From: Anaerolineae bacterium
GTDB taxonomy: Bacteria; Chloroflexota; Anaerolineae; B4-G1
NCBI GenBank assembly: GCA_034430835.1
Contig: DAOUDX010000220.1
Coordinates: 344-64,343, forward strand
Reading direction: 5' to 3'
Length of the DNA: 64,000 nucleotides
Program-made: the position numbers and the translations under genes
In this document: in pieces, positions 1 to 64,000 of the stretch
How the letters are laid out: each line of letters begins with the position of its first letter
How positions within the stretch are numbered: position 1 is the stretch's first letter
Notes under the pieces: generated by a model
Databases searched by the model: none
Told to the model about the DNA's origin: nothing
The model's input: the letters and a program-made list of their open reading frames with translations, nothing else

Positions 1-3000
1 GAGCCAGTACCGTTCCTCGTCCTCTGTCTCGCGGTATAATCCCGGCTGCTGTTCGAGCAGGCTCGTCGTCGCCAGGCTGGTGTCGATCGGTTCGGCGCCG
101 GCCGGCAGTGGGTCTTCGACCACGACGTAGTACAGGTCGTGCGGCGCGATGATGGTCAGCCGCACCTGCACCACGTCGCCGACGGCCACCTGGTTCACCT
201 CCGGGCACTTGATCCCCTGCGTGCAGTTGGGGTCGGTGTACCGACGGGAGACGATGATGCCCCGGTTTAGCGGCTCGATCTCCTCCACTGGCAGGTAGAC
301 CTTGAGGTGCGCGGTGTAGTAGAGCCGGCCCTCGCCCGGCCCGCGCGCGATGGTCAGCCGATTGCCCGTATCTGTGAGCAGTTCTGCCACCTCCACCCGC
401 AGTTGCACCGACTCATCGACCGTGTCCGGCGTCACGGAGCCACTGGCAAGCGCCTCGTCGTTGAGCCACACGTTGTAGTCGTACTCGCCCTGCAGCTCTC
501 CGGTGACGACCATCCAGTCGGTGAGAGCGATGAGCGCCCAGGCGGTCTCCTGCGTCGTTTCCCAGATGCCATCCCGCCGGGCGACCATCAGCCAGCGCAC
601 CACTTGTGGGTTGAGTCCGTTGTCGGGATCGAGGCGGGCCAGCGCGTCCAGGATGATGGCCGTGGAGCGGGTGTCGGTGTTCATTGCCCAGTAATCATAG
701 TCCGCCTCCTCCCAGTGCGCGCCGGTAGCGCTGGGGATGACCGCGTTGCTCAGATCGGAGAGAAGTGTGTCGATGCGATCGTCTCCCGCGTCGATCAATC
801 CCAGTGCCAGCGCCAGGTAGGCCCGCCCGTAGTGGCTGAGCTTGTTGCGGTTGCTGTAGAGGTCGCCCACGTATTCGCTGGCGAGGCGGGTCTCGTCTGC
901 TTCTGCCAGCACGTAGAGCACAAAGGCCTGCCGGTTGGCCTCACGATAGGACGTGAGCTTGCGAGCGCCGACCAGCGTGCCCTCCAGGTAGCTCACGCCA
1001 CGATCGATGGTGCCCGCCGGCACGTCGAACCCGACCTCGTCCGCCTTGACCAGCGCAAAGACCACGTAGGCGCTCAAGTGGGGGTTGCTTTCACCTTCGC
1101 GCCACCAGCCCCAGCCGCCGTCCGAGTTCTGCCGCAGGACGAGCTTGCCCAGCCCCTCCTCGACCAGGCCCGGCAGCTTTTCCTCCAGTTCCTGATCCCT
1201 GATCCCCAGTTCCTTCAACGCGCGATAGGTCAGGACGTTCGGCAAGAAGCGGCTGACAATCTGCTCGGTGCACTCGTAAGGATAGTGTTCCAGGTAGGTC
1301 AGCCCATCCCGCATCCCGGCCGCCAGCGACGGGTCGAGCCGGATGGAGAGGTCGCCCTGCCGATCGTCGTACTTGGGCGGCAGTGCCACGACCTCGGTGC
1401 GGACCTCCTCGCCCACCAGTTGCCCGCCAGTGCCGACGATCTCCGGCGCGGCGTAGCGGTATACGGCCAGTGTGCCCTCGGGGTCGGTGGTCAGGCGCGG
1501 GCGGGCGGCGTCAGAGTATTCGCCGGCCACCGCGCTCATGGCCACGTCCACCGCCTCCACATCCTCCGCCGTTACCCACCACGTCACCTTGGCCTCGCCT
1601 CCGTTGGGGATGGAGACCGTCTGCGCCGCCGGGCTCTCCAGCGTCAGCCCTTCCGCGTGCAGGGTGACCTCGACTGTTTGCGTCTTGCCCGTATTGTTGC
1701 TCACCAGCGCCGCCAGTTGCACCCGGTCGCTCACGACGAAGAAGCGCGGCGTCACAGGCCGCACCAGCAGCGGCTTGGTGACCAGCAACTCGGTCGTCTG
1801 CTCGCCCACCTTCGTATCGGCGGTCACGCCGACGCCCCGGAACACCCAGGTGGTAAGATTGTCCGGCAGCGAGATCTCGACGGTGGCGCGCCCATCCTCG
1901 TCGGTGGCGACGGTGGCATCCCAGAAGGCGGTGTCCTCGAACTCTTCCCGCAGCTCGACCCCCGGCGGTAGCTCGGAACCAGCTTGACGCTCGTCCGCCA
2001 CGCCGGGCGCCTCTAGGGCCGCACATGTGGGTGCTGGGGCTCCTTCTTCCCCGTCGCCTCCACCGCCTTTGCCGAGTGCTACGTCCATGGCCTCCTCTTC
2101 CACTTGTTCCTGAATCAGCCGGTTGACGGAGATGGTCATGCCGCTGTAGGTCGAGACGCCCAAGCCACGCCGCCCGTAGAATGTGCTGAGGATTGCATTG
2201 GGCGTGCGCGGCATCAGGCTCAACACCGCTTTATCGACCAGGTCGAGTGAGAAGGCCGCCTGCACCGGGTTGCCGCCCGCGTCGGTGGCGTGGACCTCGA
2301 AGGACACGGTGTCTCCCGGCTCCGCCTGCCCGACGCTGGGGGTCAGTGTGATGGACAGCTCCTGCGCCACCGGTTCGACCGTCAGCATGACGTAGCCCAC
2401 CTTGTGGGTCGCTACACGTTCTATGTCGTCCGGCCCCTTGACGATCACAGCCGAGACGTAGATGTTGGGCGCGTGGTCGGCGGTGATGGGCAGCTCGTAG
2501 ACGGTGGAGTTGTTCTCCAGGCGCACGACTTCCTGCTGCAAGACGCCGCCCCGCTCGACAGTGACCCACGCCCAGTGCTCGCCTGTGAAGGGGCTGGGGA
2601 TGAGGATTTCCGCGGTCTCGCCGGGGATGTAGGTGGTCTTGTCGCTGATGAGAGTGATGCGGTCGTCGTTCTGCCGCCGCCAGGAGATGTACTCGTTCCC
2701 GCTGACCCAGACCCAGGTGGAGCTGCGCACCCCCCCGGCAGTCATGGGAGGGCTGCCCACGACGACACGGTAGGAGCCGCCCTCTTCAGGCGTAAACGTG
2801 ACCACTCCCTCCGCATTGGAGCCGGTGGTCAATGTGGTGGTGTAGACCAGCGTGTCCTTCGTCTCCCACTCCCACTGGCCGCCGCCGCGCTCATTCTCGA
2901 CGAAGGTGTTGATCCACTCGCGGCGATAGACTTCGACGCCCAGCTTCTGGCGCGGCAGCCGTTCGCCTTTCCAATCGACGGTCACGGTATCCACTGTCAT

Positions 3001-5784
3001 CTCCTTGCCGGCCTCACCGACAATCTGCCGCGGGGCCAACCCCACGTAGAACTCGCCCCGGTGAACCACGACGTCGGCCCGGCCGGAGATGACCTGTCCG
3101 TCCTTGCCGTAGACCGTCGCCTCGACGGTCAGCCGCCGCCCGCCGGTCATGACCTCCGTCGGAAGGAGGACGTTCAGGTGACCCTCGGCGTCGGTGGTGC
3201 CGGAGCCGCTCAGCACGACTTCGGGATAGGGTTCCTCCCACCACCAGCACCAGCGGCAGACCCACGGATCGTCGCTGTCGGTAAAGTCGTAGCGGCCAAA
3301 CTGGGCTGGCTCGAAACGATAGGTCGTGGCCAGCACGTTCCACGCCACCGTGGCGTCGGCCACGGGGCCGCCGAAGAAATACTGCACCTCGACGTCAGCG
3401 CGGGTGGACTGGCCGGCAGCCAGCTCCGTTTTCTGCGGGGTCACGATCACCTCGAATTCCGGCGCGCGGTAGGCAGCGACGGTGAACATCGCCGTGCCAT
3501 ACCCGTCGTCGAGAAGGACGTTGATGGCGTAGCTGCCCAGCGGCGCGCCCTCGGCCAACTGGAGCTCGCCGTGGAAGGCGCCGAATTCGTCCAGCGCCAA
3601 TCTCTCGCTATAGACAGGCTCTCCGTTGGCGTCGTAGATATCGACCTGCACGCGCCCTATCCTGGGCAGGCTATAGCGCACGTCGTCTTCAGTGCGGATG
3701 ACGCCTCGGAAGTAGACGGTTTGGCCGGGCCGGTAGATGGGTCGGTCGGTGTAGACGTGGGCGCGCTGCGTGCCCGGTCTCGTACCATCCTGCTCCAGGC
3801 CGAACTCCCAGGGGGTGATGCCGCTGCTCCAGTCCCATCCCATCCCGGCCAGAACGAACGGCTCCTGCGCTACGACGTACACGTCAGTCTTGGCCCGCAC
3901 GGAGAAGTGGGCCAGGCCGCTTGAGTCGGTCGTCGTGGTTTCGAGCGATGTGCCGAACGTGTCCCACGCTTCGAGTCGAAGCCCGCCGACGGGTTGGCCG
4001 GTCGCCAGGTCGGTCGTCCAGACCCATATCTCCTCCCCGCTCTGCTTGAGCGTCAGATTGTACCGGGAGACGACCAGCAGCTTGCGGTGGCTCCAGCGAT
4101 CGTAATCGACGCCGGAAGCTCTCATGTCCAGCAGGTAGATGCCCGGCGATAGCGTTCCCCCGCCCTCGGCCAAGTCGATCAGGGCGTATCCGCGCTCGTT
4201 GAGCGGAGCCTCGACGGACACCGCCCACTGGCGGACGGGCGTGCCGGCAGGAGCGTACTCCCACCAGTTCTGCTGCGCGGCGAGGAACTCACCCGTACTG
4301 AGGCGGTAGAGGCTCAAGTCGAGCCGGTCGGTGTTCAGGTGGCCGACGACGACGCGCGCTGGCTGGCTGGCGTCGAGGGTGCCGACGGTGCTGGGGATTC
4401 GAACCTCGGCCCAGGGGTCGAGAGCGGCGGTGCTAAAGCGCACCGCCAACTCCTGGCCGGTGGTGTTGCCATAGGGGTCGGCGATGTTCGGGCCGATGCG
4501 CACCTCGTAGTCGGTGGAAGGCTGCGCGCCGAAACCAAGCACGAAGGTATTGTCGTAGGTGTTAAAGTAGGTGTAGACTTGCGTTGGCGAGAGGGGCGGT
4601 GTCATCTCCAGATTAGGCATCACCGTGGCTGCGTCGATGGGGGCGTTGAAGACGATCTCGAAGGACGTATAGGGCCAGGCGTTCCGCTCGCCGTCACGGG
4701 GATTGGTGCGCACGATGCGCGGCAAGGGCACGGTGGAAAAGCGCCAGGTGTAATCCCGTTCCATTCCTGCGCCGCCGCCGACGCTCTTCACGCCCTTGTC
4801 CACCCGCACCGTGTAGGTTGTGTTGAAGGCCAGCCAGCGGGTGGGCTTGAAGGTGAGTGTCGATCCGTCCACCGTCGCTGTGCCAGCAACATCTGCGCTG
4901 CCGGCTTGCAGGTGAAAAGCCGCCTTCGCCGAAACCGGATCGACAGGCATGTTGAACTCGACCTGGACGGCGCTATCTACACCGACCAGCTTTGCGTCTT
5001 CATACGGCGAGATCCACACGACCTGCGGCGGCTGGGTGGTGAAGCGCCATTCGTAGTCCGTATCCAGGATGCCGCCAGTGGTGTCTTCGAGGCCGGCGGT
5101 GACGCGGGCGGTGTAGGTGGTGCCGCCCGCCAGGGGCTCGTCGGGGGTGAAGACGTAGATGGACGTGTTCAGCCACTCGCCGCTGCCCTCAATGGGTGGG
5201 TCGAACGCCAGGGGTTGGGGCAGGTCCGCGTAGGCGGGGTCGCTCACGGCCATCAGCGGGACGACGGGACGATTGAAGATGACGGTGATGGTGCTGTTGG
5301 CCTCCACGTCCGCTGTATCGGGATCGGGAATGACCTGCGCTACCTCCAGGTAACCGACGGTACGGAAGCGGAAGCGGTAGGCGCCGTCCAACTGATTGCC
5401 GTCGGCGGCTTTGGCCTCTGGGCCGATGGTCACGTGATATTCGGTGTCCCGCTTCAGCGCACGATCTGGCTTAAAGCTCACCGTGCGGTCGTCGAGCCAT
5501 TCGACAGCGCCGACCACGTCCGGGCCGACCAGGAGAGCGGCCTCGACCGAACCCTTGTTCATCGGCCGATCGAAGACGATCTGGATGTCGCCGTCAGGGG
5601 AAAGCTCCTCGCCTCGCTCCGGCGTGCGCTGGACGACGATGGGGGCGACGTTGCCGACTGGAGGCGGGGTGTAGGGAGGCACTGTGGGGGAGGGCGTGGG
5701 TTCCACTGCACACTCGCAGCCTCCCATCAACATGCTGAGGAGCACGACGAGGGAAATGGCTTTATAAAGGGATGTTCGTTTCAT
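1..5784 (-). CDS. alpha-2-macroglobulin family lipoprotein (bacterial A2M / YfhM-like); C-terminus lies beyond window start
   Basis: Hand translation of the minus strand: ATG at 5784-5782 preceded by AGGAGG (5791-5796), then an uninterrupted frame to position 1 (5784 nt = 1928 codons). It is absent from the ORF track because no stop lies in the window. The N-terminus MKRTSLYKAISLVVLLSMLMGGC is a signal peptide plus lipobox. Ig-like N-terminal repeats follow. Thioester motif sits in LEHYPYECTEQIVSRF, and LRQNSDGGWGWW is typical of the thioester domain. Plus-strand ORFs 307-1971, 2290-3924 and 4339-5826 are its antisense shadows. Confidence 0.9.
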   Translation of the reverse strand, partial: MKRTSLYKAISLVVLLSMLMGGCECAVEPTPSPTVPPYTPPPVGNVAPIVVQRTPERGEELSPDGDIQIVFDRPMNKGSVEAALLVGPDVVGAVEWLDDRTVSFKPDRALKRDTEYHVTIGPEAKAADGNQLDGAYRFRFRTVGYLEVAQVIPDPDTADVEANSTITVIFNRPVVPLMAVSDPAYADLPQPLAFDPPIEGSGEWLNTSIYVFTPDEPLAGGTTYTARVTAGLEDTTGGILDTDYEWRFTTQPPQVVWISPYEDAKLVGVDSAVQVEFNMPVDPVSAKAAFHLQAGSADVAGTATVDGSTLTFKPTRWLAFNTTYTVRVDKGVKSVGGGAGMERDYTWRFSTVPLPRIVRTNPRDGERNAWPYTSFEIVFNAPIDAATVMPNLEMTPPLSPTQVYTYFNTYDNTFVLGFGAQPSTDYEVRIGPNIADPYGNTTGQELAVRFSTAALDPWAEVRIPSTVGTLDASQPARVVVGHLNTDRLDLSLYRLSTGEFLAAQQNWWEYAPAGTPVRQWAVSVEAPLNERGYALIDLAEGGGTLSPGIYLLDMRASGVDYDRWSHRKLLVVSRYNLTLKQSGEEIWVWTTDLATGQPVGGLRLEAWDTFGTSLETTTTDSSGLAHFSVRAKTDVYVVAQEPFVLAGMGWDWSSGITPWEFGLEQDGTRPGTQRAHVYTDRPIYRPGQTVYFRGVIRTEDDVRYSLPRIGRVQVDIYDANGEPVYSERLALDEFGAFHGELQLAEGAPLGSYAINVLLDDGYGTAMFTVAAYRAPEFEVIVTPQKTELAAGQSTRADVEVQYFFGGPVADATVAWNVLATTYRFEPAQFGRYDFTDSDDPWVCRWCWWWEEPYPEVVLSGSGTTDAEGHLNVLLPTEVMTGGRRLTVEATVYGKDGQVISGRADVVVHRGEFYVGLAPRQIVGEAGKEMTVDTVTVDWKGERLPRQKLGVEVYRREWINTFVENERGGGQWEWETKDTLVYTTTLTTGSNAEGVVTFTPEEGGSYRVVVGSPPMTAGGVRSSTWVWVSGNEYISWRRQNDDRITLISDKTTYIPGETAEILIPSPFTGEHWAWVTVERGGVLQQEVVRLENNSTVYELPITADHAPNIYVSAVIVKGPDDIERVATHKVGYVMLTVEPVAQELSITLTPSVGQAEPGDTVSFEVHATDAGGNPVQAAFSLDLVDKAVLSLMPRTPNAILSTFYGRRGLGVSTYSGMTISVNRLIQEQVEEEAMDVALGKGGGGDGEEGAPAPTCAALEAPGVADERQAGSELPPGVELREEFEDTAFWDATVATDEDGRATVEISLPDNLTTWVFRGVGVTADTKVGEQTTELLVTKPLLVRPVTPRFFVVSDRVQLAALVSNNTGKTQTVEVTLHAEGLTLESPAAQTVSIPNGGEAKVTWWVTAEDVEAVDVAMSAVAGEYSDAARPRLTTDPEGTLAVYRYAAPEIVGTGGQLVGEEVRTEVVALPPKYDDRQGDLSIRLDPSLAAGMRDGLTYLEHYPYECTEQIVSRFLPNVLTYRALKELGIRDQELEEKLPGLVEEGLGKLVLRQNSDGGWGWWREGESNPHLSAYVVFALVKADEVGFDVPAGTIDRGVSYLEGTLVGARKLTSYREANRQAFVLYVLAEADETRLASEYVGDLYSNRNKLSHYGRAYLALALGLIDAGDDRIDTLLSDLSNAVIPSATGAHWEEADYDYWAMNTDTRSTAIILDALARLDPDNGLNPQVVRWLMVARRDGIWETTQETAWALIALTDWMVVTGELQGEYDYNVWLNDEALASGSVTPDTVDESVQLRVEVAELLTDTGNRLTIARGPGEGRLYYTAHLKVYLPVEEIEPLNRGIIVSRRYTDPNCTQGIKCPEVNQVAVGDVVQVRLTIIAPHDLYYVVVEDPLPAGAEPIDTSLATTSLLEQQPGLYRETEDEERYWL
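1261..1272 (-). other. thioester motif C-T-E-Q of the A2M protein
   Basis: Minus-strand codons TGC ACC GAG CAG within ...HYPYECTEQIV... This is the canonical CxEQ thioester signature of alpha-2-macroglobulin/complement-type proteins. Confidence 0.85.
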
Positions 5785-5819
5785 CGGGATACCTCCTGCG
5801 GGCTTGCGCATTCACGATC

Positions 5820-5828
5820 AGTATAGCA
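5820..5828 (-). promoter_or_regulatory. candidate extended -10 promoter element (TGcTATACT) upstream of the A2M gene
   Basis: The minus strand reads aTGcTATACT about 36 nt upstream of the ATG. No convincing -35 was found. The upstream GNAT gene ends at 5936, so read-through is an alternative. Confidence 0.3.
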
Positions 5829-5935
5829 TAGGACTCGCCGTCGTGGAAGCTTGCGGCGGGGAGTCTGCCATCAAGACGTAGAAGGGGGGAGAAAAGTTCC
5901 GAGGGGGTGGCGTAGCGTGTGGAACAGATCTGGTG

Positions 5936-6952
5936 TCACGCTCTGCGGACGACGAGGCGACGCACTTCGATGTCCTGTCCGCCAAGCTGATACTTGTAGC
6001 GCTCGTCGCCCTGCAAGAAATCAAACACCTCGATTCCCTGCTCGATGGCGTGGCGAATGCAGTGGGCGGCGAGCACGATGCCTGCGCTGAGGTGGGGGAA
6101 GGTTTCCCAATCCAGCCCAGAGTTGTAGACCATCACGCGGTTGTTGTAGACAAAGTTGATGTAGGCGGCGGCCTTTTGGCCTTCGATCTCGAGGAACGCC
6201 AGTTGCAGCCAACCGGCGTCGCACATCACGCGCGCCAGCTCGCGGAAGAAGCTACGCATCTGTGATGTGAGAAACGACTCCTTGTCGGGCGTGCTGGCCG
6301 CCATCAAGTCGAGAAAGTCCTCGATTTCAGTCCCCAGGTCGTGCTCCAGGCCGACAAGATACCAGTGTAGTCCAGGCTCAGCTTCTGCGCGCCGTAGCTT
6401 GCGGCGCAACTCGTGGCGGTTTTTCTTGCCCAGCACCTGCAGGTACTCGTCCCACGTGCCGGGCAACTGCAAGACGGGGCAGACGTCCTCCTTTGCCGCC
6501 GAGGCGGTCCAGCCGCGCGCTTCGGCCAGGGCGGGCAGCATTGCCAGCGTGGGCGAGCCCTGATGGATGTTGCACAGGTCGAGCACGTCCCAGCGGGGCG
6601 CGCCTGACCCCGACAGGTAGTCCATCAGCGCCGCGTAGACCTCCTGTTCCCGTCCCCGGGCCGCGATGAGATCGAGGTAGTCGGCCACCTCCACAGAGCC
6701 GACGATCGCCAGTGCCCGCTCTCCCTGTACGTTTTTCGTCGCAAAGAGCGGTGCGATGCCGATCAGCTCGCCGCTATCGCGCACGGCGACGACCTGCAAC
6801 TCACCCTCGCCCAGGTACCGCCACCACAACCGCTGGAACTCGAGCGTGAGGAAAATGGTGTCAGCGGGAGAGCGGTGGAGCAGGTCGTTCCACTCGCTCT
6901 CCAGCTCCTCGAAGGCGCTTGCGTCTTGATAGGTGCGTACCGATAGAGTCAT
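5936..6952 (-). CDS. GNAT-fold acyltransferase, CelD/BioF2-like (FemAB-related) family
   Basis: ORF track 5936-6991. The first codon at 6991 is TTG, and the ATG at 6952 (MTLSVRTYQD...) is my preferred start. Pattern ...GKKNRHELRRKLRRAE..., ...AAYINFVYNNRVMVYNSGLD..., ...FDFLQGDERYKYQLGG... fits the CelD-like GNAT family from memory. Confidence 0.75.
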   Translation of the reverse strand: MTLSVRTYQDASAFEELESEWNDLLHRSPADTIFLTLEFQRLWWRYLGEGELQVVAVRDSGELIGIAPLFATKNVQGERALAIVGSVEVADYLDLIAARGREQEVYAALMDYLSGSGAPRWDVLDLCNIHQGSPTLAMLPALAEARGWTASAAKEDVCPVLQLPGTWDEYLQVLGKKNRHELRRKLRRAEAEPGLHWYLVGLEHDLGTEIEDFLDLMAASTPDKESFLTSQMRSFFRELARVMCDAGWLQLAFLEIEGQKAAAYINFVYNNRVMVYNSGLDWETFPHLSAGIVLAAHCIRHAIEQGIEVFDFLQGDERYKYQLGGQDIEVRRLVVRRA

Positions 6953-6992
6953 CTCGATAACTATGATAGCACAGCCGGGCGGGTCTGGCAAA

Positions 6993-7964
6993 TCAGGCGT
7001 CGTCTTCCGCCTGCGAATCTGTCGGGTGGCGCTTCAACAGGTCGCCCACCACCCCGACGCCGTGGACCGCGCCGCCGACCAATCCGGTGGCCAATGTGAT
7101 TAACCCGATCGACGTGCCCAACGCCGTCGAAGCCTCGTCGGCAGCGCCCGTCGGCGCAAAAAGCGCCCGGCTCACGTTCTCCCGGATCCCCCACCCGCCG
7201 ATGGAGGGAAGGAGCGTCGCTACAGAGATCAGCGGCGTGACGACGAAAAAGTACCCTAGATTGACGCCGATGTCCAGCGCCTGCCCGCACAGCCAGTTGA
7301 TGACGACGTTCATGACGTTGAACACCACCGACACGCCGAAGGCGCGCCCGATCGCGCGCCAGCCGCAGCCGGTGATCGCGGCATAGATCTTGGCCAGCGG
7401 CCCTTCCCCGGCCAACGAGAGCCTGGCCGGCAGCCAGCCCGTGATCCGCCGCAGCACATGTCCCTCCAAAAGCAACCCGCCCGCGACCAGCCCGCCGCCC
7501 GCCACGACGATCAGCGCCCCCACCAGCCAGGGTTCCATGGTGGCGGCGACGAACGGCAAGATGATCAGCCCAATGGCAAAGTTGACCAATAGGCCCGTCG
7601 CGCGATCGAGCAAGACAGTGCCGATCGCTGCGGAGGATTCCGTGTCCTGGGTCAACTCCAGCGCCCGCACCACATCGCCGCCGTAGCCACTGGGCAGAAA
7701 CGTGCTAAAGAACTGCCCGACAAAGTACAGGCGCAATAGGCGGCTGAAGGGCACGTCGGGGTCGAGCCCCTGCAACAACACAAACCAGCGATAGGCCCGC
7801 ACGACCAGGCTGAGGACAAAGAGCAGAAATGCAGCCCCCAGGTATGCCAGCTTGGCTTCTGCCAACTCAGCCAGCACCCGGCGCAGATCGACCGTCAAGA
7901 CCAAGAAGACCAGTGCTGCCATGGTGATCGCCACCCGCAGGACGTTCATCCAGCGTTTCTTCAT
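6993..7964 (-). CDS. flippase-like polytopic membrane protein (UPF0104 / lysyl-phosphatidylglycerol synthase TM-region family)
   Basis: 323-aa ORF with about 8 hydrophobic segments. The N-terminus MKKRWMNVLRVAITMAALVFLV...VRAYRWFVLLQG...YFVGQFFSTFLPSGYGGDVVRA is characteristic of the MprF-flippase-like family. ATGA overlap with the upstream gene at 7961-7964. Confidence 0.8.
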   Translation of the reverse strand: MKKRWMNVLRVAITMAALVFLVLTVDLRRVLAELAEAKLAYLGAAFLLFVLSLVVRAYRWFVLLQGLDPDVPFSRLLRLYFVGQFFSTFLPSGYGGDVVRALELTQDTESSAAIGTVLLDRATGLLVNFAIGLIILPFVAATMEPWLVGALIVVAGGGLVAGGLLLEGHVLRRITGWLPARLSLAGEGPLAKIYAAITGCGWRAIGRAFGVSVVFNVMNVVINWLCGQALDIGVNLGYFFVVTPLISVATLLPSIGGWGIRENVSRALFAPTGAADEASTALGTSIGLITLATGLVGGAVHGVGVVGDLLKRHPTDSQAEDDA

Positions 7965-10189
7965 TTCTCCTCCATCACGCGAATCTTGCTCAGCAGCACG
8001 CGGTCGCCCATGCGATGACCGTCCTCCGCCAGGATGGGCAGGCGGCCCTCGTCGGAATGCAGGCCGACCTCGATGTCGTAAAAGCCCGGCGGCGTCGTCT
8101 CTCCCACCCTGAGATCGCGCACGTCCTCGACGATCTGGCCCGGCTCCCAGGAGAAGGTTGGGGCATTCCCCTCGATAGGCCAGCCGTCGTTCCAGGCCCA
8201 GACCTGGTTCTCGTCGCCGAGGACGTGAGCAAAGACGCCATAGCTCCGTTCCATCTTCGACAGCGCCCGCCAGTAGAGCGTCAGGCGGATCGTCTCGCCG
8301 GGGCGCACGGCGCGCCTATCCAGCGCATAGCCGACCAGCGCAGCCTTTCCGTCAAAGTTGGCATCCAGCGGGTTGGGAAATTCGCTATCGTGTGGCAAAA
8401 TCTCGACCGCCGCCAGACGCAGCGCGTCGCGCCCGTCGGGCGCGGTGAGGCGCGGGCCGTCGGGCAGGTAGAGGCCCACCTGGATGTATCCCGCGTCCGG
8501 CGCGTAAGCCGTCTCCGGGACGTGCACGCAGTACGTGTCGGCGAAGGGAACGCCCGGCTCCCAGGCGGTGGTCAGGTAGCGCCCCAGGCCGGGGTAGGTA
8601 TCCCGCTGGGCCACCATCGTGCCCGTGTCGCTTAACAGGTGAACGAAGACAGCATAGTTCTGCCCGGTCCGCGCCAGCGGCTCCCAATAGAGGGTGACCT
8701 CGATCTCCTCGCCCGGCTTGACGGCGGTCGGTGTGACCTCGTAGCCCAGCAGGCGGGCCGTATCGTCGAGGTCGGCGTTCACGCGGTTGGGTATGGTCGC
8801 GATCTCCGACGCGGTCAGCGGGCGAGGGCGACCAAAGCCTGGGGTCAGCACACCGACCAGCGCGTAGACGGCCAACGCCGCCATCCCAATCGCCACAACC
8901 GCTCCCGCCACCCAACCCCAACGGCGGGGGAAGAGCCGGCTCAGCCCTAGCGAGACCAGCACGGCGAACGCGGGCAGGCACGGGAAAAGAAAGCGCCCCA
9001 TCGGCCCGGCGGGTTGGATCGCGATGTAATAGAAGACGACGCCGACAAAGAGGAGGACGCTGGCGATCAGGGGGATCAGGAGGGCAGCGGGCGGGCTACC
9101 CCGGCGGGGGATCAGGTGGCCGGTCAGGGCGATGACGCAGAACCAGAACAGCGCCTGGTAAACGACCTCCGGCAGGGGGAGTTGTCCGTAGCCGAAGCGC
9201 CCCCACAGGCTGCTCCAGAGGTAGGGCAGACTCTGGGGAATGGCCCACAACCCCTCGGAAAATGACCGCCCCAACCACAGATCGTTGACCTTGCTCATGC
9301 CCGTGAGGTCGCCATAGAGCGCATAGTTGCGCGCAAACCACCACCCGGCGATAGCGACCGCCAGCCCGCCGACGATCAGGTTGCCTCGCAGAAAGGCGCG
9401 CCAACCGCCGGTGAGCGCAGTCGAACCGTCGCGCGTCCGCCACATGGCCAGCGCGTAAGCCAGCTCGATGAGGGCCGACAGCGCCACCAGGTTGAACTTG
9501 GTCAGGAGCGCCAGGCCGTAGAGGACGCCCAGCACGACGTCGATGCGCCAGCTTGGGCCGTGACGCACCAACCGCACGCACGCCCACAGCACCGCCCCGC
9601 CGCAGAGAGCGGCCAGGATGTCGTTGTTGATCGCGCCGCTCAGGTAGATGAACTGCGGGTTGAAACCGACCAGCGCCGCCGCGCCGGCCGCCAGCCCAGG
9701 CCGGCCGGGTGCGATCTCGCGCCCGATGCCATACGTCACGCAGACGACGCCCGCGCCGATGAGCACCGTCATCCAACGCACGACGTAGACAGCCAGAGTG
9801 ACGCCGTGGAACGGGAATTGCTCGTCCGCGCCGTGCAGATACTGGTTCTTGTTGTCGTCGCTGACCTCCCAGTAGCGGCTATCCCAGTGAGGATTGGTGG
9901 GCGGGTCGTAGTAGACGTCCTGCTCGACGTGCACCCACCAACTGGCGAGCGCGCCAAGGGCATAGTAGAGCGGCGGGTGGTGGCTCTGCGCGCGCGGCCC
10001 TTCGGCGGACTGCACCGGCAGCTCGCGGTAGACGATGAGGTGGCGCACGTAGCGGAAATGGCGTATCTCGTCGGTGGGCTCGTAGATGGGGGAGGAGAGA
10101 GTATAGGCGAGGGCCAGCGCCAGGTAGGCGGCGAGGATAATGAACAATGAGCAATGGGACAATGAACGACGGCGGAGGAGTGCTCTCAC
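7961..10189 (-). CDS. GT-C fold membrane glycosyltransferase (ArnT/PMT-like) with two C-terminal beta-rich modules
   Basis: ORF track 7961-10231. I prefer the GTG at 10189, which has GGAGG 9 nt upstream and avoids overlap with yfhO. Acidic first-loop motif PIYEPTDEIRHFRYV follows TM1, then at least 10 TM segments. The C-terminus carries two copies of the LLGY..PGE.I.VTLYW...Y.VFVHL...PPG.Y.I.VGLY module. Confidence 0.8.
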   Translation of the reverse strand: MRALLRRRSLSHCSLFIILAAYLALALAYTLSSPIYEPTDEIRHFRYVRHLIVYRELPVQSAEGPRAQSHHPPLYYALGALASWWVHVEQDVYYDPPTNPHWDSRYWEVSDDNKNQYLHGADEQFPFHGVTLAVYVVRWMTVLIGAGVVCVTYGIGREIAPGRPGLAAGAAALVGFNPQFIYLSGAINNDILAALCGGAVLWACVRLVRHGPSWRIDVVLGVLYGLALLTKFNLVALSALIELAYALAMWRTRDGSTALTGGWRAFLRGNLIVGGLAVAIAGWWFARNYALYGDLTGMSKVNDLWLGRSFSEGLWAIPQSLPYLWSSLWGRFGYGQLPLPEVVYQALFWFCVIALTGHLIPRRGSPPAALLIPLIASVLLFVGVVFYYIAIQPAGPMGRFLFPCLPAFAVLVSLGLSRLFPRRWGWVAGAVVAIGMAALAVYALVGVLTPGFGRPRPLTASEIATIPNRVNADLDDTARLLGYEVTPTAVKPGEEIEVTLYWEPLARTGQNYAVFVHLLSDTGTMVAQRDTYPGLGRYLTTAWEPGVPFADTYCVHVPETAYAPDAGYIQVGLYLPDGPRLTAPDGRDALRLAAVEILPHDSEFPNPLDANFDGKAALVGYALDRRAVRPGETIRLTLYWRALSKMERSYGVFAHVLGDENQVWAWNDGWPIEGNAPTFSWEPGQIVEDVRDLRVGETTPPGFYDIEVGLHSDEGRLPILAEDGHRMGDRVLLSKIRVMEEK

Positions 10190-10196
10190 GGCATGC

Positions 10197-12581
10197 CTAC
10201 CTCCGCCGCAGTAGTCGCCGGGCAACGGCACCGACGAGCAGCAGCAACGTCAAGCCGGTGATCGCCAGGCCGATCTTGGGCAGCGGCGGGTCGTAGGCCA
10301 GCACGACCCGGTGCTCGCCCGACGGGACGCAGACGGCGCGCAGGACATAGTCGGCGCGCACCAGCGGCGCGGGCTCGCCATCCACCTCGGCCCGCCAGCC
10401 GGGATAGGCCACCTCGCTGAGGACGAGCAGCCCGCCGCCGCCCGATACCTGCGCCTCGATCCGGTTTCCTTCGTCGCGCACGCCTTCCACCTCACCGCTC
10501 CCGTCGCCCGTGCACGATAGCGGCGACTCCACCAGCGCCACCGCGCGCGGGTCGAAATCAGGCTCGTGGATGCGGGCGAGGGTGCTCTCGTCGTCCAGCA
10601 CCGCGACCTGCGGCACGACCCACGCGCGGGGCAGCACGCCGGGTCGCTCGTAGACCCACACGCCCGATTCCTCCAGCGCCAGGCGGGGCGCGTCGGATCC
10701 CTCGAATTCCTGCGGGGCCGTCGTCACCAGGTAGCCGGCGTTGAGCAGGTCGTAGGTCCGTGCGCGCGGATCGGGCCGGGAGGTGATGAACTCTTCATAT
10801 CGCTGGAGGACCAGCGGGTCGTATCCAAAGACACTGCGCAGCCCGAACTCCATGCCGCCGTTGTGCTCGAAATCATTCAGCCCCCAGGGGAGCACGCGCG
10901 CGGCCTGGGGGTCCTCCACGGCCTGGGAGATGATGCGCCAGTACGCGCTCTCCTGCACGTCCACCGGCTGCACCGCCCCGCCGCCGAAAGTCCACAGGTC
11001 GAGCACGACCAGGCCCAGCGCCAGCAGCCACAACGCGCGGCGGGAGAGCGCGCCGTTGCGCCAGGCGCGCAGCAGGCCGGTCGATAGGAGGAAGAACAGC
11101 AAGAACGTCGCCGTCTGATTGGCCAGGTGGTATAGCCGCCCCGCCGCCGGGTTCGACTCGCGCCCCCAGGCAAAGGCCGCGAATCCGGCCACGACCACTA
11201 TCGCCGCGATCCCCGCCACGGTCAGAAAGATGGAGCGCTTGAGTGGCCTAAGCAGCCGTCGTCGTTCCTCCCCCCCTCTATCCCCCCCCTTGGGGGGGAG
11301 GCATCCCCCTCTGTCCCCCCGGATGGGTCCTTCCCCTGCTCTATCCCCCCCGGTGGGGGGGACGAGGGGGGGGGTGAGGGATTGAAGCGCCGTCACCATC
11401 AGCCCGGCCAGCGCGGCGGCGGCCAATGTGAAGAGGAACCCGGCCCTGGCCGGGGCCCGCACCGACTGGAACAGCGGCACGAAGCGATAGAACAGGGGAT
11501 GGAGCGCGCCGTACTCCCCAAAGGCCAGCAGCAGCGCGCCCAGGCCGAGGGCGAACAGGAACGGCTTCAATCGATGGCACAGCCTGAGGCCCAGCAGCGC
11601 CAGCAGCAGCGGCAGGACGCCGACGTAGAGGATGAACTCGTCGTAGATGCCATCGCCCCAATAGCCGGTGCGCAGCGGCTCGCCGAAAAAGTTGGGCACC
11701 AGGAGGGTGAGCAGGTAGCCCGGCGGCCAGGAGAAGCGGGCGGCGAAATCGTAGCTGCCCCCCTGCCGCACCGAGTGGGCGACCAACTCGACCGTCGGCA
11801 GAACCTGCACCGCTGCTAGCGCCAGCCCGACGAGGAGCATCGCGCTCGTCTGTGCCAGCGGGAGCGCCGCCGCTCGCACCGTCCGCTCCTCCCGCCAACC
11901 TTCCCAGGCGCGGAAAGCGGCGTAGGCGGCCAGCCCCAGCGCCACGTAGAGGAACGAGGCGGTGTGGCCCGCCAGGATCGAGAGCCCGACCGGTAGTCCC
12001 CCCAGCACAGCCAGACCCCACGACCGGCGCGCCGTGGCGCGCCCGTAGGCCCACAGCACGAAGGGCAGCCACGTCCCGGTGGTGATGACGCCCAGGTGGC
12101 CCGCCTGCACGCGCACGAAAAAATAGCCGCTGAAGGCAATGACGGTCCCGCCGACGAGCGCCCCGGCCTTCGACGCGCCCTCCGCGCGCAGCCATGCATA
12201 CATCCCCGTCCCCGCCAGCCACAGGTGCAGGACGACGATCAGCCCCAGCGCCTTGGGGACGGGCAGCAGCAGCGCCAGCCACGTGGGGGGGTAGAAAAGC
12301 GCTGGCTGGGGGTTGGCGACGAAGGGCAACCCCGAGGAGAGGTAGGGGTTCCACAGCGGCAGGCGGCCCTGGTGGATCGAGGAACGGGCGAAGCTGAGCC
12401 AGTGGTAGAACATATGGGTCAGATCGTTCCCGGCGACGATGCGGCTGGAGGGCAGCCACAGCACGTCCCAAAAGAAGGCCAGGCATAGCAATCCCAGGGC
12501 CGCAACCGGCCAGGCGCTGCGCCAGAGGGTGTCTATTCTGTGTCTCTGTCTCCCAATTTCATCCATGATGGAATAGCTCAC
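10197..12581 (-). CDS. yfhO: YfhO-family membrane glycosyltransferase-like protein
   Basis: 794-aa ORF. The N-terminus ...IVAGNDLTHMFYHWLSFARSSIHQGRLPLWNPYLSSGLPFVANPQPALFYP... and the C-terminus ...SEVAYPGWRAEVDGEPAPLVRADYVLRAVCVPSGEHRVVLAY are the hallmark YfhO pattern. Confidence 0.85.
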   Translation of the reverse strand: MSYSIMDEIGRQRHRIDTLWRSAWPVAALGLLCLAFFWDVLWLPSSRIVAGNDLTHMFYHWLSFARSSIHQGRLPLWNPYLSSGLPFVANPQPALFYPPTWLALLLPVPKALGLIVVLHLWLAGTGMYAWLRAEGASKAGALVGGTVIAFSGYFFVRVQAGHLGVITTGTWLPFVLWAYGRATARRSWGLAVLGGLPVGLSILAGHTASFLYVALGLAAYAAFRAWEGWREERTVRAAALPLAQTSAMLLVGLALAAVQVLPTVELVAHSVRQGGSYDFAARFSWPPGYLLTLLVPNFFGEPLRTGYWGDGIYDEFILYVGVLPLLLALLGLRLCHRLKPFLFALGLGALLLAFGEYGALHPLFYRFVPLFQSVRAPARAGFLFTLAAAALAGLMVTALQSLTPPLVPPTGGDRAGEGPIRGDRGGCLPPKGGDRGGEERRRLLRPLKRSIFLTVAGIAAIVVVAGFAAFAWGRESNPAAGRLYHLANQTATFLLFFLLSTGLLRAWRNGALSRRALWLLALGLVVLDLWTFGGGAVQPVDVQESAYWRIISQAVEDPQAARVLPWGLNDFEHNGGMEFGLRSVFGYDPLVLQRYEEFITSRPDPRARTYDLLNAGYLVTTAPQEFEGSDAPRLALEESGVWVYERPGVLPRAWVVPQVAVLDDESTLARIHEPDFDPRAVALVESPLSCTGDGSGEVEGVRDEGNRIEAQVSGGGGLLVLSEVAYPGWRAEVDGEPAPLVRADYVLRAVCVPSGEHRVVLAYDPPLPKIGLAITGLTLLLLVGAVARRLLRRR
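11268..11380 (-). repeat. G/C-homopolymer-rich triple repeat inserted in frame in yfhO
   Basis: Three copies of CCCTCT(A/G)TCCCCCC, each followed by a short spacer and a G-run (for example ccccccccTTGggggggagg and cccccccGGTggggggg, then a run of about 9 G). Encodes TPPLVPPTGGDRAGEGPIRGDRGGCLPPKGGDRGGEE between two TM segments. Confidence 0.8.
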
Positions 12582-12679
12582 TCGCTACCTTGCTTTGCAA
12601 AGTACTTTCCTGGCTGAGTTAGGCGCGCAATAGAGCAATCAGGTGCGGCCAATCATGCAACATAACCAGCAAGTAAGAC

Positions 12680-14653
12680 CTAATTCCATGTTCCCAAAGT
12701 TCGACAATAGCGCGCCCCGGATTCAACATTCACTGCTCCTCGCAAGAAGGGCGTGAGGGTTCGCCTAGGGTTGCCTGGGGCACTTCCACTGTGTCTCTGC
12801 CGCGCTATTCGCCTGTTGCAGTATGTGATATACAGTTGGTGCTTGGCTCTTGTGAGAGACACGTAGAGCAATCGTCTCTCGTCATCAAGAGCCTCTCCTC
12901 TGGCATCACCCGGAATGAGTTGCTCCTCGGCAGCGACAATGATGACAGCTTTTGCAGAAAGCCCTTTAGCCCTGTGCATCGTCAAGATGTTGATCTTTTC
13001 CGACTCCAACTCTTGGTCAAGAGTGTCTTCGGGGCTTGTAAGGGCTTGTACTAGTTGATCGAGCGTAGCAGCGTTGAAGCGCTCTGCCACTCGTTCAATA
13101 TGGATGAGGACTGAGCGTCGATCCTCTTGAGAAGGGATCACGATCCCTGCAAGGTCAGACAGCCGCCCGAAGAGCTCTCCCCGTATTCTAGCGCGTTCAA
13201 CATCATCCTCGAGATCAAGAGGCTCGGAAGGGCTCAAGTCAGCAAGCATATCTCTGAGTTCGCGAATCGCAGAAACCTCCCGCTGTGCGAGTCTGCCACG
13301 GGGTATAGTCTCCGGGTCATCCTCAATGCATCGGAGCGCCTGATGGAATCGTAGTCCACTCTTGACAGCATAATCATAGATCGCCGCTATTGTCTTGGAT
13401 CCGATCTGATTCTTCCTGCCAACGGATTGGAGCAAGGTACGCCACGCTAGATCATCATGAGGGTTGAGTGCAAGCCGCATGAGACTCAGCACGTAGCGGC
13501 CCGGTGCTTCGTCCATCGGGCCGCCCCTCTCTGACCGAACGTTGACGTCCATACCCCTACTACATAGCGCTGCCTTGAGAACCGATGAGTATCTTTCTTG
13601 GTGATCGCTTCGAAGCAATATCAGAATATCGTCAGGATCGTATTGCTCAACATCGATAAGATATCTGCAGATAGATGCAACTCCTCTTGCTTCCTCATGC
13701 TGATCGCCAAAGCGAAGCAGATGTACCTCGCCGTCGCCGGCGCCCGCGCAAGGATTCAGCGGTTTCTCAATTCGGTTGTGGTCCAAGTTGGCAACGTACT
13801 GACCTACTGCAACTATGGATCGATCGCATCGCCAGCATGTATCGAGTTCCAGTGAGACAGAGGGATGATACTCATCCAGGAAGCGGCGAATTCCTGCCGG
13901 ATGGGCACGACGAAAGCCATATATGCTTTGGTCATCGTCACCAGCGCAGAACACTTCTGCACCAAGGTCTGCTAGGATTCGGACGATTGCCAAATCGCAT
14001 TTGTTGAGGTCTTGATACTCGTCAACGAGTAGATGCTGAATGTCGCCTTCCAGGTCGAACTCATCGGGGTTCTCCTCCACAGCATGCTTGAGCTGCCAGA
14101 CAAGTTCAGAACGGAGAGTATATCCGTAGATCTCCCGATGCTGACTCCAAGCGCCCATGAAGTTGGGATCAGCGGGCTGATAGCCTGAGTTTTCCACTGC
14201 CAGACTCTGCCAATCACTTGATAATTCCGCGAATTTCTCTCGGATTTCCCTGTCACGAAGGCTCAACATCTGAGCAATATCGGCCCGGATGATGAACTTC
14301 TCCTCGAAGTCATCAGCTATTCTCAAAGGCTGCGGCAGGGAGGTTATCAGCCTAGAGTTCCGGAGGAGTTGCCGAAGAGCAAAGGAATGCAGCGTGCTGA
14401 CTCGAGGTGTGGACAGACTGTGTTGTGATAGCTCGTCGGCGACGCTTCTGCGGAGATCGTAGGCATTTACTCTGGTGAAGGCAACTGCAAGGATCGAATC
14501 CGGCGGGACCCCATCCTCAGTCACCAACTTTGCTACACGTCGGGTAAGAGTCAGAGTCTTCCCCGTACCTGGCCCCGCTAGGAGTCGCGCATGCATTCCT
14601 GTATGTCCGGCAGCCTCAAGCTGTCTTCCACGAAGTTCATCGTCCCATGCCAT
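12680..14653 (-). CDS. UvrD/Rep/PcrA-type superfamily 1 DNA helicase, orphan, in a low-GC patch
   Basis: 657-aa ORF. Walker A LLAGPGTGKTLT, motif II LLVDEYQDLN, MHRAKGLSAKAVII, and motif VI-like RRLLYVSLTRAKHQLYITY. Sampled lines are about 45-53% GC, against mid-60s in the flanking genes. Confidence 0.9.
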   Translation of the reverse strand: MAWDDELRGRQLEAAGHTGMHARLLAGPGTGKTLTLTRRVAKLVTEDGVPPDSILAVAFTRVNAYDLRRSVADELSQHSLSTPRVSTLHSFALRQLLRNSRLITSLPQPLRIADDFEEKFIIRADIAQMLSLRDREIREKFAELSSDWQSLAVENSGYQPADPNFMGAWSQHREIYGYTLRSELVWQLKHAVEENPDEFDLEGDIQHLLVDEYQDLNKCDLAIVRILADLGAEVFCAGDDDQSIYGFRRAHPAGIRRFLDEYHPSVSLELDTCWRCDRSIVAVGQYVANLDHNRIEKPLNPCAGAGDGEVHLLRFGDQHEEARGVASICRYLIDVEQYDPDDILILLRSDHQERYSSVLKAALCSRGMDVNVRSERGGPMDEAPGRYVLSLMRLALNPHDDLAWRTLLQSVGRKNQIGSKTIAAIYDYAVKSGLRFHQALRCIEDDPETIPRGRLAQREVSAIRELRDMLADLSPSEPLDLEDDVERARIRGELFGRLSDLAGIVIPSQEDRRSVLIHIERVAERFNAATLDQLVQALTSPEDTLDQELESEKINILTMHRAKGLSAKAVIIVAAEEQLIPGDARGEALDDERRLLYVSLTRAKHQLYITYCNRRIARQRHSGSAPGNPRRTLTPFLRGAVNVESGARYCRTLGTWN

Positions 14654-14716
14654 TGTGTGCCCCTTCTGTTAGTGCTGCTGCCCAACGTGTAGTTTAACAG
14701 AACCAAGCCGATCTGT

Positions 14717-16744
14717 CTACTCCGCCGGCAGCGCGATCTCCAGCCCCACCGTCGCCGCGTCGGCGCCCAGCAGCGGGACGTTGCCGAGAAAGTCCCCGCT
14801 TCCGGGCTGGAGGGTGTACATGCCGACGCGCATCGTGAGCGCGCCCGGCGGGGCGTCGGGCGGGACCTGCATCTCGAACCAGTTGAGGATCGTATCGCTG
14901 GCACGCCAGTAGACGGGGCGCAGGCTCGGCCCGTCCTGCTGCCCGCGCAGCTCGCCCTGCGCGTCGAGCAGGTGGTTGAACCAGTGGTAGTAGACGTCCT
15001 CGGTGGGGGTCTCGGTGGGCCGCCAGATCAGCGTCCAGCGGATCGCGCCGCCGGGCTTCAAGTTTCCTTCGAGGCAAGTACCGAGGAGCTGCGCGCCGTT
15101 GGCCCAGGTGCGCGGCCCACCGTCCAGCGGCCGCATGCAGGGGATATCCGGCTCGCCGCCCGGCCAGCGGTAGAAGCGGTAGGAGCGGATGCCTTCGCGC
15201 AGCGGGATGCGCGCGGCGGCTACCGCCGGCGTGAAGGTAGCGAGCAGTTCTTCCCCAGGCGATGCCTCGCCAAACGCGGGTTCGTAGGCCACCCAGTAGA
15301 CGGCGGGGTGGGCCGGGAATACGAGCGCCGTCCGCACGTCCACCGGCCTGTGGGGATAGCCATACAGCAGCACGTCGGCGGCGTTGGGCATCTCGTACAT
15401 GCGCGGCTCGTCCCCCAGCGCAAGCAGGATCACCTCCTCGCTGCCGATCTCTTCTCCCAACCTTTTGGCCGTCTCGACCGCCCGCATCTCGTAGGTCACC
15501 GGCGTGCCGTACCCGCCGAACGCCGTCTCGCGCGTCATGACAAAGCGCAGGATGGAGACGAACTCGTGGGTCTGCGCGACGACGAGCGCCGCGATCAGCA
15601 CAACCAGGACCGCCTGGAGGATGCGCGCCAGATGGCCTTTCAGCCGGCCGGCCTGGGCGACGACCCAGCCGACGAGGATGAACTGCGCCGGAAGGGTCGT
15701 GGTAAAGTAGTGAGGCGCGACTGGCCTGCTCTCGCTATAGCGCGTCAGGAACAGGGCCGGCATCACCAGCCAGGTGGCCGCCATCAGCGCGGCGGCCGTC
15801 TCGCCGTCCAGGCCGGTGCGTGCACAGCGGATGGCCCGCCACAGCGCCAGGACGACGCCGAGAATGGCCCCACCTCCCAGGAGGGCAAAGAGCCAGCGGG
15901 CGTTGGGCGTGGCGACCAGGAACTCCTGGTAGAGGTCCAGTCCGGTCAGGTGGTGCAGGTCGTAGCCGGTGGTGATGACCCAGGTAGTGTAGGCAGCATC
16001 AGGTCTGATGCTTGACGGTTCTTGAGCTAACACGACGTAGCGCTGGACGTTGCGCCAGTCTTTGCCGGCGTCGGTGATCAGGTAGGGGACGAAGGTCAGC
16101 GCGGCTACCAGCACGCACACCGGCACGAGCCGCCAGTCGATGCGTTTGAAGAAGACGATGCCCCACAGGATGGTCAGCAGGATGAAGGGGAGGGACGTCA
16201 GGTGGGTCTGCACCAGTGCGGCCAGCGCCAGGGCGTGGGCTATCAGCGCCCAGCGCCGCCCGCGCACGAACGCCAGCCACCCAGTCGTGACGTACAGCAT
16301 CACCAGCGGCGGCATCAGCACCGTGTGCCAGATCTTGCGCGAGTAGATCACGGCCCACGGCGCGACGGTGTACAAAAGCGTTGCCACCAGAGCCGCTGTG
16401 CTGCCGAACCAGCGCCGCGTCAGAAAGTAGCAGCCGACCACGGCGAGCAGGTTGAGCAGAGCGACAAAGCCGGTGGCGAACACGGGACTGGGGGAGATGG
16501 CGTATGGAATGGCGTACAGCCAGATGGCGAAGGGGAACGTGCCCACCCCAGTGGAGGAGATCGGCCCCATCCACATGATCCTGCGCTCCTGCGCCATCCT
16601 CAACCCCCATTTGGAGATCTCGGACTGATCCCATAGGAACTCGGCCTGGTCGAGGTGGGTGAAGCGCAGCCAGGCGGCGAGGAGCACGATGGCGCACAAC
16701 AAAACGAGTTCGAGCTTCGAGATAGGGTGCTTTTCGTCGCTCAA
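14717..16744 (-). CDS. GT-C fold membrane glycosyltransferase (ArnT/PMT-like) with C-terminal beta-rich module
   Basis: 675-aa ORF starting at TTG in a TTGA overlap with the upstream stop (16741-16744). TM1 is followed by LDQAEFLWDQSEISKWG. It has many TM segments and an ArnT-like ...FLTRRWFGSTAALVATLLYTVAPWAVIYSRK... The C-terminus LLGTCLEGNLKPGGAIRWTLIW...PPDAPPGALTMRVGMYTL is a variant of the shared module. Confidence 0.75.
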   Translation of the reverse strand: MSDEKHPISKLELVLLCAIVLLAAWLRFTHLDQAEFLWDQSEISKWGLRMAQERRIMWMGPISSTGVGTFPFAIWLYAIPYAISPSPVFATGFVALLNLLAVVGCYFLTRRWFGSTAALVATLLYTVAPWAVIYSRKIWHTVLMPPLVMLYVTTGWLAFVRGRRWALIAHALALAALVQTHLTSLPFILLTILWGIVFFKRIDWRLVPVCVLVAALTFVPYLITDAGKDWRNVQRYVVLAQEPSSIRPDAAYTTWVITTGYDLHHLTGLDLYQEFLVATPNARWLFALLGGGAILGVVLALWRAIRCARTGLDGETAAALMAATWLVMPALFLTRYSESRPVAPHYFTTTLPAQFILVGWVVAQAGRLKGHLARILQAVLVVLIAALVVAQTHEFVSILRFVMTRETAFGGYGTPVTYEMRAVETAKRLGEEIGSEEVILLALGDEPRMYEMPNAADVLLYGYPHRPVDVRTALVFPAHPAVYWVAYEPAFGEASPGEELLATFTPAVAAARIPLREGIRSYRFYRWPGGEPDIPCMRPLDGGPRTWANGAQLLGTCLEGNLKPGGAIRWTLIWRPTETPTEDVYYHWFNHLLDAQGELRGQQDGPSLRPVYWRASDTILNWFEMQVPPDAPPGALTMRVGMYTLQPGSGDFLGNVPLLGADAATVGLEIALPAE

Positions 16745-19161
16745 CGTATCTCGACCTCCGGCAGCCAGATGCGGTCAATCGCTGCCCCGTCCGGTGTTTG
16801 CACTGGCCAGCGCGCCATCGTATCGCGCGAGTAAATGCCCAATTGGAGGCGGTACCGACCAGGAGCGGCGTCGGGCGGGATGGGAACCCGCACGTGCTGC
16901 ACGATCACATCGCCCACTTCCAGCCCACTTATGGCCGATCCCCATCCATCGCGCTGCGCGATAGGCTGCCCCTCTGCGTCGATCAGGTGCACAAAGCTCG
17001 CGATGGGCGGCCTCAGCTCGCCGTCGATCTGCCACGCCAGGGTGAGCGACACCTCCCCGCCGGGAGATACGCTGTCCCGCTCCAGCCGATAACCGAGCAG
17101 CTCAATGCGCCCGTCGAACGATACCGGCGCTTCCAGTGGCTTTCCCTCCGGCGTCCAGACCTCGGATTCAGCCGACCACTGTTCCAGCATGAGCGCAACC
17201 GCGTCCCGTGCGTCGAACTCCAGCGCCCCCTGCTCGTCGCGCTGCGCGTGTTGCAGCACCGCATCCCGCAGGTCCGGCACGTAGGGCAGCGGATCGGGCA
17301 CGAGGTAGCGCGCCGGGCCGTTCATGGCAAAGACGAAGGAATCGCCGTCCGGCACCCACTTGGCGATCAAACGCTGCCCCTCCTGCCATCCCAGTTGCTC
17401 CGACTCCACGTCGGCGACGCGCGAACCCTGCACCAGCGCCCGGACGACGGGGGTGGATGGTGCGTACTCTACGTGATACAGGTCAATGGAGTAGCCCGCC
17501 CGATCCTCGGGAGTGAGCGAGTGGAAGTAGGCGTACAAATCGGGGTGCGTGAGCACCAACCCCTGCCGCAGACTGGTGCGGCTGATGGCGTACCAGCCCG
17601 GATCGGGCGTGTACGGATTGAAGGCCATCGATTCGGCATCCCCCACGAAGCGGAGGAAGCCCGGGGCCGGCCAGTAATGAATCCCGTATGCACCTGGGAC
17701 AGCCGTGCCAAAGTAGCCCAGGTGAACGAAGGGCAGGCCGCGTTTCTCCATGAGCGCTTTCAGCGCCGGTAGATCCTGTCCCCAGTCGAGGTTAGAGTCC
17801 ACGAGGTAGCGGTCACCGTTTTCGGGGCCGCCGGCGAGTTCGTTGAAGAACGAAAGATGGTGGGGGTAGATCGTCGCCGCATCGATCACCAGCCAGATGA
17901 GCAGCAGTCCCACGATGGACGCCGGGACGATGTCTCGGCGGCGGTGCGGTGGCCAGCGAGTGATCGTTGCGACCTGCCCTGCCAGTCCGAACATGAACGG
18001 CAGGATCGGCAGCAGGTATCGGTGTCCAAGCTGGAGCGCGCTGGCCAGCGTCGCGGCGCTGAACACGACTATCGGGAGCGCGAGGGGGAGCGCTACCCGG
18101 AAGGCGCGCTTCTTGATCACAACGATCACTGCCGCAGCAGTCAGAATCAATGTGGGTAGTGGCGTCTTGAGAAGGAACGCCAGCGGATAGTAGAACCACA
18201 CGCCGTTGGGCCACACCTGGCCCAGCGCGTACACCGGCTGGCCGTAAGCGATGCGGTCGCTCTGGAAAAAGATGCCCTTCCAGAAAGACGGTGCTGGTAG
18301 GCCATCTTCTGTGGAGAACCCGTAGACGGCCCAGATAGTCAACACGCAGACGGCGGCCACACCCGCCAGCCCGCCAGCCCGGAGCCGGATGGCCTTGCGC
18401 CAGCCGTCGGCCGGGCGGTGGGCCAGGGTGAGGAGCAGCACGATGGGGCCGATGACGAGGCCGCTGTACTTGCTGGTGCAGGCGAAGCCGACCATCACAC
18501 CAGCGAGAATCAGGCGAGGGATTGAGGGGCGCTCCAGCCATTCCCACCAAGCCCACGTGGCGAAGAAAAGCATCGCGGCCACGCCGAGATCGTTGGTACT
18601 CAGACCGGCGTTGGCGACGATGCCGGGGTCAAACACGTACAGAGCCAGGGCCAGAAATCCAGCGGCCCGTCCCGAAAGCTTGCTCGTCCAACGGAAGAGC
18701 GCCGCGCCGAGCAGCAGCGCCAGCGCGACGTTGGGCAGCCGCGCCACCCCGAGCAGGCGCAGGGCCTGGTCCGCATTGGCCTGCCAAACGAAAACGTCGC
18801 CGAAGGAGCCGCGCTCTGCCTGCTGCCATGCGGCGCTGTCGAGCGGCAGGTGCAGGTCGAACATCAGCAGCGGGATCGCCACCCAAACGTCGATCAGCGG
18901 CGGATGATGGTTACTGAGGCGCGCGTCGCCGGTGCGCAAATAGGTGTAACCAGCGCTTAATTGGTACAGTTCATCGAAGGTAGCCGAGTGGGTAGCGACG
19001 CTTCCCAGTGCCTGCAAAGTCAGCAGGAAGAGCAACGCCGAAACCAATGCCAGTGCTCGCCAAGGGCTGCGAACAGGAAATGAGGGCCTATGACCGGCGC
19101 GGGCAGTTGCCTCTTGCCCTTTATCATAGGCCCCCTCAGAGTTCTCTTCAGAGCTAGGCAT
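16741..19161 (-). CDS. GT-C fold membrane glycosyltransferase (GT39/ArnT-like) with C-terminal beta-rich module
   Basis: ORF track 16741-19206 (GTG). ATG at 19161 (MPSSEENSEG...) is the alternative used here. First-loop motif HSATFDELYQLSAGYTYLRTGD...HHPPL. C-terminus IELLGYRLERDSVSPGGEVSLTLAW...SFVHLIDAEGQPIAQRDGW...PPDAAPGRYRLQLGIY. Confidence 0.8.
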   Translation of the reverse strand: MPSSEENSEGAYDKGQEATARAGHRPSFPVRSPWRALALVSALLFLLTLQALGSVATHSATFDELYQLSAGYTYLRTGDARLSNHHPPLIDVWVAIPLLMFDLHLPLDSAAWQQAERGSFGDVFVWQANADQALRLLGVARLPNVALALLLGAALFRWTSKLSGRAAGFLALALYVFDPGIVANAGLSTNDLGVAAMLFFATWAWWEWLERPSIPRLILAGVMVGFACTSKYSGLVIGPIVLLLTLAHRPADGWRKAIRLRAGGLAGVAAVCVLTIWAVYGFSTEDGLPAPSFWKGIFFQSDRIAYGQPVYALGQVWPNGVWFYYPLAFLLKTPLPTLILTAAAVIVVIKKRAFRVALPLALPIVVFSAATLASALQLGHRYLLPILPFMFGLAGQVATITRWPPHRRRDIVPASIVGLLLIWLVIDAATIYPHHLSFFNELAGGPENGDRYLVDSNLDWGQDLPALKALMEKRGLPFVHLGYFGTAVPGAYGIHYWPAPGFLRFVGDAESMAFNPYTPDPGWYAISRTSLRQGLVLTHPDLYAYFHSLTPEDRAGYSIDLYHVEYAPSTPVVRALVQGSRVADVESEQLGWQEGQRLIAKWVPDGDSFVFAMNGPARYLVPDPLPYVPDLRDAVLQHAQRDEQGALEFDARDAVALMLEQWSAESEVWTPEGKPLEAPVSFDGRIELLGYRLERDSVSPGGEVSLTLAWQIDGELRPPIASFVHLIDAEGQPIAQRDGWGSAISGLEVGDVIVQHVRVPIPPDAAPGRYRLQLGIYSRDTMARWPVQTPDGAAIDRIWLPEVEIR

Positions 19162-19193
19162 CACAAGAGCGCAGGAACGAGACCGATCAATGC

Positions 19194-20987
19194 TTACGGT
19201 GTGCACTCCACATTGGGTGTGACCTTGAAATAGTTAACGCGAAAGTCCATAGGCGTTATCTCGTAGACGCCGGCCAGAAAGCCGACTCTTGTCATATTGC
19301 TCAGGCCAGGCATCGTCACCGACCCAGAGAGCTTGGACTTGCCATTGATGTACATTGACGTGACCTTATTCCCATCTACGCTGACCTGCAGCCTGCTCCA
19401 GTTGTTGAGATTGAGGTCCGGATCCGGGCCAGAACTTCCGGCGAAATTTTGGGCACCGGAGAAGGCATTGGTCTTGGGGAATACATAGTTGGACTTGTAG
19501 CGCAACCCCCAGCTATTGTCAAAAGACATGCCCAACATATAGAGCTGTGTATTCGCCTCGTTTGCGCCAATGATCAGCGCCGCGTTATCCCACCACCCAC
19601 TGGCCTCGTATCTGACGGAAGCTTCTACACAGTACTTATTAGGGGGCTGATAGGGCGCCAGCGCATCCGGCTGGATGAACCACATGAACGGGCCACCTGA
19701 GTCCACATAGATGCGGTACTGACCTCCGGTGTAGCCCCGTTTCCAGTAATGGCCTCCATACCCATCGGTGTATACCAACCCCTGATCAGCCGGCCATCCA
19801 CTCGCCGAGCAGGAAAAGTCATCGTAATAGCCATTGGAGGACGACGCGATGTTGCTCCAGGCAGGTCCTTGCCCCCAAGGACCATCGGCGCGCACGCGAT
19901 AGTACCATGTCTGAGGCGCCGAGCCTTTGTCAAAGACCTTGTAAGGTTCTGTCGTTGTATAGGTTTGTAGACCACACCCAAAATTGGAGGACGTAGCCTC
20001 CTGAAGCACATACTCCACGGGCGGTGAAACGTACATCCAGGAAGCAGTGTAAACACCGTTGACGGGAGCCAAGACGGTCAGCGTGAGAATGGGAGGATAG
20101 TTATTGAACACGATGGGCAGAAAGTACTCCATATCCGTTCTCACCGACGCCGCCACGGAATCCGATACCGGAAGTCCCACACCTGCGACGTTGACCGTGT
20201 TGGTAAAGACCGTGCCTTCGCTCAACGTGGAGCTGACGTCAGCAGTGAAGGTAATAGTGACCCCTGCCGCGTAATCCAAGCGGCCGGTACACGTGATGGT
20301 GTCCCCTGCCTCACCACAACTCACATCTGTCCCACCGTCGGCATTCAAGCTACCAGCATAGCTGACCTCTGGCGGTAGGCTATCAGTAACCGAAAACGGA
20401 TCAACAGCGCCGTAGCCAGTGTTGTTTATGTAAATGGCGTAAGCCACCTGTTCGTCAGGGCGAACCGAGGAAGGGTTGACCGTCTTCAGGACTTCCAATT
20501 GCCCAGGAGAAACCACCGTCGAAACCGTCGAGGTAATCAGCTTGCCGGAGCCGGTGAACTCGGCAGTGTTGACGACTGTGGCAGAGCCGAGATCAGGAGA
20601 TATCTGAACAGTGAAAGTGATAAGAGCTTTTGTACCCCAGGCAAACGAATCACATGTCCAGGTTATCACACCGTCCGCGTAGCCAGCAGCACCTGCCCCA
20701 ATCGAAACCAGGCTGTCGGACATATAGTCCACCTCAGGCGGAAGCGTATCCGTTATCTGGGCATCGATAGTATCGAGTGTGGTGTTTTCCACAAAGATAG
20801 TGTAAGTCAACGTTTCGCCAGGCGCTGCCTGGCTTATATTGACCTGCTTATCCACCGTCGGGTCTGCCGTCGGCTCGGCACGCGCTTGGAGCGTCAGCGA
20901 CAAGACTGCTAAAAGCATCAGTGCCAAGACACTTGCCACCACCGTTAGCACTGTGGGATTTGTATGGGTTTTCTCGCAAGTTTCCAC
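19194..20987 (-). CDS. secreted multidomain protein: two DUF11-type repeats, an FN3-like segment and a C-terminal lectin/LamG-like jelly-roll
   Basis: ORF track 19194-21044, but its TTG start lies inside the promoter spacer. GTG at 20987 has GAAAGAGG 7 nt upstream and gives METCEKTHTNPTVLTVVASVLALMLLAVLSLTLQARA|EP, a signal peptide. DUF11-like ...APGETLTYTIFVENT...TDTLPPEVDY... occurs twice. ...YYRVRADGPWG... looks FN3-like. The C-terminus is ...NWSRLQVSVDGNKVTSMYINGKS... Sampled GC is about 47-50%. Confidence 0.75.
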   Translation of the reverse strand: METCEKTHTNPTVLTVVASVLALMLLAVLSLTLQARAEPTADPTVDKQVNISQAAPGETLTYTIFVENTTLDTIDAQITDTLPPEVDYMSDSLVSIGAGAAGYADGVITWTCDSFAWGTKALITFTVQISPDLGSATVVNTAEFTGSGKLITSTVSTVVSPGQLEVLKTVNPSSVRPDEQVAYAIYINNTGYGAVDPFSVTDSLPPEVSYAGSLNADGGTDVSCGEAGDTITCTGRLDYAAGVTITFTADVSSTLSEGTVFTNTVNVAGVGLPVSDSVAASVRTDMEYFLPIVFNNYPPILTLTVLAPVNGVYTASWMYVSPPVEYVLQEATSSNFGCGLQTYTTTEPYKVFDKGSAPQTWYYRVRADGPWGQGPAWSNIASSSNGYYDDFSCSASGWPADQGLVYTDGYGGHYWKRGYTGGQYRIYVDSGGPFMWFIQPDALAPYQPPNKYCVEASVRYEASGWWDNAALIIGANEANTQLYMLGMSFDNSWGLRYKSNYVFPKTNAFSGAQNFAGSSGPDPDLNLNNWSRLQVSVDGNKVTSMYINGKSKLSGSVTMPGLSNMTRVGFLAGVYEITPMDFRVNYFKVTPNVECTP

Positions 20988-21025
20988 TTTAACACCTCTT
21001 TCACTGCCTTTGGGGGAGCAGCGGG

Positions 21026-21054
21026 ATTGTACCACCTGCTGCAAACACTGTCAA
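21026..21054 (-). promoter_or_regulatory. near-consensus sigma70-type promoter for the DUF11 gene
   Basis: The minus strand reads TTGACA (21054-21049), a 17-nt spacer ending in TGg, then TACAAT (21031-21026). It lies about 39 nt upstream of the GTG start. Confidence 0.6.
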
Positions 21055-21273
21055 CCATTACAGAATGACATGATCTGGCATTCAGCCGAACTTAACGCCA
21101 TCTACCCTCTGCGGCTTCCCTGTCTCCGGTCAGGCACAAACGACCATCACTCAGCGACCCATCAAGCACCAACATGGACAGACGTTGCATTGCCAAAAAA
21201 CCACACACCGCGCAATCTCTACGGAACGACGGTGATTTGTATCTTCTCGAAAAGTGGGGAGCGTAACAGCGGA

Positions 21274-21317
21274 GGCGGCCCCCATGCCGCCGGACGGTCG
21301 GGCGTGGGAGCCCGACC
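21274..21317 (-). terminator. two consecutive GC-rich hairpins downstream of the preceding GT-C gene (possible transcription-unit boundary)
   Basis: GGTCGGGC-gtggga-GCCCGACC (21296-21317, perfect 8-bp stem) and GGCGGC-ccccat-GCCGCC (21274-21291) lie 17-60 nt after the stop at 21334. There is no clear U-tract, so intrinsic-terminator status is uncertain. Confidence 0.3.
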
Positions 21318-21333
21318 TGCTACTTTCTCCGAA

Positions 21334-23355
21334 TCATTGAGAGGAAACGGTAATTTGATACAACGTCGCCGTGTCACCCTGAGCATCGCTCCGGTCCAAC
21401 CGCTGCAGGGTCACCGGATCGTAGAAGCCGGTCGTCACTGTATACTCCCCAGGCGGCGTGTCGTCAGAAACGGTGAACTGGAATCGGTCCAGCACGATCT
21501 CGCCGGGGAGCCAGCGCTCGGTCATGTAGACGATGTGGCCAGGCTGGTGGTCATCCTGCGCCCACAATGGGCCGTTCGTGGCCGGGTTGGTCGGGCCAAG
21601 TAGATGTACGAATGCGGTGTACGGCCGGTACATCTTGGCTGTGGCTTGCCAGTAGAGCTGCATAGTCACCGTGTCACCGGAGCGAAGTGAGGTCGGTGAC
21701 AGGTCGCAGCCGAGCAACCGGATGCGCCCGCCGAACTCGGCCCGCAGCGGTTGGGCCGGGCGCACGCGCTCGACGTCGGCGGGAACGCGGTAGACGACAA
21801 TCTCTCGGGTGCTCAGATCCCATTGGCCCTGTGGAAAGATCGTCGTCAGCCAGTCGGCGGTGGCCCGGTCGTCTGCGTTCAACACGTAGATGGCCGGGCG
21901 GGCCGGGATGCCGGCCGGTAACGCGCCCACGGTCGGTTCGAATTTGCGCAGGCTGGTGTGCCAGACGTGCATCGGGCAAACAGGCAAATAGTGGGGTGTG
22001 TCGATCGTCGTGTACGTGACGGTGTCATCCGGCAGACGTTCCAGGTAATGCCCGATGGGAGAAGTGACGTATTCAACGAAACCGAGTGGCGTGGGCGACC
22101 ATCCCCACGGGTTGAGAGCGCCCTGCCAGGCCGAGAAGACGGAAATGACGACCAGCACGGCGAAGAGCAGCCGGCGCGGCCAGGGACGGTAGAGCGTGGG
22201 CCAGGCGGCGAAGAAAAACAACAATGGGGTAAAGTCCAACAGCCAGCGCGTGCCGTAGGCGACTCCGCCGGACCCTGGCGTGAACAAGATCAGGCAGGAC
22301 AGCGTCACAATGATGCCCAGCGCCACGGCGACCAGCTCGCCCCACAGCCGGTGGTGACGCTCGCGGAACAACGGCCACAGCCCGAAGACTGGCCACAGCA
22401 TCACCGGGGTGAGACTGAATAGCCCCTGGTCGCCGAACAGCATCTGTAGTCCATGATCGAGCACGTCGGCTGGCAGAGTGTTGCCGGTGAGCGTGGGCGG
22501 GAAAACGGAGCCGGGGTAGTTGAATCCGGCGGGATGCATCGAGGGCGGCAACGGGTCGCCCATGATCCACCAGTCGAGGGTGGCCAGCAGGGCCAGTGGG
22601 ATGAGGCTGCCCAGCAGGAACGGCCAGGCCCGGAGGCGGTGACACAGCACAGCAACGCCCAGGAATAGGGCCAGGAACGGCGCAACGAGCAGGTCGAAGG
22701 TGAACGCCAGCGCCGTCGCAACCCCAGCGAGAGCAAGCCAGCGCGCGGGCGAATCGCCAGTGCGGGCGCGCAGCAGGGCGTAGAACCCAAGCAGCAGGCT
22801 AGCCGCCGTCAGCAGGTGGTTATTGAAGGTCAGGCTGTGTGGAAAGACCAATGTGCCCAAGCCCAACGCGCCCGTTGCCAGCAGCGCCGCCGGGTTGGGA
22901 AGGTCGAGGAGCGTGGTACTGCGGTAGAACAGCGCCAGCATCAGCGCCGAGGGGAATCCTGTCAGCGTCAGGGTGAGCAGGTAGTAGGCCCAGTCGGGCG
23001 ACTGGCGGCACAGCAGGGCGAAACAGTAACACGGGCTGCTCACTGGGTCGCACCAGCCGGCGAAGTCGAACGAAACGTGAAGGACCTTGTGCAGGACGGC
23101 GTACACCCCGGCTGCCAGGAACGAAAGGACGGGAGGCTTGTCAGGGTAGAAATGGCCGTTCCAGAAGATGCGGTCACCGGTGCGCTCACCGAAGACCGTA
23201 TTGTCAATGGCCCACGTACCCTGGTGTACCAGGGCCTCGACGGCTGCCAGACGGGAGGCGTCGTTCCAAGAGTTGACGTGGGAGTGGGTGAGCAGCGCCC
23301 AGAGCAGGAAGAAGAAGACCGCCACCCAAACCGTGAGATCGCGTCGTTTGCTCAT
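21334..23355 (-). CDS. GT-C-like polytopic membrane protein with C-terminal beta-rich module
   Basis: ORF track 21334-23529. The Arg/Cys-rich first 58 codons overlap the upstream gene. ATG at 23355 (MSKRRDLTVWVAVFFFLLW...) follows GAGG. First loop ...VNSWNDASRLAAVEALVHQGTWAIDN...FWNGHFYPDKPPVLSF. C-terminus IRLLGCDLSPTSLRSGDTVTMQLYW...YTAFVHLLG...TPPGEYTVTTGFY. Confidence 0.7.
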   Translation of the reverse strand: MSKRRDLTVWVAVFFFLLWALLTHSHVNSWNDASRLAAVEALVHQGTWAIDNTVFGERTGDRIFWNGHFYPDKPPVLSFLAAGVYAVLHKVLHVSFDFAGWCDPVSSPCYCFALLCRQSPDWAYYLLTLTLTGFPSALMLALFYRSTTLLDLPNPAALLATGALGLGTLVFPHSLTFNNHLLTAASLLLGFYALLRARTGDSPARWLALAGVATALAFTFDLLVAPFLALFLGVAVLCHRLRAWPFLLGSLIPLALLATLDWWIMGDPLPPSMHPAGFNYPGSVFPPTLTGNTLPADVLDHGLQMLFGDQGLFSLTPVMLWPVFGLWPLFRERHHRLWGELVAVALGIIVTLSCLILFTPGSGGVAYGTRWLLDFTPLLFFFAAWPTLYRPWPRRLLFAVLVVISVFSAWQGALNPWGWSPTPLGFVEYVTSPIGHYLERLPDDTVTYTTIDTPHYLPVCPMHVWHTSLRKFEPTVGALPAGIPARPAIYVLNADDRATADWLTTIFPQGQWDLSTREIVVYRVPADVERVRPAQPLRAEFGGRIRLLGCDLSPTSLRSGDTVTMQLYWQATAKMYRPYTAFVHLLGPTNPATNGPLWAQDDHQPGHIVYMTERWLPGEIVLDRFQFTVSDDTPPGEYTVTTGFYDPVTLQRLDRSDAQGDTATLYQITVSSQ

Positions 23356-23374
23356 CACCCTCGCCCTCTCACAC

Positions 23375-25417
23375 TCATTCGCCCGGCCCAACTCGCAGCG
23401 CGAGATCGACCGTGCCCAGCGTGGCCAGGTCGTCTTGCACCGACACATCGGCCGAGGACACGGCCAGGCGTTCCAGCGAGGGGAAGCTGTATACCCCCAC
23501 TCGCAGCGTGTACCTCCCCGCCGCCGCATCGCCCGGCACGGCCAAGACGTATTCTTCGCGAACCACCTCGCCCGGCTGCCAGAGTTGCGTGCAAAACACC
23601 CCCCGTCCCAACTCGTGATCGTCCTGCGTTACGAGTTGCCCATCTGGACCGGTCAAGTGCAGGAAGCCAGTGTAGGTCTCAGGCATGGCGTCTATCGCTC
23701 GCCAATACACGCTGACGATAAGTTGCTCGCCGGGGGTCACCCGACCCGATGCCAATTCGTATCCCAGTATGGCGAGTTGGTCCGAGAAGTCGACCTCCAC
23801 GGGGTGGGCAACGGGCTCGACGTCCGTCTCGTCCATATACACGAAGGGAAGCCCGTGCACCTGCTGGGCCTCTTCGATAACGTATGCACCATAGCCCAGC
23901 CTGTAACAGGCCTCCATCACGTCTGGCGAGTTCCAGGCTACCAACTCGGTTTGTAGCTCGACGCGGGGCAGTTCGCCGTTCGTCAGGATCAGAATGACGC
24001 GCCCAGCCGCTAATGTCCTCATGATTTGGTCAATAGGCATGAAATCGTAGGGCATGTTGTTGGTCGCGAGGAAGTAGCGGGTTGCGTTGAAGCCGAAGTA
24101 CTCGGGTGCGTTCAGATCACCTGCCAAGATGAATCCATTGACCGACTCGCTGAGGAAGACTCTCTCTCCCTGCCATCGTTCTGTGAACTCATCCCAGAAG
24201 GCGAAATAGTGCGTGTTGGTCCTGCCGGCAGCGGTTTCACGTTCGTAGTACTGGAAGATCGAGGTGAGGGGCCACAAGCCGAGTGCCACGAGCAATACAC
24301 CCACGGGCCACTTCGCCGCTCTGGCAATGCGAGGACCGCGTACTGAGGCGCTCACGCGCGACCATACGCGGGCTGCCAGCGCGCTCATCGCCACAAAGAC
24401 CAGGGGCGTCAGGTGATTAGTGTAGCGGGTCTCCCAGATCATCCCATAGTTCCCGCTCAGCCACGGCATGATGAGCATGTGGGAGGCGACAGCCAGCGGC
24501 AGTAGACTGAGGCGACGTCTCGTAGCGTAGAGTAGTCCAGCGATGGCCCATGCGCCGGACAGAATCGGCAGACCCATCAGGGTGGCGAGATTTTCCGAGC
24601 CTTCCAGGACACCGCCCACCTGGCGGCATAGTTGCAGACCCAAGCACTGCAGGTTCTGGATGAAGGCCAGTGGCGACAGATGAAGCTGCCACGCATACGG
24701 CCTGACGGCGATCACTTCCCTTATGCCTGCCAAACCAGTTTGAACGTTGTAGACGATCACTGGCGCATAGGCCAGGATGGACGCAGCCGCTGTGAGGTAC
24801 GGCCACCGCGTGCGCAGGCCGATGGCCGACTTGCGCTGAATGAAGGACCACACGGCTACGCCAGGTAGCATAAGCACTAGGACTGGATTCGCTTGCATAG
24901 CCAGGCCCAGCAGCACGCCGGCTGCGACCAGCCAGAGTCCGGACTCGCGCCGGATGGCGAGCACGAGGGCTGTCAGGAACGCTGTACTGAACAGAGGGAG
25001 CATGAAGGTGGCACCAGCGTAGTGGCTGCTGACGAGGATATTGTGTGGATTGGCGATCATCAGTGCGCCAGCCAGTGCTGCCGACGGGCGACTCAGTCCT
25101 AGCACCCGCGCCAGCAGGTAGGTCAATCCCACCGTCAACGCCCCCATGATCATGATCACGATGCGCGGTACAACTGGCGAGGAGCCGAATACACGCAGGC
25201 AGATCGCGATGATGTATACGAACAGCGGGCCGGTGTATGGGTCCTGGCCCACCAGCGGCAGGAACTCTCCAGGCTGAATGCGCAGCGCGTACATTGTTTG
25301 TAGTACCTCGTCATCAAACAGGGGAATCAGTGCCAGGTACGGCACGCGCGTCAACACGCCGCCAATGGAAAGCGCCAGGGCAGTCAGCAGGTCACCTTTG
25401 GCCGACGAGGATTTCAT
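23375..25417 (-). CDS. GT-C fold membrane glycosyltransferase (ArnT/PMT-like) with C-terminal beta-rich module
   Basis: ORF track 23375-25444, but that GTG directly abuts the -10 box. ATG at 25417 (MKSSSAKGDLL...) is used here. First loop LIPLFDDEVLQTMYAL. C-terminus LAILGYELASGRVTPGEQLIVSVYW...YTGFLHLTGPDGQLVTQDDH...AAAGRYTLRVGVY. Confidence 0.8.
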   Translation of the reverse strand: MKSSSAKGDLLTALALSIGGVLTRVPYLALIPLFDDEVLQTMYALRIQPGEFLPLVGQDPYTGPLFVYIIAICLRVFGSSPVVPRIVIMIMGALTVGLTYLLARVLGLSRPSAALAGALMIANPHNILVSSHYAGATFMLPLFSTAFLTALVLAIRRESGLWLVAAGVLLGLAMQANPVLVLMLPGVAVWSFIQRKSAIGLRTRWPYLTAAASILAYAPVIVYNVQTGLAGIREVIAVRPYAWQLHLSPLAFIQNLQCLGLQLCRQVGGVLEGSENLATLMGLPILSGAWAIAGLLYATRRRLSLLPLAVASHMLIMPWLSGNYGMIWETRYTNHLTPLVFVAMSALAARVWSRVSASVRGPRIARAAKWPVGVLLVALGLWPLTSIFQYYERETAAGRTNTHYFAFWDEFTERWQGERVFLSESVNGFILAGDLNAPEYFGFNATRYFLATNNMPYDFMPIDQIMRTLAAGRVILILTNGELPRVELQTELVAWNSPDVMEACYRLGYGAYVIEEAQQVHGLPFVYMDETDVEPVAHPVEVDFSDQLAILGYELASGRVTPGEQLIVSVYWRAIDAMPETYTGFLHLTGPDGQLVTQDDHELGRGVFCTQLWQPGEVVREEYVLAVPGDAAAGRYTLRVGVYSFPSLERLAVSSADVSVQDDLATLGTVDLALRVGPGE

Positions 25418-25444
25418 AGGAGCACCCTGTTCGATCAGAACCAC

Positions 25445-25453
25445 ATTATACCA
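25445..25453 (-). promoter_or_regulatory. candidate extended -10 promoter (TGgTATAAT) for the 23375-25417 gene
   Basis: The minus strand reads taTGGTATAATgtgg. The -35 is weak. This is the divergent partner of the plus-strand promoter below. Confidence 0.4.
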
Positions 25454-25502
25454 TAGACGGTCGCTTCTGCATCTTGCGCTGGGATGCTAACTGTCGAACC
25501 AT

Positions 25503-25530
25503 TTGACATCACCCCCTCCTATCGTATAAT
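25503..25530 (+). promoter_or_regulatory. near-consensus sigma70-type promoter for the DUF2079 gene
   Basis: TTGACA (25503-25508), 16-nt spacer, TATAAT (25525-25530), 18 nt upstream of the ATG at 25549. The leader is short and has no obvious SD. Confidence 0.55.
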
Positions 25531-25548
25531 CGATTTGCGGAAACTCGA

Positions 25549-27315
25549 ATGATGTTCGCCAAGCTGAAACAACAACAGGCGCTCCCCTGGCTTGCCGCAG
25601 TGATCGCCCTTCTGTCGCTCGGCGGGCTGGCGCTCTGGGGCGCAACGCCGGCCCGAGAGGGCAACGTGGAGTCCATCTTCCCCTGGCAACTGCCCAAGCT
25701 GCGAGCCCTGCTCGCCATCGGCGGCGTCTGGCTTGCCCTCGTCGGCATCACCGTGTCGGTCGGATTCTTTCTCAAGCAGCGCCAAGCTACCTCCGAGAGC
25801 CGTCCCTCGCCATCACGCAAGCTCCATTTAGCGCTCCTGGCTCTCCTCGTCCTCAGCCACATTGCAGCGTATGGGTGGCTCGCCACACAGCGCCACGACC
25901 GCTTCAACTCCACCGGCTTCGACCTGGCCATCAAGGAGCAGGTTATCTGGAACACGCTGCACGGGCGCTTCTTTGCCAGCTCGCCTGAAGTGGAGAATGC
26001 CTTTGCCGACCATTTCCAACCCGTGATGCTGGCCCTGATCCCGCTGTACATCCTCTTTCCATCCCCCAAGCTGCTGCTGTGGGTGCAGGTCGTCGGCCTG
26101 GCCGCAGGTGCCATACCGCTGTGCCTACTTGCGCGGCGCCGCCTGAACAGCCCTTGGCTGGCGCTGGCCGTATCGGCAGCTTACTTGCTTTACCCGGCTA
26201 TCGGCTTCATAGATCGCTTCGACTTTCACCCGGAGGCGCTGGCTATTCCTGCTTTTGTCGCCGCCTTCGAGGCATTCGACCGCGGAGACCTGCGAAGCGC
26301 CTCGCTGTGGCTGCTCGTGCCCCTCCTGAGCAAGGAGAACCTGGGGTTCAGCGTCGCTGCCTTCGGCCTGTACGCCGCTCTGCGGGAGTGCGCTCCTGCA
26401 AAGCGCGCTCTGCAAGAGCACGCGCTCCTACGGCGGCGCGTCCGCTTTGGCCTCGCTTGGGCTGGCGTAGGGCTGGCCGTGTCGAGCGCTGCGATGTTCT
26501 GGCTGATCCCCGCCTTGCGCCAGGGCCCCTCGGATACCCTCGATCGCTACGGTTGGCTGGGCGGGAGCCCTGGCCAGATGGCGCTGACACTGATCACCAG
26601 ACCCGGCACCGTCTGCCAAACCCTGGCCGAGCCCAACCGGGCGCTATACCTGCTGCAACTCCTGCTCCCCATCGGCTTCCTGTCGCTGCTGGGCCTGCCC
26701 GAGTTGCTGCTGGCCGCACCAGGGCTGGCGATCAACATTCTGGCCCAGCATCACTGCCAGGCCAAGATTTACTGCCAATACACCGTGCCCATCGTCCCCT
26801 TCGTTTTTATCGCCACGGTGTTCGGACTGCACAGGTTGAAAGAACGATTGGGGCAACGCTGGCTCACCTACACTATCGGGCTGGCCGTCATCCCTCTGGC
26901 CGTCATGGCGTTAGCGATCGACAATCCCTTCACCGAGGGGCAAGAGTTGCTGCCACCACTCGAAAATCTACCCAACACCGAGGCCGTCTACCGAGCCCTC
27001 GCCACCGTTCCACCTGATGCCTCTGTGGTCACGACCAACGCCTACGCCCCGCACCTGGCGCAGCGGGAGAGGCTGTACATCGTCGGCATCCCCGCCCAGC
27101 GCGAGCCACCGCTCGACCCCGACATCGTCTTTATCAACCTGTACGACCAGCGATTCATAGTCTGCGAGCAGTATCGCGAGTATTTCTCGCAACTCGACAT
27201 CGACCGCTACGGCGTCGTCTTCCGTGACTGGGGGCTGATCGTCGTGCAGCGGGGTGGCGGGTCGAATGAGGCGTTCCGCGATTTCGTGCTCAACTGGACG
27301 GACTGCGCCGGATAA
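25549..27315 (+). CDS. DUF2079-family polytopic membrane protein (predicted GT-C-like)
   Basis: 588-aa ORF and one of only two plus-strand genes. ...RHDRFNSTGFDLAIKEQVIWNTLHGRFFASSPEVENAFADHFQPVMLALIPLY... matches the DUF2079 N-terminal signature from memory. About 12 TM segments. Confidence 0.75.
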   Translation: MMFAKLKQQQALPWLAAVIALLSLGGLALWGATPAREGNVESIFPWQLPKLRALLAIGGVWLALVGITVSVGFFLKQRQATSESRPSPSRKLHLALLALLVLSHIAAYGWLATQRHDRFNSTGFDLAIKEQVIWNTLHGRFFASSPEVENAFADHFQPVMLALIPLYILFPSPKLLLWVQVVGLAAGAIPLCLLARRRLNSPWLALAVSAAYLLYPAIGFIDRFDFHPEALAIPAFVAAFEAFDRGDLRSASLWLLVPLLSKENLGFSVAAFGLYAALRECAPAKRALQEHALLRRRVRFGLAWAGVGLAVSSAAMFWLIPALRQGPSDTLDRYGWLGGSPGQMALTLITRPGTVCQTLAEPNRALYLLQLLLPIGFLSLLGLPELLLAAPGLAINILAQHHCQAKIYCQYTVPIVPFVFIATVFGLHRLKERLGQRWLTYTIGLAVIPLAVMALAIDNPFTEGQELLPPLENLPNTEAVYRALATVPPDASVVTTNAYAPHLAQRERLYIVGIPAQREPPLDPDIVFINLYDQRFIVCEQYREYFSQLDIDRYGVVFRDWGLIVVQRGGGSNEAFRDFVLNWTDCAG

Positions 27316-27318
27316 TTC

Positions 27319-29331
27319 CTATTCAGCAGGCGGGACGAGGACGTGATCGGCGATAGGCTGGCCGGTTTCCCCTAGCACATCCCAACGCTTGCCACTGTCC
27401 GGCTTTGGATCATACAGCCCCAGCCTCACCGTGTAAGGCCCGGCGGGTGCATCAGGCGGGAGCGTGAAACGGTGAAACTGGACGAACCGGTCGCCGGGCC
27501 GGAGCGTGAGCGGGTCTACCCACAACCCGTCGTCGCCGGCAACTTGCGTGCCATCAGCAGCCAGCAGATGGGCAAATACCTTCAGCCGTGGCCCGGAGTA
27601 TACGCCCGGCGGGGGCGGGTTGGCGACGATGGGCATGGGCGGCAGATCGAGCGGCTCTGCGACGAGCCAGAAAGTCCGCAGCGCTGTCTCGTCTATCCAC
27701 TGCGCTTCGACCAACTCCAGTCCATTGGCAAAGCGCGCTAGTGGGTTGGAGATCGGAGATTGGAGACTGAAGACTGGCGGCAGGGTGTAGAGTGTCAAGT
27801 GAGGCGAGACGGCTTGGGGCGGATTCTCGCTTCCTGCCAGGAAGCCATCGATCGGCCAGGTTGAAGGGGGCCATGACGTGAGCATCACGGCTGAGGGAGT
27901 GTCGTCTGTCCAGATCAACGCCCGGCCTGGGTCGAAGAGACGCACGCTGAGATCATCTTGTTGGGTGTCTGCCTCCAACGCCAACCGATCCCAAGGGCCC
28001 AACAGCGTGCTAGAGACTGCGACGTCGGTGACCTCGGGATGGGCGTCCAGGTAGCGGGCTGCCTCGCGGTAATCGGCGCGGTACAGCACGCGCACCATCT
28101 CCTGACGTGGCCAGATGACGAAATAGTCGTAGAGGTCGCGCACGGCGTTGCTAGCGAGGAAAATGACAAATAGCAAATAGCAAATGGTGGATTTGCGATT
28201 TGCGATTTGCGATTTGCTCCATTGACAAGCTTCGACCAGCGGCAAGATCGGGAGAATGTAGACAACAGGTTGCGCGAGTATAGAGTGGCTCAGGCTGGCC
28301 GACGGGATGCTGATGAACGTAGGAAACAGCCCAAGGCCCAGCCACAGGAGCAGGAGAAAGTAACGCGGTTGCCGCCAGCGGTATAGGCATAGTCCGACGC
28401 CTGCCCACAGGAGCACGCCACCGAGAAGGTTGAAAACCGGGCGGTCAGCGATGTTGTATAACCATTCGGGGTCACCGGTAGCGTGGAACATGCCCAGCGT
28501 CGTCCAGGCGTTCTCCAGCAGCGGTTGAGGGTTGCCGGCCAGCAGTTCGTTCAGTGGCACGGCCAGTTCGGCCAGGCGAGCGTCGGCCCCCACTCCTTGC
28601 GCGGCAGCCTCGCTGCGACCGCGGGCAATGGCGATCCACATCGGCATTGCCAACACCATCGCCAGGAGCAGGGTCGCCAGGAGGGGCCGCCACCAGCGCC
28701 GGAACTGCTCCCGGTGAAAAACGGCCAGATAGAGACCGAATGCCAGCAGCACGAAGGGGATCAGGCGACTGGCCGTGTAGGTGTAGAGCGCGGCGGCTAG
28801 GAATACCCCGCTTTCCACCACCCGCATCCTGGACTTGCGCGAAGGGCGATCCGCTGCCCACAACAGGCAGAACACAGCCAGCGCCAGCGGCACGAGCACC
28901 TCGTGGCGCACGCCGAAGCGGCTGTACATCAGCGGCCAGAAACCAAAGGTCATGAGAGCCGCCGCCAAGAGCGCCGCCGTCCGCCCGAAAAGTCTCCGGC
29001 ACAGCCGATAGGTCAGCGCGACGGCCAAGGTGCCCGAGATGATGGGAATCAGATGCCCGGTGACAGGGTTAATGCCCCACAGCGCGATCGCGCCGGCACG
29101 CAGTGTGTGGTAGAGTGGCTCGTGGCCGGAGGCCCCCGTGAAGTAGAATGTCGGGTGTCCGGCCAGCACTTGCCCGGAGAGAGCGTATATCTCGATCAGT
29201 TCGTCGTCGCGCCAGCCCGGAGGAACGGTGCCCAGGCAGCACAGGCGCAGGCCCCAGGCGAGAAGGAGTATACCGACGATTAGCCAGCGATCGATCTGCG
29301 ATTGGCGATTGGCGATCAGCGATTTCGTCAT
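27319..29331 (-). CDS. GT-C fold membrane glycosyltransferase (ArnT/PMT-like) with C-terminal beta-rich module; tandem paralog 3 of 3
   Basis: ORF track 27319-29829. The first 166 codons are Arg-rich and overlap the upstream gene. ATG at 29331 (MTKSLIANRQSQIDRWLIVG...) forms an ATGA overlap with the upstream stop. First loop PPGWRDDELIEIYAL. C-terminus ...FAHLLAADGTQVAGDDG...PPDAPAGPYTVRLGLY. Confidence 0.8.
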   Translation of the reverse strand: MTKSLIANRQSQIDRWLIVGILLLAWGLRLCCLGTVPPGWRDDELIEIYALSGQVLAGHPTFYFTGASGHEPLYHTLRAGAIALWGINPVTGHLIPIISGTLAVALTYRLCRRLFGRTAALLAAALMTFGFWPLMYSRFGVRHEVLVPLALAVFCLLWAADRPSRKSRMRVVESGVFLAAALYTYTASRLIPFVLLAFGLYLAVFHREQFRRWWRPLLATLLLAMVLAMPMWIAIARGRSEAAAQGVGADARLAELAVPLNELLAGNPQPLLENAWTTLGMFHATGDPEWLYNIADRPVFNLLGGVLLWAGVGLCLYRWRQPRYFLLLLWLGLGLFPTFISIPSASLSHSILAQPVVYILPILPLVEACQWSKSQIANRKSTICYLLFVIFLASNAVRDLYDYFVIWPRQEMVRVLYRADYREAARYLDAHPEVTDVAVSSTLLGPWDRLALEADTQQDDLSVRLFDPGRALIWTDDTPSAVMLTSWPPSTWPIDGFLAGSENPPQAVSPHLTLYTLPPVFSLQSPISNPLARFANGLELVEAQWIDETALRTFWLVAEPLDLPPMPIVANPPPPGVYSGPRLKVFAHLLAADGTQVAGDDGLWVDPLTLRPGDRFVQFHRFTLPPDAPAGPYTVRLGLYDPKPDSGKRWDVLGETGQPIADHVLVPPAE
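28167..28217 (-). repeat. heptamer-tandem palindrome embedded in frame in the GT-C gene
   Basis: The plus strand reads (CAAATAG)x2-CAAAT ggtgg (ATTTGCG)x3-ATTTGC. The arms are inverted copies of the heptamer AATCGC(A/C), with one mismatch per unit. Encodes ...WSKSQIANRKSTICYLLFVIF... Confidence 0.85.
29287..29325 (-). repeat. five degenerate tandem heptamers (A/G)ATCGCN directly after the start codon
   Basis: Coding strand ATGACG AAATCGCT GATCGCC AATCGCC AATCGCA GATCGAT. Encodes SLIANRQSQID. Confidence 0.8.
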
Positions 29332-31367
29332 TTGCCCGTGACTCTCACCGGCTCCAAGAATACCCTGTCGCTGACCTCGACACCATCGGCAACGACGGGC
29401 AGGCGCTTTCTGCTGTGCCGGTTGTAGATGCCTACCGCCACACTGTACTGGCCGGGGGGTGTGTCGGCGGGGATCTGGACCCGGTGCAACTGCACGAACG
29501 TGTCCCCCGCGCGCCAGTTCCAGGCTGGTGCATCCAACCGATCCTCTTGACCGACGATGGTGTCGTCCGCGTCGAGGACGTGCACGAAGAGGGCCGCAGC
29601 GCGGCCATAGGCGGTCTCGGGCACGGGGCCGAGACCGTTCGGGTCGCGTACGCGCCAGAGAGTGGCCAGCGAGACCGTCTCGCCAGGACTGACCTCCGGT
29701 GCGGGTGGGGCGTAGGCCAATAGTTCCACCGCGCCAAAGTCTATGGGCAAGTTGAATGACTCTCCGTTCACGATCGCCGCCCTGCCCGGCATCTCCAAGA
29801 AGCGGGAAAGCGCTTTGCTGGGGTTCCACTCGAACACGTCAAAGTAGGGATCGATGTCGTCGGGGCGCTGGTGAACGCGCTCGACCAGTTGGAGATCGAG
29901 TTGTTCGGCAAAGTAGGGATCGAGCGGTGTGTTCGGCGGCAGGATGAACAGGCTGCGTGTCGAATTAGGAAACACGACCGCCCGGCGGGCGTCGAACCAG
30001 CGCAAATGCAGGTCGTCGCGGCGCATGCGCATATCGACGATGAAGGGGTCAAGGGGGACATCGGGAAACGGAGTTGAAAGCATCACTGCGCTGCTGTATT
30101 CCGTGTCGGCCAAGTAATCGGCGATAGCGACCACGTTCTGGAAGTAGGCCGCGCGGGTGTCCGGAGATTGCCCCCACCGGATTAAGTAATCGTAGCTGGT
30201 GAATGCCGCGATGACGATCAGCCACACCACGCAGGCCGTGGCAAAGACCCTGCTCCAGCCCTGGCCGATGCGCTTGCTGATGAAGCGCCCAACCTCGACG
30301 GCGCACAGGGCCGGCAAGGCCAGGATCGGTGACTGGGCGGCGTTGCTGTGCGACGAGCTGATCCACTCGCCGGTGATCAGCGAAGGCACCAGCCCCATCG
30401 CCATCCACATCAGCGTGAAGGCATAGGCCGGTTTGCGCCAGCGCCAGATGCACAGCACAACGCCACCGCAAAAGAACAAGCTGGTCACAGGGTCAAAGAT
30501 GGGCCGCCCTGGTAGATTGTAAGTGAGGAAGCTGTCGCCGCTGAAGCTGAACGTACCCAGCGTGCTGGCAACGTTGCTCAGTAGAGGCTTTAAGTTACCC
30601 TGCGCTGCCTCCTTTATTGGTCCAGACAGCATGTTCGTGCGTCCCCATGAGGAAGGGTCGAGCAGGTGAGGGGCGGTGAGGAGTCCGACGAGTAGCAACG
30701 CGCCGATGAACCAGATGGCGTGACGGCGCAAGCGAGGGCGGTGGAAAATCGCCAAGTAGATGAGCAGCAGGCCAAAGGAAGCCGATGCCGCGAGCGCCGA
30801 CTCGTAGGCGTAGAAAGACGTAGCGAGCAGAAGGACGAACAGTCCCCAGGCCCACCAGCGCCTTTTTCCTTCAGCATGATCTATCGCAAGCCACAGGAAG
30901 TATACTGCACCGGTGACCAGCGGGGGGGCAGAGGAGATATTGAGGGCCACGCGGCTCATCGAAACAGTCCAGTACGAAACGGCCACCAGGGCGGCGCTGC
31001 CCAACCCCACGGCTGTGCCAAACGACCGACGCGCCCACAGGTACGTGAAAACCAGAAGCGCCATGCCGAGGGACACGGTGTGCATGCGCACGGCCAGATC
31101 GTTTGGGCCGAACAGGGCCATGAAAAGCGCACCAACGTACATCGTGAACGGCTGGTAGGCGTAACCGTAGGGCGTCTCGACCGGTGAAGGCGCGCCGGTG
31201 CGGTAGACCGCCTCGATAAAGTAGCCCGTGTCCGCCTCGTCGTGCGTCACGCCGGGCGGGATGGTGTCGATATGGTAGAGGCGCAGGAAGGCCGCCACCA
31301 GCAGGATGACGACGAACAGCCCGGTGGCGATCAGCGATCGACGATTGGCGATTGACGGCTCGGTCAT
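29328..31367 (-). CDS. GT-C fold membrane glycosyltransferase (ArnT/PMT-like) with C-terminal beta-rich module; tandem paralog 2 of 3
   Basis: ORF track 29328-31559. ATG at 31367 (MTEPSIANRRSLIATGLFVV...) forms an ATGA overlap with the upstream stop. First loop PPGVTHDEADTGYFIEA. C-terminus VELLAYAPPAPEVSPGETVSLATLW...ALFVHVLDADDTIVGQEDRLDAPAWNW...TPPGQYSVAVGIY. Confidence 0.8.
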   Translation of the reverse strand: MTEPSIANRRSLIATGLFVVILLVAAFLRLYHIDTIPPGVTHDEADTGYFIEAVYRTGAPSPVETPYGYAYQPFTMYVGALFMALFGPNDLAVRMHTVSLGMALLVFTYLWARRSFGTAVGLGSAALVAVSYWTVSMSRVALNISSAPPLVTGAVYFLWLAIDHAEGKRRWWAWGLFVLLLATSFYAYESALAASASFGLLLIYLAIFHRPRLRRHAIWFIGALLLVGLLTAPHLLDPSSWGRTNMLSGPIKEAAQGNLKPLLSNVASTLGTFSFSGDSFLTYNLPGRPIFDPVTSLFFCGGVVLCIWRWRKPAYAFTLMWMAMGLVPSLITGEWISSSHSNAAQSPILALPALCAVEVGRFISKRIGQGWSRVFATACVVWLIVIAAFTSYDYLIRWGQSPDTRAAYFQNVVAIADYLADTEYSSAVMLSTPFPDVPLDPFIVDMRMRRDDLHLRWFDARRAVVFPNSTRSLFILPPNTPLDPYFAEQLDLQLVERVHQRPDDIDPYFDVFEWNPSKALSRFLEMPGRAAIVNGESFNLPIDFGAVELLAYAPPAPEVSPGETVSLATLWRVRDPNGLGPVPETAYGRAAALFVHVLDADDTIVGQEDRLDAPAWNWRAGDTFVQLHRVQIPADTPPGQYSVAVGIYNRHSRKRLPVVADGVEVSDRVFLEPVRVTGK
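31326..31353 (-). repeat. four degenerate tandem heptamers (A/G)ATCG(C/T)N directly after the start codon
   Basis: Coding strand ...CCGTC AATCGCC AATCGTC GATCGCT GATCGCC. Encodes SIANRRSLIA. Confidence 0.8.
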
Positions 31368-33499
31368 TCGCTCACGATCTCCAACGATTGCAGAAGCACG
31401 CGATCTCCCGCGACGCTGCCGCCCACCACGACGGGCAGGCGGGTTCCATCGGAGCGGCGATACACACCGACCTCCAGGGTGACCGATCTCTCGGAGAGAT
31501 CGGCGGGCAACGCGAGGCGGTGGATCTGTGCGATCACGTCCCCTATCTGCCAGTCCCACGCTGGCGCGTCGAGCCGATCCTCCTGGCCGACGATGTTTCC
31601 CGCCTCATCCAGCGCGTGGGTGAAAAGCACCAGGTCTTCCTCCACGTTGGATAGGTCCTGGGGTCGCAGCGGCTCCGGGTCGATCACGCGCCACAGCGTG
31701 ACCAACTCGATCGTCCCGCCCGGCGCGACCTGTGGCGTGCGCAGGTCGTAGCCCAGGAGGCGCAGCGCGCCATTCTGCCCCGCGCTCGAAGGGGCAAAGC
31801 TCGCCAGCTCTCCGTGCACGCGCGCCTGTAGCGCGGCCAGGGCCGCCTGCGGCTCCCACTCGTAGACGTCGAAATACGGGTCCAGGTCGTCTTCGCGCAG
31901 CATCACACGCTCCCGCACGCGGAGGCCGGGCAGGTCGGCGAAATACGGGTCGAGGGGCACCCGCGCGGGCACGACCAGCCAACCGCTCTTCTCCGCCGGA
32001 AATACGATGGCCCGCCCTCCGTCGAACCAGCGCAGCGATAAATCATCCCGTTGCAGACACATGTCGAAGACGCAAGGGTCGTGGGGCGCGTGGGGCAGAT
32101 AGGTAGAGATGCCTACGCCCTCGATTGCCGGGGCGGTATCGAGGTAGTCGGCTATCTCGACGAGCGTGTGCTTGTAAGCGTCACGCACCTCCGGCGATTC
32201 ACCCCAGGTGACGAAGTAGGCGTGGGCGGAGGCAGCACCGATGGCAACGATGGCGACAGCAAACGCCGCTCCCATAGCCCAGGTGACCCATTGCCCACGG
32301 CAACTTCTGGCAAGGCCAGAAGTTGCTAAACAATTCCCGGCTCTGCCGGGAATTGTCCGTGCCCCCTCCACAACGGCCAGCGCCGGGAAGAGAAAGGCCA
32401 CCGGCAGCGCGGCGATGCCGCGGGTGAAGCTGGCGGTCGCGCCGGTGATCAGCGAGGGGGAGATGCCGACGAGGAGCCAGATCAGCGCAAAGGCGCAGGC
32501 CGGTCGTCGCCAACGTGCCAGGCATAGCGCCACGCCGACCAGGGACAGCGCTCCCGTCAGCGGGTCGAAGGTCGGGCGGCCGGGGACGTTGTAGGCCAGA
32601 AACCGGTCGCCCCGCCCGGGAATGAAAAAGCCGGTCACGCAACTCCAGGCCCTGTCCAGGATCACGGAGAAATCCCCGCTCTTCAGCGCTTGTAGGGGTT
32701 CGTCCAGCATCGCCAACCTTTGCTCTGCCTCCGGGTGGGCCTGCAGGTAGACGAAGAGCGGTGCGGCCAGGAGCAGCCCGATCAGCACAGCGGCCAGCGT
32801 GGGAGGCCACGCGCGTCGAAAGGCCTGCCGGTGGGCGAGCGCCAGATACGCCAGAAAGGCGGGGAAGACAATCCAGGTGACGCGGGCTGGCAAGTACGTC
32901 CACAGTGTAGCGCCGATGAACAGCGCGCACAGCGCCACGCTATAGGGGCGAGGTAGAGATGGCTCGCTGCTTGCCTCTGCATCGCCCTTCGGCTTTGTCT
33001 CGCCCCAACTGCGCCAATAGAAGACCACCGCAAACGTGAACAGCGCCGGCAGCAATCCGGAGCGCAGCGCCTGGCGTCCCACCGCCAGCGACCAGAACGA
33101 GACTGCCTGGAGTGCCGTTGCCGCCAGCGCCGTGGGCTGATCGAAGGCCAGTTGCACCCAGAGATACGTCGCCAGCAGCGTGAGCAGGCTCAAGGGGACG
33201 GGAGAAAACCGCAGCACACTCCCCGTCGGACCGAACAGCGCCATCAGTCCGGCCACCAGGTAGTCGTATAGGGGTTCGCGGCCATATCCGACTGTCTGAT
33301 AGATGGGGCGCGCGCCGTTGAGGATGGCAATAGCATCCTGGCCGTGGCCGGCCTCGTCGTGGGTGAAGCCGGGGGGGATGTCATCCAGGCGATAGACCCG
33401 CAGGAAAGCAGCCAGCAGCAGGATCGTTACCAATGACACCAATCTCACGGTCGGATGGCTAATGGACAGTCTGAGGTTTGAGATTTGAGATTCGGCCAT
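31364..33499 (-). CDS. GT-C fold membrane glycosyltransferase (ArnT/PMT-like) with C-terminal beta-rich module; tandem paralog 1 of 3
   Basis: 711-aa ORF. First loop PPGFTHDEAGHGQDAIAI. C-terminus LRLLGYDLRTPQVAPGGTIELVTLW...VLFTHALDEAGNIVGQEDRLDAPAWDW...VTLEVGVY. Clearly paralogous to 29328-31367. Confidence 0.85.
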   Translation of the reverse strand: MAESQISNLRLSISHPTVRLVSLVTILLLAAFLRVYRLDDIPPGFTHDEAGHGQDAIAILNGARPIYQTVGYGREPLYDYLVAGLMALFGPTGSVLRFSPVPLSLLTLLATYLWVQLAFDQPTALAATALQAVSFWSLAVGRQALRSGLLPALFTFAVVFYWRSWGETKPKGDAEASSEPSLPRPYSVALCALFIGATLWTYLPARVTWIVFPAFLAYLALAHRQAFRRAWPPTLAAVLIGLLLAAPLFVYLQAHPEAEQRLAMLDEPLQALKSGDFSVILDRAWSCVTGFFIPGRGDRFLAYNVPGRPTFDPLTGALSLVGVALCLARWRRPACAFALIWLLVGISPSLITGATASFTRGIAALPVAFLFPALAVVEGARTIPGRAGNCLATSGLARSCRGQWVTWAMGAAFAVAIVAIGAASAHAYFVTWGESPEVRDAYKHTLVEIADYLDTAPAIEGVGISTYLPHAPHDPCVFDMCLQRDDLSLRWFDGGRAIVFPAEKSGWLVVPARVPLDPYFADLPGLRVRERVMLREDDLDPYFDVYEWEPQAALAALQARVHGELASFAPSSAGQNGALRLLGYDLRTPQVAPGGTIELVTLWRVIDPEPLRPQDLSNVEEDLVLFTHALDEAGNIVGQEDRLDAPAWDWQIGDVIAQIHRLALPADLSERSVTLEVGVYRRSDGTRLPVVVGGSVAGDRVLLQSLEIVSE
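33472..33492 (-). repeat. three tandem heptamers AA(T/C)CTCA directly after the start codon
   Basis: Coding strand ATGGCCG AATCTCA AATCTCA AACCTCA. Encodes ESQISNLR. Confidence 0.75.
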
Positions 33500-33528
33500 T
33501 CCTCAAGCTCTCTCAGGGGGGCGCGCCA

Positions 33529-33557
33529 ATCATACCCTAACCTGTCGGGGTTGGCAA
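33529..33557 (-). promoter_or_regulatory. candidate sigma70-type promoter for the three-gene GT-C operon
   Basis: The minus strand reads TTGCCA (33557-33552), 17-nt spacer, TATGAT (33534-33529), about 30 nt upstream of the ATG at 33499. Confidence 0.5.
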
Positions 33558-33582
33558 GTGGCTTCCGGTTGGGCCAGCACGC

Positions 33583-33591
33583 TGGTATAAT
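33583..33591 (+). promoter_or_regulatory. candidate extended -10 promoter (TGgTATAAT) for the macro-domain gene
   Basis: gcTGGTATAATtgagg lies 20 nt upstream of the ATG at 33611. No good -35 at 17 nt. Confidence 0.4.
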
Positions 33592-33610
33592 TGAGGCGAA
33601 GGGGTTTCGT

Positions 33611-34165
33611 ATGAAGGTTCAGATCAACAACGCGACGTTGGAGCTGGTCGAAGGCGACATCACGGCCATGGACACCGAGGCCATCGTCAACGCCGCCAAC
33701 GAGCGGCTGGCTCACGGCGGCGGCGTGGCTGGCGTCATCTCCCGCAGGGGCGGCCCGGCCATCCAGCGCGAGAGCGACGCCTGGGTGCGCCAGCATGGCC
33801 GGGTGGAGACCGGCTCGGCGGCCATCACCTCTGGCGGCAGCCTCAAGGCCCGTCGCGAACCTCCGGTTCGCGTGATCCACGCCGTCGGCCCCATCTACGA
33901 TGGCACGGACCGCTCGGCGGAGCTGCTGGCCTCGGCGGTGCGCGCCGCGCTCCAGATGGCCGACGATCACGGCCTCAAGTCGGTGGCCCTGCCCGCCATC
34001 AGCACCGGCATCTTTGGCTATCCGATGGCGGAGGCGGCGCAGGTGATGCTGGCAGCGGCCATCGCATACCTCGAAGGGGAGACGGAATTGGAGCGTGTCG
34101 TCTTCTGCCTCTACGGCCGGTCGGCGTTCGATGTCTTCGCAGCGGCGCTGGCGGCGCAGACGTAG
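33611..34165 (+). CDS. macro domain protein (O-acetyl-ADP-ribose deacetylase / YmdB-like)
   Basis: ORF track 33485-34165. ATG at 33611 (MKVQINNATLELVEGDITAMDTEAIVNAANERLAHGGGVAGVI...) sits 8 nt after AAGGGG. Also ...AITSGG... and ...SVALPAISTGIFGYP..., classic macro-domain motifs. Confidence 0.85.
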   Translation: MKVQINNATLELVEGDITAMDTEAIVNAANERLAHGGGVAGVISRRGGPAIQRESDAWVRQHGRVETGSAAITSGGSLKARREPPVRVIHAVGPIYDGTDRSAELLASAVRAALQMADDHGLKSVALPAISTGIFGYPMAEAAQVMLAAAIAYLEGETELERVVFCLYGRSAFDVFAAALAAQT

Positions 34166-35454
34166 GGCACGATTACCTGCCGCTGCGCCTGCAGCAGTTC
34201 CAGCGCTGCCTCCAACTGCGGATCGTCCTCGGTGGTGAACTCGTCCCAGTCGAGGGAGATCTCCACGTCGGGGACGATACCCGTTTCCTCCCAGTCCGTC
34301 CCGCTGGGCGGGACGAACGTTTCCTGCGCGATCCACGCCTGCGATCCGTCCTCAAAGTTGTAGCCGTGCAGCGTTTCCACGTTGCCGTCGGTGGTGCGGC
34401 CCACGATGTGCGCCCGCCCGGCCTCCTGTAGCACGCCGCTGAACACCTCGGCGAAGCTGGCGGTCTGCCGTCCAACCAGGATCACGAGCGGCACGCTCTG
34501 CGATCCGCCGACGTCCCTTCCCTGGATACGCAGCGGCTGGCTGCCCTTGCGGCTGACGAAGCGGCCCAACTCGCCATCGGCGAAAAACGCGAGCAATCCC
34601 CTCAAGACGGTGCCGGTGCCGCCGCCGTTGGTGCGCATGTCGAGAATCAGTCCGCGCAAATCCCCTTCTGCGCTCAGTTCCTCCAACGCCTGGCGCATTT
34701 CCTCGATCAGCGCCGTGTTCCACAGGTCAGGGATCAGGATGTAGCCGATATCTCCTTCCAGCCGCCGCACCTCGAGGGGGAAATACCCTTGGATGCGCGC
34801 CCGGGTCGCCGTCACCGTGCGCGGCGGCTCGCCCAGCGCCTGCACGCGCAGCGTGACGGTGCTGCCTTCCGGGCCGCGCATGCGCTGGAGGGTGTCAAAG
34901 CCTCTCTCGTCGCAGCAGACTGGCTCGCCGTCTACATCCAGGATGCGCTCGTGGGCGCGCAGGCCTGCGCGGTCGGCAGGACCGTCGGGCAGCACCTGCA
35001 GGATGACGGCGTATCCCTTTTCCGGAAGCGGGAAGGCGCCGAGGCCAAGACCCCCGTAGTCGAGTTCGCCTGCCTCCATTTTCTCTTGCTCGGCGACCTC
35101 GGCAGGGGAAAGGAAGTAGGAGTGGTCGTCGTTCAGCTCGAGGAGCATCTCGTGCATCAGGAGCCAGAACTCTTCGTCGCTCAGACCGGCCTCGATGCGG
35201 GCGCGATACGTCTCACCGATGGCCTCCCAATCGGCGCCGTTGGTATCGGGATACAGGTAGTCGTCACGGACGATGGTCCACAGCTCAGTGAAGACGCGCA
35301 GGTGGCGGGCGGTTGGCGTTTCGAAGACGTGGATGGGGTGCGTCGCCATCCACCAGCCCAGGCCTCCGGCGGTGCACAGGCAGACCGACAGGCAGGCGAT
35401 GGCGAGGACGGCGACGAGGCTATAGATGAGAATGGAGCGGCGTTTGGCGTTCAT
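34111..35454 (-). CDS. S41-family C-terminal processing peptidase with PDZ domain
   Basis: 447-aa ORF with an N-terminal TM anchor. PDZ-like GYAVILQVLPDGPADRAGLRAHERILDVDGEPV. S41 core LILDMRTNGGGTG... and ...VILVGRQTASFAEVFSG... The last ~18 codons overlap the converging macro gene. Confidence 0.85.
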   Translation of the reverse strand: MNAKRRSILIYSLVAVLAIACLSVCLCTAGGLGWWMATHPIHVFETPTARHLRVFTELWTIVRDDYLYPDTNGADWEAIGETYRARIEAGLSDEEFWLLMHEMLLELNDDHSYFLSPAEVAEQEKMEAGELDYGGLGLGAFPLPEKGYAVILQVLPDGPADRAGLRAHERILDVDGEPVCCDERGFDTLQRMRGPEGSTVTLRVQALGEPPRTVTATRARIQGYFPLEVRRLEGDIGYILIPDLWNTALIEEMRQALEELSAEGDLRGLILDMRTNGGGTGTVLRGLLAFFADGELGRFVSRKGSQPLRIQGRDVGGSQSVPLVILVGRQTASFAEVFSGVLQEAGRAHIVGRTTDGNVETLHGYNFEDGSQAWIAQETFVPPSGTDWEETGIVPDVEISLDWDEFTTEDDPQLEAALELLQAQRQVIVPYVCAASAAAKTSNADRP

Positions 35455-35474
35455 CGGGTGTTGGAGGTTGGAGA

Positions 35475-35840
35475 TCAGGCGGGTTCGCCGCGCTCCCGCC
35501 AGTGGGCGACGATCCGGTTGATGCGGATGCGCTGGGCGCGTAGCCAGCGGCGGGGGCCCAAGATGCGGCGGCCCATCTCCGGCGGCGCGTCGGGCAGGCG
35601 GGTGAGCGTGCGCTCCGCCACCAGTCGGTCGAAAAAGGCGAGGAAGCGCCGCTCCAGCTCCTCGTCGGCGTACTCCTCCCCGCGCTCGTAAGTCTCCCGC
35701 GCCAGTTGCTCGATGAAGGCGGAAGTGTGTTGGATGAGCGTCTCCACCGGCTCCAGCACGATCCCCCAGGCGTACACCGGGTCGAGCGGCATGGAGCCGA
35801 ATTCCATAGGATTGGAGGAGCTGGGAGTCTCTTTGCCCAT
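35475..35840 (-). CDS. hypothetical protein (about 121 aa, acidic/helical)
   Basis: ORF track 35475-35906. ATG at 35840 is preceded by AAGGAG. Codon usage resembles the neighbours. I recognise no family. Confidence 0.5.
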   Translation of the reverse strand: MGKETPSSSNPMEFGSMPLDPVYAWGIVLEPVETLIQHTSAFIEQLARETYERGEEYADEELERRFLAFFDRLVAERTLTRLPDAPPEMGRRILGPRRWLRAQRIRINRIVAHWRERGEPA

Positions 35841-35972
35841 GTTCTCTCCTTGGGATTGCCTGACATTATACACCATTTGGCCGATTGCTGTAGCCCGGAA
35901 ATGCATCGCGCCGCCCCGAAGCGGCGGCGCTGGAGGATCTATTTGTCTGTTGGACCCCTTCCACTCGTTGGG

Positions 35973-37691
35973 CTACCACCCGCCTGCCCTGAATACATCG
36001 GTCAGGAACGCCTCCCGCTCCAGGGGCGTCATCGGGCGAGGGCGAGCAAAGTCCTCCAGCATCGCCGTGAACACCTCGGTGCTGATATGCCGCCCGTCGT
36101 AAAAGACGTGCCGATCCATAAACTCCCGGCGGTATTCGATCCACTGCATCTGGTCGAAGAACAGATTGCCCAGGCCGTAATGGATAAAGGTCCCGTTGTA
36201 GAACTCAAAGGTCTGCGGGTGGTGAGCCTGGCTGCCGCTGACGATGACCGCGCCCGCATCGACCAGCGCGCGAAAGTCGGCGGTTTGCTGGAAAGTGGGC
36301 TCGAACTGGTCGTATTCCTGGTACTGGAGGGTGACGATGGGGATGATGCCTTGCTCGCGCAGTTGGCGAATTCTCGGCCCGAGTTGCTCGGCGAGCGCGC
36401 CGAAGTTGCAGGGGGCCGAGCCAGCGCGGCTCTCGGTCGCCCAATCGGATGGCGGCCCCGCCGGGTTGCAACCGATGAAGCCGAAGGTGTGCACGCCGTG
36501 GGTGATGATCAAGGGCTGCTGCGCCTGCACCACGTTCCAGCCACCACCGTAGTAGGGGATGGAGCGCTCGTCGTACATCGAAAGTGAAAGCTCCATCGCC
36601 CCCACGCCCCAGTCGAGCAGGTGGTTGCCCGTCAGCTCTATCACGTCGATGTCCAGGTCTTCGAACAACTCGATGTAGTTTGGCCGGGCGCAGAACACGA
36701 CCGAATCCCTGCACGATTGCTGGCAATTCTCTGCAAAAGAGACCTCGTTGCTGATGTGGGTGATGTCTGGCTCGACCAGCCAGGGGCGGATGTCCTGGGC
36801 GGGGTAGAGCACGCCATTGCGATCCATCCTGTCGGCGGTGCACCGGCCCAGCGCCGTCACGCCCGTCATCATCAGCACCGTCATCTTTTCCGGGTCGCGG
36901 TTTGAGAGAGGGCCTCCCAGGAACTCCTGGAGCTTGGCGATGCCATGCTCCTTGCCGGTCGCGCCAGCGCGCACGATCAGCGGGTAGGCGTCCGTATCCA
37001 GGCCTTTGTCGAGCACCGAAACCCCGTCCACCCGCAGCACCTTCCAGCGCGGCTCCAGCCGATCGAAGGGGACGATGGCCCAGGCTTCGCCGTGAGCGCT
37101 CAGCCGAACGGCTGGGCGGGTGTCCCAGGCGCGCTGGACGATCTCCTCGGCAGCGACGATCTCGACCGCGCCGGGGGCGGGCTCGCCCATTACGATGGCC
37201 AATGTCCTGGCCGTGTCTTCGGAAATCAGCAACGGCAGCCCGGCGAAGGGGCCGGCAGGTGTGCCGTGCCAACTGGCTTCCACGTCGGCCCAGGCCACCT
37301 CGTCGGTGACGGTGGGAAAGGGAACCACGACGGCGTAGACCCAGCGATCGACCAGGGGAGTGCCGTAATCGGCGCCAAATTCGATGCGCACGTCGGCGGC
37401 CGCAGCGTCCCCGGTTGGGACGAACAGGTCGGGGTGTTCAGCCAGTGCGGTGTTGAGAGCATCGGCGACGGGCGCGGGCAGTCCCTCGGGCACGTAGACG
37501 GTCAGCGGCCAGGCGGGCGTGGGGGTGGGCGTCGGCGTGCGGGTCGGAGTGGGGCGCGGTGTGCGAGTCGGGGTGGGGGTGATGGCGGGAGCGACCACCT
37601 CGCTGCACGCGGCGAACAGGGCCGCGATCAGGCTCAGGCCGACGAACAGAAGCAGCCACATGGCGCGGCGGGAGGGAGTGGAGGGCATCAT
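35973..37691 (-). CDS. CapA-family (PGA_cap, metallophosphatase-like) lipoprotein with Pro/Thr-rich linker
   Basis: 572-aa ORF. Signal/lipobox LIAALFAAC. Linker TPTPTRTPRPTPTRTPTPTPTP. C-terminal half ...VLMMTGVTALGR...ITHISNEVSF...IELTGNHLLDWG...FGFIGCN...IVSGSQAHHPQTFEFYNGTFIHYGLGNLFFDQ fits CapA-like proteins. Confidence 0.8.
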   Translation of the reverse strand: MMPSTPSRRAMWLLLFVGLSLIAALFAACSEVVAPAITPTPTRTPRPTPTRTPTPTPTPAWPLTVYVPEGLPAPVADALNTALAEHPDLFVPTGDAAAADVRIEFGADYGTPLVDRWVYAVVVPFPTVTDEVAWADVEASWHGTPAGPFAGLPLLISEDTARTLAIVMGEPAPGAVEIVAAEEIVQRAWDTRPAVRLSAHGEAWAIVPFDRLEPRWKVLRVDGVSVLDKGLDTDAYPLIVRAGATGKEHGIAKLQEFLGGPLSNRDPEKMTVLMMTGVTALGRCTADRMDRNGVLYPAQDIRPWLVEPDITHISNEVSFAENCQQSCRDSVVFCARPNYIELFEDLDIDVIELTGNHLLDWGVGAMELSLSMYDERSIPYYGGGWNVVQAQQPLIITHGVHTFGFIGCNPAGPPSDWATESRAGSAPCNFGALAEQLGPRIRQLREQGIIPIVTLQYQEYDQFEPTFQQTADFRALVDAGAVIVSGSQAHHPQTFEFYNGTFIHYGLGNLFFDQMQWIEYRREFMDRHVFYDGRHISTEVFTAMLEDFARPRPMTPLEREAFLTDVFRAGGW

Positions 37692-37703
37692 TGGCGATCC
37701 ACG

Positions 37704-38900
37704 TCAGAAGGGCGGGGTAAAATGTACCCAGACCCAGGTGTTGGGCATTCCATCGTTTACGTAGAGGCTGGCCGCGTCTTCGGAGATGGGCGGGTTAGCC
37801 CAGAAGAAGAGCCACTTGGAGTCGCGGGGCGTCAGGTTGACACAGCCGTGGCTCTGCGTGAAGCCGAAATTGTCGTGCCAGAAAGCTGCGTGGAGCGCAT
37901 ACGCCTGGTGAAAGTACATCGTCCAGGGCACGTCTTCGATGTAGTAGTAGGCAGGGCTGCCGTCGGGCACACTCGGGTTGCTCATCTTGCCCTCGCGTAT
38001 CTTGGCCCACAGCCTATATAGGCCGGGGGGAGTGGCGGTGCCCGTCCGACCACTGGAGATGAGCGAGGCATACACCATTCGCTCTCCCTCGTAGGCGGCG
38101 ATGGTCTGCTCGAAAACGTCCACCTCGATCCACTTGGCTCCCACGGGAACTCCCTCGGGCGGCGGGTCTACGTCCACGCGGCCCACGGTCGATTGCTCTA
38201 TCCACTGGTTCTCGCCGACGAGGTACCAGAGCTCGTCCCCACGTCGCTCCTCGGCGAAGATAGTGATCAGTTGATACTTGTTCAATGGCTCTACGGCGGT
38301 GTTGTATGTCCCTTGCGGCATCATGGAGGGCCGTACCCAGCGGTTGGTCCAGCCGAAGGGGAGCTGTGGTTGCTCGTTGAGATAGACTCCCTGGAACCGG
38401 GAAGGGGCGGCCAGCGCCACGGCATCGGCGGAAATGAACTCGTCTTTGTTGATCTGGTACCACAGCTGTCCTTCATACTCGACCTTGCCGTCGATGCTGA
38501 CCCACCAGTCGCCGGAAAGCATCGTCCGCACCGGCGGCAGTCCCATCTTGGCCTCCATCGGGTGGCGATAGACGTTGAGCGGCGGATTCCTGATGAGGGC
38601 GTAGGTGTGGGGTACGAGCTCGTCCTCTTCGTCGTGCTCTATCTCGGTCACCGGGAGTGCGGGCAGCGGGTCAGGCAGGCGGATGGAGGAGATGCGGTAG
38701 GCCGTCGCGCCGGGGCCATACGCGGGGCATAGCTCCGGGTTGCGCCACATCAGGCTGGGCACGCAGACGTAGCGAGTGCGGGCGGGGTGCGCCTCGGTCG
38801 CCAAGTCCCGTGGGGCAGCCGCCGCAGAGGACTCTGCCTTCACGGCCAGCGAAACGAACAGTCCCAGTATAGACAGAACGATGAATGGGTAGCGACGCAT
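37704..38900 (-). CDS. L,D-transpeptidase (YkuD domain) with N-terminal signal peptide
   Basis: ORF track 37704-38999. ATG at 38900 gives MRRYPFIVLSILGLFVSLAVKA. Catalytic region ...YYIEDVPWTMYFHQAYALHAAFWHDNFGFTQSHGCVNLTPRDSKWLF carries the SHGC motif. Confidence 0.85.
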   Translation of the reverse strand: MRRYPFIVLSILGLFVSLAVKAESSAAAAPRDLATEAHPARTRYVCVPSLMWRNPELCPAYGPGATAYRISSIRLPDPLPALPVTEIEHDEEDELVPHTYALIRNPPLNVYRHPMEAKMGLPPVRTMLSGDWWVSIDGKVEYEGQLWYQINKDEFISADAVALAAPSRFQGVYLNEQPQLPFGWTNRWVRPSMMPQGTYNTAVEPLNKYQLITIFAEERRGDELWYLVGENQWIEQSTVGRVDVDPPPEGVPVGAKWIEVDVFEQTIAAYEGERMVYASLISSGRTGTATPPGLYRLWAKIREGKMSNPSVPDGSPAYYYIEDVPWTMYFHQAYALHAAFWHDNFGFTQSHGCVNLTPRDSKWLFFWANPPISEDAASLYVNDGMPNTWVWVHFTPPF

Positions 38901-39039
38901 TGCTTTTCCAGTGGATTGTATTCTAGCACAGCTTGGGGATGGCGTCCAGAGTTTGCCCCGTGCCATCCAGCATCGATGATTCTTGTGATAGTATACCACG
39001 CCATCATAATAAGGTCAACGGCTTTCTTCTAAATTCCAT

Positions 39040-40059
39040 TCAGAGGCGTATCAACCCTCCAGGCTGGCAGGTGCGGCAGAAGTTGGTCAGCCGGTTGCCG
39101 GCCTTGATCTCGGAGATGGCGGTGCCACAGATGGGACATGGCTGGCCGCCCTTGCCGTGCACGGCCAGAAAGTCGCGCACTTCACGGTGGATATCGGTGC
39201 CAATGCACTCGCGCAGTGTGTCGATGGCGTTGCGCAGCACCGATTGCATCGCCTCGTACAGGCGGGCGGCCTCTTCGTCTGTGAGCGATGTGCGCTTGCA
39301 GTAGGGGTGTATCCGCGCGGCGAAACAGACCTCGTCGGCGTAGGCGTTGCCGATGCCGGCCACCGCCCGGCCGCGGGTGAGGACGCCCTTGATCTCTCCC
39401 CGATGTGGCTTCAGCCGCTCCCGGAATCCCTCTAGCGTCAGATCAAAGGGCTCCGGTCCCATCTCGCTCCACCCCGGGATGGCCGCGAGGTCGGCGGTGA
39501 GGTAGATTTGCCCCATGGTTCGCTGGTCGCTGTAGCGCAACTCGTGGCCGTCGGAGAGGCACAGTACGACGTGGGTCTTGTTCAGTCGGCGCTCTGTGGG
39601 GAGAGCGTACTGGAGACGCCCGGCCAGATTGCAGTTGATCGCCAGGGTCAATTCGGACTCTAGCAGCCTGTCGGAGAGAAATTTGTCGTTCCATTTCGGC
39701 CCATTTTTGAGGTCCAGATGGCGCTTCGTGTCCTAGTTTTAGCCAAATACGGGTCCGAGAGCGGCATTTCTGCGAAAAAATCACTCCCTCCGATGGGTTG
39801 CCGGCCAAATAACAAGTCGAAGCGAGGCGTTTTTGCAGAAAAACTTTTCTCTCCGACAGCCTGCTAGGGGAAGAAGCAGTATCTTGCCGCGCCGCTGCGG
39901 GCCGGCAAAGGTCTGGCCAACGAGCGCTTCGGCAAACCCTTGGCCTGTCAGGTCGCGCACCACCAGCGGGCGCAGGACTTCGACACTGGTGATGGCCTGT
40001 CCGGCCAGCCGGAGAGCCAGCACTTCCCGGACGATTTCGAGGTCGGGGAGTTCAGGCAT
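39040..40059 (-). pseudogene. mutM: formamidopyrimidine-DNA glycosylase (Fpg/MutM family) interrupted by a 200-bp insertion
   Basis: ORF 39781-40059 encodes MPELPDLEIVREVL...RRGKILLLPL, the Fpg N-terminus with catalytic Pro2/Glu3. ORF 39040-39651 encodes ...LAINCNLAGRLQY...GIGNAYADEVCFAARIHP...CPICGTAISEIKAGNRLTNFCRTCQ, the H2TH and zinc finger. Removing 39664-39867 joins them in frame (...LLLPLESELTLAINC...) to give 271 aa. Confidence 0.9.
39660..39867. mobile_element. MITE-like non-autonomous element (200 bp) with 18-bp terminal inverted repeats and 4-bp CTAG target-site duplication
   Basis: CTAG (39660-39663) | CAGCCTGTCGGAGAGAAA (39664-39681) ... TTTCTCTCCGACAGCCTG (39846-39863) | CTAG (39864-39867). 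The TIRs match at 17 of 18 positions. The interior is AT-richer than the host gene and has no credible ORF. Confidence 0.85.
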
Positions 40060-41338
40060 CGTTCAGCCCCTGTTTGTCCATCTTCCGTTTCAGCCGCTCC
40101 AGCCGGTGATGCAATTCAGCCAACGCATCGTCACGGCGTGTCCCGGCGGGCCAGTGCTCGACCAGGGTCAACGCTGCCTGCGTCCAACCGGCTGCCAGCG
40201 GGAAGTTCTCCACGTGCCACTCAAAGTGCTTGGCCAGCTCGACGTGAGCCAGCACGTCACCGGTCGCCTCCAGGGCCAGTTGCTGCCAACAGGCGAATGC
40301 CTCGGACCGGCGATCAGCCCGCTTGAGGAGGTAGCCCAAGTCGCGCAATACCTTCGCGCGCAGGTCGGGGGAGAGGTCGCCTCGCCTCAGCGCGGCCCGG
40401 TAGGACCGCTCCGTCTCGGCCAGCCGATCCTCGGCGGCGTACCAGCGCCCCAGGCCGTAGAGTTCCGCACCGCTCAGTACGGCGTCGGTCCAGGGATCGG
40501 CGAAGGTGCGGCACAACCGGGCGGCCAGCGTGACCAGGCTGAGGATGTCCACCGCGTTGTGGTAGAGCACGCGCTGCATCTCGCGGGCATCGCCTGTGCG
40601 CAGGTAGTCACGGTAGAGGGTGGGGATGACGCCGCTGGGCACATCGGCCTGCTCGCGCAGCACACCCAGCACCGCTCGTTCGAGCGAACCCAGCGCGCAC
40701 GAGGACAGATGGTGGCGCCACAGCCGCCGCGCGGGGAACAGCAGGTCGAGGTGGGGCAGGTTGGCCGTCGGCGGCGGGATGCGGGCCAGGATGAAACGGT
40801 TTTCGAGGATCGGCACGTCAAAAGCGCGGCCATTGAACGAGGCCAGGGCTTCGAAATCTGCCAGGCGATCTGCCAGTCCCTCGATCATCGCAGGCTCGTC
40901 GCCAGGGTCGCGCAGGAAGTACTGGCTTATCCGGAAGCCGTCATCGACAAAGAACCCCAGACCGACGACGAAGGCCATCGTGCCGGCGCCGCCGGAAAGG
41001 CCGGTCGTCTCGGTGTCGAGGAAACAGACTCGCCGCGGATCGATGCCGGACAGGGCGTCGTCCTGCGCGACCTGTGCTATGCCGTTGGCGGAAAGGCCGA
41101 GGAATGAGGAGAGCGGCAAGTCGCCATGCGGGTGGTCAAGCGGGTAGGTCGCCTCGCCGACAAAGCACTGCCCATGGGAGGTCGTGTGGAAGCGGCCTGG
41201 CACCAGGTCCTCGATGGCGACGCGGCGACGCGGGGGAAGCGTTGCCAACTCGCGCACGCCTCGCACCACCCCCATCTCGCGCAGCCGCCGTCGCAGATCG
41301 TCGTGCATCGTTATGGCGTCTGTTTCCTCAATGCTCAT
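40052..41338 (-). CDS. DEDDh (DnaQ/RNase H-like fold) exonuclease with C-terminal TPR region, YprB/MrfB-like
   Basis: ORF track 40052-41401; ATG at 41338 (MSIEETD...). Exo motifs FLDTETTGL, FNGRAFDVPIL and YHNAVDILSL. The C-terminus is helical and TPR-like (...YGLGRWYAAEDRLAETERSYRAAL...). Overlaps the mutM start by 8 nt. Confidence 0.75.
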   Translation of the reverse strand: MSIEETDAITMHDDLRRRLREMGVVRGVRELATLPPRRRVAIEDLVPGRFHTTSHGQCFVGEATYPLDHPHGDLPLSSFLGLSANGIAQVAQDDALSGIDPRRVCFLDTETTGLSGGAGTMAFVVGLGFFVDDGFRISQYFLRDPGDEPAMIEGLADRLADFEALASFNGRAFDVPILENRFILARIPPPTANLPHLDLLFPARRLWRHHLSSCALGSLERAVLGVLREQADVPSGVIPTLYRDYLRTGDAREMQRVLYHNAVDILSLVTLAARLCRTFADPWTDAVLSGAELYGLGRWYAAEDRLAETERSYRAALRRGDLSPDLRAKVLRDLGYLLKRADRRSEAFACWQQLALEATGDVLAHVELAKHFEWHVENFPLAAGWTQAALTLVEHWPAGTRRDDALAELHHRLERLKRKMDKQGLNDA

Positions 41339-41509
41339 GATGCCGGGCGTCCTCTCGGCGACGGGTAGTGACTGCTCACCCTCTCGCAGGTGTGAATGCA
41401 ATTCCGCCGTAGAGAGCGCGCTTCGCCGTCCAATCTGATTCGCGTGCAGCCAATGTTTAGCCTGCGGGAGAGTGGCCTGATTGCACCGGTAAGCGTTGCC
41501 GTGGGATCA

Positions 41510-42142
41510 TCAGGGTGCTGGCGTCGGGCACCACGGCGCTTCTACCCAGATATCGCGGTTCGCATGTTGCCCGTCGGCAGACCATACATCCGCCCTGACC
41601 GAAGCACCCTTGCAAGCTGCGTAGCGAAAGTAGTGCAGATTCTCGGCTTGCGGCTCCCGGTGTCCTATCGAGGAGGTGTACGGCGGCAATCCACCACGGA
41701 AGGTAATGCGCAAGTGGCCTTCCCATTCCTTGGATGGCAATGGCTGCCAGTCCACGATCTCGTAGCCCCGATCCACGATCACCAACGGCTCGACCGAGGG
41801 CATCTCGGTGGGCGTCGCAGTGGGTTCGGGTGCTATCGTGGGTGCTGGTGGAGGTGTGTGCGTAGCCGTCGGCAAGGGCGTATCCGTGGGCGCTGGCGGA
41901 GGTGTGTCTGTGGCCGTCGGCGAGGGCGTATCCGTGAGTGTCGGTGGAGGCGTGTCCTCGGTCGTTGCCTCTGGCGTGTCAGTTGATGACGGCTGCCGCG
42001 TCTCTTGCGGTGACGGTGTGGTGGGAACGTAGGGTGTTGCGTCTGCAAGCGTTGCCCTTGGGATCGGTGGGCTACAGGCTAGGATGCTCGCCCCAAGTGC
42101 GGCGAGCGCGAGCAGTATGCAGGCAAGGTGTTTGTTGATCAT
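41510..42142 (-). CDS. lipoprotein with Pro/Thr-rich repeat linker and small Cys-containing C-terminal domain (paralog A)
   Basis: ORF track 41510-42181. ATG at 42142 gives MINKHLACILLALAALGASILAC (lipobox). The C-terminal ~95 aa (...RITFRGGLPPYTSS...YAACKG...WSADG...APWCP) are homologous to the neighbouring gene. Confidence 0.75.
   Translation of the reverse strand: MINKHLACILLALAALGASILACSPPIPRATLADATPYVPTTPSPQETRQPSSTDTPEATTEDTPPPTLTDTPSPTATDTPPPAPTDTPLPTATHTPPPAPTIAPEPTATPTEMPSVEPLVIVDRGYEIVDWQPLPSKEWEGHLRITFRGGLPPYTSSIGHREPQAENLHYFRYAACKGASVRADVWSADGQHANRDIWVEAPWCPTPAP
41841..41958 (-). repeat. 48-nt coding tandem repeat (about 2.5 copies) in the Pro/Thr linker
   Basis: Units 41841-41888 and 41889-41936 are near-identical, and 41937-41958 is a partial third. 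Encodes 16-aa units DTPPPxxTDTPxPTAT. Confidence 0.8.
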
Positions 42143-42194
42143 GATTCTCTTCTGGGAATTGATAAGGTTTCTGGCACACATAGGGCTGCTGCGA

Positions 42195-42776
42195 TCACGG
42201 GCACCAGGGCAGCACCTCGGGACCGAGCCAGTAATCGTGTGTCTTGGTGTCCCCGTCGGCCGACTCCACGGTGATGTTCTTGGCGATCCCGCCGCACCCG
42301 CTCCAGCGGAACGAGAAGTAGAACTGGCGCTCCATAGTTACGCCAACGACGTCGCCCTCGTGCTTGACGGTGAACGGTGGCGCACCGCCGACGATCTTGA
42401 TCGTGACCGTCAGCACGACACCGCCCTCTGCCGGTGCCCAGGCATGCACCCATCGCGGCACCTCGAAATCCAGCGGTCCCTCGCTGACAGGCTTGGTGGG
42501 GGCCTTTGTCGGCTCGGGTGTGTCGGTGGCAGACTCTGTCGGCGTAGCTGTCTCCGTCGGCGACTCCGGCGGTGCAGTTGGCTCCGATGACTCCTCTGTC
42601 GGAGCCGGCGGCGAGGTCGCGTCCTGCGGCGGCGAGGTGACGGGGATGTAGGGGGTTACGGTGTTCGGAGGGGGCGGCAGGGTGGACATCCTGGTAGACA
42701 CGTTGCAGGCCAGGGCGCTTGCCACCAGAACGGCAGCGGCCAGAATCAAGAGAGCACATCGTTTCTTGCTTGGCAT
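42195..42776 (-). CDS. lipoprotein with Pro/Thr-rich linker and small Cys-containing C-terminal domain (paralog B)
   Basis: 193-aa ORF. MPSKKRCALLILAAAVLVASALAC (lipobox). C-terminus ...TIKIVGGAPPFTVK...WSGCGG...VESADG...LPWCP aligns with paralog A. Confidence 0.75.
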   Translation of the reverse strand: MPSKKRCALLILAAAVLVASALACNVSTRMSTLPPPPNTVTPYIPVTSPPQDATSPPAPTEESSEPTAPPESPTETATPTESATDTPEPTKAPTKPVSEGPLDFEVPRWVHAWAPAEGGVVLTVTIKIVGGAPPFTVKHEGDVVGVTMERQFYFSFRWSGCGGIAKNITVESADGDTKTHDYWLGPEVLPWCP

Positions 42777-42813
42777 CTTGGCCTCCTTTTCGAATCTCGA
42801 AATGGTGAACCTG

Positions 42814-43326
42814 TCAGGACAGCAGAATTCCCTCCAGGCGCAAAAGCGCGGCCTTGATCTCCACCCCGGCGCTGTAACCGATGAGCCTGTCTCCTGCCCC
42901 GATGACCCGGTGGCAGGGGATCAGGATGGGCAGCAGGTTCGCGCTCAGGGCCGCCCCTACCGCCCGCGCGGCCTGGGGATGACCGAGGCGGCGCGCGATT
43001 CCGCCGTACGTCGCCGTCGCTCCATAGGGGATGGCGGCGACCTCGTCCCACACGGCTCGTTGAAACGGCGTTCCATCCACGTCCAGCGATAGGTCGAACT
43101 CGCGCCGGACGCGGGAAAAGTACTCGCGCAGTTGGGTTAGCGCGGAGGCCAGCGCTTCCGGGTCCTCGTGCGGCGGTTCCTCAGCGACGTACCGTGACAG
43201 TTGCCAGAAGAGAGCCTCTGGCTGGCCGCCCCCCAGCCCCAAGGCACAGATGCCCGCGCCGGTCCTGGCGACCCACACCGGCCCGACCGGTGAATCCATT
43301 CTGGCGTAGGCAATGCTGTCACTCAC
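42814..43326 (-). CDS. ogt: methylated-DNA--protein-cysteine methyltransferase
   Basis: 170-aa ORF. ...TPFQRAVWDEVAAIPYGATATYGGIARRLG... and the active-site IPCHRVIGAGDRLIGYSAG. Confidence 0.9.
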   Translation of the reverse strand: MSDSIAYARMDSPVGPVWVARTGAGICALGLGGGQPEALFWQLSRYVAEEPPHEDPEALASALTQLREYFSRVRREFDLSLDVDGTPFQRAVWDEVAAIPYGATATYGGIARRLGHPQAARAVGAALSANLLPILIPCHRVIGAGDRLIGYSAGVEIKAALLRLEGILLS

Positions 43327-43374
43327 CTAGTTATCCCTTGTCGTGTCTGTCCTCGACGACGCGGTGGGCTACCA

Positions 43375-44085
43375 TCACAGCAGCGACGAGATCTGCGAGG
43401 TGTGGTCGAGGATGACGTAAGCGCCTGCCCGTTCCAATTCCTTCCGCTCCCCGAAGCCGCACAGCACCGCTACCGACCAGGCCCTCGCTCGCCGCGCGGC
43501 CCTCACGTCCACCGTCGTATCGCCCACCATCACGCATCGCTCGACGGGCACGCCGAGTTTCTGCGCTGCGTATCGAACGGGGGCCGGGTGCGGCTTGAGC
43601 CGCCAGGTACTGTCACTGGTCGCCAGCGCTTCGAAGAGATCGCGCAACCCGTACTGGTCGAGAAACGCCTCGGCATCGCCCTTGCGCCGGGTAGTGACCA
43701 CCGCCAGCTTGTATCGTTCCCTCAGGGCAGGGAGCATATCCCCCACACCTGTCATGATGCGGAAATTGTCCCGCGTGCGCAAGCCGCGCCATTCGTAGAG
43801 CCGGTCCGAGAGCGCCCGCAGCGAGGAGTCCAGTCCGAAGACATCCAAGAAGGTGATGAGAGCGTTGCCGGGTGTCTCGGCGGCCATCACGAGTCGGCGA
43901 GCAGTGTCACCGGGGTTGGGCCAACGCAGCTTCTGCAGCCGACGTGCCAGCCTCTCCACGGCCTGGTCGTCGGTGTCCATCAGCGTCCCGTCCAGGTCGA
44001 ACAGGATGGCTTCTACTCCATCTTTGTCGAATGAGGCCTCTTCCGGCATCGGCATAATAGTATCACGACGCGGCAAGGATGTCAA
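43375..44085 (-). CDS. HAD-superfamily hydrolase (phosphoglycolate phosphatase-like)
   Basis: 236-aa ORF; the start could be an internal Met. Motif I ILFDLDGTLMDTD, then ...VVTTRRK... and ...VMVGDTTVDVRAA... Confidence 0.8.
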   Translation of the reverse strand: MTSLPRRDTIMPMPEEASFDKDGVEAILFDLDGTLMDTDDQAVERLARRLQKLRWPNPGDTARRLVMAAETPGNALITFLDVFGLDSSLRALSDRLYEWRGLRTRDNFRIMTGVGDMLPALRERYKLAVVTTRRKGDAEAFLDQYGLRDLFEALATSDSTWRLKPHPAPVRYAAQKLGVPVERCVMVGDTTVDVRAARRARAWSVAVLCGFGERKELERAGAYVILDHTSQISSLL

Positions 44086-44141
44086 AATCCAGCGAGGGTT
44101 GTCAGGGCGATGACTGCCAGGCGGAAGTGGGTGACACGAGC

Positions 44142-45683
44142 CTAGCCCGTGTCTTCGGTCAGCTCGGTCAGGCGACGGATCAGCGGCTGGAGCGTGGGGA
44201 ACAGCGGGCGGTAGACCTCGCTGTAGATGTGGTCATAGATCGCCCGTGTTTCCGGGTCGGGCGCGAAACGCTCCGTCGTGTCGGTCATCGCATCGGCAGC
44301 GGCGGCTGTATTGGGGTACCACTGCGCTGCAACCGCGGCGAGGATGCCCGCCCCCAGGCAGGTCGCCTCGGTCGTGGCGGCGCGCACGACGGGCACGCCC
44401 GTGACGTCGGCCACGATCTGGCACCACAGGTCGCTGCGGCTGCCGCCGCCCAGGGCAACGTACTCTCCGAACGGCCGGCCCGTCGTCGTGGCCATCGCCG
44501 TGGCCATCCCCTCGCCCAGCAGCCGTTGCTCGAAAGCGATGCCCTCCAGGATAGCGCGGTAGAAATGCTCTGGTCCGTGCGCGCCCGTCCACCCGATGGT
44601 GATGCCGGAGGCTGCCGGGTCCCAGTAGGGCGTCATCGCGTGATTCCAGTACGGCACGACCACGAGACCCAGAGAGCCGGGCGGTACCTGGGCTGCGGCG
44701 GCTTCCAGCGCGTCCTCGAGGGCGCTCAGGCCAGAGTTATGCGGATTCCCTCCGAATGCCTTCACGAACCAGTTCACCGTGAATGCCCCTCCCTGAATCA
44801 CAGTCTCCAGAAAGTACTTGCCCGCGATAGGCGCGTAGAGGGTGCGGAAGGCCCGGCGTGTGAGATAGCCGTCGTGGACGATACCGCTGACTACGGCGGT
44901 GCCCAGGTTGAGGGACGCGCGATCGCCGCCGACGGCGCTGGCACCCAGGCCAGCGCACTGGCCGTCGCCTGCTCCCGCGATGACGCATAGCCCGGACGGC
45001 AGACCGGTTGCGGCCGCGGCCTCGTCGCTCACACAGCCGATGGGTTGTCCCGGCGGTATCAGTTCGGGGAACTGCTCAGGACGCAGGCCCAACTCCTCCA
45101 TCAGGTCAGCAGCCCAACACCCGGATGCCATATCGACCAATCCCATCGGATCGGCGGAGGCCAGGCTGGACCTAAATGCGCCCGTCAGCCGGTGGACGAG
45201 GAAGGCGTGGGCGTCCAGGAACTTGGTCGTCTGCGCTACCATCCCCGGCTCGTGCTGCATCAGCCAGACGATCTTGGTCACGGAGGGATTGGTGGTGAGC
45301 GGCTTGCCGGTGATCCGGTGAAAGTGCTCCCCGCCGATCCGTTTCTCCAGGAAGGCGACCTGGTCACGGCTGCGCTCGTCGAGCCACAGGATGGCGTTGC
45401 GCAGGGGCCGGCCTGCGCTACCCACCGGCACAAAGCTCTCGCGCTGGTGGGTGATGCAGAGCGCATCCACCCGGCTTGCATCGATTTGACCGAGCAGCGC
45501 CCGCAGTGCGGCGCACGCGCCATCCCACCACGCCTCTGCGTCCTGCTCGTACCAGTTGGGCTTGGGCTGGAGAAGGGAATAGGTCGCCCGGCCCTCGGCC
45601 GCGGCCCGCCCTTCCCGATCCCAGGCGATGGCCTTGCAGGCGGTGGTGCTGGAGTCGATGCCGATGACGAGGGGAGCGGCCAT
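44142..45683 (-). CDS. FGGY-family carbohydrate kinase (xylulokinase-like)
   Basis: ORF track 44142-45719. ATG at 45683 (MAAPLVIGIDSSTTACKAIAWD...) shares one base with the upstream TGA (TGATG). ...GAGDGQCAGLG... and ...ALGGGSRSDLWCQIVADV... are FGGY signatures. Confidence 0.85.
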   Translation of the reverse strand: MAAPLVIGIDSSTTACKAIAWDREGRAAAEGRATYSLLQPKPNWYEQDAEAWWDGACAALRALLGQIDASRVDALCITHQRESFVPVGSAGRPLRNAILWLDERSRDQVAFLEKRIGGEHFHRITGKPLTTNPSVTKIVWLMQHEPGMVAQTTKFLDAHAFLVHRLTGAFRSSLASADPMGLVDMASGCWAADLMEELGLRPEQFPELIPPGQPIGCVSDEAAAATGLPSGLCVIAGAGDGQCAGLGASAVGGDRASLNLGTAVVSGIVHDGYLTRRAFRTLYAPIAGKYFLETVIQGGAFTVNWFVKAFGGNPHNSGLSALEDALEAAAAQVPPGSLGLVVVPYWNHAMTPYWDPAASGITIGWTGAHGPEHFYRAILEGIAFEQRLLGEGMATAMATTTGRPFGEYVALGGGSRSDLWCQIVADVTGVPVVRAATTEATCLGAGILAAVAAQWYPNTAAAADAMTDTTERFAPDPETRAIYDHIYSEVYRPLFPTLQPLIRRLTELTEDTG

Positions 45684-48499
45684 CAGACCTCGGAGGTCTC
45701 TGCCAGCGTGCGGATCCACGGGCGCATCAGGGGGACGGCCAGGCGAAGAACGTCGCCTTCTTCGACGACAAGGTCGTGGCGTAGTACATCTTTGATAGCC
45801 TCTTCGGCCCTTTCGGGACCCAGACCCGTTTCTTGGACCAGCTCTGTACGAGAGAGAGACGCATCATCCTCGCGACTCGCAAGAATCTTCAACAGTCGAT
45901 GCTCGTCCGGCCCGGCCTCGCTCCACACGCCGCTGAAGTAGTAATCGGCCTGGAGGAAGAGCTCGTGGTAGAAATCGGGGGTGAGCAGCGCCTCCAGGTC
46001 GGCGGGGGTGAGGGTGCGCGGGGTCTTCTCCCCCTCTTTCAGGAAGCGCTCGTTCCAGCGGTTGACCAGCTCCCAACACAGCCGCTGCAGGAGGTAGGGC
46101 TGGCCGTGGGTGAGGCGATACAACTCCTCGGCCAGCGCGAGCTCGTACTCCAGCGCAAAATCGTCCGAGGGCTGGCGAACGAGGTGCAGCGCGGCCTCCC
46201 GCGCGAGGAAGGAGACGCGCACCGGCTCGGCGCTGCCGTAAAAGACGGCCTTGTAGTGGCGCAGCTCATCCTCCAGCGCCTGCCGCCCGGCAAAGAGCAG
46301 CCCCAACCAGCGGTGCCTCTGGGCGGCGCTGCGCAGGTAGCGCAGGAAGGCCGGGTCGAACTCGCCCCTCTCGAGTTTTTCCTCGGCGATCTCGTACTCG
46401 TCGATGGCCAGGGTGAGGCGCCGCCCGGTCATGTGCGGATCCAGCCGCTCCAACAGCGCGTTGAGCGCCATCCGGGCCGCGCCGGTGCTCGTGTAGTCGT
46501 CCGCGCCCGGCGCGGGGCCGGCGGTGAGGCCCGCCTCCTGCGCAGCGGCGTGGATCGCGCGGGCAAAGCCGTGCAGCAGTTGGCCGGTGTGGTCGGCCAT
46601 CACCAGATCCTGCATATCGGTGCGGGCGATGAGCGTCTCCGGCCCCCGGTGGCGGTAGAGGTGGTGGATGATGGAGGTCTTGCCCATCCTGCGGTGACCG
46701 TAGAGGATGATGGGCGGGAGCGGGGCGTCAGGAGAGGCGGCCCACAGCCGCTCCAGTTGGGCCAGGGTGGTTTCGCGGCCCACGAAGGTGCGCTCGACCG
46801 GCAGGCCGCTGTAGCCCTCGTAGGGGTTCTCGACCGGCTGGCGCAGCACCTGCTCGCCGATCTGCCCGCCGGCACGGGCCAGCACGTCGCGCCATTGCTC
46901 GGCGATCTGCCTGACGATGGCGCGCTCCGGCTCGGGGCAGGTCTCGTCCACGTCGGCCAGCAATTGGGTGAGCGCGGCGACGGCGCGCCCGATGGCCGAG
47001 GAGCGCATCAGGGGGGAGGCGGCGTGCACGGCCACGTCCGCCTCCTGGGCGACCTCGCGCAGGCGGCGCAGGGTGGCTACGACGGCGGGGCGCAGGTAGG
47101 GTTCAGGCAATTCGGGCAGAGAGGCCCCGCCAGGACAGCGGTACTCCATCCAGCGGCCCACGGCGGCGGGGTCCTGGGCCTCCAGCGCCGCCACCAGCGC
47201 AGAAGCGATGAGGCACAGCTCCTCACCGCCGGGCAGCGCGCGTACGACGGCGAAGGCCTCCGTCGCTTTCACCGGCTGCTGCACATGCAGGTACCAGAAC
47301 CCAGCGCAGGCCGCGCGGGCGGGGATGTCCAAACGTAATTCTGGCCTGACTCGTTTGAAGAGTTGACGAAAGAAAAAAAACGGAATGATGAGACCAGCAG
47401 TTGCGTAGTACCGTATTCCCTTGTGCAGCGAGGCAGAGCCGAAGTGTACCAGGTTCCAGTCGAATGGCTCGCAGGCCAGTTCGCCCACGGCGGCCAGAAG
47501 TCGCTCCTCCGGCACCTGAGCCAGCGCGGCGTTGACTGCCCGCACAACCGGGACGAATTGCAGGGTGTAAGCCAACAGTTGGTTGGCGTTTTGGACGCCA
47601 GCGGCCCAATCCCGCGCCAGCCGGTTCTCCAGTCTCTTCTGCATACCCGGCAGGGCCAGCCAGGTAACGCGACCTGCTCCCTCCCGAAGCCAGCCCCAGG
47701 TGCTGGGGAGCGCCAAGATGGCATAATCTAGTGTCCGTAGAGCCATTACTATGCCCACGACGCCGCCCGCCACGCCGAGCATCACGCCATCCACCACATC
47801 GCTCGCCATGCCGACCGCCACGCCGCCCATTACGTTGAGTACCACGCCGCCTGCCACGCCGACTGCCACGCCACTCACTACTCTGAGCGTCACGCCGCCC
47901 GTCACGCCGAACGCCACGCCGAGCGCCACGCCGAGCGCCACGCCGAGCGCGATGCACATCACCCCTAGCGCAAAGCTGGGCTCTGCACTGGTCGACATGC
48001 TGAATACCACGGCGGATACTGCACTATATGTCACGCTAAGCGCTACACTACTCGCCACGCCGCTTGCTCTACTTCCTGCTACACTTCTTAGAACGCCGAC
48101 CTCTAAGCTGAACACTATGCCTAACATTGTGACTACTATGTGAGGCCAATTGATGTGCTCGTTTAGCATCCACAGGGAGACAGACGCCGCCAGAGGCATC
48201 AAAGCAACCAAGAGCAAGCCTTGGAAGGCCAGGTCTCGCTGCACCCGATCCTGGCGCAGCGCGGGCAGCAGGTCGCGGCCCGTGGCTTCGCGGTGTTCGG
48301 GATCGGCAAAGGTCTCCACGTACCAGCGCAACGCCTGGGGGAAGAAGAAGCACCAATAGAGCAGGCGCAGGTAGTCGAGCGGGTTCCACAGTTGCAGCGG
48401 GCGCTTGAGCTTGGGGGCCAAGTCGAGGCGGGGGACGGACATCTCCCCCTCCCCCGGCCCCTCCCCCAAGGGGTGAGGGGAGGCTTTTCTCGCGCTCAT
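45683..48499 (-). CDS. membrane-anchored P-loop NTPase (AAA+/STAND-like, Arch_ATPase flavour) with N-terminal glycine-zipper repeat region and C-terminal winged-helix-like domain
   Basis: 938-aa ORF; an alternative ATG at 48442 gives 919 aa. Residues ~95-255 are hydrophobic with a (G/S)-V-x-x repeat. FVGRETTLAQLERLW...ILYGHRRMGKTSI is the Walker A (46676-46699), and LTLAIDEYE is the Walker B. The C-terminus ...EHRLLKILASREDDASLSRTELVQETGLGPERAEEAIKDVLRHDLV... looks wHTH-like. Confidence 0.75.
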   Translation of the reverse strand: MSARKASPHPLGEGPGEGEMSVPRLDLAPKLKRPLQLWNPLDYLRLLYWCFFFPQALRWYVETFADPEHREATGRDLLPALRQDRVQRDLAFQGLLLVALMPLAASVSLWMLNEHINWPHIVVTMLGIVFSLEVGVLRSVAGSRASGVASSVALSVTYSAVSAVVFSMSTSAEPSFALGVMCIALGVALGVALGVAFGVTGGVTLRVVSGVAVGVAGGVVLNVMGGVAVGMASDVVDGVMLGVAGGVVGIVMALRTLDYAILALPSTWGWLREGAGRVTWLALPGMQKRLENRLARDWAAGVQNANQLLAYTLQFVPVVRAVNAALAQVPEERLLAAVGELACEPFDWNLVHFGSASLHKGIRYYATAGLIIPFFFFRQLFKRVRPELRLDIPARAACAGFWYLHVQQPVKATEAFAVVRALPGGEELCLIASALVAALEAQDPAAVGRWMEYRCPGGASLPELPEPYLRPAVVATLRRLREVAQEADVAVHAASPLMRSSAIGRAVAALTQLLADVDETCPEPERAIVRQIAEQWRDVLARAGGQIGEQVLRQPVENPYEGYSGLPVERTFVGRETTLAQLERLWAASPDAPLPPIILYGHRRMGKTSIIHHLYRHRGPETLIARTDMQDLVMADHTGQLLHGFARAIHAAAQEAGLTAGPAPGADDYTSTGAARMALNALLERLDPHMTGRRLTLAIDEYEIAEEKLERGEFDPAFLRYLRSAAQRHRWLGLLFAGRQALEDELRHYKAVFYGSAEPVRVSFLAREAALHLVRQPSDDFALEYELALAEELYRLTHGQPYLLQRLCWELVNRWNERFLKEGEKTPRTLTPADLEALLTPDFYHELFLQADYYFSGVWSEAGPDEHRLLKILASREDDASLSRTELVQETGLGPERAEEAIKDVLRHDLVVEEGDVLRLAVPLMRPWIRTLAETSEV
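47741..48100 (-). repeat. 12-nt-periodic coding repeat encoding about 30 consecutive (G/S/A)-V-x-x tetrads
   Basis: The protein reads GVLR SVAG ... GVAS SVAL SVTY ... GVAL GVAL GVAF GVTG GVTL RVVS GVAV GVAG GVVL NVMG GVAV GMAS DVVD GVML GVAG GVVG IVMA. The DNA shows GCCACGCCGAGC x3 and many GCCACGCC-type units. Confidence 0.8.
48444..48483. repeat. C/G-rich imperfect hairpin element at the junction of the two NTPase genes
   Basis: tccccctcccccggCCCCTCCCCcaaGGGGtGAGGGGagg. It translates as SPHPLGEGPGEGE if the 48499 start is used. It resembles the G/C-run repeat in yfhO. Confidence 0.6.
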
Positions 48500-49746
48500 C
48501 CCAGTGCCTCCATATCCAGGTCGTAGCAGGCGCGCCAGTCGTAGGCCGGGTTGTGCAGCGCCTCATGGCGGTGGTGGGCGGCGCGCTGCAGGCGGTAGGG
48601 GTGGCAGGCAGAAAGGGCGAGTAGCTCGTCGCAGGTAGGTGTATCGAAGTGCAGCGCGTCGGGCACCCAGGGGTGGGCCAGCAAGCGCCGGGCTTCGTCC
48701 TCCGTGAAAGGGCCGAGCCGTTGGACGCTGAGAAAGTCGTAGGGCCAGGAGCCTTTGCCGGGGTCGGGAAAGATGTCTTTGGGCAGGTCCCGGCTCGCCG
48801 TCACCAGCCGCAATCCGCGCTCGGCCTGGCACAGCGCCCGGCAGCCGCGCAGGTGGTCGAGGTCGAAGCCGCGCTCGGGGGCCAGGTCGAACTCGTCCAG
48901 CAGCAGCACGGCCCGGCGGCCGTGGACGGCGCGCTTCAGATCCTCCCTGGTCTTGCCGTCTCCGCCCAGTTGGCGGATCGCTTCGGCCAGCAGCCCGCGG
49001 GCGTCCTCGAAATCGTAAAAGTCCCAAAAGACCACGGCCTGGCCCGGCTCCTGGCGCAGCCGATCGGCCAAGCAGTGCAGGAGCGAGGACTTGCCGATCT
49101 TGCGCTCCCCCACCAGCGCGACGGAGCCGCCCGCAAGCATGCGCAGCAGTCGCTCCAGCATGCGCTCGCGCCCGACGAAGCGGGCCGGGTCGCGGATGGC
49201 GACGACGTCGGTGAAGGGGTTGGGCGGAGGAGCGGAGGGGCAGGAGGGCGGAGGAGCAGGCAGGTCTTTGAAGCGGTGCGCCCAATCGGCGTAGTGTTTG
49301 AGCAGGAGGTCATTGTTGGCCGGATGGGAGAGTTGGCCGCACAGATCTTCCCAGAAGATGACGTGAACGGAGAACTTGCCAGCCGCCAGCCGCTCCTCGT
49401 CAATCTGGCGGACAATCTGTTGCAGTTTGCTGTCCCGGCGGTCGGTGGTGGCGATGGTGTACTCGGCCAGGGGCGGGGAGAAGCGCTCGGCTTTGGCGAT
49501 CTCGGCTTCTATCTTCTTGCGCGTGAGGCGGCCCTCGTCGTAGCGCTTGCACTGGACGCCCGCGTAGCGGCCTTGCAGATGCGCGGGGCGGCCATAGATG
49601 TCCACCCCCTGCTGCTCCTGGCCGCTACGGCCATAGCGCTGTGTTTGAGGGTCGTCCCAGGTACGGGTGTAGAGGTCGGCGACGATGTCCTCGAATTCGT
49701 TCCAGGATTCAGGTTTGGGCAGTTCGCTTTGGGGAACGGTAGGCAT
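48496..49746 (-). CDS. Mrr-like (PD-(D/E)xK) nuclease domain fused to a P-loop NTPase (AAA+/STAND-like, Arch_ATPase flavour)
   Basis: 416-aa ORF. N-terminus WNEFEDIVADLYTR...GQEQQGVDIYG...YAGVQCKRYDEG fits the Mrr_cat pattern with D49 and Q65-x-K67. A Pro-rich linker follows. FVGRERMLERLLRMLAGGSVALVGERKIGKSSLL is the Walker A (49087-49110), and VLLLDEFD is the Walker B. There is no sensor-repeat region. ATGA overlap with the next gene. Confidence 0.75.
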   Translation of the reverse strand: MPTVPQSELPKPESWNEFEDIVADLYTRTWDDPQTQRYGRSGQEQQGVDIYGRPAHLQGRYAGVQCKRYDEGRLTRKKIEAEIAKAERFSPPLAEYTIATTDRRDSKLQQIVRQIDEERLAAGKFSVHVIFWEDLCGQLSHPANNDLLLKHYADWAHRFKDLPAPPPSCPSAPPPNPFTDVVAIRDPARFVGRERMLERLLRMLAGGSVALVGERKIGKSSLLHCLADRLRQEPGQAVVFWDFYDFEDARGLLAEAIRQLGGDGKTREDLKRAVHGRRAVLLLDEFDLAPERGFDLDHLRGCRALCQAERGLRLVTASRDLPKDIFPDPGKGSWPYDFLSVQRLGPFTEDEARRLLAHPWVPDALHFDTPTCDELLALSACHPYRLQRAAHHRHEALHNPAYDWRACYDLDMEALG

Positions 49747-49788
49747 TTTGAAGGCCTTTTGCCTGCCACTTGCAGAGTGACAGGCAAC

Positions 49789-50067
49789 TCAACCCAGTTT
49801 GTTGATCCGCCCGTATGCGTTGTCGTGCTGGGCGATATCGTCAACGACGATACGCTGATTGGCCGCGTCCAGCAGGTAGGGGATACGGAACGGTCCGCTG
49901 TGCAGGCTGAAGAAATGGCTACCCTTGATGGGCTGATGCGTAATCTCGTCGGCATGCTCGGCCAGCCACTGAATCTTGCGGATGATGGCTTGGGTTGCTT
50001 TGAGGTTCCTGCGAGCCAGTTTGCGCAGTGCGGCCTGAGCCTTCGGCGTGAATTCGTAGCGATACAT
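49789..50067 (-). CDS. type II toxin-antitoxin system toxin, RelE/ParE family
   Basis: 92-aa ORF. MYRYEFTPKAQAALRKLARRN...IIRKIQWLAEH...GPFRIPYLLDAANQRIVVDDIAQHDNAY fits the RelE/ParE pattern. Its start shares one base with the upstream stop (TAATG). Confidence 0.75.
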   Translation of the reverse strand: MYRYEFTPKAQAALRKLARRNLKATQAIIRKIQWLAEHADEITHQPIKGSHFFSLHSGPFRIPYLLDAANQRIVVDDIAQHDNAYGRINKLG

Positions 50068-50342
50068 TACATGTCCCGGAATTCTTGTACCGCCTCTTCG
50101 CCGTTAACCAGTTCTACCTCCCCCTTCTGGATGGCCTCGTAGTCTTCCTGCAACTCAGCCAGATAGGTAGGGGTAGCCTCCTCTGCTGTGTACAGCACTT
50201 TGACGCCATGCTCGTTTACATAGTAGTCGTGAAGCTCTTCGCGCACCACACGCCGCACGACCGTGGTGATGAGTGTCTCCAGTTGGCCTGCGGTCAGTTG
50301 AACGACCGGCTGATCTGGCAATATGTTTGCGTTCTCGCTCAC
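50067..50342 (-). CDS. putative antitoxin (family not recognised)
   Basis: 91-aa acidic ORF immediately upstream of, and coupled to, the RelE/ParE gene. GTG start with GGAGG 6 nt upstream. Confidence 0.55.
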   Translation of the reverse strand: MSENANILPDQPVVQLTAGQLETLITTVVRRVVREELHDYYVNEHGVKVLYTAEEATPTYLAELQEDYEAIQKGEVELVNGEEAVQEFRDM

Positions 50343-50362
50343 GGAAGACCTCCTGTCATCGT

Positions 50363-50391
50363 ACTATACCACGAATGTGCTATAAGGCCAA
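50363..50391 (-). promoter_or_regulatory. candidate promoter of the toxin-antitoxin (and possibly downstream NTPase) transcription unit
   Basis: The minus strand reads TTGGCC (50391-50386), a 17-nt spacer ending in TGg, then TATAGT (50368-50363), about 20 nt upstream of the antitoxin start. Confidence 0.5.
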
Positions 50392-50416
50392 ACTGCGATC
50401 CGACATGCCAGGTCGG

Positions 50417-51736
50417 TCACGAGAGGATGAACAGTGCCACACTCTCGACGTGATACGTCTGCGGGAACACGTCCACCGGCTGCACCTCGACCAGGCGGTA
50501 GCCGGAGGCCATCAGCCGCCCGGCGTCGCGGGCCAGCGTGGCGGGATCGCAGGAGACGTAGACTAGGCGCGCCGGTCGGTGCTCGACCAGCGCGTCCAGC
50601 GCGAGGCGATCCAACCCTGTGCGAGGTGGATCGATCACGGCAGCGTCGATAGCCACGTCCAGGTCGGGCAGCACCGCCTCGACCGGCCCCTCGATGACGT
50701 CCACGTTGTCGAAGGCGGCGGTGTTCTCCAGCAGATCCTCGACGGCTGCCGGGGCCAGTTCGATGCCGACGACCAGCCCAGCGCGCTCGGCCAGGGGCGC
50801 GGTGAAGAGTCCTACGCCGCAGTAGGCGTCCAGCACCGTCTCGTCCCCTTGCAGATCGAGATAGTCGATCACCAGCCGCACCAGTTGTTCGGCCTGGGGC
50901 ATGTTGACCTGGAAGAAGGACGGCGCGGAGATACGGTAGGCGCGGTCGGCGACGACCTCGGTGATGTGGTTGGAGCCGATGAGGTTGACGTGCTGGCCGT
51001 TGGAAAGGAGTAGCACGCAGGAGACGGGAAGATCGATCTCCAGAGCGGGGGGCAGATCGTCGGCCATCTCGAAGACCAGCATCTGGTCGCCGGTGGCGGT
51101 GCCTGCGCGTAGGGAGAGGCGCAGCAGGCCTTCAAGGCCTTGCCGTGAGCCTTCAGTCGAACGGTCGAGGTCGAGGGAAGCGTAGAGGTCGGCCAGGATA
51201 GGGTGAAGGATCAGGCACGCGTCGATGGCGACGGTCCTTCGACTTCGCCCTTCGATAAACTCAGGGCGTCGCTCAGGACGAATGCGGTTGCTGGCCGCCG
51301 CCTGGAAGCCGAGCTTCCCGCCGGGGGCAGGGCGGAACTGGGCGTGGTTGCGGTAGGCCCAGCCCTCAGAATCGGGGATAGTGGGGTGCACGGTTGGCTC
51401 GGCGATCTTGCCGATGCGCGCGAGCTGGTCGGCCACGATCTCGGCCTTGAAGCGCAGTTGCGCTGGGTAGTCGGCGTGCTGCCACTGGCAGCCGCCGCAG
51501 GCGCCGCCACCGGCGTCGAGGCCAAAGTAGGGACAGGGTGGCTCCACGCGGTCGGGTGAGGGCTCCAGAACCTCGACCAAGCGGGCGTGCGCGTAGCGGC
51601 CCTTGTCCTCGACGATCTCGACGCGTGCGGTCTCGCCGGGCAGCGCGTAGGGAACAAAGATGGCGCGGCTCTCGTGCCGGCCCAGCGCCGCGCCGCCGTG
51701 GGTGATGGTGGTGAGTTGGAGGTCGAAGGTGACCAT
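50417..51736 (-). CDS. RumA/TrmA-family SAM-dependent RNA (uracil-5-)-methyltransferase with TRAM domain and Fe-S cysteines
   Basis: ORF track 50417-52018; the first 94 codons are Arg-rich and overlap the upstream gene. ATG at 51736 (MVTFDLQLTTITHGGAALGR...). Cys cluster CPYFG...CGGCQWQH. MTase motifs LDAYCGVGLFT and ...IDPPRTGL...VYVSCDPATLARD. Confidence 0.85.
   Translation of the reverse strand: MVTFDLQLTTITHGGAALGRHESRAIFVPYALPGETARVEIVEDKGRYAHARLVEVLEPSPDRVEPPCPYFGLDAGGGACGGCQWQHADYPAQLRFKAEIVADQLARIGKIAEPTVHPTIPDSEGWAYRNHAQFRPAPGGKLGFQAAASNRIRPERRPEFIEGRSRRTVAIDACLILHPILADLYASLDLDRSTEGSRQGLEGLLRLSLRAGTATGDQMLVFEMADDLPPALEIDLPVSCVLLLSNGQHVNLIGSNHITEVVADRAYRISAPSFFQVNMPQAEQLVRLVIDYLDLQGDETVLDAYCGVGLFTAPLAERAGLVVGIELAPAAVEDLLENTAAFDNVDVIEGPVEAVLPDLDVAIDAAVIDPPRTGLDRLALDALVEHRPARLVYVSCDPATLARDAGRLMASGYRLVEVQPVDVFPQTYHVESVALFILS
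51234..51279. repeat. palindromic dispersed-repeat-like element inserted in frame in the methyltransferase gene
   Basis: GTCCTtcgacttcGCCCTtcgataaactcAGGGCgtcgctcAGGAC has nested inverted repeats. The gene frame reads RPERRPEFIEGRS. The other frames read LSLSKGEVEG and PFDKLRASLRT, which I recognise as typical translations of a repeat family common in Chloroflexi-type genomes (from memory, unverified). Confidence 0.6.
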
Positions 51737-51807
51737 CGCTGGCCTATTGTAGCTCAAACCTGCGGAACGCCAAGTGCTGGCGGTCCCGCGCGACTGCGAA
51801 ATCGCGC

Positions 51808-52803
51808 TTACTCGCCTGCGAGGTCCAAGTGGAGGGCGTGGACGCCGTCGTACTCCCGCCCCATCGCCACGCGCACGTCGCCGCTGCTCGCGTCGTAGAT
51901 GATCGACCACTGCGTGCCGTCCTGCGACACGTCGCTCAGGAGAGCCATAGCCTCCTGGGGAGAAAACTTTCCCTCGGCTTCCGCGAGCCATTCGTCGAGT
52001 ATGGCATACCGCCAGCACCCGCCATCCCCGGTGGCCGTGGCGCGCAGGTGGTTGGTCGCCAGGTGGAAGGGCGTCTCGTTGGGAATGACCACCATCTCAC
52101 CCGCATAGAACTCGACCAGCACCGCGCGCCCTGATGCGTCGGCGACGAGGTAGTGCAGGGGCGGGCCGCCGTCCCAGGTGACGTTGTAGCTCTCCATGGT
52201 GGCTACGGCCTCGTCCACATCGCGGGCGTGGTCGAGCATCTCCCGGATGACGGCCAGCGAACCAATGGCCTCTTTGGCCGGATCGTTGGGCATCTCACTC
52301 TCGGGCACGGCGGCCATGCCGACGACGAGTCCGTGCTCGTTCATGCCGTCGAAAGGCCAGAACGGTGCCGCCAGCAGCGGCTCACGCTCGGCCGGGGGCA
52401 GGTCGGTCAGCGACTTGACCCGGTCTTCCTCGACCAGGTAGGCGATATCGACCACTGAGACTGAGGCGTATCCGTCGGGTGGGTCGGTGAACAGGAGCAG
52501 GGCAGGGCTGTACTCCCAGTCAAAGTTGCGACCGTAGAGCACGTTGTCCTCGTCGCCCAGAACGGCGAAGAGTGAGCAGGCCCACGGATGCGCCGCGTGC
52601 GTTCCCGCCCGGTCGTTGTACTGATCGTACGCGCCGTGGAAGTGCATCGTGTAGAGCGGATAGTCATCCACCTTCTCCAGGCTGCGGAGCGTGGCAGCCT
52701 CGTCGTCTGTCAGGCCGTCCGGGGGGACAGCACAGCACCCAACCAGGAGCCACAGGATCAGCGCTAGCGCCAGGCTCCGGTATAGCAGCTTTTGGACGTT
52801 CAT
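51808..52803 (-). CDS. Ntn-hydrolase lipoprotein (peptidase C45 / choloylglycine-hydrolase-like linear amide hydrolase)
   Basis: 331-aa ORF. Lipobox LLVGCC. Putative nucleophile context HPWACSLFAVLG...LYGRNFDWEYSP. The exact family is uncertain. Confidence 0.6.
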   Translation of the reverse strand: MNVQKLLYRSLALALILWLLVGCCAVPPDGLTDDEAATLRSLEKVDDYPLYTMHFHGAYDQYNDRAGTHAAHPWACSLFAVLGDEDNVLYGRNFDWEYSPALLLFTDPPDGYASVSVVDIAYLVEEDRVKSLTDLPPAEREPLLAAPFWPFDGMNEHGLVVGMAAVPESEMPNDPAKEAIGSLAVIREMLDHARDVDEAVATMESYNVTWDGGPPLHYLVADASGRAVLVEFYAGEMVVIPNETPFHLATNHLRATATGDGGCWRYAILDEWLAEAEGKFSPQEAMALLSDVSQDGTQWSIIYDASSGDVRVAMGREYDGVHALHLDLAGE

Positions 52804-52815
52804 CGATCCCTCCCT

Positions 52816-53643
52816 TTACCCGAAAACTGCCACGGGGATCACGTCGTTCGGCAAGCCACACGCTTGCGCCAGCGCGTCGTCACGCCATCGCACTTCCCAT
52901 CGTCCTTCGCGCTCCAGCGCGGCAGAAGCCAGCGCGGCGTGGGCCATCACGATGCCCGCGTCGATGGGCTTGGGCCGTACCAGCGCCAGCACCAAGTCGT
53001 CGGGCCGGACGACGAAGCGCCACGGCTGGCCATTGTGAGCCGACGGGGCCAGGCGGGCGTGCTCCAGTACCGACACAAGCGTCGGGTCGTTGGCAGCGCG
53101 CGGCGACCAAGATTCTCCCCAGCGCTCGGCAAAGACGATCTTTTCCAGCGGTCTGCGCCTGCCGCCGGCCAGCCGGTGCACGGTCTGACTGCGAAGGCGG
53201 CCTAGGGCGCGCTCGCTGGGATATCCCAGCGCGACGACGGCTGCCGCCGTTTCTCCCTGAGACAGTCCTACCACGTCCCCGGCGCTCTGGGCATCGTAGG
53301 TGCCGGTGATCCAGCACGTGGCCAGACCCCGCCCGGTCGCTTCCAGGACAACCTGCTCCAGCACGTATCCCAGGTCGAGTCGAGCCAGGTCGCCTTTTTC
53401 TGGTACCACTCCGACCAAGAGGTGCGGCGGGGTTTGAATCAAGCCGTAGGAGCCGACGATGAATTTGATGACGCGCTGCGTCCGCTCCGCCCCGCTGATC
53501 AGCGCGACGCGCGGCAGTGTCTCCGTCAGCCGGTTGGTAGCGTTGGCGGCGGCAAGCAGCCGCTCCAGAACAACCTGTTCTACCGGGCGCTCCGCGTAGC
53601 TTCTAACGCTGACCCGCCGCTCAATCGTCTCCAGGATGTCCAT
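52816..53643 (-). CDS. nitroreductase-family protein
   Basis: 275-aa ORF. MDILETIERRVSVRSYAERPV... and ...LEHARLAPSAHNGQPWRFVV... Confidence 0.75.
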   Translation of the reverse strand: MDILETIERRVSVRSYAERPVEQVVLERLLAAANATNRLTETLPRVALISGAERTQRVIKFIVGSYGLIQTPPHLLVGVVPEKGDLARLDLGYVLEQVVLEATGRGLATCWITGTYDAQSAGDVVGLSQGETAAAVVALGYPSERALGRLRSQTVHRLAGGRRRPLEKIVFAERWGESWSPRAANDPTLVSVLEHARLAPSAHNGQPWRFVVRPDDLVLALVRPKPIDAGIVMAHAALASAALEREGRWEVRWRDDALAQACGLPNDVIPVAVFG

Positions 53644-54553
53644 CCTTTGCCTCGTCTACTTTTTCCTCAACTGCTTCCTGGTCCAGTATCCCCTCGCTCC
53701 TCAGTACCGCCTTGAGCGCCGTGATGGCCACCTCCAGCATCCCGTCGTCCGGCTCGCGCGTCGTCAGGCGCTGGAGCGCCATGTTGGGCGCGGCCAGCAC
53801 CCGCATCCAGGGCCGATCGATGAGGCGGGCCGACAGGCGGATGAACTCGTAGGAGGCGCCGGCGATAACGGGGAGCAGGATGAGCCGGCTGATCACTCGC
53901 CAACTCAGGGGCAATTTGCCAAAGGGGGCGAACAGGAGAAACGTTATCAGAGCTGCTGTGAGGAGAAAAGCCGTGCCGCAACGGGTGTGCGCCGTCGTAA
54001 AGTCGCGCACCTCCTCCACGGTCAGCCCGGCACCGGCCTCGTAGGCGTGGATCGTCTTGTGCTCCGCCCCGTGATAGGCAAAGACCCGCTTTATGTCGGG
54101 CAGGAAGCCGATGGCCCAGATGTAGCCGATGATGAGGGTCAGTCGCATGATCGCCTCGACCAGGCTGGTTAGCCATTCCGAGGGCAGGTAGGGGGCGACG
54201 AGTCCTGCCAGGAAGGAGGGCAGCATCATGAAGAGCGCGACGCCCAGTCCCAAGCCCAGGATCATCATTCCCCAGGTGGCAGGCCCTGCGAGAGACGCTT
54301 CTTCGCCCACTGCCACGTCTGCCGACATCTTGAGCGCCTTCGTCCCTAGGCCCAGTGCGTCCCACAGCATCACCAGCCCGCGCACGAAGGGGGTGCGGCT
54401 GATCGGGCCGGTGTAGAGTCTCTCGTTCAGCGGCTCTGTTTCCAGGACGATGTGTCCATCGGGGTGACGCACCGCAACGGCCATCGTGCGCGCTCCGCGC
54501 ATCATCACGCCTTCGAGAACCGCTTGTCCGCCGTAGTTGAATGATTTGCTCAC
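53621..54553 (-). CDS. DUF1385 (YqhQ-like) membrane protein
   Basis: ORF track 53621-54646, but its N-terminal extension runs through the heptamer palindrome. GTG at 54553 has AGGAGG 4 nt upstream and gives (M)SKSFNYGGQAVLEGVMMRG... ...FAYHGAEHKTIHAYE... is the DUF1385 hallmark. Confidence 0.85.
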   Translation of the reverse strand: MSKSFNYGGQAVLEGVMMRGARTMAVAVRHPDGHIVLETEPLNERLYTGPISRTPFVRGLVMLWDALGLGTKALKMSADVAVGEEASLAGPATWGMMILGLGLGVALFMMLPSFLAGLVAPYLPSEWLTSLVEAIMRLTLIIGYIWAIGFLPDIKRVFAYHGAEHKTIHAYEAGAGLTVEEVRDFTTAHTRCGTAFLLTAALITFLLFAPFGKLPLSWRVISRLILLPVIAGASYEFIRLSARLIDRPWMRVLAAPNMALQRLTTREPDDGMLEVAITALKAVLRSEGILDQEAVEEKVDEAKDGHPGDD

Positions 54554-54616
54554 AAGACCTCCTGGGCAATGTGGTGAGATTGTACAGTGGTGTGGTCGTG
54601 CTGTCAATGGTGGCGT

Positions 54617-54688
54617 GAAACGTAAAAAGTAAAACGTAAAGCGCAAAAGAGAGATTACGTTTTACGCCTTACGTTTTACGTTTCGCGC
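54617..54688. repeat. intergenic heptamer-tandem palindrome (AACGTAA-type units)
   Basis: gaAACGTAAaAAGTAAaACGTAAaGCGCAAaag-agagat-TACGTTTtACGCCTtACGTTTtACGTTTcgcgc. The arms are about 26 nt and lie between the HNH gene stop and the DUF1385 start. Confidence 0.85.
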
Positions 54689-54716
54689 AATTATGCAGCC
54701 CGTAGCCCGCCTTCTC

Positions 54717-55220
54717 CTACCACCCCTCCAAATACCTGGACCAGGTTCCGTTGCCGTCCTTGTAGCGCCCGTAGAGGTACTCTGCTGAGGGGCGCGGCTC
54801 GTGGGGTTGGCGCAACAACTTCATGTGAGCCTCCACCAGTGTGCGCCCGCCCTTGCGCCGGTTGCACTGCGGACAGGCAGCCACCAGGTTCTCCCAGGAG
54901 TGTTCACCGCCCCGATGACGTGGCACGATGTGATCGAGCGTCAGTTGGCTCGTCTCTCGGCCACAATACTGGCAGCGGTGATTATCGCGGCGCAGGATCT
55001 CGCGCTTGCACAGCCGCACGCGAGGGCGTGGGCTACGCACGACGTAGAACAGGCGGATGACGGACGGGCGCTCGTAGTTGCGGGAGATCGTGCGGATGAT
55101 GCCTCGTCCGTTCTCCAGCGCCATGGCCTTGTCCGCCAGGATCAACCCCATGGCCCGCCTGGTGGTGCAGACGTTGATCGGCTCGTAATTGCCGTTGAGT
55201 ACGAGTACGGGCTCGTTCAT
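54717..55220 (-). CDS. HNH endonuclease-domain protein
   Basis: ORF track 54717-55286. ATG at 55220 (MNEPVLVLNGNYEPINV...). ...RDNHRCQYCGRETSQLTLDHIVPRHRGGEHSWENLVAACPQCNRRKG is a complete HNH/zinc motif. Confidence 0.85.
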   Translation of the reverse strand: MNEPVLVLNGNYEPINVCTTRRAMGLILADKAMALENGRGIIRTISRNYERPSVIRLFYVVRSPRPRVRLCKREILRRDNHRCQYCGRETSQLTLDHIVPRHRGGEHSWENLVAACPQCNRRKGGRTLVEAHMKLLRQPHEPRPSAEYLYGRYKDGNGTWSRYLEGW

Positions 55221-55299
55221 CAGTGAACCATCCTCGGATGACGCTGCGACGACGCTCCGATGAGTCCGGCGGGAAGTATAGCACACCTAGCCTGAGTCG

Positions 55300-56067
55300 T
55301 CAAAGATCGGCTTGCTGCCACAGTCGGGCCAACTTGCGGTATTTCACCGCCTCGTAGTAGGCCATCAGCAAGCTCAGCCACAGGCCGTGCAGCCCATCCC
55401 GCACGCCTCCCAGTGTGAGGAACCGCCACAGAAAGTGGCGCACGGCTTGGGAATAGGGCGTGTAGAAACGGGGATGGATGCCTTCCTCGAACAGGATGGA
55501 TGCGTCGATGTCGGTGTAGCGTTGCTGCCGGGCGGTGAAATCGGTCAGGTCGGCGTAATTATAGTGGATGAGCGCGTTTCGCAGTTTGCCCTCCGGCCCG
55601 TCGGCCACGGCGATCTCGTGGACAGGCCGTTCCCAGCGCGTGCGGCCTCTCAGGAGCAGGCGCGGCTGATAGTCCGGGTACCAGCCTGCGCCCAGCGTGA
55701 GGCGGCCGAAGACGTAGTTGTGGCGCGGCACCCACCAGAGCACCTCTTCCCGGTCTCCCGCCGTCACCTCCCGTACTTCCACGGCCAACTCCGGCGTTCA
55801 GCGTTCGTCGGCATCCACGAACAAAACCCACTCGGCTTCTACCCGATCCAGTGCGGCGTTGTGGAACTGGGAAAAGCTCTCAAAGGTGTGCTGGAGAACG
55901 CGCGCGCCAGCTTCCCGGGCCAGCTCCGCCGTGCGATCCAGGGTGCGGGAATCGAGGAAGACGACCCGCTCATCCGCCCACGACAGGCTTTCCAGGCAGT
56001 CTACGATGTCGTGCTCCTCGTCTCGCGCGGGGACAATGGCAGTGACCTTCAAAGGATTTCCTTCCAC
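55300..56067 (-). pseudogene. family 2 glycosyltransferase interrupted by a single in-frame TGA
   Basis: ORF 55798-56067 ends ...WVLFVDADER-TGA. The same frame continues TPELAVEVREV... into ORF 55300-55788. The joined protein (~255 aa) has a GT2 N-terminus (VTAIVPARDEEHDI) and DAD motif. The stop occupies 55798-55800. Confidence 0.75.
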
Positions 56068-56975
56068 GTCTGGACGATCTGCTGGCAGGCTTCCATCATC
56101 TCAGGGGAGGCTTTGCGCTGGCGTCGCCGCATTCCAACGCGGACCAGCATCTTCGCCAGCCACCTTTTCAGCGGCCCGTGGTGGCGGGCGTAGAGCCACG
56201 CCCGGCTTCTCCACAGATTGATGAAGGAGGGAATGCGGACCTGCCCGCTCGACTGGCCGGCGCGGTGAATCACATGGGCGGCGGGGGCGCAGAGCGCCCG
56301 CCAGCCGGTCTCGCGCATGCGCCAGCACCAGTCGATCTCCTCGCAGTACATGAAAAAGTCTTCGTCCATCAGCCCCACGTCAGCGATGGCCTCGCCGCGC
56401 ACCAGCATCGACGCGCCCAGGGGATGATCCACGGTGAAGGGCTCGGTGCCTTCGTAGAGGCGACGCGGGTAGCGCCCGTTGAGGGGCGTATCGTAGAGCC
56501 GGGCGGGCAGGGGGAAAAGCTCGAACAGCAGTTGCACCAGCCCGGGGAAGCGAAAGGCCGAGTGCTGGAGCGAGCCGTCGGGGTAGAGGAGCTTGGGGCC
56601 GACGATACCTGTTTGAGGGTGGGTCTCCAGCGCGGCGACGAGCGCCGCCGTCGCCCCCGGCTGCACCTCCGTATCGGGGTTCAGCAGCCAGAAGTAATCG
56701 ACGGGCGGCGCTTCCCGATCCAGAATCTCGTTCAGTGCGCGATTGTTGCCCCGCACAAAGCCCAGGTTATCATCGCTGGCGACGAGGTGGACGTTGGGGA
56801 ACGCCTCCTCCACCATCTGCGGCGTGCCATCGGAGGACCCGTTATCGACCACCCACACCTCGGTCTCTAACTCGGTGCTTGCCAGGTCGGCGAGGAGGGA
56901 GCGCAGGCAGGCGGTCAGTAGCCCGCGCACGTTCCAACTGACAATGACGACGGCTAGGCCAGGCGACGTGACCAT
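56049..56975 (-). CDS. family 2 glycosyltransferase (rhamnosyltransferase/WbbL-like)
   Basis: 308-aa ORF. AVVIVSWNVRGLLTACLRSL...VWVVDNGSSDGT...SDDNLGFVRGNNRAL...EDFFMYCEEIDWCWR. Confidence 0.85.
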   Translation of the reverse strand: MVTSPGLAVVIVSWNVRGLLTACLRSLLADLASTELETEVWVVDNGSSDGTPQMVEEAFPNVHLVASDDNLGFVRGNNRALNEILDREAPPVDYFWLLNPDTEVQPGATAALVAALETHPQTGIVGPKLLYPDGSLQHSAFRFPGLVQLLFELFPLPARLYDTPLNGRYPRRLYEGTEPFTVDHPLGASMLVRGEAIADVGLMDEDFFMYCEEIDWCWRMRETGWRALCAPAAHVIHRAGQSSGQVRIPSFINLWRSRAWLYARHHGPLKRWLAKMLVRVGMRRRQRKASPEMMEACQQIVQTWKEIL

Positions 56976-56979
56976 CAGC

Positions 56980-59556
56980 CTACGTCAGCCGCTCCCGCGC
57001 TTTGGCGCTGATATAGTCCATGCTCCACACCATGGCCACGACGGCCCACACGGTCACTCCCACCGCTCCGTAATCGTCCAAGCCTATCCAGATCCGCATC
57101 TGCTGGCCGATGCCGCCGCCCCCGGCGAAACCGATGACGGTCGACATGCGGATGTTGATATCCCATTGGTAGAGGATGTAGGCCAGGAAGCGCGGCACAA
57201 GCTGCGGGACTACGGCGTAGATCAGCGTCTGCAACCGGTTGGCCCCGGTCGAGGTGACTGCCTCCACCGGCCCTGCGTCGATCTCCTCGATGGTCTCGGA
57301 AAAGAGCTTGGCCAAGTTGGGAATGTTGTTGATGGCCAGCGCCAGCACGCCGGCGAAGGGCCCAAATCCCACCCAACTGGCCCAGATGACGGCCAGGATC
57401 ATCGGCTCGACCGAGCGCCACAGGTTAAAGATGAAGCGAGACACGGTGTAGACCGCCCTCCCCACGATGCTATTCCCCATCATGTTGCGCGCGCCCAAAA
57501 AGCTCAACGGGATGGCGAAGAGCGAGCCCAACGTGGTCGCCAGCAGCGCCATCAGCAGCGTGACGATGGAGAGATTGAGAACTGTGCCGGTCGCCTCGCT
57601 GGGTCTCGGACCGCCGACGACCTCCTTCCAGGTGATGGCTACGCTCCCGGCCTCGGTCTGCCCTGTGTCGGGGTTGATCTCCAGCAGAGGGTGCACCTTG
57701 GTCTCCAGGCGGAAGGTGCCCGATCCATCGGTGTCGCAGCAGTCCTTCTGGATGCGCAGGTAGCGCTCGCCGCTGAGGAGCCAGCGCACCGAGACGCGTG
57801 TGTCGGGCGGCAGCTCGTGCCCCGTGATCACCAGGTCCTCGCCGACGGCGGCGCAGGAGAGCGAAAGATCGACCCGCGGCCCGCTCTGCAGCGGAGGAAC
57901 GGCCTTGCCCGCGCCGCAGGGAACGGGCAGGACGGCGGTGACGCTGTGTTCCTCGGTGGGCCGGGTGATCAGCTCAGGTGTGAGGAATCGTTGAGCGATG
58001 TGCAGGCCTTCGGGAATACTGCCAAGGAACTCGACAACGTTAATTTGCGCGACCTGCCACGACCACACAAACAGCGCGACGAAGCAGACTACCAACAAGG
58101 CCGGCACGCCGTAGCGCCGGAACGGGCCGTGCCGCTTGGTGGCTGGCACCCCCTCGATGATGCGCTTGCGCAGGGCCGCGCTGGCAAAGTCCAGGATCGC
58201 GACGATCAGGACGATAGCGATGATGGACGTGGCCATGGCGTTGTACTTGCCCAGGCGGATCCACTGGATCACCAGGAAGCCCAGGCCGGCGTCGCTCACC
58301 AGGCCGATCACGGTCGACATGCGCACGTTGATGTCCCAGCGGTAGAGGGTGAAGGACATGAATGACGGCATGAACTGGGGCAGCACGGCGTAGACGACGA
58401 CCTGCAGCCAGTTAGCGCCGGTGGCGCGGACGGCCTCGATCGGCCCGGGATCGATCCCCTCGATGGCCTCCGAGTAGAGCTTGCCTAACGCGGCGACGGA
58501 GTGGAGAAACAATGCCAAGGTGCCGCCAAAAGGCCCCACCCCGACCCACACGGCAAAGATGATAGCCCAGATCAATGTCTCGATCGAGCGGGTGATGTTC
58601 AGCAGCATGCGCACCACGTAATAGACAATGCGCGAGATGGGGCTGCTCCACATCAGGTTGCGCGAGGCCAAGAGGCCGCAGGGAATAGCAATGGGAATTG
58701 CCAGCGCCGTGGCGATAAAGGCCAGGGCGATGGTCTCGCCGGTCTTTTCCAGGACCAGGCTCATCGTCTGTGTGGGCTGGCGCGTCCCGTAGGGCTTGTG
58801 CTGGCGCACCTCGATGCGGTGCGTCTGCGTCTCGCCCGGCACAGGCAGTCTGTCGATGGGCACCGCCGTTGTGGGCACGTCCAGGGAGACCTGGAACTTG
58901 CCCTCTCCATCGGTGACGACCGTCAACTGCTCTTTGTCCTTGATGATCTTTTGCCAGTCGCCGATGGGGTTCTGCCACCATACCTCCGCCTCAAAATCGG
59001 GGAAAAAGCCCGCGCCTTCCACAACGATCGTCTCGCCCGCGGCGGCGCAGGAGACGTTCGCACTCAGACTGGGATCTTGCGAGGCGCTGATATCCGGCTC
59101 AGGCAGCGGGTCGATGCAGGGGACCTGGATGGGCACGTTGCCGATGCGGTCCTCGGTGGGGTATTCCATCAGCTCTGGATCGAACAAGGCGCTGACGATG
59201 GGCTTGGCGCGCGGCCAGCCGGTGATGATGCGCTGCGGGTCGAGCTCCGTCGCTCGTATTCCCAGAGCGTAGACGATCAGGGCGGCCAGTAGGAACGGCG
59301 CGGCGGTGCCGGAGGGACGATTCCGCATGCGCTGAATGGCGTCCCAGACACCCCAGAGCCACACGGCCGCCAGGGGAACGAAGAGGATGAGCGTCTGCTG
59401 CCACAGAATCAGGCCGACGAGGGCGGCCACCGTGACGAGGAGACCAATCCCCCTGGTGCGCTCACCCTGCAATATCTGTCCCAGGCCGGGGATGGCAAGA
59501 GAGGCGAGCGCCTTCAGCCACGAGGTACGGGAAGTGCGTTCGGTCGTGGGTTCCAT
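56980..59556 (-). CDS. phnE: fused double PhnE-type phosphonate ABC transporter permease, each half carrying a Cys-containing extracytoplasmic insert
   Basis: 858-aa ORF. It carries two PhnE signatures: YSEAIEGIDPGPIEAVRATGANWLQVVVYAVLPQFMPSFMSFTLYRWDINVRMSTVIG and FSETIEEIDAGPVEAVTSTGANRLQTLIYAVVPQLVPRFLAYILYQWDINIRMSTVIG. Confidence 0.85.
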   Translation of the reverse strand: MEPTTERTSRTSWLKALASLAIPGLGQILQGERTRGIGLLVTVAALVGLILWQQTLILFVPLAAVWLWGVWDAIQRMRNRPSGTAAPFLLAALIVYALGIRATELDPQRIITGWPRAKPIVSALFDPELMEYPTEDRIGNVPIQVPCIDPLPEPDISASQDPSLSANVSCAAAGETIVVEGAGFFPDFEAEVWWQNPIGDWQKIIKDKEQLTVVTDGEGKFQVSLDVPTTAVPIDRLPVPGETQTHRIEVRQHKPYGTRQPTQTMSLVLEKTGETIALAFIATALAIPIAIPCGLLASRNLMWSSPISRIVYYVVRMLLNITRSIETLIWAIIFAVWVGVGPFGGTLALFLHSVAALGKLYSEAIEGIDPGPIEAVRATGANWLQVVVYAVLPQFMPSFMSFTLYRWDINVRMSTVIGLVSDAGLGFLVIQWIRLGKYNAMATSIIAIVLIVAILDFASAALRKRIIEGVPATKRHGPFRRYGVPALLVVCFVALFVWSWQVAQINVVEFLGSIPEGLHIAQRFLTPELITRPTEEHSVTAVLPVPCGAGKAVPPLQSGPRVDLSLSCAAVGEDLVITGHELPPDTRVSVRWLLSGERYLRIQKDCCDTDGSGTFRLETKVHPLLEINPDTGQTEAGSVAITWKEVVGGPRPSEATGTVLNLSIVTLLMALLATTLGSLFAIPLSFLGARNMMGNSIVGRAVYTVSRFIFNLWRSVEPMILAVIWASWVGFGPFAGVLALAINNIPNLAKLFSETIEEIDAGPVEAVTSTGANRLQTLIYAVVPQLVPRFLAYILYQWDINIRMSTVIGFAGGGGIGQQMRIWIGLDDYGAVGVTVWAVVAMVWSMDYISAKARERLT

Positions 59557-59569
59557 GTGGCTTCCCCCT

Positions 59570-60343
59570 TTACGCCGCCAGCTCGCCGCCGACGGTGACC
59601 ATCTCGGCTTCCTCGCCGTACACCTCCTTGAACCGCTCGCGGGTCAGTTCCTTGGGAAGTCCCTCGAAGACCTTTTCGCCGTCCTTCAGGCCGACGACGC
59701 GGGTGGCGTAGCGATGTACCAGGTCCAGGAAGTGCAGGCTACAGAGGACCATGATGCCGTCCTCTCGGTTCAGCAGCTCCAGGTATCGCAGGATCGAATG
59801 GGCCAGCACGGGGTCGAGGCTGGCCACCGGCTCGTCGGCCAGGATCAACTGGGGTTCCTGCATCAGCGCGCGGGCGATGCCGACGCGCTGCTGCTGCCCG
59901 CCGGAGAGCTGGTCGGCGCGCTTGTTGGCCTGCTCCGCGATCCCCACCCGCTCCAGGGCTGCTATGGCCCGTTGGTGCTCCTCGGCTGGAAAGATGTGAA
60001 CGAGGCTGCTCCAGGGGTTGGCGTATCCCAGGCGGCCGGAGAGGACGTTGGTCAGCACCGAGGAGCGCTTGACCAGGTTGAACTGCTGAAAGACCATGCC
60101 GATCTGGCGGCGGATGTGGCGCAGTTCCTCTCCCTTGGCGGCGGTGGCGTCGACGCCGTTCCAGATGACGCGCCCTGCGGTAGGCTCGATCAGCCGGTTG
60201 ATGCAGCGCAGCAGGGTCGATTTGCCCGATCCCGACAGCCCGATCACGGCCAGGAACTCGCCTTCTTCCACCTCGAAACTGATGTCGTGCAAGCCGACCG
60301 TGCCATCGGGGTAAACCTTGGTTAGATGTTCCACTTGTAGCAT
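59570..60343 (-). CDS. phnC: phosphonate ABC transporter ATP-binding protein
   Basis: ORF track 59570-60445 (GTG). ATG at 60343 ([15 protein letters not shown]...) follows GGAGG. Walker [10 protein letters not shown], signature [15 protein letters not shown], Walker B LILADEP. Confidence 0.9.
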
Positions 60344-60461
60344 GGCGCCTCCCTGTGATTGGGATTCGGAAGACAGATTGTAAAATATGAATGAATTCGA
60401 TCGTTGAATCAGAATTGCGTGAGGGCGGGTCTGCCCCGCCCCCACGCGATGTTTACTGCCG

Positions 60462-61361
60462 TTACTTTGCTAGTTCTTCGATGTCCATTCCAGCCGCGCT
60501 CAGGTCGGCGCGGAATGCATCGTAGAAGGAATCGTCGGCCTTTTCCAGCCCGTCGATGGAGTAGAGCGAATTCAGGGCTGCCTGTCCATCCTCACTCGCG
60601 GAGATATCCAGCAGCGCCTGGGTGATCTGGTTACGTACGTCCGCAGGGACATTCTTGGCAAACGCCACGGTGTCGTTGGGGATTTCGGTCGTGGTAGCTA
60701 AGATGGAGACCACGTCCTTCACGTCAGCATAGTCCTCCTCAATCGAGCTGCGTGCGTCGGAGTAACAAGCGCCGGCGTCACAGTCGCCGTTGTAAACTGC
60801 TGCGACGACGTTGTTGTGCGAGCCGGCCTCCACCTGCTTGGCAAAGTCGACGTCGGGATCGATTCCGTTGGCCTTGAGCATGATGCGCGGGATGATGTAC
60901 CCGGACGTGGAGTTGGGGTCCACCCAGCACATGGTCTTGCCCTTGAGATCCGCCAGCGACGTGATGCCGCTGTCGGCGCGGACAATGATCTCGCCTGTGT
61001 AGAAGTTGGTGCCGAAGCGCACCGTCACGAGAGCAACGTCCACGCCGTACTTTTCGTTGGCCAGCACGTAGTTGAAGGTGTTGAGCCAGCCGATGTGGGC
61101 CTTGCCCGCGCCCATCGCCTCGCGCACGGCGGCAAAGTCGGTGCCGACGTTGGCCTTGACGACCAAGCCGGTCTTGTCGGTGATCATCTGGGCGATCGCA
61201 TCGCCGCTGGCGATGATCTCCTCGGTATCGCCCGACGGGACGAACGACATGATGATGGGGTTCTTTTCAGTGCCCAGCTTGGCCGGGCAGCACCCGGTCA
61301 ACGTCCCCGCAGCTATCAAGGCCACAACTGCAATCAATACGAGTACGCGCTTTGTATTCAC
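60462..61361 (-). CDS. phnD: phosphonate ABC transporter substrate-binding lipoprotein
   Basis: ORF track 60462-61394. GTG at 61361 has GAGGAGG 9 nt upstream. Lipobox LTGCC. ...IIMSFVPSGD...AHIGWLNTFNYVLA...YTGEIIVRADSGI...DPNSTSGYIIP fits PhnD. Confidence 0.85.
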   Translation of the reverse strand: MNTKRVLVLIAVVALIAAGTLTGCCPAKLGTEKNPIIMSFVPSGDTEEIIASGDAIAQMITDKTGLVVKANVGTDFAAVREAMGAGKAHIGWLNTFNYVLANEKYGVDVALVTVRFGTNFYTGEIIVRADSGITSLADLKGKTMCWVDPNSTSGYIIPRIMLKANGIDPDVDFAKQVEAGSHNNVVAAVYNGDCDAGACYSDARSSIEEDYADVKDVVSILATTTEIPNDTVAFAKNVPADVRNQITQALLDISASEDGQAALNSLYSIDGLEKADDSFYDAFRADLSAAGMDIEELAK

Positions 61362-61536
61362 CTTATTTATCCTCCTCTTTTGAGATTTGAGCAAAGCGGC
61401 TTACGACTAAGTGCATCTATGGTGTATCTCGCAAACACCACCCCCTTTCAAGGATTCGCTGCTTGCCGGTGAATCTCGTGATAGAAAAGTGTGGATAGAA
61501 CAGAGGTTTACTTTTCGTCAGTGCATCCCGGGGATA

Positions 61537-61565
61537 AGTATATCCCTCTTTGTCCTAGGCTGCAA
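61537..61565 (-). promoter_or_regulatory. candidate promoter giving a ~170-190-nt leader for phnD
   Basis: The minus strand reads TTGCAG (61565-61560), 17-nt spacer, TATACT (61542-61537). The -35 is weak. Confidence 0.3.
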
Positions 61566-61617
61566 GTGTGAGTTTCGCTCGTGGTCGGACTTGTAAGGAG
61601 AAGAGGCTGGGAACTGA

Positions 61618-62808
61618 TTACTCTTCACCTGCCAACTGGTGACCGATAGCTTCCATCACTGCCTGGTGCACTCGTTTGAGGGGAACACCCTGCTCTGTGG
61701 CGATGCGCTGGCAATCCCGGTACTCCGGTGTGACGTTCAGCACCATCTCACCACGTCGGGCCACCTTGACGTCGATCGGGCCGTAGACCGTTTCGACAGA
61801 GACGATCTCACGCTTCAGCTTCCAACGCCGCACCGGGTGTGCGCGCGCGCCGATGGTCGTCGTCTCGGCGAACAGGATGTCGAGCGCGTCTGCCACGCGC
61901 TCCTCCGGCACGAGCACGCTCAACTGGGTGGCGGGCCGCCCGCGCTTCATCTGGATCGCCGTCAAGAAGACGTCCAGCGCCCCGGCAGCGAACAGCCGTG
62001 CGGTGACATGCTCGTACCATTGGGGGTTCATGTCGTCGATGTTGGTCTCGATCAGGGTAGCGTTGTCTTCTTCGTGGCTTTCTGCCTTCTCGTCCACTTC
62101 ACCCACAGAGAGGCGCAGCTGGTTGGGGATTGGCAGCTCGCGGGTGCCTGCCCCGTATCCGATCTGCTTCACGCGCATCATGGGCACGCCGCCGAACGAT
62201 TCCGTCACGGTGGTGAGGATCGCCGCGCCGGTGGGGGTGACCAGCTCCGCGTCCACGTCTCGCCCATAGATGGGCACGCCCTGTAGCAATTCAAGCGTCG
62301 CCGGGACGGGTACCGGTAGGATGCCGTGGGCGCATTCGACCGCGCCGCGCCCGACGTGGACAGGGGAGGCATAGACCCGCTCCACGCCCAGCAGCCACAG
62401 GCCGATAGCCGCGCCCATCACGTCCACGATGGCGTCCATCGCGCCTACCTCGTGGAAGTGGATCGATTCGACCGGCGCGCCGTGCACCTTGGCCTCCGCC
62501 TGTGCCAACCGGCGGAAAATAGCCAGGCCTCGTGCCTTGACCTCCTCCGGCAGGTCGCTGTCCTGGATGATCTCTTCGATGTGGTGCAGGTGCCGCTCCA
62601 CACCCTGCTCCGATACCTCGATCTCGATGTGGGTGCCACGTATCCCGTGCCGCTTGACAGCCTCGACCTTGACCGTGTAGCCGGAGATGGGCAGGCGGGC
62701 CAGCTCCGCCTCCAGCCGCTCCAGCTCCAACCCGGCGTCGAGCAGCGCGCCGAGAACCATATTGCCGCTGACGCCGGAGAAGCAGTCGAGGTAAGCGATG
62801 GTTGCCAT
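61618..62808 (-). CDS. larC: nickel-pincer cofactor biosynthesis protein LarC (nickel insertion, DUF111)
   Basis: 396-aa ORF. MATIAYLDCFSGVSGNMVLGALLDAGL... and ...HFHEVGAMDAIVDVMGAA... Confidence 0.9.
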   Translation of the reverse strand: MATIAYLDCFSGVSGNMVLGALLDAGLELERLEAELARLPISGYTVKVEAVKRHGIRGTHIEIEVSEQGVERHLHHIEEIIQDSDLPEEVKARGLAIFRRLAQAEAKVHGAPVESIHFHEVGAMDAIVDVMGAAIGLWLLGVERVYASPVHVGRGAVECAHGILPVPVPATLELLQGVPIYGRDVDAELVTPTGAAILTTVTESFGGVPMMRVKQIGYGAGTRELPIPNQLRLSVGEVDEKAESHEEDNATLIETNIDDMNPQWYEHVTARLFAAGALDVFLTAIQMKRGRPATQLSVLVPEERVADALDILFAETTTIGARAHPVRRWKLKREIVSVETVYGPIDVKVARRGEMVLNVTPEYRDCQRIATEQGVPLKRVHQAVMEAIGHQLAGEE

Positions 62809-62845
62809 GGGAGTTCCTTTCAGAAGAGCTAATATCTGCCAGCAA

Positions 62846-62909
62846 GGGGAGTAAGGAGTAGGGAGTAAGGATTAGAGGGAGTTCCCCTACTTCTTACTCC
62901 CTACTCCTC
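62846..62909. repeat. intergenic heptamer-tandem palindrome (GAGTAAG/GAGTAGG units) between larB and larC
   Basis: ggGGAGTAAGGAGTAGGGAGTAAGGattagagggagttCCCCTACTTCTTACTCCCTACTCCtc. Confidence 0.85.
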
Positions 62910-62927
62910 TTTTTACAAAGGTTCTTC

Positions 62928-63674
62928 TCATTGGTTAATCAAGTGCGCCGTGTACCCTGCGCCGAACCCATTATCGATGTTGACCACCGCCACGCCTGGC
63001 GCGCAGCTATTGAGCATGGTCAGCAGCGCCGATAGCCCGCCGAAGCTGGCTCCGTATCCGATGCTGGTGGGCACGGCGATGACCGGGCGGCTTACCAGCC
63101 CCGAAACGACGCTGGCCAGCGCGCCCTCCATCCCCGCCGCCACGACCAGCACGTTGGCCGCCATGATCTGCTCGCGGTTGCCCAGGAGGCGGTGGATGCC
63201 TGCCACGCCGACATCGTAGAGCCGCTCCACTGGGCTGCCCAGCGTCTCAGCGGTCACGGCGGCCTCGTCAGCCACAGGGATGTCGGCGGTGCCCGCGCTG
63301 ACCACGAGCACCGTGCCCCGCCCGCTCTGGGGCGCTGGCCCGCCGACGACGATCATGCGCGCGGCGGTGTGGTAGACGGCGTCAGGGAAGGCCGCCTGCA
63401 CCGCCTCGGCCACGTCGGCGCTGGCGCGGGCGGCCATCACGCGCCCCTCCCGCTCCCGTATCCGCGCCACGATCTGCACGATCTGCTCTGTGGTTTTGCC
63501 GGGGCAAAAGACCACCTCCGGGAACCCCTTGCGCAGGCTGCGATGGCTATCCACCCGGGCGAAGCCGCCGACGTCCTCGTAGGGAAAGCCGCGCAGCCGT
63601 TCGAGAGCATCCTCCACGCTGAGGGTGCCTTGCTGGACGTTCTCTAGCAACTCGCTGAGCCATCGGGGGTTCAT
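62928..63674 (-). CDS. larB: nickel-pincer cofactor biosynthesis protein LarB (AIR-carboxylase-like)
   Basis: 248-aa ORF. ...ARVDSHRSLRKGFPEVVFCPGKTTEQI...VLVVSAGTADIPVADEA...VVAAGMEGALASVV... Confidence 0.9.
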   Translation of the reverse strand: MNPRWLSELLENVQQGTLSVEDALERLRGFPYEDVGGFARVDSHRSLRKGFPEVVFCPGKTTEQIVQIVARIREREGRVMAARASADVAEAVQAAFPDAVYHTAARMIVVGGPAPQSGRGTVLVVSAGTADIPVADEAAVTAETLGSPVERLYDVGVAGIHRLLGNREQIMAANVLVVAAGMEGALASVVSGLVSRPVIAVPTSIGYGASFGGLSALLTMLNSCAPGVAVVNIDNGFGAGYTAHLINQ

Positions 63675-63741
63675 AGATGTTCTCCAGGTGTGAGGTTTCT
63701 AGAAATGATACACGGGAACGGGAGTGTTTAATCACTTGAGC

Positions 63742-63810
63742 GGAAGTAGGGAGTAAGAAGTAAGGGGGAAAGAAATCTCTACTTACTCCCTACTCCATAC
63801 TTCTTACTCC
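63742..63810. repeat. heptamer-tandem palindrome (same GAGTAAG family) abutting the larE stop codon
   Basis: GGAAGTAGGGAGTAAGAAGTAAGGGGG-aaagaaat-CTCTACTTACTCCCTACTCCATACTTCTTACTCC. The right arm contains the larE stop (63804-63806). Confidence 0.85.
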
Positions 63811-64000
63811 TTGTCCTCAATAGATACATTCAGACTCCCCCGCCGATATCCTTCCAGGTCGAGTGTCACGTAAGCATGGCCCAACTCTTTGAATCGGGCG
63901 ATGATTTGCGCGCGTACCTCCGGCTGCGCCAGGCGGGTGATTTCTTCGGGTGGCACCTCGATACGGGCGACGTCTCCGTGATCCCGCACCCGGAGATCGC
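63804..64000 (-). CDS. larE: LarE (ATP-dependent sacrificial sulfur transferase), C-terminal fragment; N-terminus beyond window end
   Basis: The frame is open to the window edge. ...VRDHGDVARIEVPPEEITRLAQPEVRAQIIARFKELGHAYVTLDLEGYRRGSLN resembles LarE C-termini and sits upstream of larB-larC. Confidence 0.7.
   Translation of the reverse strand, partial: DLRVRDHGDVARIEVPPEEITRLAQPEVRAQIIARFKELGHAYVTLDLEGYRRGSLNVSIEDKE

Follow-up and report, generated by a model that had tools for sequence, protein, structure and literature searches.

A 27.5-kb locus from an uncultured Anaerolineae bacterium (Chloroflexota) carries 14 genes (positions 5936 to 33499), about ten of which encode GT-C-type membrane proteins, and the array most likely builds or decorates a cell-surface glycan or glycoprotein. 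We put the chances slightly above even that the locus is a conserved, modular island for extracytoplasmic envelope glycosylation, supplied with polyprenyl-phosphate sugars that are made elsewhere. The window referred to below is the whole 64-kb stretch of DNA that was analyzed.

Gene content and layout

Eight polytopic PMT/ArnT-like proteins (GTC1 to GTC8) are encoded together with a YfhO protein, a DUF2079 protein, an MprF-type flippase-like protein, a FemAB/CelD-like GNAT, a helicase, and a DUF11/CLIPPER protein (Table 1). The open reading frames have the coordinates given in an initial annotation of this DNA, which named 12 of the genes correctly and missed the helicase and DUF11/CLIPPER genes. 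The long open reading frames of GTC4, GTC6, and GTC7 carry spurious N-terminal extensions. GT-C-type genes make up 10 of the 14 genes in the locus versus 0 of approximately 33 in the rest of the window (Fisher p = 2e-7), and thus the enrichment is not due to chance.

Table 1. Features of the locus. The gathering score (GA) is 26.1 bits for PMT_2 and 28.5 bits for YfhO; C-dom is the shared C-terminal domain.
Feature	Position	Strand	Evidence or remark
FemAB/CelD-like GNAT (Acetyltransf_6)	5936..6991	-	PF13480 100.8 bits; weak FemAB_like match
MprF-type flippase-like membrane protein, TM domain only, 323 aa	6993..7964	-	PF03706 (LPG_synthase_TM) 133 bits
GTC1, PMT/ArnT-like GT-C, C-doms 8396-8821 and 7964-8395	7961..10231	-	probable start 10189
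YfhO-family GT-C	10197..12581	-	PF09586 55 bits, above GA; weak PgfM2 match
UvrD/GajB-like helicase	12680..14653	-	UvrD-helicase and UvrD_C domains; GajB models 1.7e-49
GTC2, PMT_2-like GT-C, C-dom 14720-15169	14717..16744	-	PMT_2 19.8 bits, below GA
GTC3, PMT_2 GT-C, C-dom 16744-17166	16741..19206	-	PMT_2 37.2 bits, PMT 21.4 bits; FDE motif
Secreted DUF11/CLIPPER isopeptide-domain surface protein	19194..21044	-	DUF11 76 bits, two stretches, and DUF7927; probable start near 20987
GTC4, GT-C, C-dom 21337-21774	21334..23355	-	AF2 model and Foldseek
GTC5, PMT_2 GT-C, C-dom 23378-23839	23375..25444	-	PMT_2 50.5 bits, PMT 29.6 bits; FDDE motif
DUF2079 membrane protein, putative GT-C	25549..27315	+	PF09852 266.5 bits
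GTC6, PMT_2 GT-C, C-dom 27322-27759	27319..29331	-	PMT_2 34 bits; RDDE motif
GTC7, PMT_2 GT-C, C-dom 29331-29759	29328..31367	-	PMT_2 44.8 bits; THDE motif
GTC8, PMT_2-like GT-C, C-dom 31367-31804	31364..33499	-	PMT_2 24.7 bits, just below GA; THDE motif

The cluster had been described as co-oriented and partly translationally coupled. Partial coupling holds, with four stop-start overlaps (ATGA or TTGA): the TTG start of GTC2 overlaps the stop of GTC3, and ATGA overlaps join GTC6 to the stop of GTC7, GTC7 to the stop of GTC8, and the flippase-like gene to the stop of GTC1. Co-orientation fails for DUF2079, which lies on the strand opposite to the other GT-C genes, divergent from GTC5 and convergent with GTC6. 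The locus contains at least four transcription units, one of them on the opposite strand. Promoter-like sites were found for DUF2079 (12/12, 25503-25530), for the DUF11 gene (11/12, 21054-21026), and for GTC8 (10/12, 33557-33529), the first gene of the GTC8-GTC7-GTC6 operon, while the GNAT gene is the final gene of a long operon.

Pfam and NCBIfam profile searches detected no cytoplasmic (GT-A/GT-B) glycosyltransferase, Wzx/Wzy, or ABC gene inside the locus, as the initial annotation had stated. Its claim that donor supply is encoded elsewhere extends to the entire 64-kb window, where neither donor-synthesis genes nor a recognized small flippase (GtrA, Wzx, or MATE) was found. The sole GT2 of the window (56049-56975) was considered as a polyprenyl-phosphate sugar synthase and rejected, as NCBIfam models indicate that it is rhamnosyltransferase-like.

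GT-C assignments and active-site motifs

Pfam matches, orthologues, and the GTC4 model uphold the earlier count of roughly ten GT-C-type proteins, with DUF2079 as a putative member that we take to be GT-C from its Pfam clan membership. Fold comparison supports GTC4 directly, and the other members are assigned through Pfam and orthologues. GTC4 is the member least recognizable by profile search, with no Pfam-A match and a weak match to the NCBIfam LA_3751/3752 putative glycosyltransferase, and we conclude from its predicted structure (AF2 pLDDT 91.6, pTM 0.89) that it has a GT-C fold. Its best PDB matches by Foldseek were ArnT (5ezm/5f15, E = 5.8e-7), and further matches included ALG9, PglB, Pmt4, EmbC, EmbA/B, Pmt1-2, and ALG3. 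No sequence-level PDB match was found. GTC1 itself matches no Pfam model, and Foldseek matches to its model (pLDDT 81.3) were dominated by beta-sandwich domains; its more than 100 orthologues (59-91% identity), however, are annotated as GT39/ArnT-like with PF02366/PF13231 (PMT/PMT_2). YfhO is an established GT-C in LTA/WTA glycosylation (PMC8035078). Of the two accessory proteins, the flippase-like protein has seven hydrophobic segments and scores 50.9 bits against TIGR00374 (cut-off 43.2), and the GNAT weakly matches an NCBIfam FemAB-family PEP-CTERM-associated protein.

Calling the array eight paralogs, as had been done, is misleading. By hhalign, the eight membrane cores split into five or more deeply divergent lineages. 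Whole-length similarity is confined to GTC6, GTC7, and GTC8, with GTC6 approximately 30% identical to GTC7 and GTC8 (hhalign 100%) and GTC7 38% identical to GTC8 (E = 2e-89). The GTC2 core matches GTC6/GTC7 at 94% hhalign probability, and profile comparison detected no similarity between DUF2079 and the other cores. Altogether, the approximately ten GT-C-class proteins represent at least seven lineages (GTC1, GTC2, GTC3, GTC4, GTC5, GTC6-8, YfhO, and DUF2079).

All eight acidic first-loop motifs reported previously (TDE, WDQSE, FDE, WND, FDDE, RDDE, THDE, and THDE) lie directly after the first hydrophobic segment in the translations, WDQSE following TM1 of GTC2, and they are conserved in homologues of GTC1 and GTC4. 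GTC1 residues E37, D40, and E41 show no variation among 47 orthologues. The D32 position of GTC4 holds D or E in 46/46 ungapped sequences, E40 is kept in 47/48 homologues, and D61 and K73 in 48/48. D125 of DUF2079 does not vary among 35 homologues.

The PMT_2-like proteins, or some of them, could instead be translocators of lipid-linked sugars or noncatalytic acceptor-binding partners. The Agl23 family (TIGR03663, PMT_2-like) occurs in Archaea and Chloroflexi, and its model is the top NCBIfam match for five to six of the eight proteins, including GTC1, GTC2 (2.3e-5), GTC5, GTC6, and GTC7. Purified haloarchaeal Agl23 translocates lipid-linked oligosaccharide in liposomes (PMC11182771), and the locus has no recognized GtrA, Wzx, or MATE flippase. 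The Agl23 scores, however, are 23-39 bits versus a cut-off of 126, and thus no array protein is an Agl23 member. Moreover, first-loop acidic residues typical of GT-C catalysis are strictly conserved, and the locus already encodes a separate flippase-like protein. We regard a nontransferase role as quite improbable.

A shared C-terminal domain

The element that unites all eight PMT/ArnT-like proteins, overlooked in the initial annotation, is a beta-sandwich domain of approximately 130 aa (C-dom), present in nine copies, one or two at the C terminus of each protein. No Pfam-A or NCBIfam model matched C-dom. A search of protein clusters found it in 29,990 representative proteins at E <= 1e-3, and the nine top-scoring proteins scanned all had a GT-C core (PMT_2, PTPS_related, DUF2142, or TMEM260-like). 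C-dom is also fused, in one to three copies, to 19 of 120 DUF2079 homologues. By Foldseek, its predicted fold resembles NPC2, MG beta-sandwiches, and the carbohydrate-binding domain of Wzt. There is precedent for acceptor-binding carbohydrate-binding modules (CBMs) on GT-C enzymes (PMC11127046; PMC8035078), and C-dom may likewise be a CBM-like module that binds the acceptor, comparable to those of Emb, AftD, and ORF12 (GT136).

Conservation and strain variation

The synteny search proposed with the initial annotation showed that the clustering is evolutionarily conserved. Arrays of 5 to 10 GT-C genes recur in other Anaerolineae (loci L001, L002, L009/L011, L012-L014, L016-L018, L022, L047, and L048), and the order is kept within the blocks GTC8-GTC7-GTC6, GTC3-GTC2, and YfhO-GTC1-flippase-like-GNAT. 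Many GT-C lineages have 1:1 orthologues across species at 58-80% identity, and synteny is retained among genomes down to approximately 60% protein identity. GTC2 orthologues are 58-68% identical in L001, L002, L009, L012, L013, and L014, and GTC3 orthologues are 64-71% identical in L009, L013, and L014. YfhO orthologues occur in L001, L002, L012, and the 96%-identical sister strain (L049), and flippase-like orthologues lie within the arrays of L012 and L018. GNAT orthologues come after GTC1 in L011 and L012, and the L048 array terminates with an Acetyltransf_6 gene. In comparison with L049, dN/dS was 0.12 for DUF2079, 0.20 for GTC6, 0.33 for GTC7, and 0.21 for GTC8, with no internal stops.

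Conservation and selection largely refute the notion that the locus is a graveyard of accidentally accumulated, duplicated membrane protein genes without joint function. Foreign DNA has entered the locus and one member is disrupted in the sister strain, which would fit a graveyard, but synteny, low dN/dS, and local GT-C enrichment all speak against it, and the membrane cores are too divergent for recent duplicates. We consider accidental accumulation very improbable.

Content varies within this conserved framework. GTC3, GTC5, YfhO, and DUF2079 differ in presence among relatives and are missing from some syntenic arrays, GTC3 being absent from L001 and L002. In the sister strain, GTC5 is split by an approximately 204-nt MITE-like insertion in four assemblies (L049-L052). 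The helicase is a foreign insertion in mid-locus and lies outside the glycosylation system: its GC content is 0.57 versus 0.64-0.70 in the flanks, it is absent from L001, L002, L009, and L012, and its slot in L049 is occupied by genes for a methyltransferase and a PhdYeFM antitoxin.

Ten GT-Cs acting in fixed order might form a single assembly line that polymerizes and branches one envelope polymer outside the membrane, by analogy with EmbA/B/C, AftA-D, and the Mpt enzymes of mycobacterial arabinogalactan and lipoarabinomannan. The 1:1 orthology of many distinct lineages, the ordered blocks, the four translational couplings, the purifying selection, and CBM-like C-terminal domains like those of Emb and AftD are consistent with such a line. 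On the other hand, an insertion inactivates GTC5 in a strain of the same species, four genes are missing from some syntenic arrays, one of the transcription units is on the other strand, and no priming enzyme, polymerase, or ligase was found in or near the locus. We find a single line conceivable but on balance unlikely. As members may be lost or gained between strains, the enzymes need not form one obligatory linear pathway, and the at least four transcription units, variable content, GTC5 insertion, and foreign slot favor a modular decorating set at least as much as a linear pathway. The initial annotation was right about the extracytoplasmic GT-C class, but these observations do not bear out stepwise assembly of one complex glycan.

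A secreted protein encoded within the arrays

The DUF11/CLIPPER protein has a single hydrophobic segment, at its N terminus, and a TIGR04226 isopeptide-forming fimbrial domain (35.3 bits; cut-off 30). Its gene, with a GC3 of 0.63 versus approximately 0.8 in its neighbors, lies inside eight related arrays (L001, L002, L009, L010, L012, L013, L014, and L049), and the protein is a candidate acceptor or partner of the enzymes. Perhaps the system is dedicated to O-glycosylation of this protein, which would be a pilin- or adhesin-like surface fiber, by analogy with PMT-type O-mannosylation and with streptococcal Pgf, a modifier of neighboring adhesins. The recurrence of the gene and its own strong promoter-like site would fit such a role, as would its faster evolution (39-59% identity versus 58-80% for the enzymes), which is common for surface-exposed targets. 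Moreover, the best Pfam matches of the enzymes are PMT/PMT_2, and YfhO weakly matches PgfM2. However, no DUF11 orthologue was found within the 20-kb loci of the distant arrays L016-L018, L022, L047, and L048, and reading of the sequence revealed no obvious Ser/Thr-rich linker or disordered region like those targeted by known bacterial O-glycosylation systems. Ten transferases far exceed the needs of any known protein O-glycosylation system, and the CBM-like fold of C-dom points to glycan acceptors. Dedicated O-glycosylation is distinctly unlikely.

Proposed function

We favor a modular glycosylation island in which the enzymes would be a tool kit of separate, linkage-specific decorators. On the outside of the membrane, each enzyme would take one sugar off a polyprenyl-phosphate carrier and pass it to an extracytoplasmic acceptor, which may be a wall-associated glycopolymer, the co-conserved DUF11/CLIPPER protein, or both. 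The carrier-linked sugars would come from ArnC/GtrB-type GT2 enzymes encoded elsewhere in the genome and possibly be flipped by the co-operonic flippase-like protein, and the GNAT may add a nonsugar substituent. The distant array L047 includes an ArnC-like GT2, a 4,6-dehydratase, and an ArnB/PseC-like aminotransferase, donor-type genes that fit the polyprenyl-phosphate logic assumed in the initial annotation. Counted against the modular island were the dissimilarity of DUF2079 to the other cores, the lack of a donor gene or small flippase in the window, the lack of a Ser/Thr-rich linker in the DUF11 protein, and the Agl23 flippase report (PMC11182771).

Comparison with known systems

The initial annotation knew of no characterized pathway with this composition, and we likewise found no paper describing such a GT-C array. 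The Arn pathway (PmrHFIJKLM) is similar in that GTC4 has its best structural match in ArnT and that L047 contains ArnC-like, ArnA-like (SDR), and ArnB-like genes. ArnT, however, modifies lipid A and lacks a C-terminal beta-sandwich of the C-dom type, and our window has no Arn donor genes. LPS is presumed to be absent from Anaerolineae relatives. PMT/GT39, TMEM260, and PgfM1/M2 share the PMT/PMT_2 Pfam signature, a DE-type first-loop motif, and a surface protein gene adjoining the transferases, but the array has no MIR domain and many more enzymes, and its equivalog scores fall far below the cut-offs (NF058602, 23 bits versus 800; PgfM2, 24 bits versus 1500).

The three-component systems of monoderm bacteria include CsbB-GtcA-YfhO, GtlA-GtcA-GtlB, and GacI-GacK-GacL (PMC8035078). 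There too, YfhO- or PMT_2-type GT-Cs put single C55-P-sugar units on wall polymers outside the membrane, and some of the enzymes have extracellular carbohydrate-binding domains. Each of those systems combines one GT-A, one small flippase, and one GT-C, whereas the array has approximately ten GT-Cs, no GT-A, and no GtrA/Wzx, with the flippase-like protein and the GNAT instead. Chloroflexota are not known to make teichoic acids.

The mycobacterial and corynebacterial GT-C set (EmbA/B/C, AftA-D, and MptA-C; aftA-embCAB) also comprises several, partly clustered GT-Cs that use polyprenyl-phosphate monosaccharides to make a branched polymer of the envelope. Its C-terminal CBMs bind the acceptor (PMC11127046), and the Foldseek matches of GTC4 include Emb structures. 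Unlike that set, the array has no Pfam arabinosyltransferase or GT87 match, its C-dom belongs to another family, and it is larger (8 to 10 genes) and from another phylum. Moreover, strain-level loss of GTC5 argues against essential backbone synthesis. Finally, Citrobacter youngae has a three-component pentofuranose system (GT136) whose locus encodes only one GT-C, ORF12, with a C-terminal CBM (PMC11127046). It differs from the array in that the GT-C is accompanied by a MATE flippase and a synthase for polyprenyl-phosphoribose. By description, ORF12 resembles the array enzymes in that an immunoglobulin-like CBM, which binds the acceptor glycan, is fused to the C terminus of its GT-C core, and the modification that it makes is extracytoplasmic and follows polymerization.

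Organization of the locus

ORFs listed in all six frames, together with codon-position GC and profile searches, place 14 genes at 5936-33499, 13 of them on the minus strand (see table). Ten of the 14 are GT-C-type genes, compared with none of the approximately 33 other genes of the window (Fisher p = 2e-7). The ten comprise YfhO, DUF2079, and GTC1 to GTC8, eight PMT/ArnT-like putative GT-C proteins that we numbered against the order of transcription. Stop-start overlaps of the ATGA/TTGA type occur at four gene junctions, and promoter-like sites of the consensus type lie 5' of GTC8 (10/12), DUF2079 (12/12), and the DUF11 gene (11/12 with TG), which suggests that the locus consists of at least four transcription units. 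Neither tRNA nor Rfam elements are present in the searched sequence.

The flanks of the locus carry envelope-related genes, not glycosylation genes. Directly downstream of the GNAT gene lies a bacterial alpha-2-macroglobulin-like lipoprotein that has a lipobox-like Cys at its N terminus and a CTEQ thioester-like motif; besides four Big_5 domains, it carries MG2, bMG3/5/6/10, bait region, A2M, and TED domains. Other flank genes encode an S41 peptidase, a PGA_cap protein, a YkuD L,D-transpeptidase, and Fpg. In the remaining 25 kb of the window are housekeeping and defence-like genes, along with a single rhamnosyltransferase-like GT2. We note there an adjacent minus-strand pair of defence-type appearance (45683-49746), encoding a 416-aa Mrr_cat nuclease with AAA/nSTAND1 (weak LmuA match) and a 938-aa AAA_16/nSTAND1 NTPase, for which PADLOC gave no confident assignment, and an HNH (PtuB-like) gene at 54717-55286.

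Features of the glycosyltransferase locus and its downstream neighbor, in window coordinates
Feature	Coordinates	Strand	Remark
GTC8	33499-31364	minus	
GTC7	31367-29328	minus	
GTC6	29331-27319	minus	
DUF2079	25549-27315	plus	
GTC5	25444-23375	minus	
GTC4	23355-21334	minus	
DUF11/CLIPPER protein	about 20987/21044-19194	minus	
GTC3	19206-16741	minus	
GTC2	16744-14717	minus	
UvrD-like helicase	14653-12680	minus	
YfhO	12581-10197	minus	
GTC1	10189-7961	minus	
LPG_synthase_TM protein	7964-6993	minus	flippase-like
Acetyltransf_6 GNAT	6991-5936	minus	
Alpha-2-macroglobulin-like lipoprotein	1-5811	minus	>1,937 aa, runs off window
C-terminal domain (C-dom) copies	7964-8821, 14720-15169, 16744-17166, 21337-21774, 23378-23839, 27322-27759, 29331-29759, 31367-31804		

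GT-C identity of the array members

The initial annotation counted ten GT-C-type enzymes, and most members are indeed GT-C proteins, as supported by Pfam for most of them and by an ArnT-like fold for the GTC4 model. The Pfam PMT_2 model (PF13231; GT39/GT83-like; gathering threshold, 26.1 bits) is matched above threshold by GTC3 (37.2 bits), GTC5 (50.5 bits), GTC6 (34.0 bits), and GTC7 (44.8 bits) and below threshold by GTC8 (24.7 bits) and GTC2 (19.8 bits). Pfam returned no PMT_2 match for GTC1 or GTC4, and relaxing the Pfam scan to E values as high as 10 added no further GT-C matches. GTC8 is 38% identical to GTC7 from end to end, and the membrane core of GTC2 aligns with the GTC6/7 profiles at an hhalign probability of 94%. 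GTC1 has more than 100 orthologues at 59-91% identity, with GT39/ArnT-like source annotation and PF02366/PF13231 present. Searches of PDB sequences with GTC5 and C-dom, DUF2079, GTC4, and GTC1 profiles returned nothing significant.

The membrane core of GTC4 has no Pfam-A match and only a weak NCBIfam match, to LA_3751/3752. Its AlphaFold model (pLDDT 91.6, pTM 0.89) found ArnT as the top Foldseek match in the PDB (E = 5.8e-7), followed by ALG9, PglB, Pmt4, EmbC, EmbA/B, Pmt1-Pmt2, and ALG3. Of the two members modelled, GTC4 and GTC1, it is GTC4 for which superposition recovered the GT-C fold. On the strength of its predicted fold, the GTC4 family is a GT-C family that no Pfam-A model matches. 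The GTC1 model (pLDDT 81.3) says nothing about its membrane core because two C-terminal domains dominate the Foldseek matches, and those listed were all to beta-sandwich proteins (RbmA, C3 MG domains, transglutaminase, and arrestin).

All eight acidic first-loop motifs recognized by the initial annotation are present after TM1 in the translations of GTC1 to GTC8 (TDE, WDQSE, FDE, WND, FDDE, RDDE, THDE, and THDE), with the loop assigned from hydropathy and homology to ArnT. In the two PMT-like members examined for it, the catalytic-type motif is conserved: E37, D40, and E41 of GTC1 are invariant across 47 orthologues, and in the GTC4 family, position 32 (D32) is D or E in 46 of 46 ungapped sequences, 47 of 48 homologues retain E40, D61 is found in all 48, and D72 and K73 are also conserved. 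Array members might instead serve non-transferase roles, for example, flipping of the kind reported for Agl23 (PMC11182771). GTC1, GTC2, GTC5, GTC6, and GTC7 score 23.1-39.2 bits against the Agl23 model (TIGR03663), below its cut-off of 126.25 bits, and we consider such roles quite improbable.

DUF2079 matches its Pfam family (PF09852), which presumably belongs to Pfam clan CL0111, at 266.5 bits (threshold, 28.2) over profile positions 1-458 of 459. Its membrane region gave hhalign probabilities of 1.6% or less against the other cores, and a 35-sequence DUF2079 profile had a single kind of significant match to the two profiles it was compared with, through the C-terminal domain that some DUF2079 homologues carry. 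That domain, the same as in the PMT-like enzymes, occurs in 19 of 120 DUF2079 homologues, and D125, in the first predicted outer loop, is invariant in 35. The invariant aspartate and the domain in homologues lend indirect support to GT-C status of this putative enzyme. YfhO (PF09586) is matched at 55 bits in two stretches (gathering threshold, 28.5), its orthologue in a compact related locus is likewise labelled YfhO, and YfhO is an established GT-C family (PMC8035078).

A C-terminal domain common to diverse cores

As recent duplicates, the eight paralogs of the initial annotation did not hold up. All-against-all BLAST found full-length likeness only among GTC6, GTC7, and GTC8, and alignment of the other pairs was confined to the last ~130 residues, the domain we call C-dom. 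When C-dom was removed, the profile comparison signal between most cores was weak or absent, and hhalign between membrane cores linked neither DUF2079 nor YfhO to the PMT-like cores. We infer that, in addition to YfhO and DUF2079, the array contains at least five PMT-like lineages that separated long ago, because most cores barely match without C-dom.

C-dom is present in nine copies in the locus, two of them in GTC1, and W46, F59, H61, D74, and G116 are invariant. No Pfam-A or NCBIfam model matches it, nor does any PDB sequence. When 1.84 billion representative proteins were searched with its profile, 29,990 matched at E <= 1e-3, and 20,326 matched at E <= 1e-10; the family count of ~30,000 is one of clusters at 50% identity, and tandem copies number up to four in one protein. 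The best nine proteins, when scanned, all had a PMT_2, PTPS_related, DUF2142, or TMEM260-like core, and all of these nine that bear an organism name are from Chloroflexota. We propose C-dom as a candidate new domain family, fused to a GT-C-type core in every protein examined.

In models, C-dom is an all-beta sandwich similar in fold to the O-antigen carbohydrate-binding domain of Wzt (TM 0.58), to NPC2/ML domains, and to macroglobulin MG domains. The PMT-like members have in common a domain that is, as modelled, an extracytoplasmic beta-sandwich. Sequence kinship with the neighboring A2M MG domains or with DUF11 was considered and rejected on sequence comparison. Acceptor-binding C-terminal immunoglobulin-like CBMs are found on the GT-C enzymes EmbC, AftD, and the GT136 enzyme ORF12 (PMC11127046). 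A single Emb/Aft-like assembly line, which would fit the stepwise glycan assembly first claimed for the locus, is possible, and we doubt it.

Donor supply and accessory genes

The locus was initially described as lacking donor-supply genes, and we agree: neither it nor the 64-kb window contains an adjacent GT-A polyprenyl-phosphate sugar synthase or a small GtrA/Wzx/MATE flippase. The GT2 at 56049-56975 was rejected as a donor synthase, as its best matches were to rhamnosyltransferase and MftF-like models, not to ArnC, GtrB, or DPM1. Donor genes, absent locally, are present in the array of a relative (locus L047), which encloses a 251-aa GT2 with ArnC, PgfS, AglJ, dolichyl-phosphate hexose transferase, and PpgS as best NCBIfam matches, as well as a 4,6-dehydratase-type SDR and a PseC/ArnB-like aminotransferase. 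By sequence, these three putative genes are what one would expect for the supply of a polyprenyl-phosphate amino-sugar donor, and they speak indirectly for GT-C use of polyprenyl-phosphate-linked sugars at the outer membrane face.

The flippase-like protein (323 aa; PF03706, 133 bits) consists of the TM domain only, without the bifunctional architecture of MprF, and scores 18.5 bits against NF033480, for which the cut-off is 600. It is conceivable that it and the FemAB-like GNAT that follows form a split MprF-like pair, echoing the union of flippase and aminoacyl-transferase in MprF. The succession of an MprF-type TM protein and a FemAB/CelD-like (dupli-GNAT-type) protein, at 5936-7964 in the window, recurs in the compact locus L012.

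The helicase matches GajB models at 1.7e-49. A Gabija system was rejected, however, as both helicase neighbors are GT-C genes, and hence there is no GajA, the OLD-family nuclease with which GajB is paired. The inserted gene is an orphan UvrD-like helicase.

Related loci and strain variation

The closest genomes are uncultured Anaerolineae/Anaerolineales MAGs, and a synteny search found that the arrays recur in related Anaerolineae loci. Two of them (L001 and L002; 65-83% protein identity) have the order GTC1-YfhO-GTC2-DUF11-another PMT_2 enzyme-DUF2079-GTC6-GTC7-GTC8, without the helicase and without GTC3. L009/L011 read GTC8-GTC7-GTC6-like-GTC4-GTC3-DUF11-extra GTC-GTC2-GTC1-GNAT, and L012 is a compact core of DUF11-GTC2-YfhO-GTC1-flippase-like-GNAT. 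Six loci (L013, L014, L016-L018, and L022) hold 4-9 C-dom GT-C genes each in 22 kb or less, and L047 and L048 each hold nine or more. Synteny is conserved with the secreted isopeptide-domain (DUF11/CLIPPER) protein, the flippase-like protein, and the GNAT. That the clustered genes have no joint function is scarcely credible beside this recurrence. Homologues of the GTC4 core (L019-L046) are found in Anaerolineae, several archaeal phyla, Planctomycetota, Gemmatimonadota, CPR, and others. As those outside Chloroflexota are about 450 aa, lack C-dom, and are solitary, the C-dom fusion and the arraying are the features specific to Anaerolineae.

The companion surface protein might itself be the reason for the array, which would then be a dedicated DUF11 O-glycosylation system. 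The DUF11/CLIPPER gene (19194-21044) travels with the array in other genomes; its composition is atypical, with a GC3 of 0.63 versus ~0.8 in its neighbors (regional GC, 0.58-0.60), and the ~300-aa C-terminal half of the protein has no Pfam match. We regard this alternative as unlikely.

Four assemblies of a strain ~96% identical in DNA (L049-L052) are collinear with the window except in two places. First, GTC5 is split by an element of ~204 nt (L049 8169-8372, corresponding to window ~24973) that shows a TGACA target duplication and has CACCGATTTCCCT...AGGGAAATCGGTG as its terminal inverted repeats. The element is a MITE-like insertion with no copy in the window, and an individual array member can be lost between strains. 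Second, a variable cargo slot lies between GTC2 and YfhO (window 12582-14716; L049 18678-20799). The slot holds the low-GC GajB-like helicase in the window and a 212-aa ORF, an N6/N4 DNA methyltransferase, and a PhdYeFM antitoxin in L049; it is empty in L001 and L002. GTC6, GTC7, GTC8, and DUF2079 are functional, as their dN/dS values against the conspecific strain are 0.12-0.33 and they have no internal stops. Divergence between window 27319-33138 and L049 1-5820 is uneven, with 9.2% nucleotide differences in GTC8 (dS 0.24), 4.0% in GTC7, and 1.4% in GTC6, and the dS of DUF2079 is 0.02, which suggests recombination or mosaicism inside the island.

Heptanucleotide tandem repeats lie at the 5' ends of GTC6, GTC7, and GTC8 (window 29304-29324, 31328-31350, and 33472-33492) and also inside GTC6 (28167-28209 and 27746-27766), such that five of the eight arrays of this type in the 64-kb window fall within the three genes. 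They resemble contingency-locus repeats: arrays of 3-7 copies start a few codons past the start codon, with units such as CAATCGC, CAAATCG, CCAATCT, and CAAACCC. Orthologues have them too (L001 13737-13771; L002 13630-13657, 15667-15687, and 17801-17828; L014 5798-5848 and 3667-3710); unit sequence and copy number vary between species, and the unit in L014 GTC8 is CCAA. The GTC6/GTC7 repeats contain no indel across the 8,168 nt compared with the 96.4%-identical strain, and a metagenome scan found no length alleles. Phase variation by way of the 5' repeats is therefore not supported at present.

Discussion

The most likely reading of the locus, and one that we hold with somewhat more belief than doubt, is a modular decorator island in which each GT-C handles a specific sugar. 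Polyprenyl-phosphate monosaccharides would be made elsewhere and flipped, with the PF03706 protein as a possible flippase. The GT-Cs would then draw on them, each transferring its specific sugar to an acceptor that lies outside the cytoplasm and is bound by its C-dom, and the GNAT would attach a non-sugar group. As acceptor, we consider a wall glycopolymer and the DUF11/CLIPPER protein, singly or together. More tentatively, and with doubt outweighing belief, we speculate that Anaerolineae have a mostly extracytoplasmic glycan machinery of their own, in which arrays of up to ten GT-Cs would use polyprenyl-phosphate sugars to make a complex glycoconjugate of the envelope or sheath on or around a DUF11/CLIPPER fibre, with C-dom as a new glycan-binding domain that targets each enzyme and an MprF-type protein as flippase for the lipid-linked sugars. 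If true, the machinery would be to Chloroflexota what arabinogalactan/LAM assembly is to mycobacteria.

Anaerolineae are abundant in wastewater, sediment, and subsurface habitats, but almost all are uncultured, and the envelope composition of filamentous Chloroflexota is poorly known. Envelope or sheath glycans in these bacteria could have their genetic basis in the conserved array and in the isopeptide-domain surface protein conserved with it. Our searches of the literature on Chloroflexi GT-C enzymes and mannosyltransferases, Anaerolineae GT39, and DUF2079 found no description of such arrays or of DUF2079. The system, the domain, and the product are uncharacterized, in a phylum that is environmentally abundant and little studied, and the C-dom family lends itself to domain curation and glycan-binding studies. 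GT-C enzymology with lipid-linked donors is already established, and what the locus offers is hence a new system variant and new annotation rather than a new principle.

Four known systems are closest in kind, and the locus would work like each of them: the multicomponent systems for transmembrane glycosylation in Firmicutes, the Emb/Aft set of mycobacteria, ArnT and the Arn pathway, and the GT136 three-component system. It is not a three-component or multicomponent transmembrane system, as it has neither a partner GT-A nor a small flippase; its GT-C component is in excess. We conclude that the locus is not a member of the known systems, because partners are missing, no equivalog model is satisfied, the GT-Cs are far more numerous and diverse than in any of the four, and the accessory domain belongs to a new family.

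Follow-up and report, generated by a model that had tools for sequence, protein, structure and literature searches.

The window, by which we mean the whole 64-kb stretch of DNA that was analysed, contains an fpg gene that lies in two pieces on the minus strand with a 200-bp insert between them. The N-terminal fragment (39781..40059, minus strand) holds codons 1–65 of fpg, which run from 40059 down to 39865, followed by 27 codons that belong to the element and then a stop codon. Its translation starts with MPELPDLE...ILLLPL and continues with the element-encoded residues AGCRREKFF.... The Pfam domain Fapy_DNA_glyco is annotated on this same fragment in an identical contig, L119. The C-terminal fragment (39040..39663, minus strand) holds codons 65–271 and the stop codon, and it encodes the rest of the N-terminal domain, the H2TH domain and the zinc finger. 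The break is located at codons 65/66 of fpg, inside the N-terminal catalytic domain.

We found that deletion of the 200 bp together with one CTAG joins the two pieces into a single 816-nt frame of 271 codons, as an earlier note on this DNA had said. When both CTAG copies were kept, or when both were removed, the fpg frame was broken. The restored gene has two CTAG sites. The restored 271-residue protein was compared with Pfam and matched PF01149 (Fapy_DNA_glyco) over residues 1–117 with 90.3 bits, PF06831 (H2TH) with 62.8 bits and PF06827 (zf-FPG_IleRS) with 35.7 bits, each above its cut-off. It also has the proline at position 2 and the glutamate at position 3 that are found in 115 of 117 homologues. 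By all three predicted domains and by Pro2 and Glu3, the host gene is assigned to Fpg/MutM in the Fpg/Nei family of DNA glycosylases, and its substrate may be either 8-oxoguanine, as for Fpg, or oxidised pyrimidines, as for Nei.

The insert with its flanking repeats occupies 39660 to 39867. The body of the element (39664..39863, no strand assigned), which we regard as a MITE without a transposase gene, is delimited by a drop in GC content, by the corresponding empty site in a related contig (L123) and by a second copy elsewhere (L128). The terminal inverted repeat at the low-coordinate end, CAGCCTGTCGGAGAGAAA (39664..39681, plus strand), is identical over 18 of 18 nt to one end of three full-length elements described below, L108, L111 and L064. 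The repeat at the high-coordinate end, TTTCTCTCCGACAGCCTG (39846..39863, minus strand), reads CAGGCTGTCGGAGAGAAA inward. The two 18-nt repeats match at 17 positions; the sole mismatch is at repeat position 4, which is the variable N of the family end consensus CAGNCTGTCGGAG. A CTAG lies on each side, copy 1 at 39660..39663 and copy 2 at 39864..39867 (no strand assigned to either), and both are read as a target-site duplication by comparison with the single CTAG at the empty sites of L123, L124 and L125. These coordinates and sequences are exactly those that the earlier note gave. When up to three mismatches were allowed, the 18-mer was found at two sites only in the 64-kb window, against a mean of 0.08 in shuffled sequences. 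The tetranucleotide CTAG is itself scarce in the window: 40 sites are observed where base composition predicts 212, a deficit of about five-fold. A possible co-variation at repeat position 4 (C/C in the window and T/T in L130, top strand) was considered and rejected, as 48 paired elements show plain degeneracy there.

The GC content of the element is 0.505, compared with 0.65 in the flanking fpg and 0.64 in the window. The longest open reading frames inside it are 49–51 aa, and because of 1-nt indels its subfamily relatives have no reading frame in common. A tblastn search of the 64-kb window with IS1182 transposases gave no match, and the statement of the earlier note that the window holds no transposase stands. 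A promoter and terminator scan of 39000–40200 gave nothing meaningful within the element. The same scan reported one weak 5-bp hairpin with a T-run and, downstream of fpg and ahead of the next gene, one promoter-like site.

The insert and the duplication together amount to 204 bp, or 68 codons, and are in frame with fpg but contain three stop codons. The upstream fragment retains the catalytic Pro2 and Glu3, gains 27 element-encoded residues and then ends. The C-terminal fragment could start only at a TTG, at 39651, and no convincing ribosome-binding site was seen in the sequence ahead of it. Gene callers give the fpg fragments as separate products of 92 aa and 203 aa; the 203-aa products P0083 and P0084 are one sequence with either leucine or methionine at the TTG start. 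No second fpg or nei gene was found in the 64-kb window. Since the catalytic domain is split and the downstream part lacks an evident start, the domain architecture suggests that this copy of the glycosylase is most likely inactive. For annotation this means that the fpg fragments should be entered not as two genes but as a single pseudogene with a mobile element inside it.

A search with the restored Fpg sequence returned three intact 271-aa relatives, P0001, P0002 and P0003, which are 97%, 94% and 90% identical to it, and it also recovered the 203-aa C-terminal fragment of the window itself (P0083 and P0084). A further Fpg homologue, 79% identical, is annotated as coming from an Anaerolineae bacterium. 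P0001 is encoded on L123, where the gene order is that of the window: a 428-aa RNase_H_2-like protein, Fpg and YkuD. When L123 was aligned with the window, the sequences were 100% identical over 1196 nt on the N-terminal (upstream) side of fpg and 99.2% identical over 1624 nt on the C-terminal (downstream) side. The stretch shared by the two alignments is exactly the 4-nt CTAG, and L123 lacks the 200 bp. The earlier note had proposed a comparison with related strains, and L123 supplies the empty site in a near-identical one, where CTAG occurs once and the 271-aa Fpg is intact. L124 and L125, which are 97–98% identical, are also uninterrupted and have a single CTAG at the exact position, and all 117 of the 117 full-length Fpg homologues that were aligned are uninterrupted. 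The empty sites in L123, L124 and L125, together with the uninterrupted homologues, indicate that the insertion is the derived state. The insertion is fairly recent and is polymorphic in a natural population of an uncultured Chloroflexota bacterium. This bacterium probably belongs to the Anaerolineae, given the annotation of the 79% homologue and the presence of related elements in Anaerolineae MAGs.

The interrupted allele was found on at least seven contigs, counted as those with the 203-aa fragment, and the four of these that were displayed come from four different samples. The 86-kb contig L119 is identical to the window (100% over the 3020 nt compared) and contains the complete interrupted arrangement. 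The same neighbourhood is present on three further contigs, and contigs of 50–200 kb are among those that carry the interrupted allele. These observations bear on the possibility, raised by the earlier note, that the interruption is an assembly artefact, in which a repeat was misplaced in fpg or a chimeric contig was formed. The element does confuse assemblers: the short contigs L120 and L121 start inside it, as expected of a repeat, and L122 joins the flank of another copy to the C-terminal part of fpg. However, the interrupted allele has been assembled independently on at least seven contigs, and the clean CTAG duplication with exact restoration of the frame is the mark of transposition and not of a misjoin. 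We therefore consider an artefact extremely improbable, and we treat the insertion as a real allele of fpg.

When L124 and L125 served as outgroups to polarise the substitutions in this allele, six proved to be derived in the interrupted lineage. All six are in the C-terminal fragment, and four of them change the protein. Two of the derived changes, K76N and R217C, affect residues that are lysine in 116 of 117 and arginine in 114 of 117 homologues, respectively. A third, V196A, introduces an alanine that is found in 0 of 117 homologues at that position, and the fourth, H215R, is a change towards the family consensus. The earlier note had called both halves otherwise intact; this holds for the frame and the stop codons but not for the protein sequence, with its four amino-acid changes, two of them at near-invariant columns. 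The substitutions are consistent with relaxed selection after the insertion. However, the intact allele L123 has itself lost a near-invariant proline (P127L), and the ten differences that separate the alleles all fall within 436 nt, while the 1196 nt upstream are identical. For these reasons we do not lean on relaxed selection; a patch of recombination would explain the cluster just as well. G:C to T:A accounts for one of the six derived changes, and six are too few for a test of the mutation spectrum.

We also considered whether the insert might be reversible or programmed, with precise removal either from the RNA, in the manner of an intron, or from the DNA, so that fpg would remain functional or would act as a phase-variable mutator. 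Such a reading could draw on the length of 204 nt, which is a multiple of three, and on the coexistence of interrupted and empty alleles in closely related strains. The coexistence is explained by a single gain, however, as the more distant relatives are all empty, and the in-frame sequence contains the three stop codons. The anatomy, 200 bp with inverted repeats of the transposon type, is not that of an intron. Searches of Rfam gave no match, either for 39400–40100 with E-values up to 1 or for the whole window at the gathering thresholds, and the intron-like element that the earlier note had held out as an alternative is not supported. The changes K76N and R217C at near-invariant residues would fit a gene no longer under selection, and precise excision is rare among DDE transposons. 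Removal of the insert from RNA or DNA is, in our judgement, very unlikely. A structured RNA was likewise considered and dropped, as a consensus fold of five subfamily members gave, apart from the pairing of the terminal repeats, a covariation term of only -2 kcal/mol.

Metagenome contigs were scanned for the left end of the element together with nine subfamily-specific positions, and five loci were obtained. The copy in L128 has 2 mismatches in 208 nt (99% identity); its site is an unrelated one, adjacent to a photolyase-like open reading frame, and has its own CTAG on both sides. This brings the near-identical copies found to two in all, the one in fpg and the one in L128, which reflects either a low copy number or under-sampling; the count is a lower bound, as the window's own contig is missing from the results of the scan. 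L122, from a third sample, opens with the flank of the L128 site, TTCAGACC, followed by the element and then by the C-terminal part of fpg. Whether this contig is a chimera or a real recombinant, it joins both sites, and both copies therefore occur in that sample.

More distant copies of the same subfamily were also found. The copy in L129 shares its site with L126 and with L045, a locus in an Anaerolineae MAG, while L130 and L110, a locus from a genome scan, each hold a copy at a further site. All of these are 70–77% identical over the full 200–201 bp and are flanked by CTAG. The earlier note had suggested a search for other copies, and such copies thus exist both at 99% identity at another CTAG site and at 70–77% in other Anaerolineae assemblies. 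The 200–201-bp architecture recurs at at least five insertion sites with 70–99% identity, so the short form itself has transposed repeatedly.

To find elements with the same ends we scanned one genome per species for CAGSCTGTCGGAGAGAAA and obtained at least 120 matches in at least 118 loci. Among the matches listed, 77 of 120 are directly preceded by CTAG, and about 72 of those 77 belong to Chloroflexota, with taxa taken from record titles. The Chloroflexota represented are Anaerolineae, Chloroflexia, Caldilineaceae, Thermoflexales and Ktedonobacteraceae. The remaining CTAG-preceded matches listed come from two cyanobacterial MAGs, one Blastocatellia MAG and one Phycisphaerae MAG. Where no CTAG precedes an end match, the taxa are mostly unrelated, and such matches seem to be due to chance.

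Pairing of the ends gave a MITE-sized class of 113–201 bp, with subfamilies of 138–141, 182 and 200–201 bp, and at least three full-length elements, L064, L108 and L111 (1438, 1567 and 1570 bp, respectively). The full-length elements are bounded by CAGCCTGTCGGAGAG at start and end and have CTAG on both sides. An insertion sequence with ends matching those of the fpg element, which the earlier note had also thought worth seeking, is therefore represented by these three. Two of them, L108 and L111, are from Anaerolineales MAGs, and each has an intact transposase gene, with products of 458 and 454 aa, respectively. Against the NCBIfam equivalog model NF033551 (transpos_IS1182) the two transposases scored 322.7 and 322.2 bits, above the cut-off of 270, and they also matched Pfam DUF772, at the N-terminus, DDE_Tnp_1_6 and DDE_Tnp_1. 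In contrast, both failed the IS5 model NF033581, with 47.7 and 47.2 bits against a cut-off of 140, and the L108 transposase reached only 18.8 bits with the IS5 model NF033578, for which the cut-off is 275. Since the IS1182 cut-off is passed and the IS5 cut-offs are not, the partners belong to the IS1182 family, which is separate from IS5 although akin to it. The earlier note had placed the element with the IS5 group, and this was right as to the neighbourhood but not as to the family.

With the full-length elements in hand, it can be asked whether the insert is a one-off remnant, left when a full-length insertion sequence entered fpg and afterwards lost its interior, and not a member of a spreading family of short elements. 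The low apparent copy number, with two near-identical copies found, would suit such a remnant. However, the 200–201-bp architecture is present from end to end at at least five sites in several assemblies, with identities of 70–99%. In a sensitive blastn comparison of the MITE with all 118 loci, full-length elements were similar to it only over 22–32 nt at the ends, so that its interior lacks similarity to their transposase genes. A one-off remnant is thus highly doubtful, and we regard the insert as a member of a family of short elements.

We then considered the target site. The sites in fpg and L128 share CCCTAGAG, which made a target preference beyond CTAG a candidate; this was rejected, as 109 distinct flanking decamers, among the matches listed, show none that is strong and only a mild enrichment of C at positions -1 to -3. 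Where pairs of flanks were informative they were CTAG/CTAG, single-base variants of it, or CGCG/CGCG. The sole non-CTAG case is L097, with CGCG on both sides, which is also palindromic. Because CTAG is a palindrome, a 4-bp duplication of CTAG looks the same as a 2-bp duplication of TA by an element with the ends G...C. We favour the 4-bp duplication, since published members of the IS1182 family make 4 bp. One of these is ISPse1, which was caught with a trap plasmid; its inverted repeats measure 16 bp, and its insertion duplicates 4 bp (PMC3281130).

Our data suggest, with a probability of roughly 0.93, that the insert in fpg is a MITE whose ends are the recognition sequences of a lineage of IS1182-family DDE transposases that is widespread in Chloroflexota. 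In the mechanism that we propose, a transposase acting in trans, either encoded by a full-length element at another place in the genome or there only for a time, would bind the CAGNCTGTCGGAGAG ends. The element would then have inserted at a CTAG in codons 65–66 of fpg, and staggered cleavage followed by gap repair would have duplicated the CTAG. What has been seen directly is the build of the element, its empty site, its second copy, the full-length partners with their family, and the repeated independent assembly of the interrupted allele; mobilisation in trans, the loss of Fpg activity and a possible change in the mutation rate are inferred.

As an instance of a mobile element disrupting a gene, the case is clean but ordinary. 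A wider meaning is possible, although we hold it only tentatively and think it rather unlikely as a whole: the interrupted fpg may be not just a transient harmful insertion but a tolerated and persisting loss of 8-oxoguanine or Fapy repair in a setting where oxidative damage is low, and, separately, the elements with CAGNCTGTCGGAGAG ends and CTAG targets may make up a large, apparently undescribed IS1182 lineage of Chloroflexota. The presence of the interrupted allele on at least seven contigs and in several samples, beside the intact allele, would fit a tolerated loss. If this were true, a MITE would have given rise to a mutator or repair-loss polymorphism that segregates naturally in an uncultured Anaerolineae population. 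The MITE bursts of such an IS1182 lineage, with at least 30 copies in one MAG, would fragment Chloroflexota assemblies.

There are also practical consequences. The signature of CTAG followed by CAGNCTGTCGGAGAG marks an element or MITE lineage of the IS1182 type that is common in Chloroflexota MAGs, often at contig ends, and it should help to mask repeats, to track strains and to account for breaks in assemblies. In addition, the presence and absence of the element in near-identical strains offers a possible natural experiment on the loss of Fpg and its effect on the mutation spectrum.

Among known systems, natural mutator alleles, in which repair genes are disrupted by mobile elements, resemble the present case in that a glycosylase gene of the GO system is split and the allele is polymorphic in a natural population. 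The fpg case offers six lineage-specific substitutions for comparison, of which one is G:C to T:A.

The targets of IS5 are YTAR sites, CTAG or CTAA for example, where its insertion creates a duplication of 4 bp. The IS5 group shares with the fpg element's partners a transposase of the DDE type, but the partner transposases are only weakly similar to the IS5 models. They are about 455 aa long with an N-terminal DUF772, in full-length elements of 1.4–1.6 kb, and in this they differ from IS5-group elements.

The IS1182 family, including ISPse1, IS1272 and IS1182, has the transposase type of the full-length partners. Some of its members are reported to target palindromes (Siguier et al., as cited in PMC5678879), and CTAG is likewise palindromic. 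IS1272 replaces the stem-loop that is its target and leaves no duplication (PMC5678879), whereas the fpg element has a simple CTAG duplication and a clean empty site. [quoted passage not shown] MITEs with IS1182-type ends and the disruption of genes by MITEs are both already documented, and no concept is changed by the present case; in the literature that was searched we found no description of MITEs in Chloroflexota.

The closest published analogue, going by its description, is MITEPye1 of Paracoccus yeei, which has 18-bp inverted repeats resembling those of the IS1182-family element ISPye18, 4-bp direct repeats and 1–3 copies per chromosome (PMC11578231). The hosts differ, with MITEPye1 in Alphaproteobacteria and the fpg element in Chloroflexota. 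The copies of MITEPye1 described there are intergenic, whereas the fpg element is inside a gene, and the passage of PMC11578231 that describes them reports no fixed CTAG target. As far as that description goes, the two are otherwise alike: each is short, lacks a gene for a transposase and has 4-bp flanking repeats and 18-bp terminal inverted repeats of the IS1182 type, both are low in copy number, and mobilisation in trans is presumed for both.

To compare the interrupted fpg allele with its uninterrupted counterpart, we used L123, a near-identical strain with an intact gene and an empty site. We found that all 10 differences between the two alleles lie within 436 nt of the C-terminal part of the gene (39040-39663), and the 1196 nt upstream contain none. 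Six of the 10 are derived in the interrupted lineage, among them K76N and R217C at columns that are near-invariant over 117 aligned homologues, and the other four, P127L among them, are derived in the intact allele. This pattern could reflect relaxed selection on the gene or could be a recombination patch.

The start codon of fpg overlaps the end of an upstream 449-aa ORF by 8 nt (40052-40059). This ORF is the counterpart of a 428-aa gene with an RNase_H_2 domain that is called on related contigs, and the two genes probably share a transcript. In L124, a 97-98% identical uninterrupted relative, an Ogt-type methyltransferase gene is found a few genes upstream of fpg, thus the locus is a small DNA-repair neighbourhood.

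Restoring fpg by removing the insert and one CTAG leaves two CTAG sites within the gene. CTAG is strongly under-represented across the whole window, where 40 sites were observed while 212 are expected from base composition and 89 by a Markov estimate. There are therefore few places in this genome where an element specific for CTAG can land.

The short contig L122 (JGI 3300031275, Ga0307437_1065974) also carries the element. Its positions 1-12 read TTCAGACC followed by CTAG, the sequence that borders the second MITE copy at its unrelated site in the metagenome locus L128; the MITE comes next and is followed by the C-terminal part of fpg. Either the assembler built this contig as a chimera across the repeat, or the two MITE copies have truly recombined. 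The scan of metagenome contigs missed the source contig of the window, Ga0315544_1000088, as well as the other long contigs on which fpg is interrupted, all of which contain the pattern, so that MITE copy counts from metagenome contigs are lower bounds.

At least about 30 loci, as counted from the locus listing, in the single MAG CAYVLO01 (Anaerolineaceae SRP241341_co1_181; within L004-L105) carry a MITE subfamily of 182 bp that shares its ends and its CTAG flanks with the family of the fpg MITE. Many of these copies sit at contig ends, and it appears that a MITE burst has broken up the assembly.

Repeats of another kind are present near the end of the window, where hairpin-forming AGTAGGGAGTAAG-like units occupy 62850-62908 and 63745-63810. 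They flank both sides of a probable coding stretch on the minus strand, read by eye at about 62940-63675, and have a higher AT content than their surroundings. Two possible identities for these repeats are intergenic repeat elements and bidirectional terminators.

The scan of one genome per species for the 18-nt MITE end also returned unusual members of the IS1182-end family. In a Pseudanabaena MAG, a cyanobacterium, a full-length element (L064, 5571-7008) shares these ends and is bordered by CTAG. Its transposase is broken into one ORF of 272 aa and one of 189 aa, the result of either an assembly error or a frameshift that made the gene a pseudogene. In L099 (about 3398-3440), the end that lies upstream of an IS1182-type transposase gene is built of the inverted repeat, a single G and an inverted copy of the repeat, an arrangement that forms a perfect terminal hairpin. 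A mini element of ~56 bp in L031 (about 920-980) is composed of a repeat, 25 nt and a repeat, with CTAG on both sides. Finally, a 139-bp member in L097 (4099-4237) is bordered on both sides by CGCG in place of CTAG. This is the sole clean non-CTAG duplication among the matches listed, and like CTAG it is a palindrome.

Follow-up and report, generated by a model that had tools for sequence, protein, structure and literature searches.

Two adjacent genes in the window (the whole 64,000-nucleotide stretch of DNA that was analysed) form a conserved two-gene unit, here called A+B, with near-obligate co-occurrence, fixed gene order and translational coupling; the head of A is swapped within the family, and catalytic motifs are conserved. 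With moderate confidence, we read A+B as a STAND-like two-gene NTPase switch of the nSTAND1 / ATPase_2 ('MNS') neighbourhood, with its parts divided between a constant and a variable subunit. It probably represents an NLR-like immune or cell-death switch in an unstudied split form, and a defence role of the pair is plausible. The two genes are:

48496..49746, minus strand: gene 1, 'A', the variable partner, 416 aa (ORF)
45683..48499, minus strand: gene 2, 'B', the constant partner, a membrane-embedded NTPase of 938 aa (ORF, homologues, AlphaFold (AF2) model)

The ORF check gave the two reading frames and coordinates of the original prediction, including the 4-nt ATGA that the genes share at 48496-48499. 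Full-length homologues of gene 2 were found at E = 0 and homologues of gene 1 at E-values from 5.8e-289 to 1e-36, which indicates that both are true genes rather than high-GC ORF artefacts. The full-length homologues of gene 2 were 35-80% identical and came from Chloroflexota, filamentous Cyanobacteria, Acidobacteriota and Methanothrix; the pair was present at no fewer than 525 loci (at least) among GTDB species genomes, mostly in these same four groups. A lay directly upstream of B on the same strand in 48 of 69 testable loci, with a 4-nt overlap in many, and a profile search that allowed repeat insertions found a same-strand upstream A in 67 of the 69. The reverse search, which took A-type NTPases at ≥35% identity, found B directly downstream in 15 of 17 loci; one of the two exceptions had no room downstream, leaving 15 of 16 close loci with enough sequence. 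Co-occurrence of homologues, proposed earlier as a check, was thus seen in both directions, and individual loci with TIR (L001), SIR2 (L091) and Mrr (L098) confirmed the pair. The earlier claim of a coupled pair of paralogous NTPases was upheld by the overlap, the conserved order and hhalign, which aligned residues 172-415 of gene 1 with residues 554-822 of gene 2 at a probability of 99.2% and E = 2e-19. One arginine, R303 in A and R723 in B, was invariant in both families.

Gene 1 contains the following parts:

49267..49746, minus strand: Mrr / PD-(D/E)xK nuclease head, gene 1 residues 1 to ~160 (conserved catalytic candidates E19, D49, Q65, K67)
48499..49221, minus strand: gene 1 NTPase module, residues 176-416, paralogous to the gene 2 NTPase (motif conservation counts)

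The layout of gene 1, an Mrr-type PD-(D/E)xK nuclease head followed by a Pro-rich linker and a short NTPase with nothing after it, had been predicted and was borne out by Pfam and the AF2 model. In Pfam, Mrr_cat (26.6 bits, cut-off 21) and Mrr_cat_2 (24 bits, cut-off 22) matched residues 14-114, AAA_22 was above its cut-off, and nSTAND1 reached 23.6 bits against a cut-off of 27.1. Conservation of the proposed nuclease residues D49, Q65 and K67 was checked in 25 Mrr-bearing relatives, in which these three, together with E19, C66 and R68, showed no variation. The head shared 70-85% identity with heads that are joined to different C-termini, among them the head of an NB-ARC+TPR protein flanked by two MmeI-like restriction-modification genes, and only 27-34% with the heads of the closest full-length homologues. 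The NTPase carries the motifs NPF, FVGRE, Walker A GERKIGKS (G213-K219-S220), Walker B LLLDEFD (D284-E285), R303 and the lid motif HP(Y/F). In the AF2 model (pLDDT 90) the chain comprises a nucleotide-binding domain and a lid and stops after the four helices of the lid, with neither a winged helix nor a sensor. The best Foldseek PDB match of gene 1 was Avs4 (8dgf, E = 1.8e-9, 416 aligned columns), in agreement with the earlier view that the effector-plus-NTPase logic is Avs-like. Because Walker B reads D-N in place of D-E in 27 of 67 A proteins, a requirement for ATP hydrolysis by A is apparently not uniform across the family.

Gene 2 contains the following parts:

48236..48442, minus strand: conserved cytoplasmic N-terminal motif, gene 2 residues ~20-88 (27-sequence alignment)
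47705..48235, minus strand: glycine-zipper transmembrane region, residues ~89-265 (hydropathy segments, charged-residue positions)
47760..47950, no strand assigned: 12-nt tandem repeat, 15.9 copies, 67% matches (Tandem Repeats Finder)
46865..47662, minus strand: all-helical conserved domain (~260 aa), residues ~280-545 (AF2 pLDDT mostly 80-95, strongly conserved columns)
45686..46837, minus strand: NTPase, helical lid, extra helices and winged helix, residues ~555-938 (Pfam, Foldseek, motifs)

Hydropathy and the AF2 model agreed with the zipper region, helical region, NTPase and wHTH-like tail that had been described for gene 2. An alternative start at M20 (919 aa) agrees with where most homologues begin, and a start at M1 is plausible because the closest homologue still has the N-terminal extension as well as a 4-nt overlap. 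The N-terminal motif reads VPRLDLAPKLKRPL..NPLDYLRLLYW.FFFPQALRWY, and L25, P29, L31, L35, D42, Y43, W49, F53, Q55, A56, W59 and Y60 were fixed in 27 sequences. The charge distribution suggests about six helices in the zipper region, with both ends cytoplasmic; the transmembrane helices had low confidence in the AF2 model, and the region differed in length and sequence among homologues. The tandem repeat codes for GVAx glycine-zipper units that are part of the hydrophobic segments. The helical domain, a candidate sensor or adaptor, gave no Pfam match and no PDB sequence match and was family-specific (393 clusters at 50% identity, in proteins of ~900 aa when complete). The AF2 model placed the helical domain at ~286-543 and, within the C-terminal part, the NTPase at ~570-800 and the winged helix at ~884-936. 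The motifs are NPY, FVGRE, GHRRMGKT (K607), LAIDEYE (D700-E701), R723 and GQPY, and GHRRMGK(T/S), D700-E701 and R723 were constant across 27 homologues. Pfam AAA_16 was above its cut-off, nSTAND1 scored 24.3 bits against 27.1, and ATPase_2 was weak; the best Foldseek matches were 2qen and 2fna (SSO1545), then ORC/Cdc6. The two proteins are complementary, A being without winged helix and sensor and B having a winged helix and a large family-unique N-terminal region.

The gene 1 NTPase was 90% identical to that of P0003, 78% to that of a TIR-headed protein, 73% to that of a caspase-headed protein and 67.5% to that of a trypsin-headed protein. A-type NTPases at 67-90% identity bear Mrr (two subtypes), TIR+EAD7, caspase or trypsin heads, more distant ones bear CHAT, SIR2 or HNH heads, and at the syntenic L099 locus the head of A was deleted. 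The heads of A belong to the usual effector set of Avs, CBASS and Thoeris-like systems and have a conflict-type flavour. LuxR- or XRE-like HTH heads were present in ~32 of the 67 sampled A proteins, mostly cyanobacterial. Since about half of these mostly cyanobacterial systems have HTH heads, not killing enzymes, the family is a switch with exchangeable outputs and not purely an abortive-infection weapon. The original prediction of two different effector N-termini is probably wrong: the membrane and helical N-terminus of gene 2 is constant and only the gene 1 head is exchanged, which makes gene 2 look more like a sensor, an anchor or a scaffold than a second weapon.

We consider it unlikely that the two proteins are independent weapons and merely co-regulated paralogues, with A a self-sufficient minimal nuclease-NTPase and B a membrane-disrupting abortive-infection protein whose glycine-zipper helices make a pore once its NTPase fires. 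GxxxG/glycine-zipper arrays are familiar from pores and channels, and the zipper region of gene 2 could be a pore-forming effector; its variable length, its coding by a slippage-prone 12-nt repeat and the intact Walker A and B motifs of both window proteins would also fit. However, A has no sensor and no winged helix and thus lacks the parts that regulate every characterised STAND, and two separate weapons would sit poorly with the near-obligate co-occurrence, fixed order and translational coupling. A B protein that was complete as sensor and effector would not explain the strict retention of A with changing heads, and the idea of a second weapon is inapplicable to the HTH-headed systems.

ATP-dependent hetero-oligomerisation that activates the head is the most likely mechanism for the split two-gene switch. 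We infer this assembly step, as we do the kind of trigger, the target of the nuclease and a biological role in immunity or cell death. B would sit in the cytoplasmic membrane through its approximately six glycine-zipper helices as sensor and scaffold, with the N-terminal motif, the helical domain and the winged-helix NTPase, which is fully competent, facing the cytoplasm, and A would carry the output head on a paralogous NTPase core without sensor or winged helix. B would perceive the trigger; its conservation across phyla makes us favour a membrane-associated or conserved signal over a fast-evolving phage protein. B would then bind ATP and oligomerise, the paralogous NTPase of A would be drawn into a hetero-oligomer with B, and the A heads would be brought together and activated. 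The Mrr-type head of the window would be expected to cause DNA cleavage and growth arrest or cell death, an outcome that may be read as abortive infection or as programmed death within a filament.

A less probable explanation is that A+B is a general membrane-linked signal-transduction switch in filamentous organisms and not an immune system. B would monitor the envelope or membrane state or a developmental cue, and A would give the output: in many cyanobacteria its HTH heads would act on transcription, and elsewhere its heads would cut proteins, consume NAD or cleave nucleic acids. The output would serve remodelling or a regulated or developmental death of the cell, much as MalT/AfsR-type STAND regulators operate. 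The frequency of HTH heads among A proteins is in keeping with this, as is the strong cross-phylum conservation of B, which suggests a conserved, self-derived signal. The genomic placement also favours it. Housekeeping genes made up most of the surroundings, in the window as well as in related loci; the related loci had mainly Opp permeases and PhoD, and only ~10 of 131 neighbours there matched defence models. Searches of IMG/VR viral contigs and PLSDB plasmids did not turn up A+B, and in Nostocales it appears to hold a stable chromosomal position. Such stable, virus- and plasmid-free placement is less typical of mobile defence islands, and of the defence-island setting raised in the original prediction only a few defence genes among the neighbours were seen, in a mostly housekeeping context. 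However, the enzymatic heads (Mrr, TIR, caspase, CHAT, trypsin, SIR2, HNH) are swapped fast on near-identical NTPase cores, a hallmark of conflict systems, and the Mrr head of the window is shared with the NB-ARC+TPR protein that lies between restriction-modification genes. HTH heads are also found on nSTAND1 proteins that Kaur et al. (2021) class as conflict systems. Septu, ThsB-like, PD-Lambda-2 or Cas-associated nuclease genes among the neighbours in related loci likewise speak for a conflict role.

No named system or paper on the A+B pair was found in PADLOC, NCBIfam or the literature searched, as had been anticipated. The claim of an undescribed module stood to that extent, but the logic is not wholly undescribed, since the nSTAND2 two-gene operon of Kaur et al. 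(2021) is a precedent that foreshadows it; this operon, nSTAND1 and Avs4 are the known systems closest to our split switch. nSTAND1 is a clade of STAND NTPases, Pfam PF20703 (Kaur, Iyer, Burroughs, Aravind 2021, eLife, PMC8195603). A+B and nSTAND1 have in common an N-terminal strand motif, Walker A/B, the lid pattern, the same N-terminal heads (TIR, caspase, trypsin, LuxR-HTH) and the same multicellular-prokaryote bias, and 61 of 67 A-type partners matched PF20703 at E < 1e-3, several cyanobacterial ones above the gathering score. In contrast, both window proteins were under the Pfam cut-off as given above, and the nSTAND1 proteins described so far consist of one chain whose C-terminal part is the sensor (FGS or beta-propeller, in many cases preceded by a TM segment), whereas here the head-bearing chain ends after the lid and a second paralogous chain has the membrane and helical region.

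The nSTAND2 two-gene operon is a predicted counter-invader system with a predicted toroidal hetero-multimer (Kaur et al. 2021, Fig. 6C, PMC8195603). It likewise has adjacent paralogous STAND-type NTPases, one constant (N-terminal region of unknown kind, STAND and wHTH) and the other fused to variable effectors, with a conserved arginine in both, and distant relatives of gene 1 matched Pfam nSTAND2 and adjoin a gene 2-like NTPase. However, in that operon the effector-bearing gene comes second, and its product shows erosion of the NTP-binding motifs and has its effectors (GT4, HEPN) placed C-terminally after wHTH+TPR, whereas here the effector partner keeps Walker A/B, is the upstream gene and has an N-terminal head without wHTH and TPR. 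In A+B the constant partner crosses the membrane several times, and the window proteins gave no Pfam nSTAND2 match at E <= 0.1. The best structural matches of the NTPase, lid and winged helix of gene 2 were the archaeal ATPase_2 proteins SSO1545-PABY2304 (PF01637; PDB 2fna, 2qen), with a TM-score of 0.67 on target for 2qen and weak Pfam ATPase_2 matches, but these are stand-alone modules of ~350 aa without a membrane/helical N-terminus or an effector partner.

In Avs4, the top Foldseek match of gene 1, an Mrr-like nuclease at the N-terminus precedes a STAND NTPase, the arrangement also seen in gene 1, and Avs proteins share with A+B the logic of exchangeable N-terminal effectors. Activation of Avs by oligomerisation is established. 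Avs proteins differ in being single chains with a large C-terminal TPR-like sensor that wraps phage proteins, whereas gene 1 is without sensor or winged helix and the gene 2 N-terminus is membrane and helical; PADLOC gave no Avs matches. In the NAIP-NLRC4 inflammasome and plant sensor/helper NLR pairs, two paralogous NTPase chains split the labour, one perceiving the signal and nucleating assembly and the other supplying the effector domain. The likeness to A+B would be an analogy of mechanism only, the sequence kinship being that of the STAND/AAA+ fold, and eukaryotic NLR sensors are soluble LRR proteins.

The neighbours of A+B in the window are:

50067..50342, minus strand: candidate antitoxin, 1-nt overlap with ParE (ORF and sequence)
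49789..50067, minus strand: ParE-family toxin (Pfam ParE_toxin 29.3 bits, cut-off 23)
49761..49785, minus strand: stable hairpin in the 42-nt ParE/gene 1 spacer (MFE -24.3 kcal/mol, z = -2.87, window 49740-49800)
44142..45683, minus strand: FGGY-family sugar kinase (xylulokinase-like), start coupled by TGATG to the gene 2 stop (Pfam, NCBIfam)

The 42-nt spacer, the ParE toxin, the promoter upstream of the antitoxin and the TGATG junction were all recovered by Pfam, the promoter scan and the junction sequences. The candidate antitoxin had no family match in Pfam or NCBIfam. It is very improbable that the four genes make one functional module in which ParE/antitoxin, for example, controls expression or acts as the trigger. 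The promoter scan gave one sigma-70-like site in the region, at 50391-50363 ahead of the antitoxin, ParE is followed by the short spacer, and a syntenic toxin-antitoxin pair (ParE 77%, antitoxin 75% identity) precedes A+B in one close relative, L099, all of which would favour such a module. However, ParE and antitoxin homologues were absent from 89 related loci, the contig of the closest relative, L098, had no match to either, and the stable hairpin, which has no U-tract, parts the pair from gene 1. The presence of the toxin-antitoxin pair in L099 can be put down to shared synteny, given that the same TRAM methyltransferase is found upstream. The earlier inclusion of the toxin-antitoxin pair in the system was therefore not sustained, and this pair and the sugar kinase are, as judged by these comparisons, lineage-specific neighbours outside it. 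The kinase is a host gene, and its coupling to gene 2, absent from the other loci, recurs in L098.

The two minus-strand genes were delimited by ORF listing and analyzed by Pfam searches and AlphaFold2 (AF2) modelling. Their coordinates, ATGA overlap and domain layout agreed with the original prediction. The features of the pair are as follows.

48496..49746, minus strand: gene 1, 416 aa
45683..48499, minus strand: gene 2, 938 aa, with an ATGA common to gene 1
47760-47950: 12-nt tandem repeat of about 16 copies, encoding the GVAx glycine-zipper units of gene 2

In the gene 1 protein, residues 14-114 matched both Mrr_cat (26.6 bits against a cut-off of 21) and Mrr_cat_2 (24 bits against 22), and residues 185-377 matched AAA_22, AAA_16 and nSTAND1. 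Alignment of 25 Mrr-bearing relatives showed no variation at E19, D49, Q65, C66, K67 or R68, so the D...QxK residues of the proposed nuclease were conserved. On Pfam membership and the putative catalytic D...(E/Q)xK motif, the N-terminal head can be assigned to the Mrr / PD-(D/E)xK fold. In the AlphaFold model (pLDDT 90), a head with a nuclease-like alpha/beta fold was joined by a disordered Pro-rich linker to a P-loop core of five strands, and the chain ended at a lid of four helices, without a winged helix. Walker A (G213..G218-K219-S220) and Walker B (D284-E285) were kept in 63-66 of 67 relatives. The Walker A lysine was present in 63/67 family members, motif counts over the 67 showed D284 and R303 to be nearly invariant, and the second Walker B acid was N in 27/67. 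The lid helices (349-415) carried H-P383, with the proline found in 65/67 relatives. The best structural neighbour was Avs4 (Mrr+STAND), and the family profile, run against PDB sequences, matched nothing but generic Cdc6, ABC-F and Clp entries.

In the alignment of gene 2 homologues, conservation was very high in an N-terminal motif (residues 20-88). Hydrophobic glycine-zipper segments followed at residues 89-265, with part of their coding sequence supplied by the 12-nt tandem repeat. The length of the glycine-zipper region was very different between homologues, which suggests repeat slippage. The charge distribution points to a membrane part of six helices with both ends cytoplasmic, in which R138, R144, R206 and R255 would lie inside and E114, E173, D234 and D237 outside. 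A helical domain (about 286-543) was modelled confidently. The NTPase (about 570-800) came next, then further helices and, at 884-936, a winged helix (helices 884-907, strands 911-920, helix 925-936). Walker A (G601..G606-K607-T608) and Walker B (D700-E701) were kept in 27/27 relatives, and R723 and the lid residues G799-Q800-P801 were invariant in the family. The nearest structures to the C-terminal half were the ATPase_2 proteins SSO1545/PABY2304 and ORC/Cdc6; the gene 2 profile had no match among PDB sequences. A search of 1.84 billion representatives with the N-terminal 555 residues yielded 393 clusters (50% identity); complete members were about 900 aa, so that this region was seen in one architecture only. 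Many homologues with very strong scores were found, and genes 1 and 2 are therefore genuine rather than high-GC ORF noise.

The NTPase modules of the two proteins were 27% identical by BLASTP (E = 4e-9), and profile-profile comparison of the two families by hhalign gave a probability of 99.2% (E = 2e-19). The profile alignment covered the stretch between the NP(F/Y) motif and the lid, with both Walker motifs, and by these comparisons the modules are paralogues.

Pattern and tblastn searches of one genome per GTDB species yielded at least 525 gene 2 loci. The best 80 were from filamentous Cyanobacteria (Nostoc, Microcoleus, Scytonema, Calothrix, Oscillatoria, Symploca and others), Chloroflexota (Anaerolineae, Thermoflexus, Caldilinea), Acidobacteriota/Aminicenantes and Methanothrix. 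Homologues are carried by strains of Nostoc and Anabaena. The organism of the window is uncultured, and its closest gene 2 relatives were in Anaerolineae MAGs. Sixty-nine loci had a complete gene 2 preceded by 1.3 kb or more of sequence. In 48 of these, a same-strand ORF for a gene 1-type NTPase stopped where gene 2 starts, often overlapping it by 4 nt, and in 18 such a partner lay slightly farther upstream. One apparent ORF (locus L037) was recovered by profile search as a truncated gene 1-type partner. The partner was thus present in 67/69 loci overall. A reverse search with a trimmed alignment of the gene 1-type NTPase gave 17 loci at 35% identity or higher; in 15 of them the N-terminal region of gene 2 lay directly downstream, and one locus had no room for it. 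The co-occurrence of the two genes across genomes was therefore found in both directions, and the pairing is nearly obligate. Look-ups of single loci showed a TIR-headed partner with gene 2 in L001, a SIR2-headed one in L091 and an Mrr-headed one in L098, the locus closest to the window. The system was not found in IMG/VR viral contigs or in PLSDB plasmids, where one irrelevant weak match was the only hit.

In some Nostocales loci, small ORFs separate the two genes; these were considered as a third component and rejected, being repeat/MITE-like insertions or an unrelated DUF433-like gene. Insertions of 300-700 bp of this repeat/MITE-like kind separated the partner from gene 2 in nine Nostocales loci (L019, L026, L027, L029, L036, L040, L059, L069 and L071), and the spurious ORFs arising from them carried motifs such as 'KGAGGLG' and 'LGLKSQA.SESPLKWT'.

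The N-terminal heads of the gene 1-type proteins are exchanged on a common NTPase. The gene 1 NTPase was 90% identical to that of the homologue P0003, the Mrr heads of the two being only about 27-34% identical. Its identity was 78% to the NTPase of a TIR/EAD7-headed protein, 73% to that of a caspase-headed protein and 67.5% to that of a trypsin-headed protein. Conversely, the window head was 70-85% identical to heads on unrelated C-termini, and one such head was carried by an NB-ARC+TPR protein between two MmeI-like restriction-modification genes. A census was made of the 67 partners from the genome scan.

Table. Heads of the 67 gene 1-type partners
LuxR-like or XRE-like HTH: ~32/67
CHAT: 11/67
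TIR: 4-5/67
trypsin: 3/67
helical domain of ~320 aa: 3/67
caspase: 2-3/67
HNH: 1/67
Mrr (the window): 1/67

The helical N-termini of about 320 aa (L074, L076 and L078) weakly matched Rx_N of plant CC-NLRs (E = 0.009); if this match is real, the head would be of a coiled-coil, membrane-targeting type. In locus L099 (4847-5270), which is syntenic with the window, the partner head was deleted. What is left of it, the first 13 codons of a head of Mrr type A, precedes a head-less NTPase of 270 aa, and this partner is a natural 'disarmed' variant.

By these comparisons, gene 1 is a cassette carrier and gene 2 is the constant part of the system. It had been proposed that the two proteins carry two different effectors. 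This is probably incorrect, as gene 2 was conserved end to end across phyla and only the gene 1 heads were exchanged. A lesser rival reading is that the two proteins are independent weapons.

The pair was compared with described systems. Members of the STAND NTPase superfamily, reportedly defined by Leipe and colleagues in 2004, have a P-loop core, a helical lid (HD1), a winged helix and a C-terminal sensor/repeat domain. Both window proteins had the P-loop core (Walker A GxxxxGK[ST] and Walker B) and the helical lid with a GxP-type motif. The winged helix after the lid was present in gene 2 and absent from gene 1, which stops after the lid. No C-terminal sensor/repeat domain (TPR, WD40, LRR or FGS) was detected in either protein by Pfam or in the AF2 models; in contrast to the STAND plan, gene 2 has an N-terminal membrane and helical region in place of the C-terminal sensor. 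Gene 1 and gene 2 scored 23.6 and 24.3 bits against Pfam nSTAND1 (PF20703), below the gathering threshold of 27.1 bits, while many orthologous partners, in cyanobacteria, passed it (27.3-44.9 bits), which indicates that the window proteins are peripheral or sister to nSTAND1. The nSTAND1 proteins described so far consist of one chain that ends in an FGS or beta-propeller sensor (Kaur et al., 2021, PMC8195603). Term searches of the nSTAND1/nSTAND2 source tables of that study, which were not exhaustive, found no TM-helical-NTPase-wHTH pair.

By logic, the nearest described system was the nSTAND2 operon, in which '??+STAND+wHTH' is followed by 'nSTAND2+wHTH+TPR+HEPN/GT4' and a hetero-multimer is predicted (Kaur et al., 2021, PMC8195603). 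Like that operon, the pair consists of two adjacent genes, each with a paralogous STAND NTPase. However, the effector partner here has intact rather than eroded NTP-binding motifs (K219, D284-E285), lacks a winged helix and TPR, and carries its effector heads at the N-terminus, whereas GT4/HEPN are C-terminal on the inactive partner of the nSTAND2 operon. The gene order is also reversed, and the constant partner is a multi-pass membrane protein. The window proteins gave no match to PF20702 (nSTAND2) at E <= 0.1; among the relatives, the distant loci L117, L124, L135 and L139 alone matched it. The distant gene 1-like NTPases that matched nSTAND2 were often fused to a Ser/Thr protein kinase and adjoined long gene 2-like NTPases (745-1291 aa) without the membrane region. 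Since these distant nSTAND2-type pairs are adjacent too, pairing of the NTPase lineages appears older and wider than the membrane subfamily. Distant paired-NTPase modules were seen in L117, L118, L124, L133, L135, L139 and L144, in Chloroflexota, Eisenbacteria, Blastocatellia, Methanoperedens and Methanosarcina, and the long gene 2-like protein carried additional N-terminal Reg_prop and CarboxypepD_reg domains in L117 and a C-terminal PEGA domain in L118.

Gene 1 resembles Avs4 in having an effector and an NTPase and in structure. However, Avs proteins are single chains with an N-terminal effector, a STAND NTPase and a large C-terminal sensor, whereas the present system has no such sensor and is split over two genes; the PADLOC Avs models gave no match to the pair. 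The EACC1 membrane-associated two-gene system (System 4; Kaur et al., 2020) was rejected as a counterpart: its 5' gene encodes single-TM EACC1 and its 3' gene a constant caspase with variable C-terminal domains, whereas here the 5' gene encodes an effector with an NTPase and the 3' gene a multi-TM NTPase. PADLOC returned only a nuclease-domain match to LmuA for gene 1, the PDC-S01/S27 matches being sub-significant, and NCBIfam had no meaningful match for the pair. In the main text of a 2026 Nature survey of 589 STAND clades, in which only C-terminal sensors of at least 400 aa are clustered, two-gene or operon arrangements are not mentioned and 'transmembrane' appears once, in a figure legend. 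A limited literature search found no paper or curated model describing the pair, which does not prove absence. The pair is a real, widespread and apparently uncharacterised two-gene module, best placed among the STAND/NLR-like conflict switches with exchangeable effectors.

The neighbourhood of the pair was also analyzed. The original description held for the 42-nt spacer, the ParE match, the presence of just one promoter-like site and the coupling by TGATG to an FGGY kinase gene. The neighbour matched ParE_toxin with 29.3 bits (cut-off 23), and a 91-aa ORF upstream overlapped it by 1 nt; this toxin domain with a small overlapping upstream gene fits a type II ParE/antitoxin module. The spacer from the ParE stop to the gene 1 start contained a stable 12-bp hairpin (49761-49785, minus strand; -24.3 kcal/mol, z = -2.87), which is not a classical terminator because it has no U-tract and may be a processing, stability or attenuation element. 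The ParE/antitoxin pair and the FGGY kinase were rejected as conserved parts, as neither had homologues in 89 related loci. They recurred in very close relatives only: L098 kept the coupled kinase and had no toxin-antitoxin match, and L099 kept the toxin-antitoxin pair with different genes downstream. The suggested role for the toxin-antitoxin genes in the system was accordingly abandoned.

The remaining window neighbours were housekeeping genes (TRAM-domain RNA methyltransferase, nitroreductase, MGMT and HAD hydrolase), and the Pfam families that occurred most often in the 131 neighbours examined at related loci were Opp permeases and PhoD. A minority of the 131 were CHAT, TIR, HNH, Septu, ThsB-like, PD-Lambda-2 and Cas-associated nuclease genes. 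This housekeeping context and the many HTH heads support the main rival reading, that the pair is a non-immune signalling switch. The proposal of a defence module was upheld for pairing, conservation and novelty, and weakened in its certainty of defence.

STAND/AAA+ switches activate N-terminal effectors by proximity through nucleotide-dependent oligomerisation. By analogy, the gene 2 protein would act as sensor, anchor and motor, and the gene 1 protein, without sensor or winged helix, would be recruited via its paralogous NTPase into a hetero-oligomer in which its head is activated. We slightly favor the interpretation of the pair as such a hetero-oligomeric conflict/cell-death switch. With an Mrr-type nuclease as the head in the window, the expected outcome would be damage to DNA and arrest of growth or death. 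The strong cross-phylum conservation of gene 2 suggests that its product monitors a signal that is conserved and related to the membrane or derived from the host, and not a phage protein that varies, although this is speculation. More doubtful is an extended reading as a prokaryotic 'paired NLR', a widespread and so far uncharacterised immune/cell-death system of filamentous bacteria and archaea in which the gene 2 membrane sensor nucleates ATP-dependent co-assembly of the sensor-less gene 1 protein. Here, gene 2 would perceive a membrane-level event, such as phage genome entry, holin/pore damage or depolarisation, and the exchangeable head (nuclease, TIR, caspase, protease, SIR2 or HTH) would execute the response, by a mechanism that parallels those of NAIP-NLRC4 and plant sensor/helper NLR pairs.

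In STAND/NLR-like immune switches, one chain normally unites sensor, switch and effector. The present system would split effector plus switch and sensor plus switch over two paralogous chains, the sensor chain being a predicted integral membrane protein. If the hetero-assembly is true, the pair would provide a simple bacterial model for sensor/helper NLR cooperation and point to infection or damage sensing at the membrane, and the catalogue of conflict systems in multicellular prokaryotes would gain a family of at least 525 loci from Cyanobacteria, Chloroflexota, Acidobacteriota and Methanothrix. Because heads are swapped on NTPase cores that are nearly identical, the pair is also a natural system in which to study effector exchange.

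Several other features of the window were observed. A UvrD/REP-type helicase gene (12680-14653, minus strand) lay in a GC trough of 0.53-0.58 versus about 0.65, flanked by PMT_2 glycosyltransferase and YfhO-like membrane protein genes, and may be a horizontally acquired insert. In L091, too, a UvrD-like helicase was found upstream of the system, which there is SIR2-headed. Another GC trough (0.54-0.55, positions 19000-21000) coincided with a DUF11-repeat cell-surface-type gene (ORF 19194-21044, minus strand). Positions ~10200-31560 (minus strand) held a long run of large paralogous membrane glycosyltransferase-like genes (PMT_2/GT39-type, YfhO); at least six ORFs, each of 675-836 aa, make up this unusual local expansion. 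A small stand-alone HNH endonuclease gene (~54717-55286, minus strand; 4527-5030 in L092), annotated solely from precomputed Pfam matches on the identical contig L092, adjoined DUF1385.
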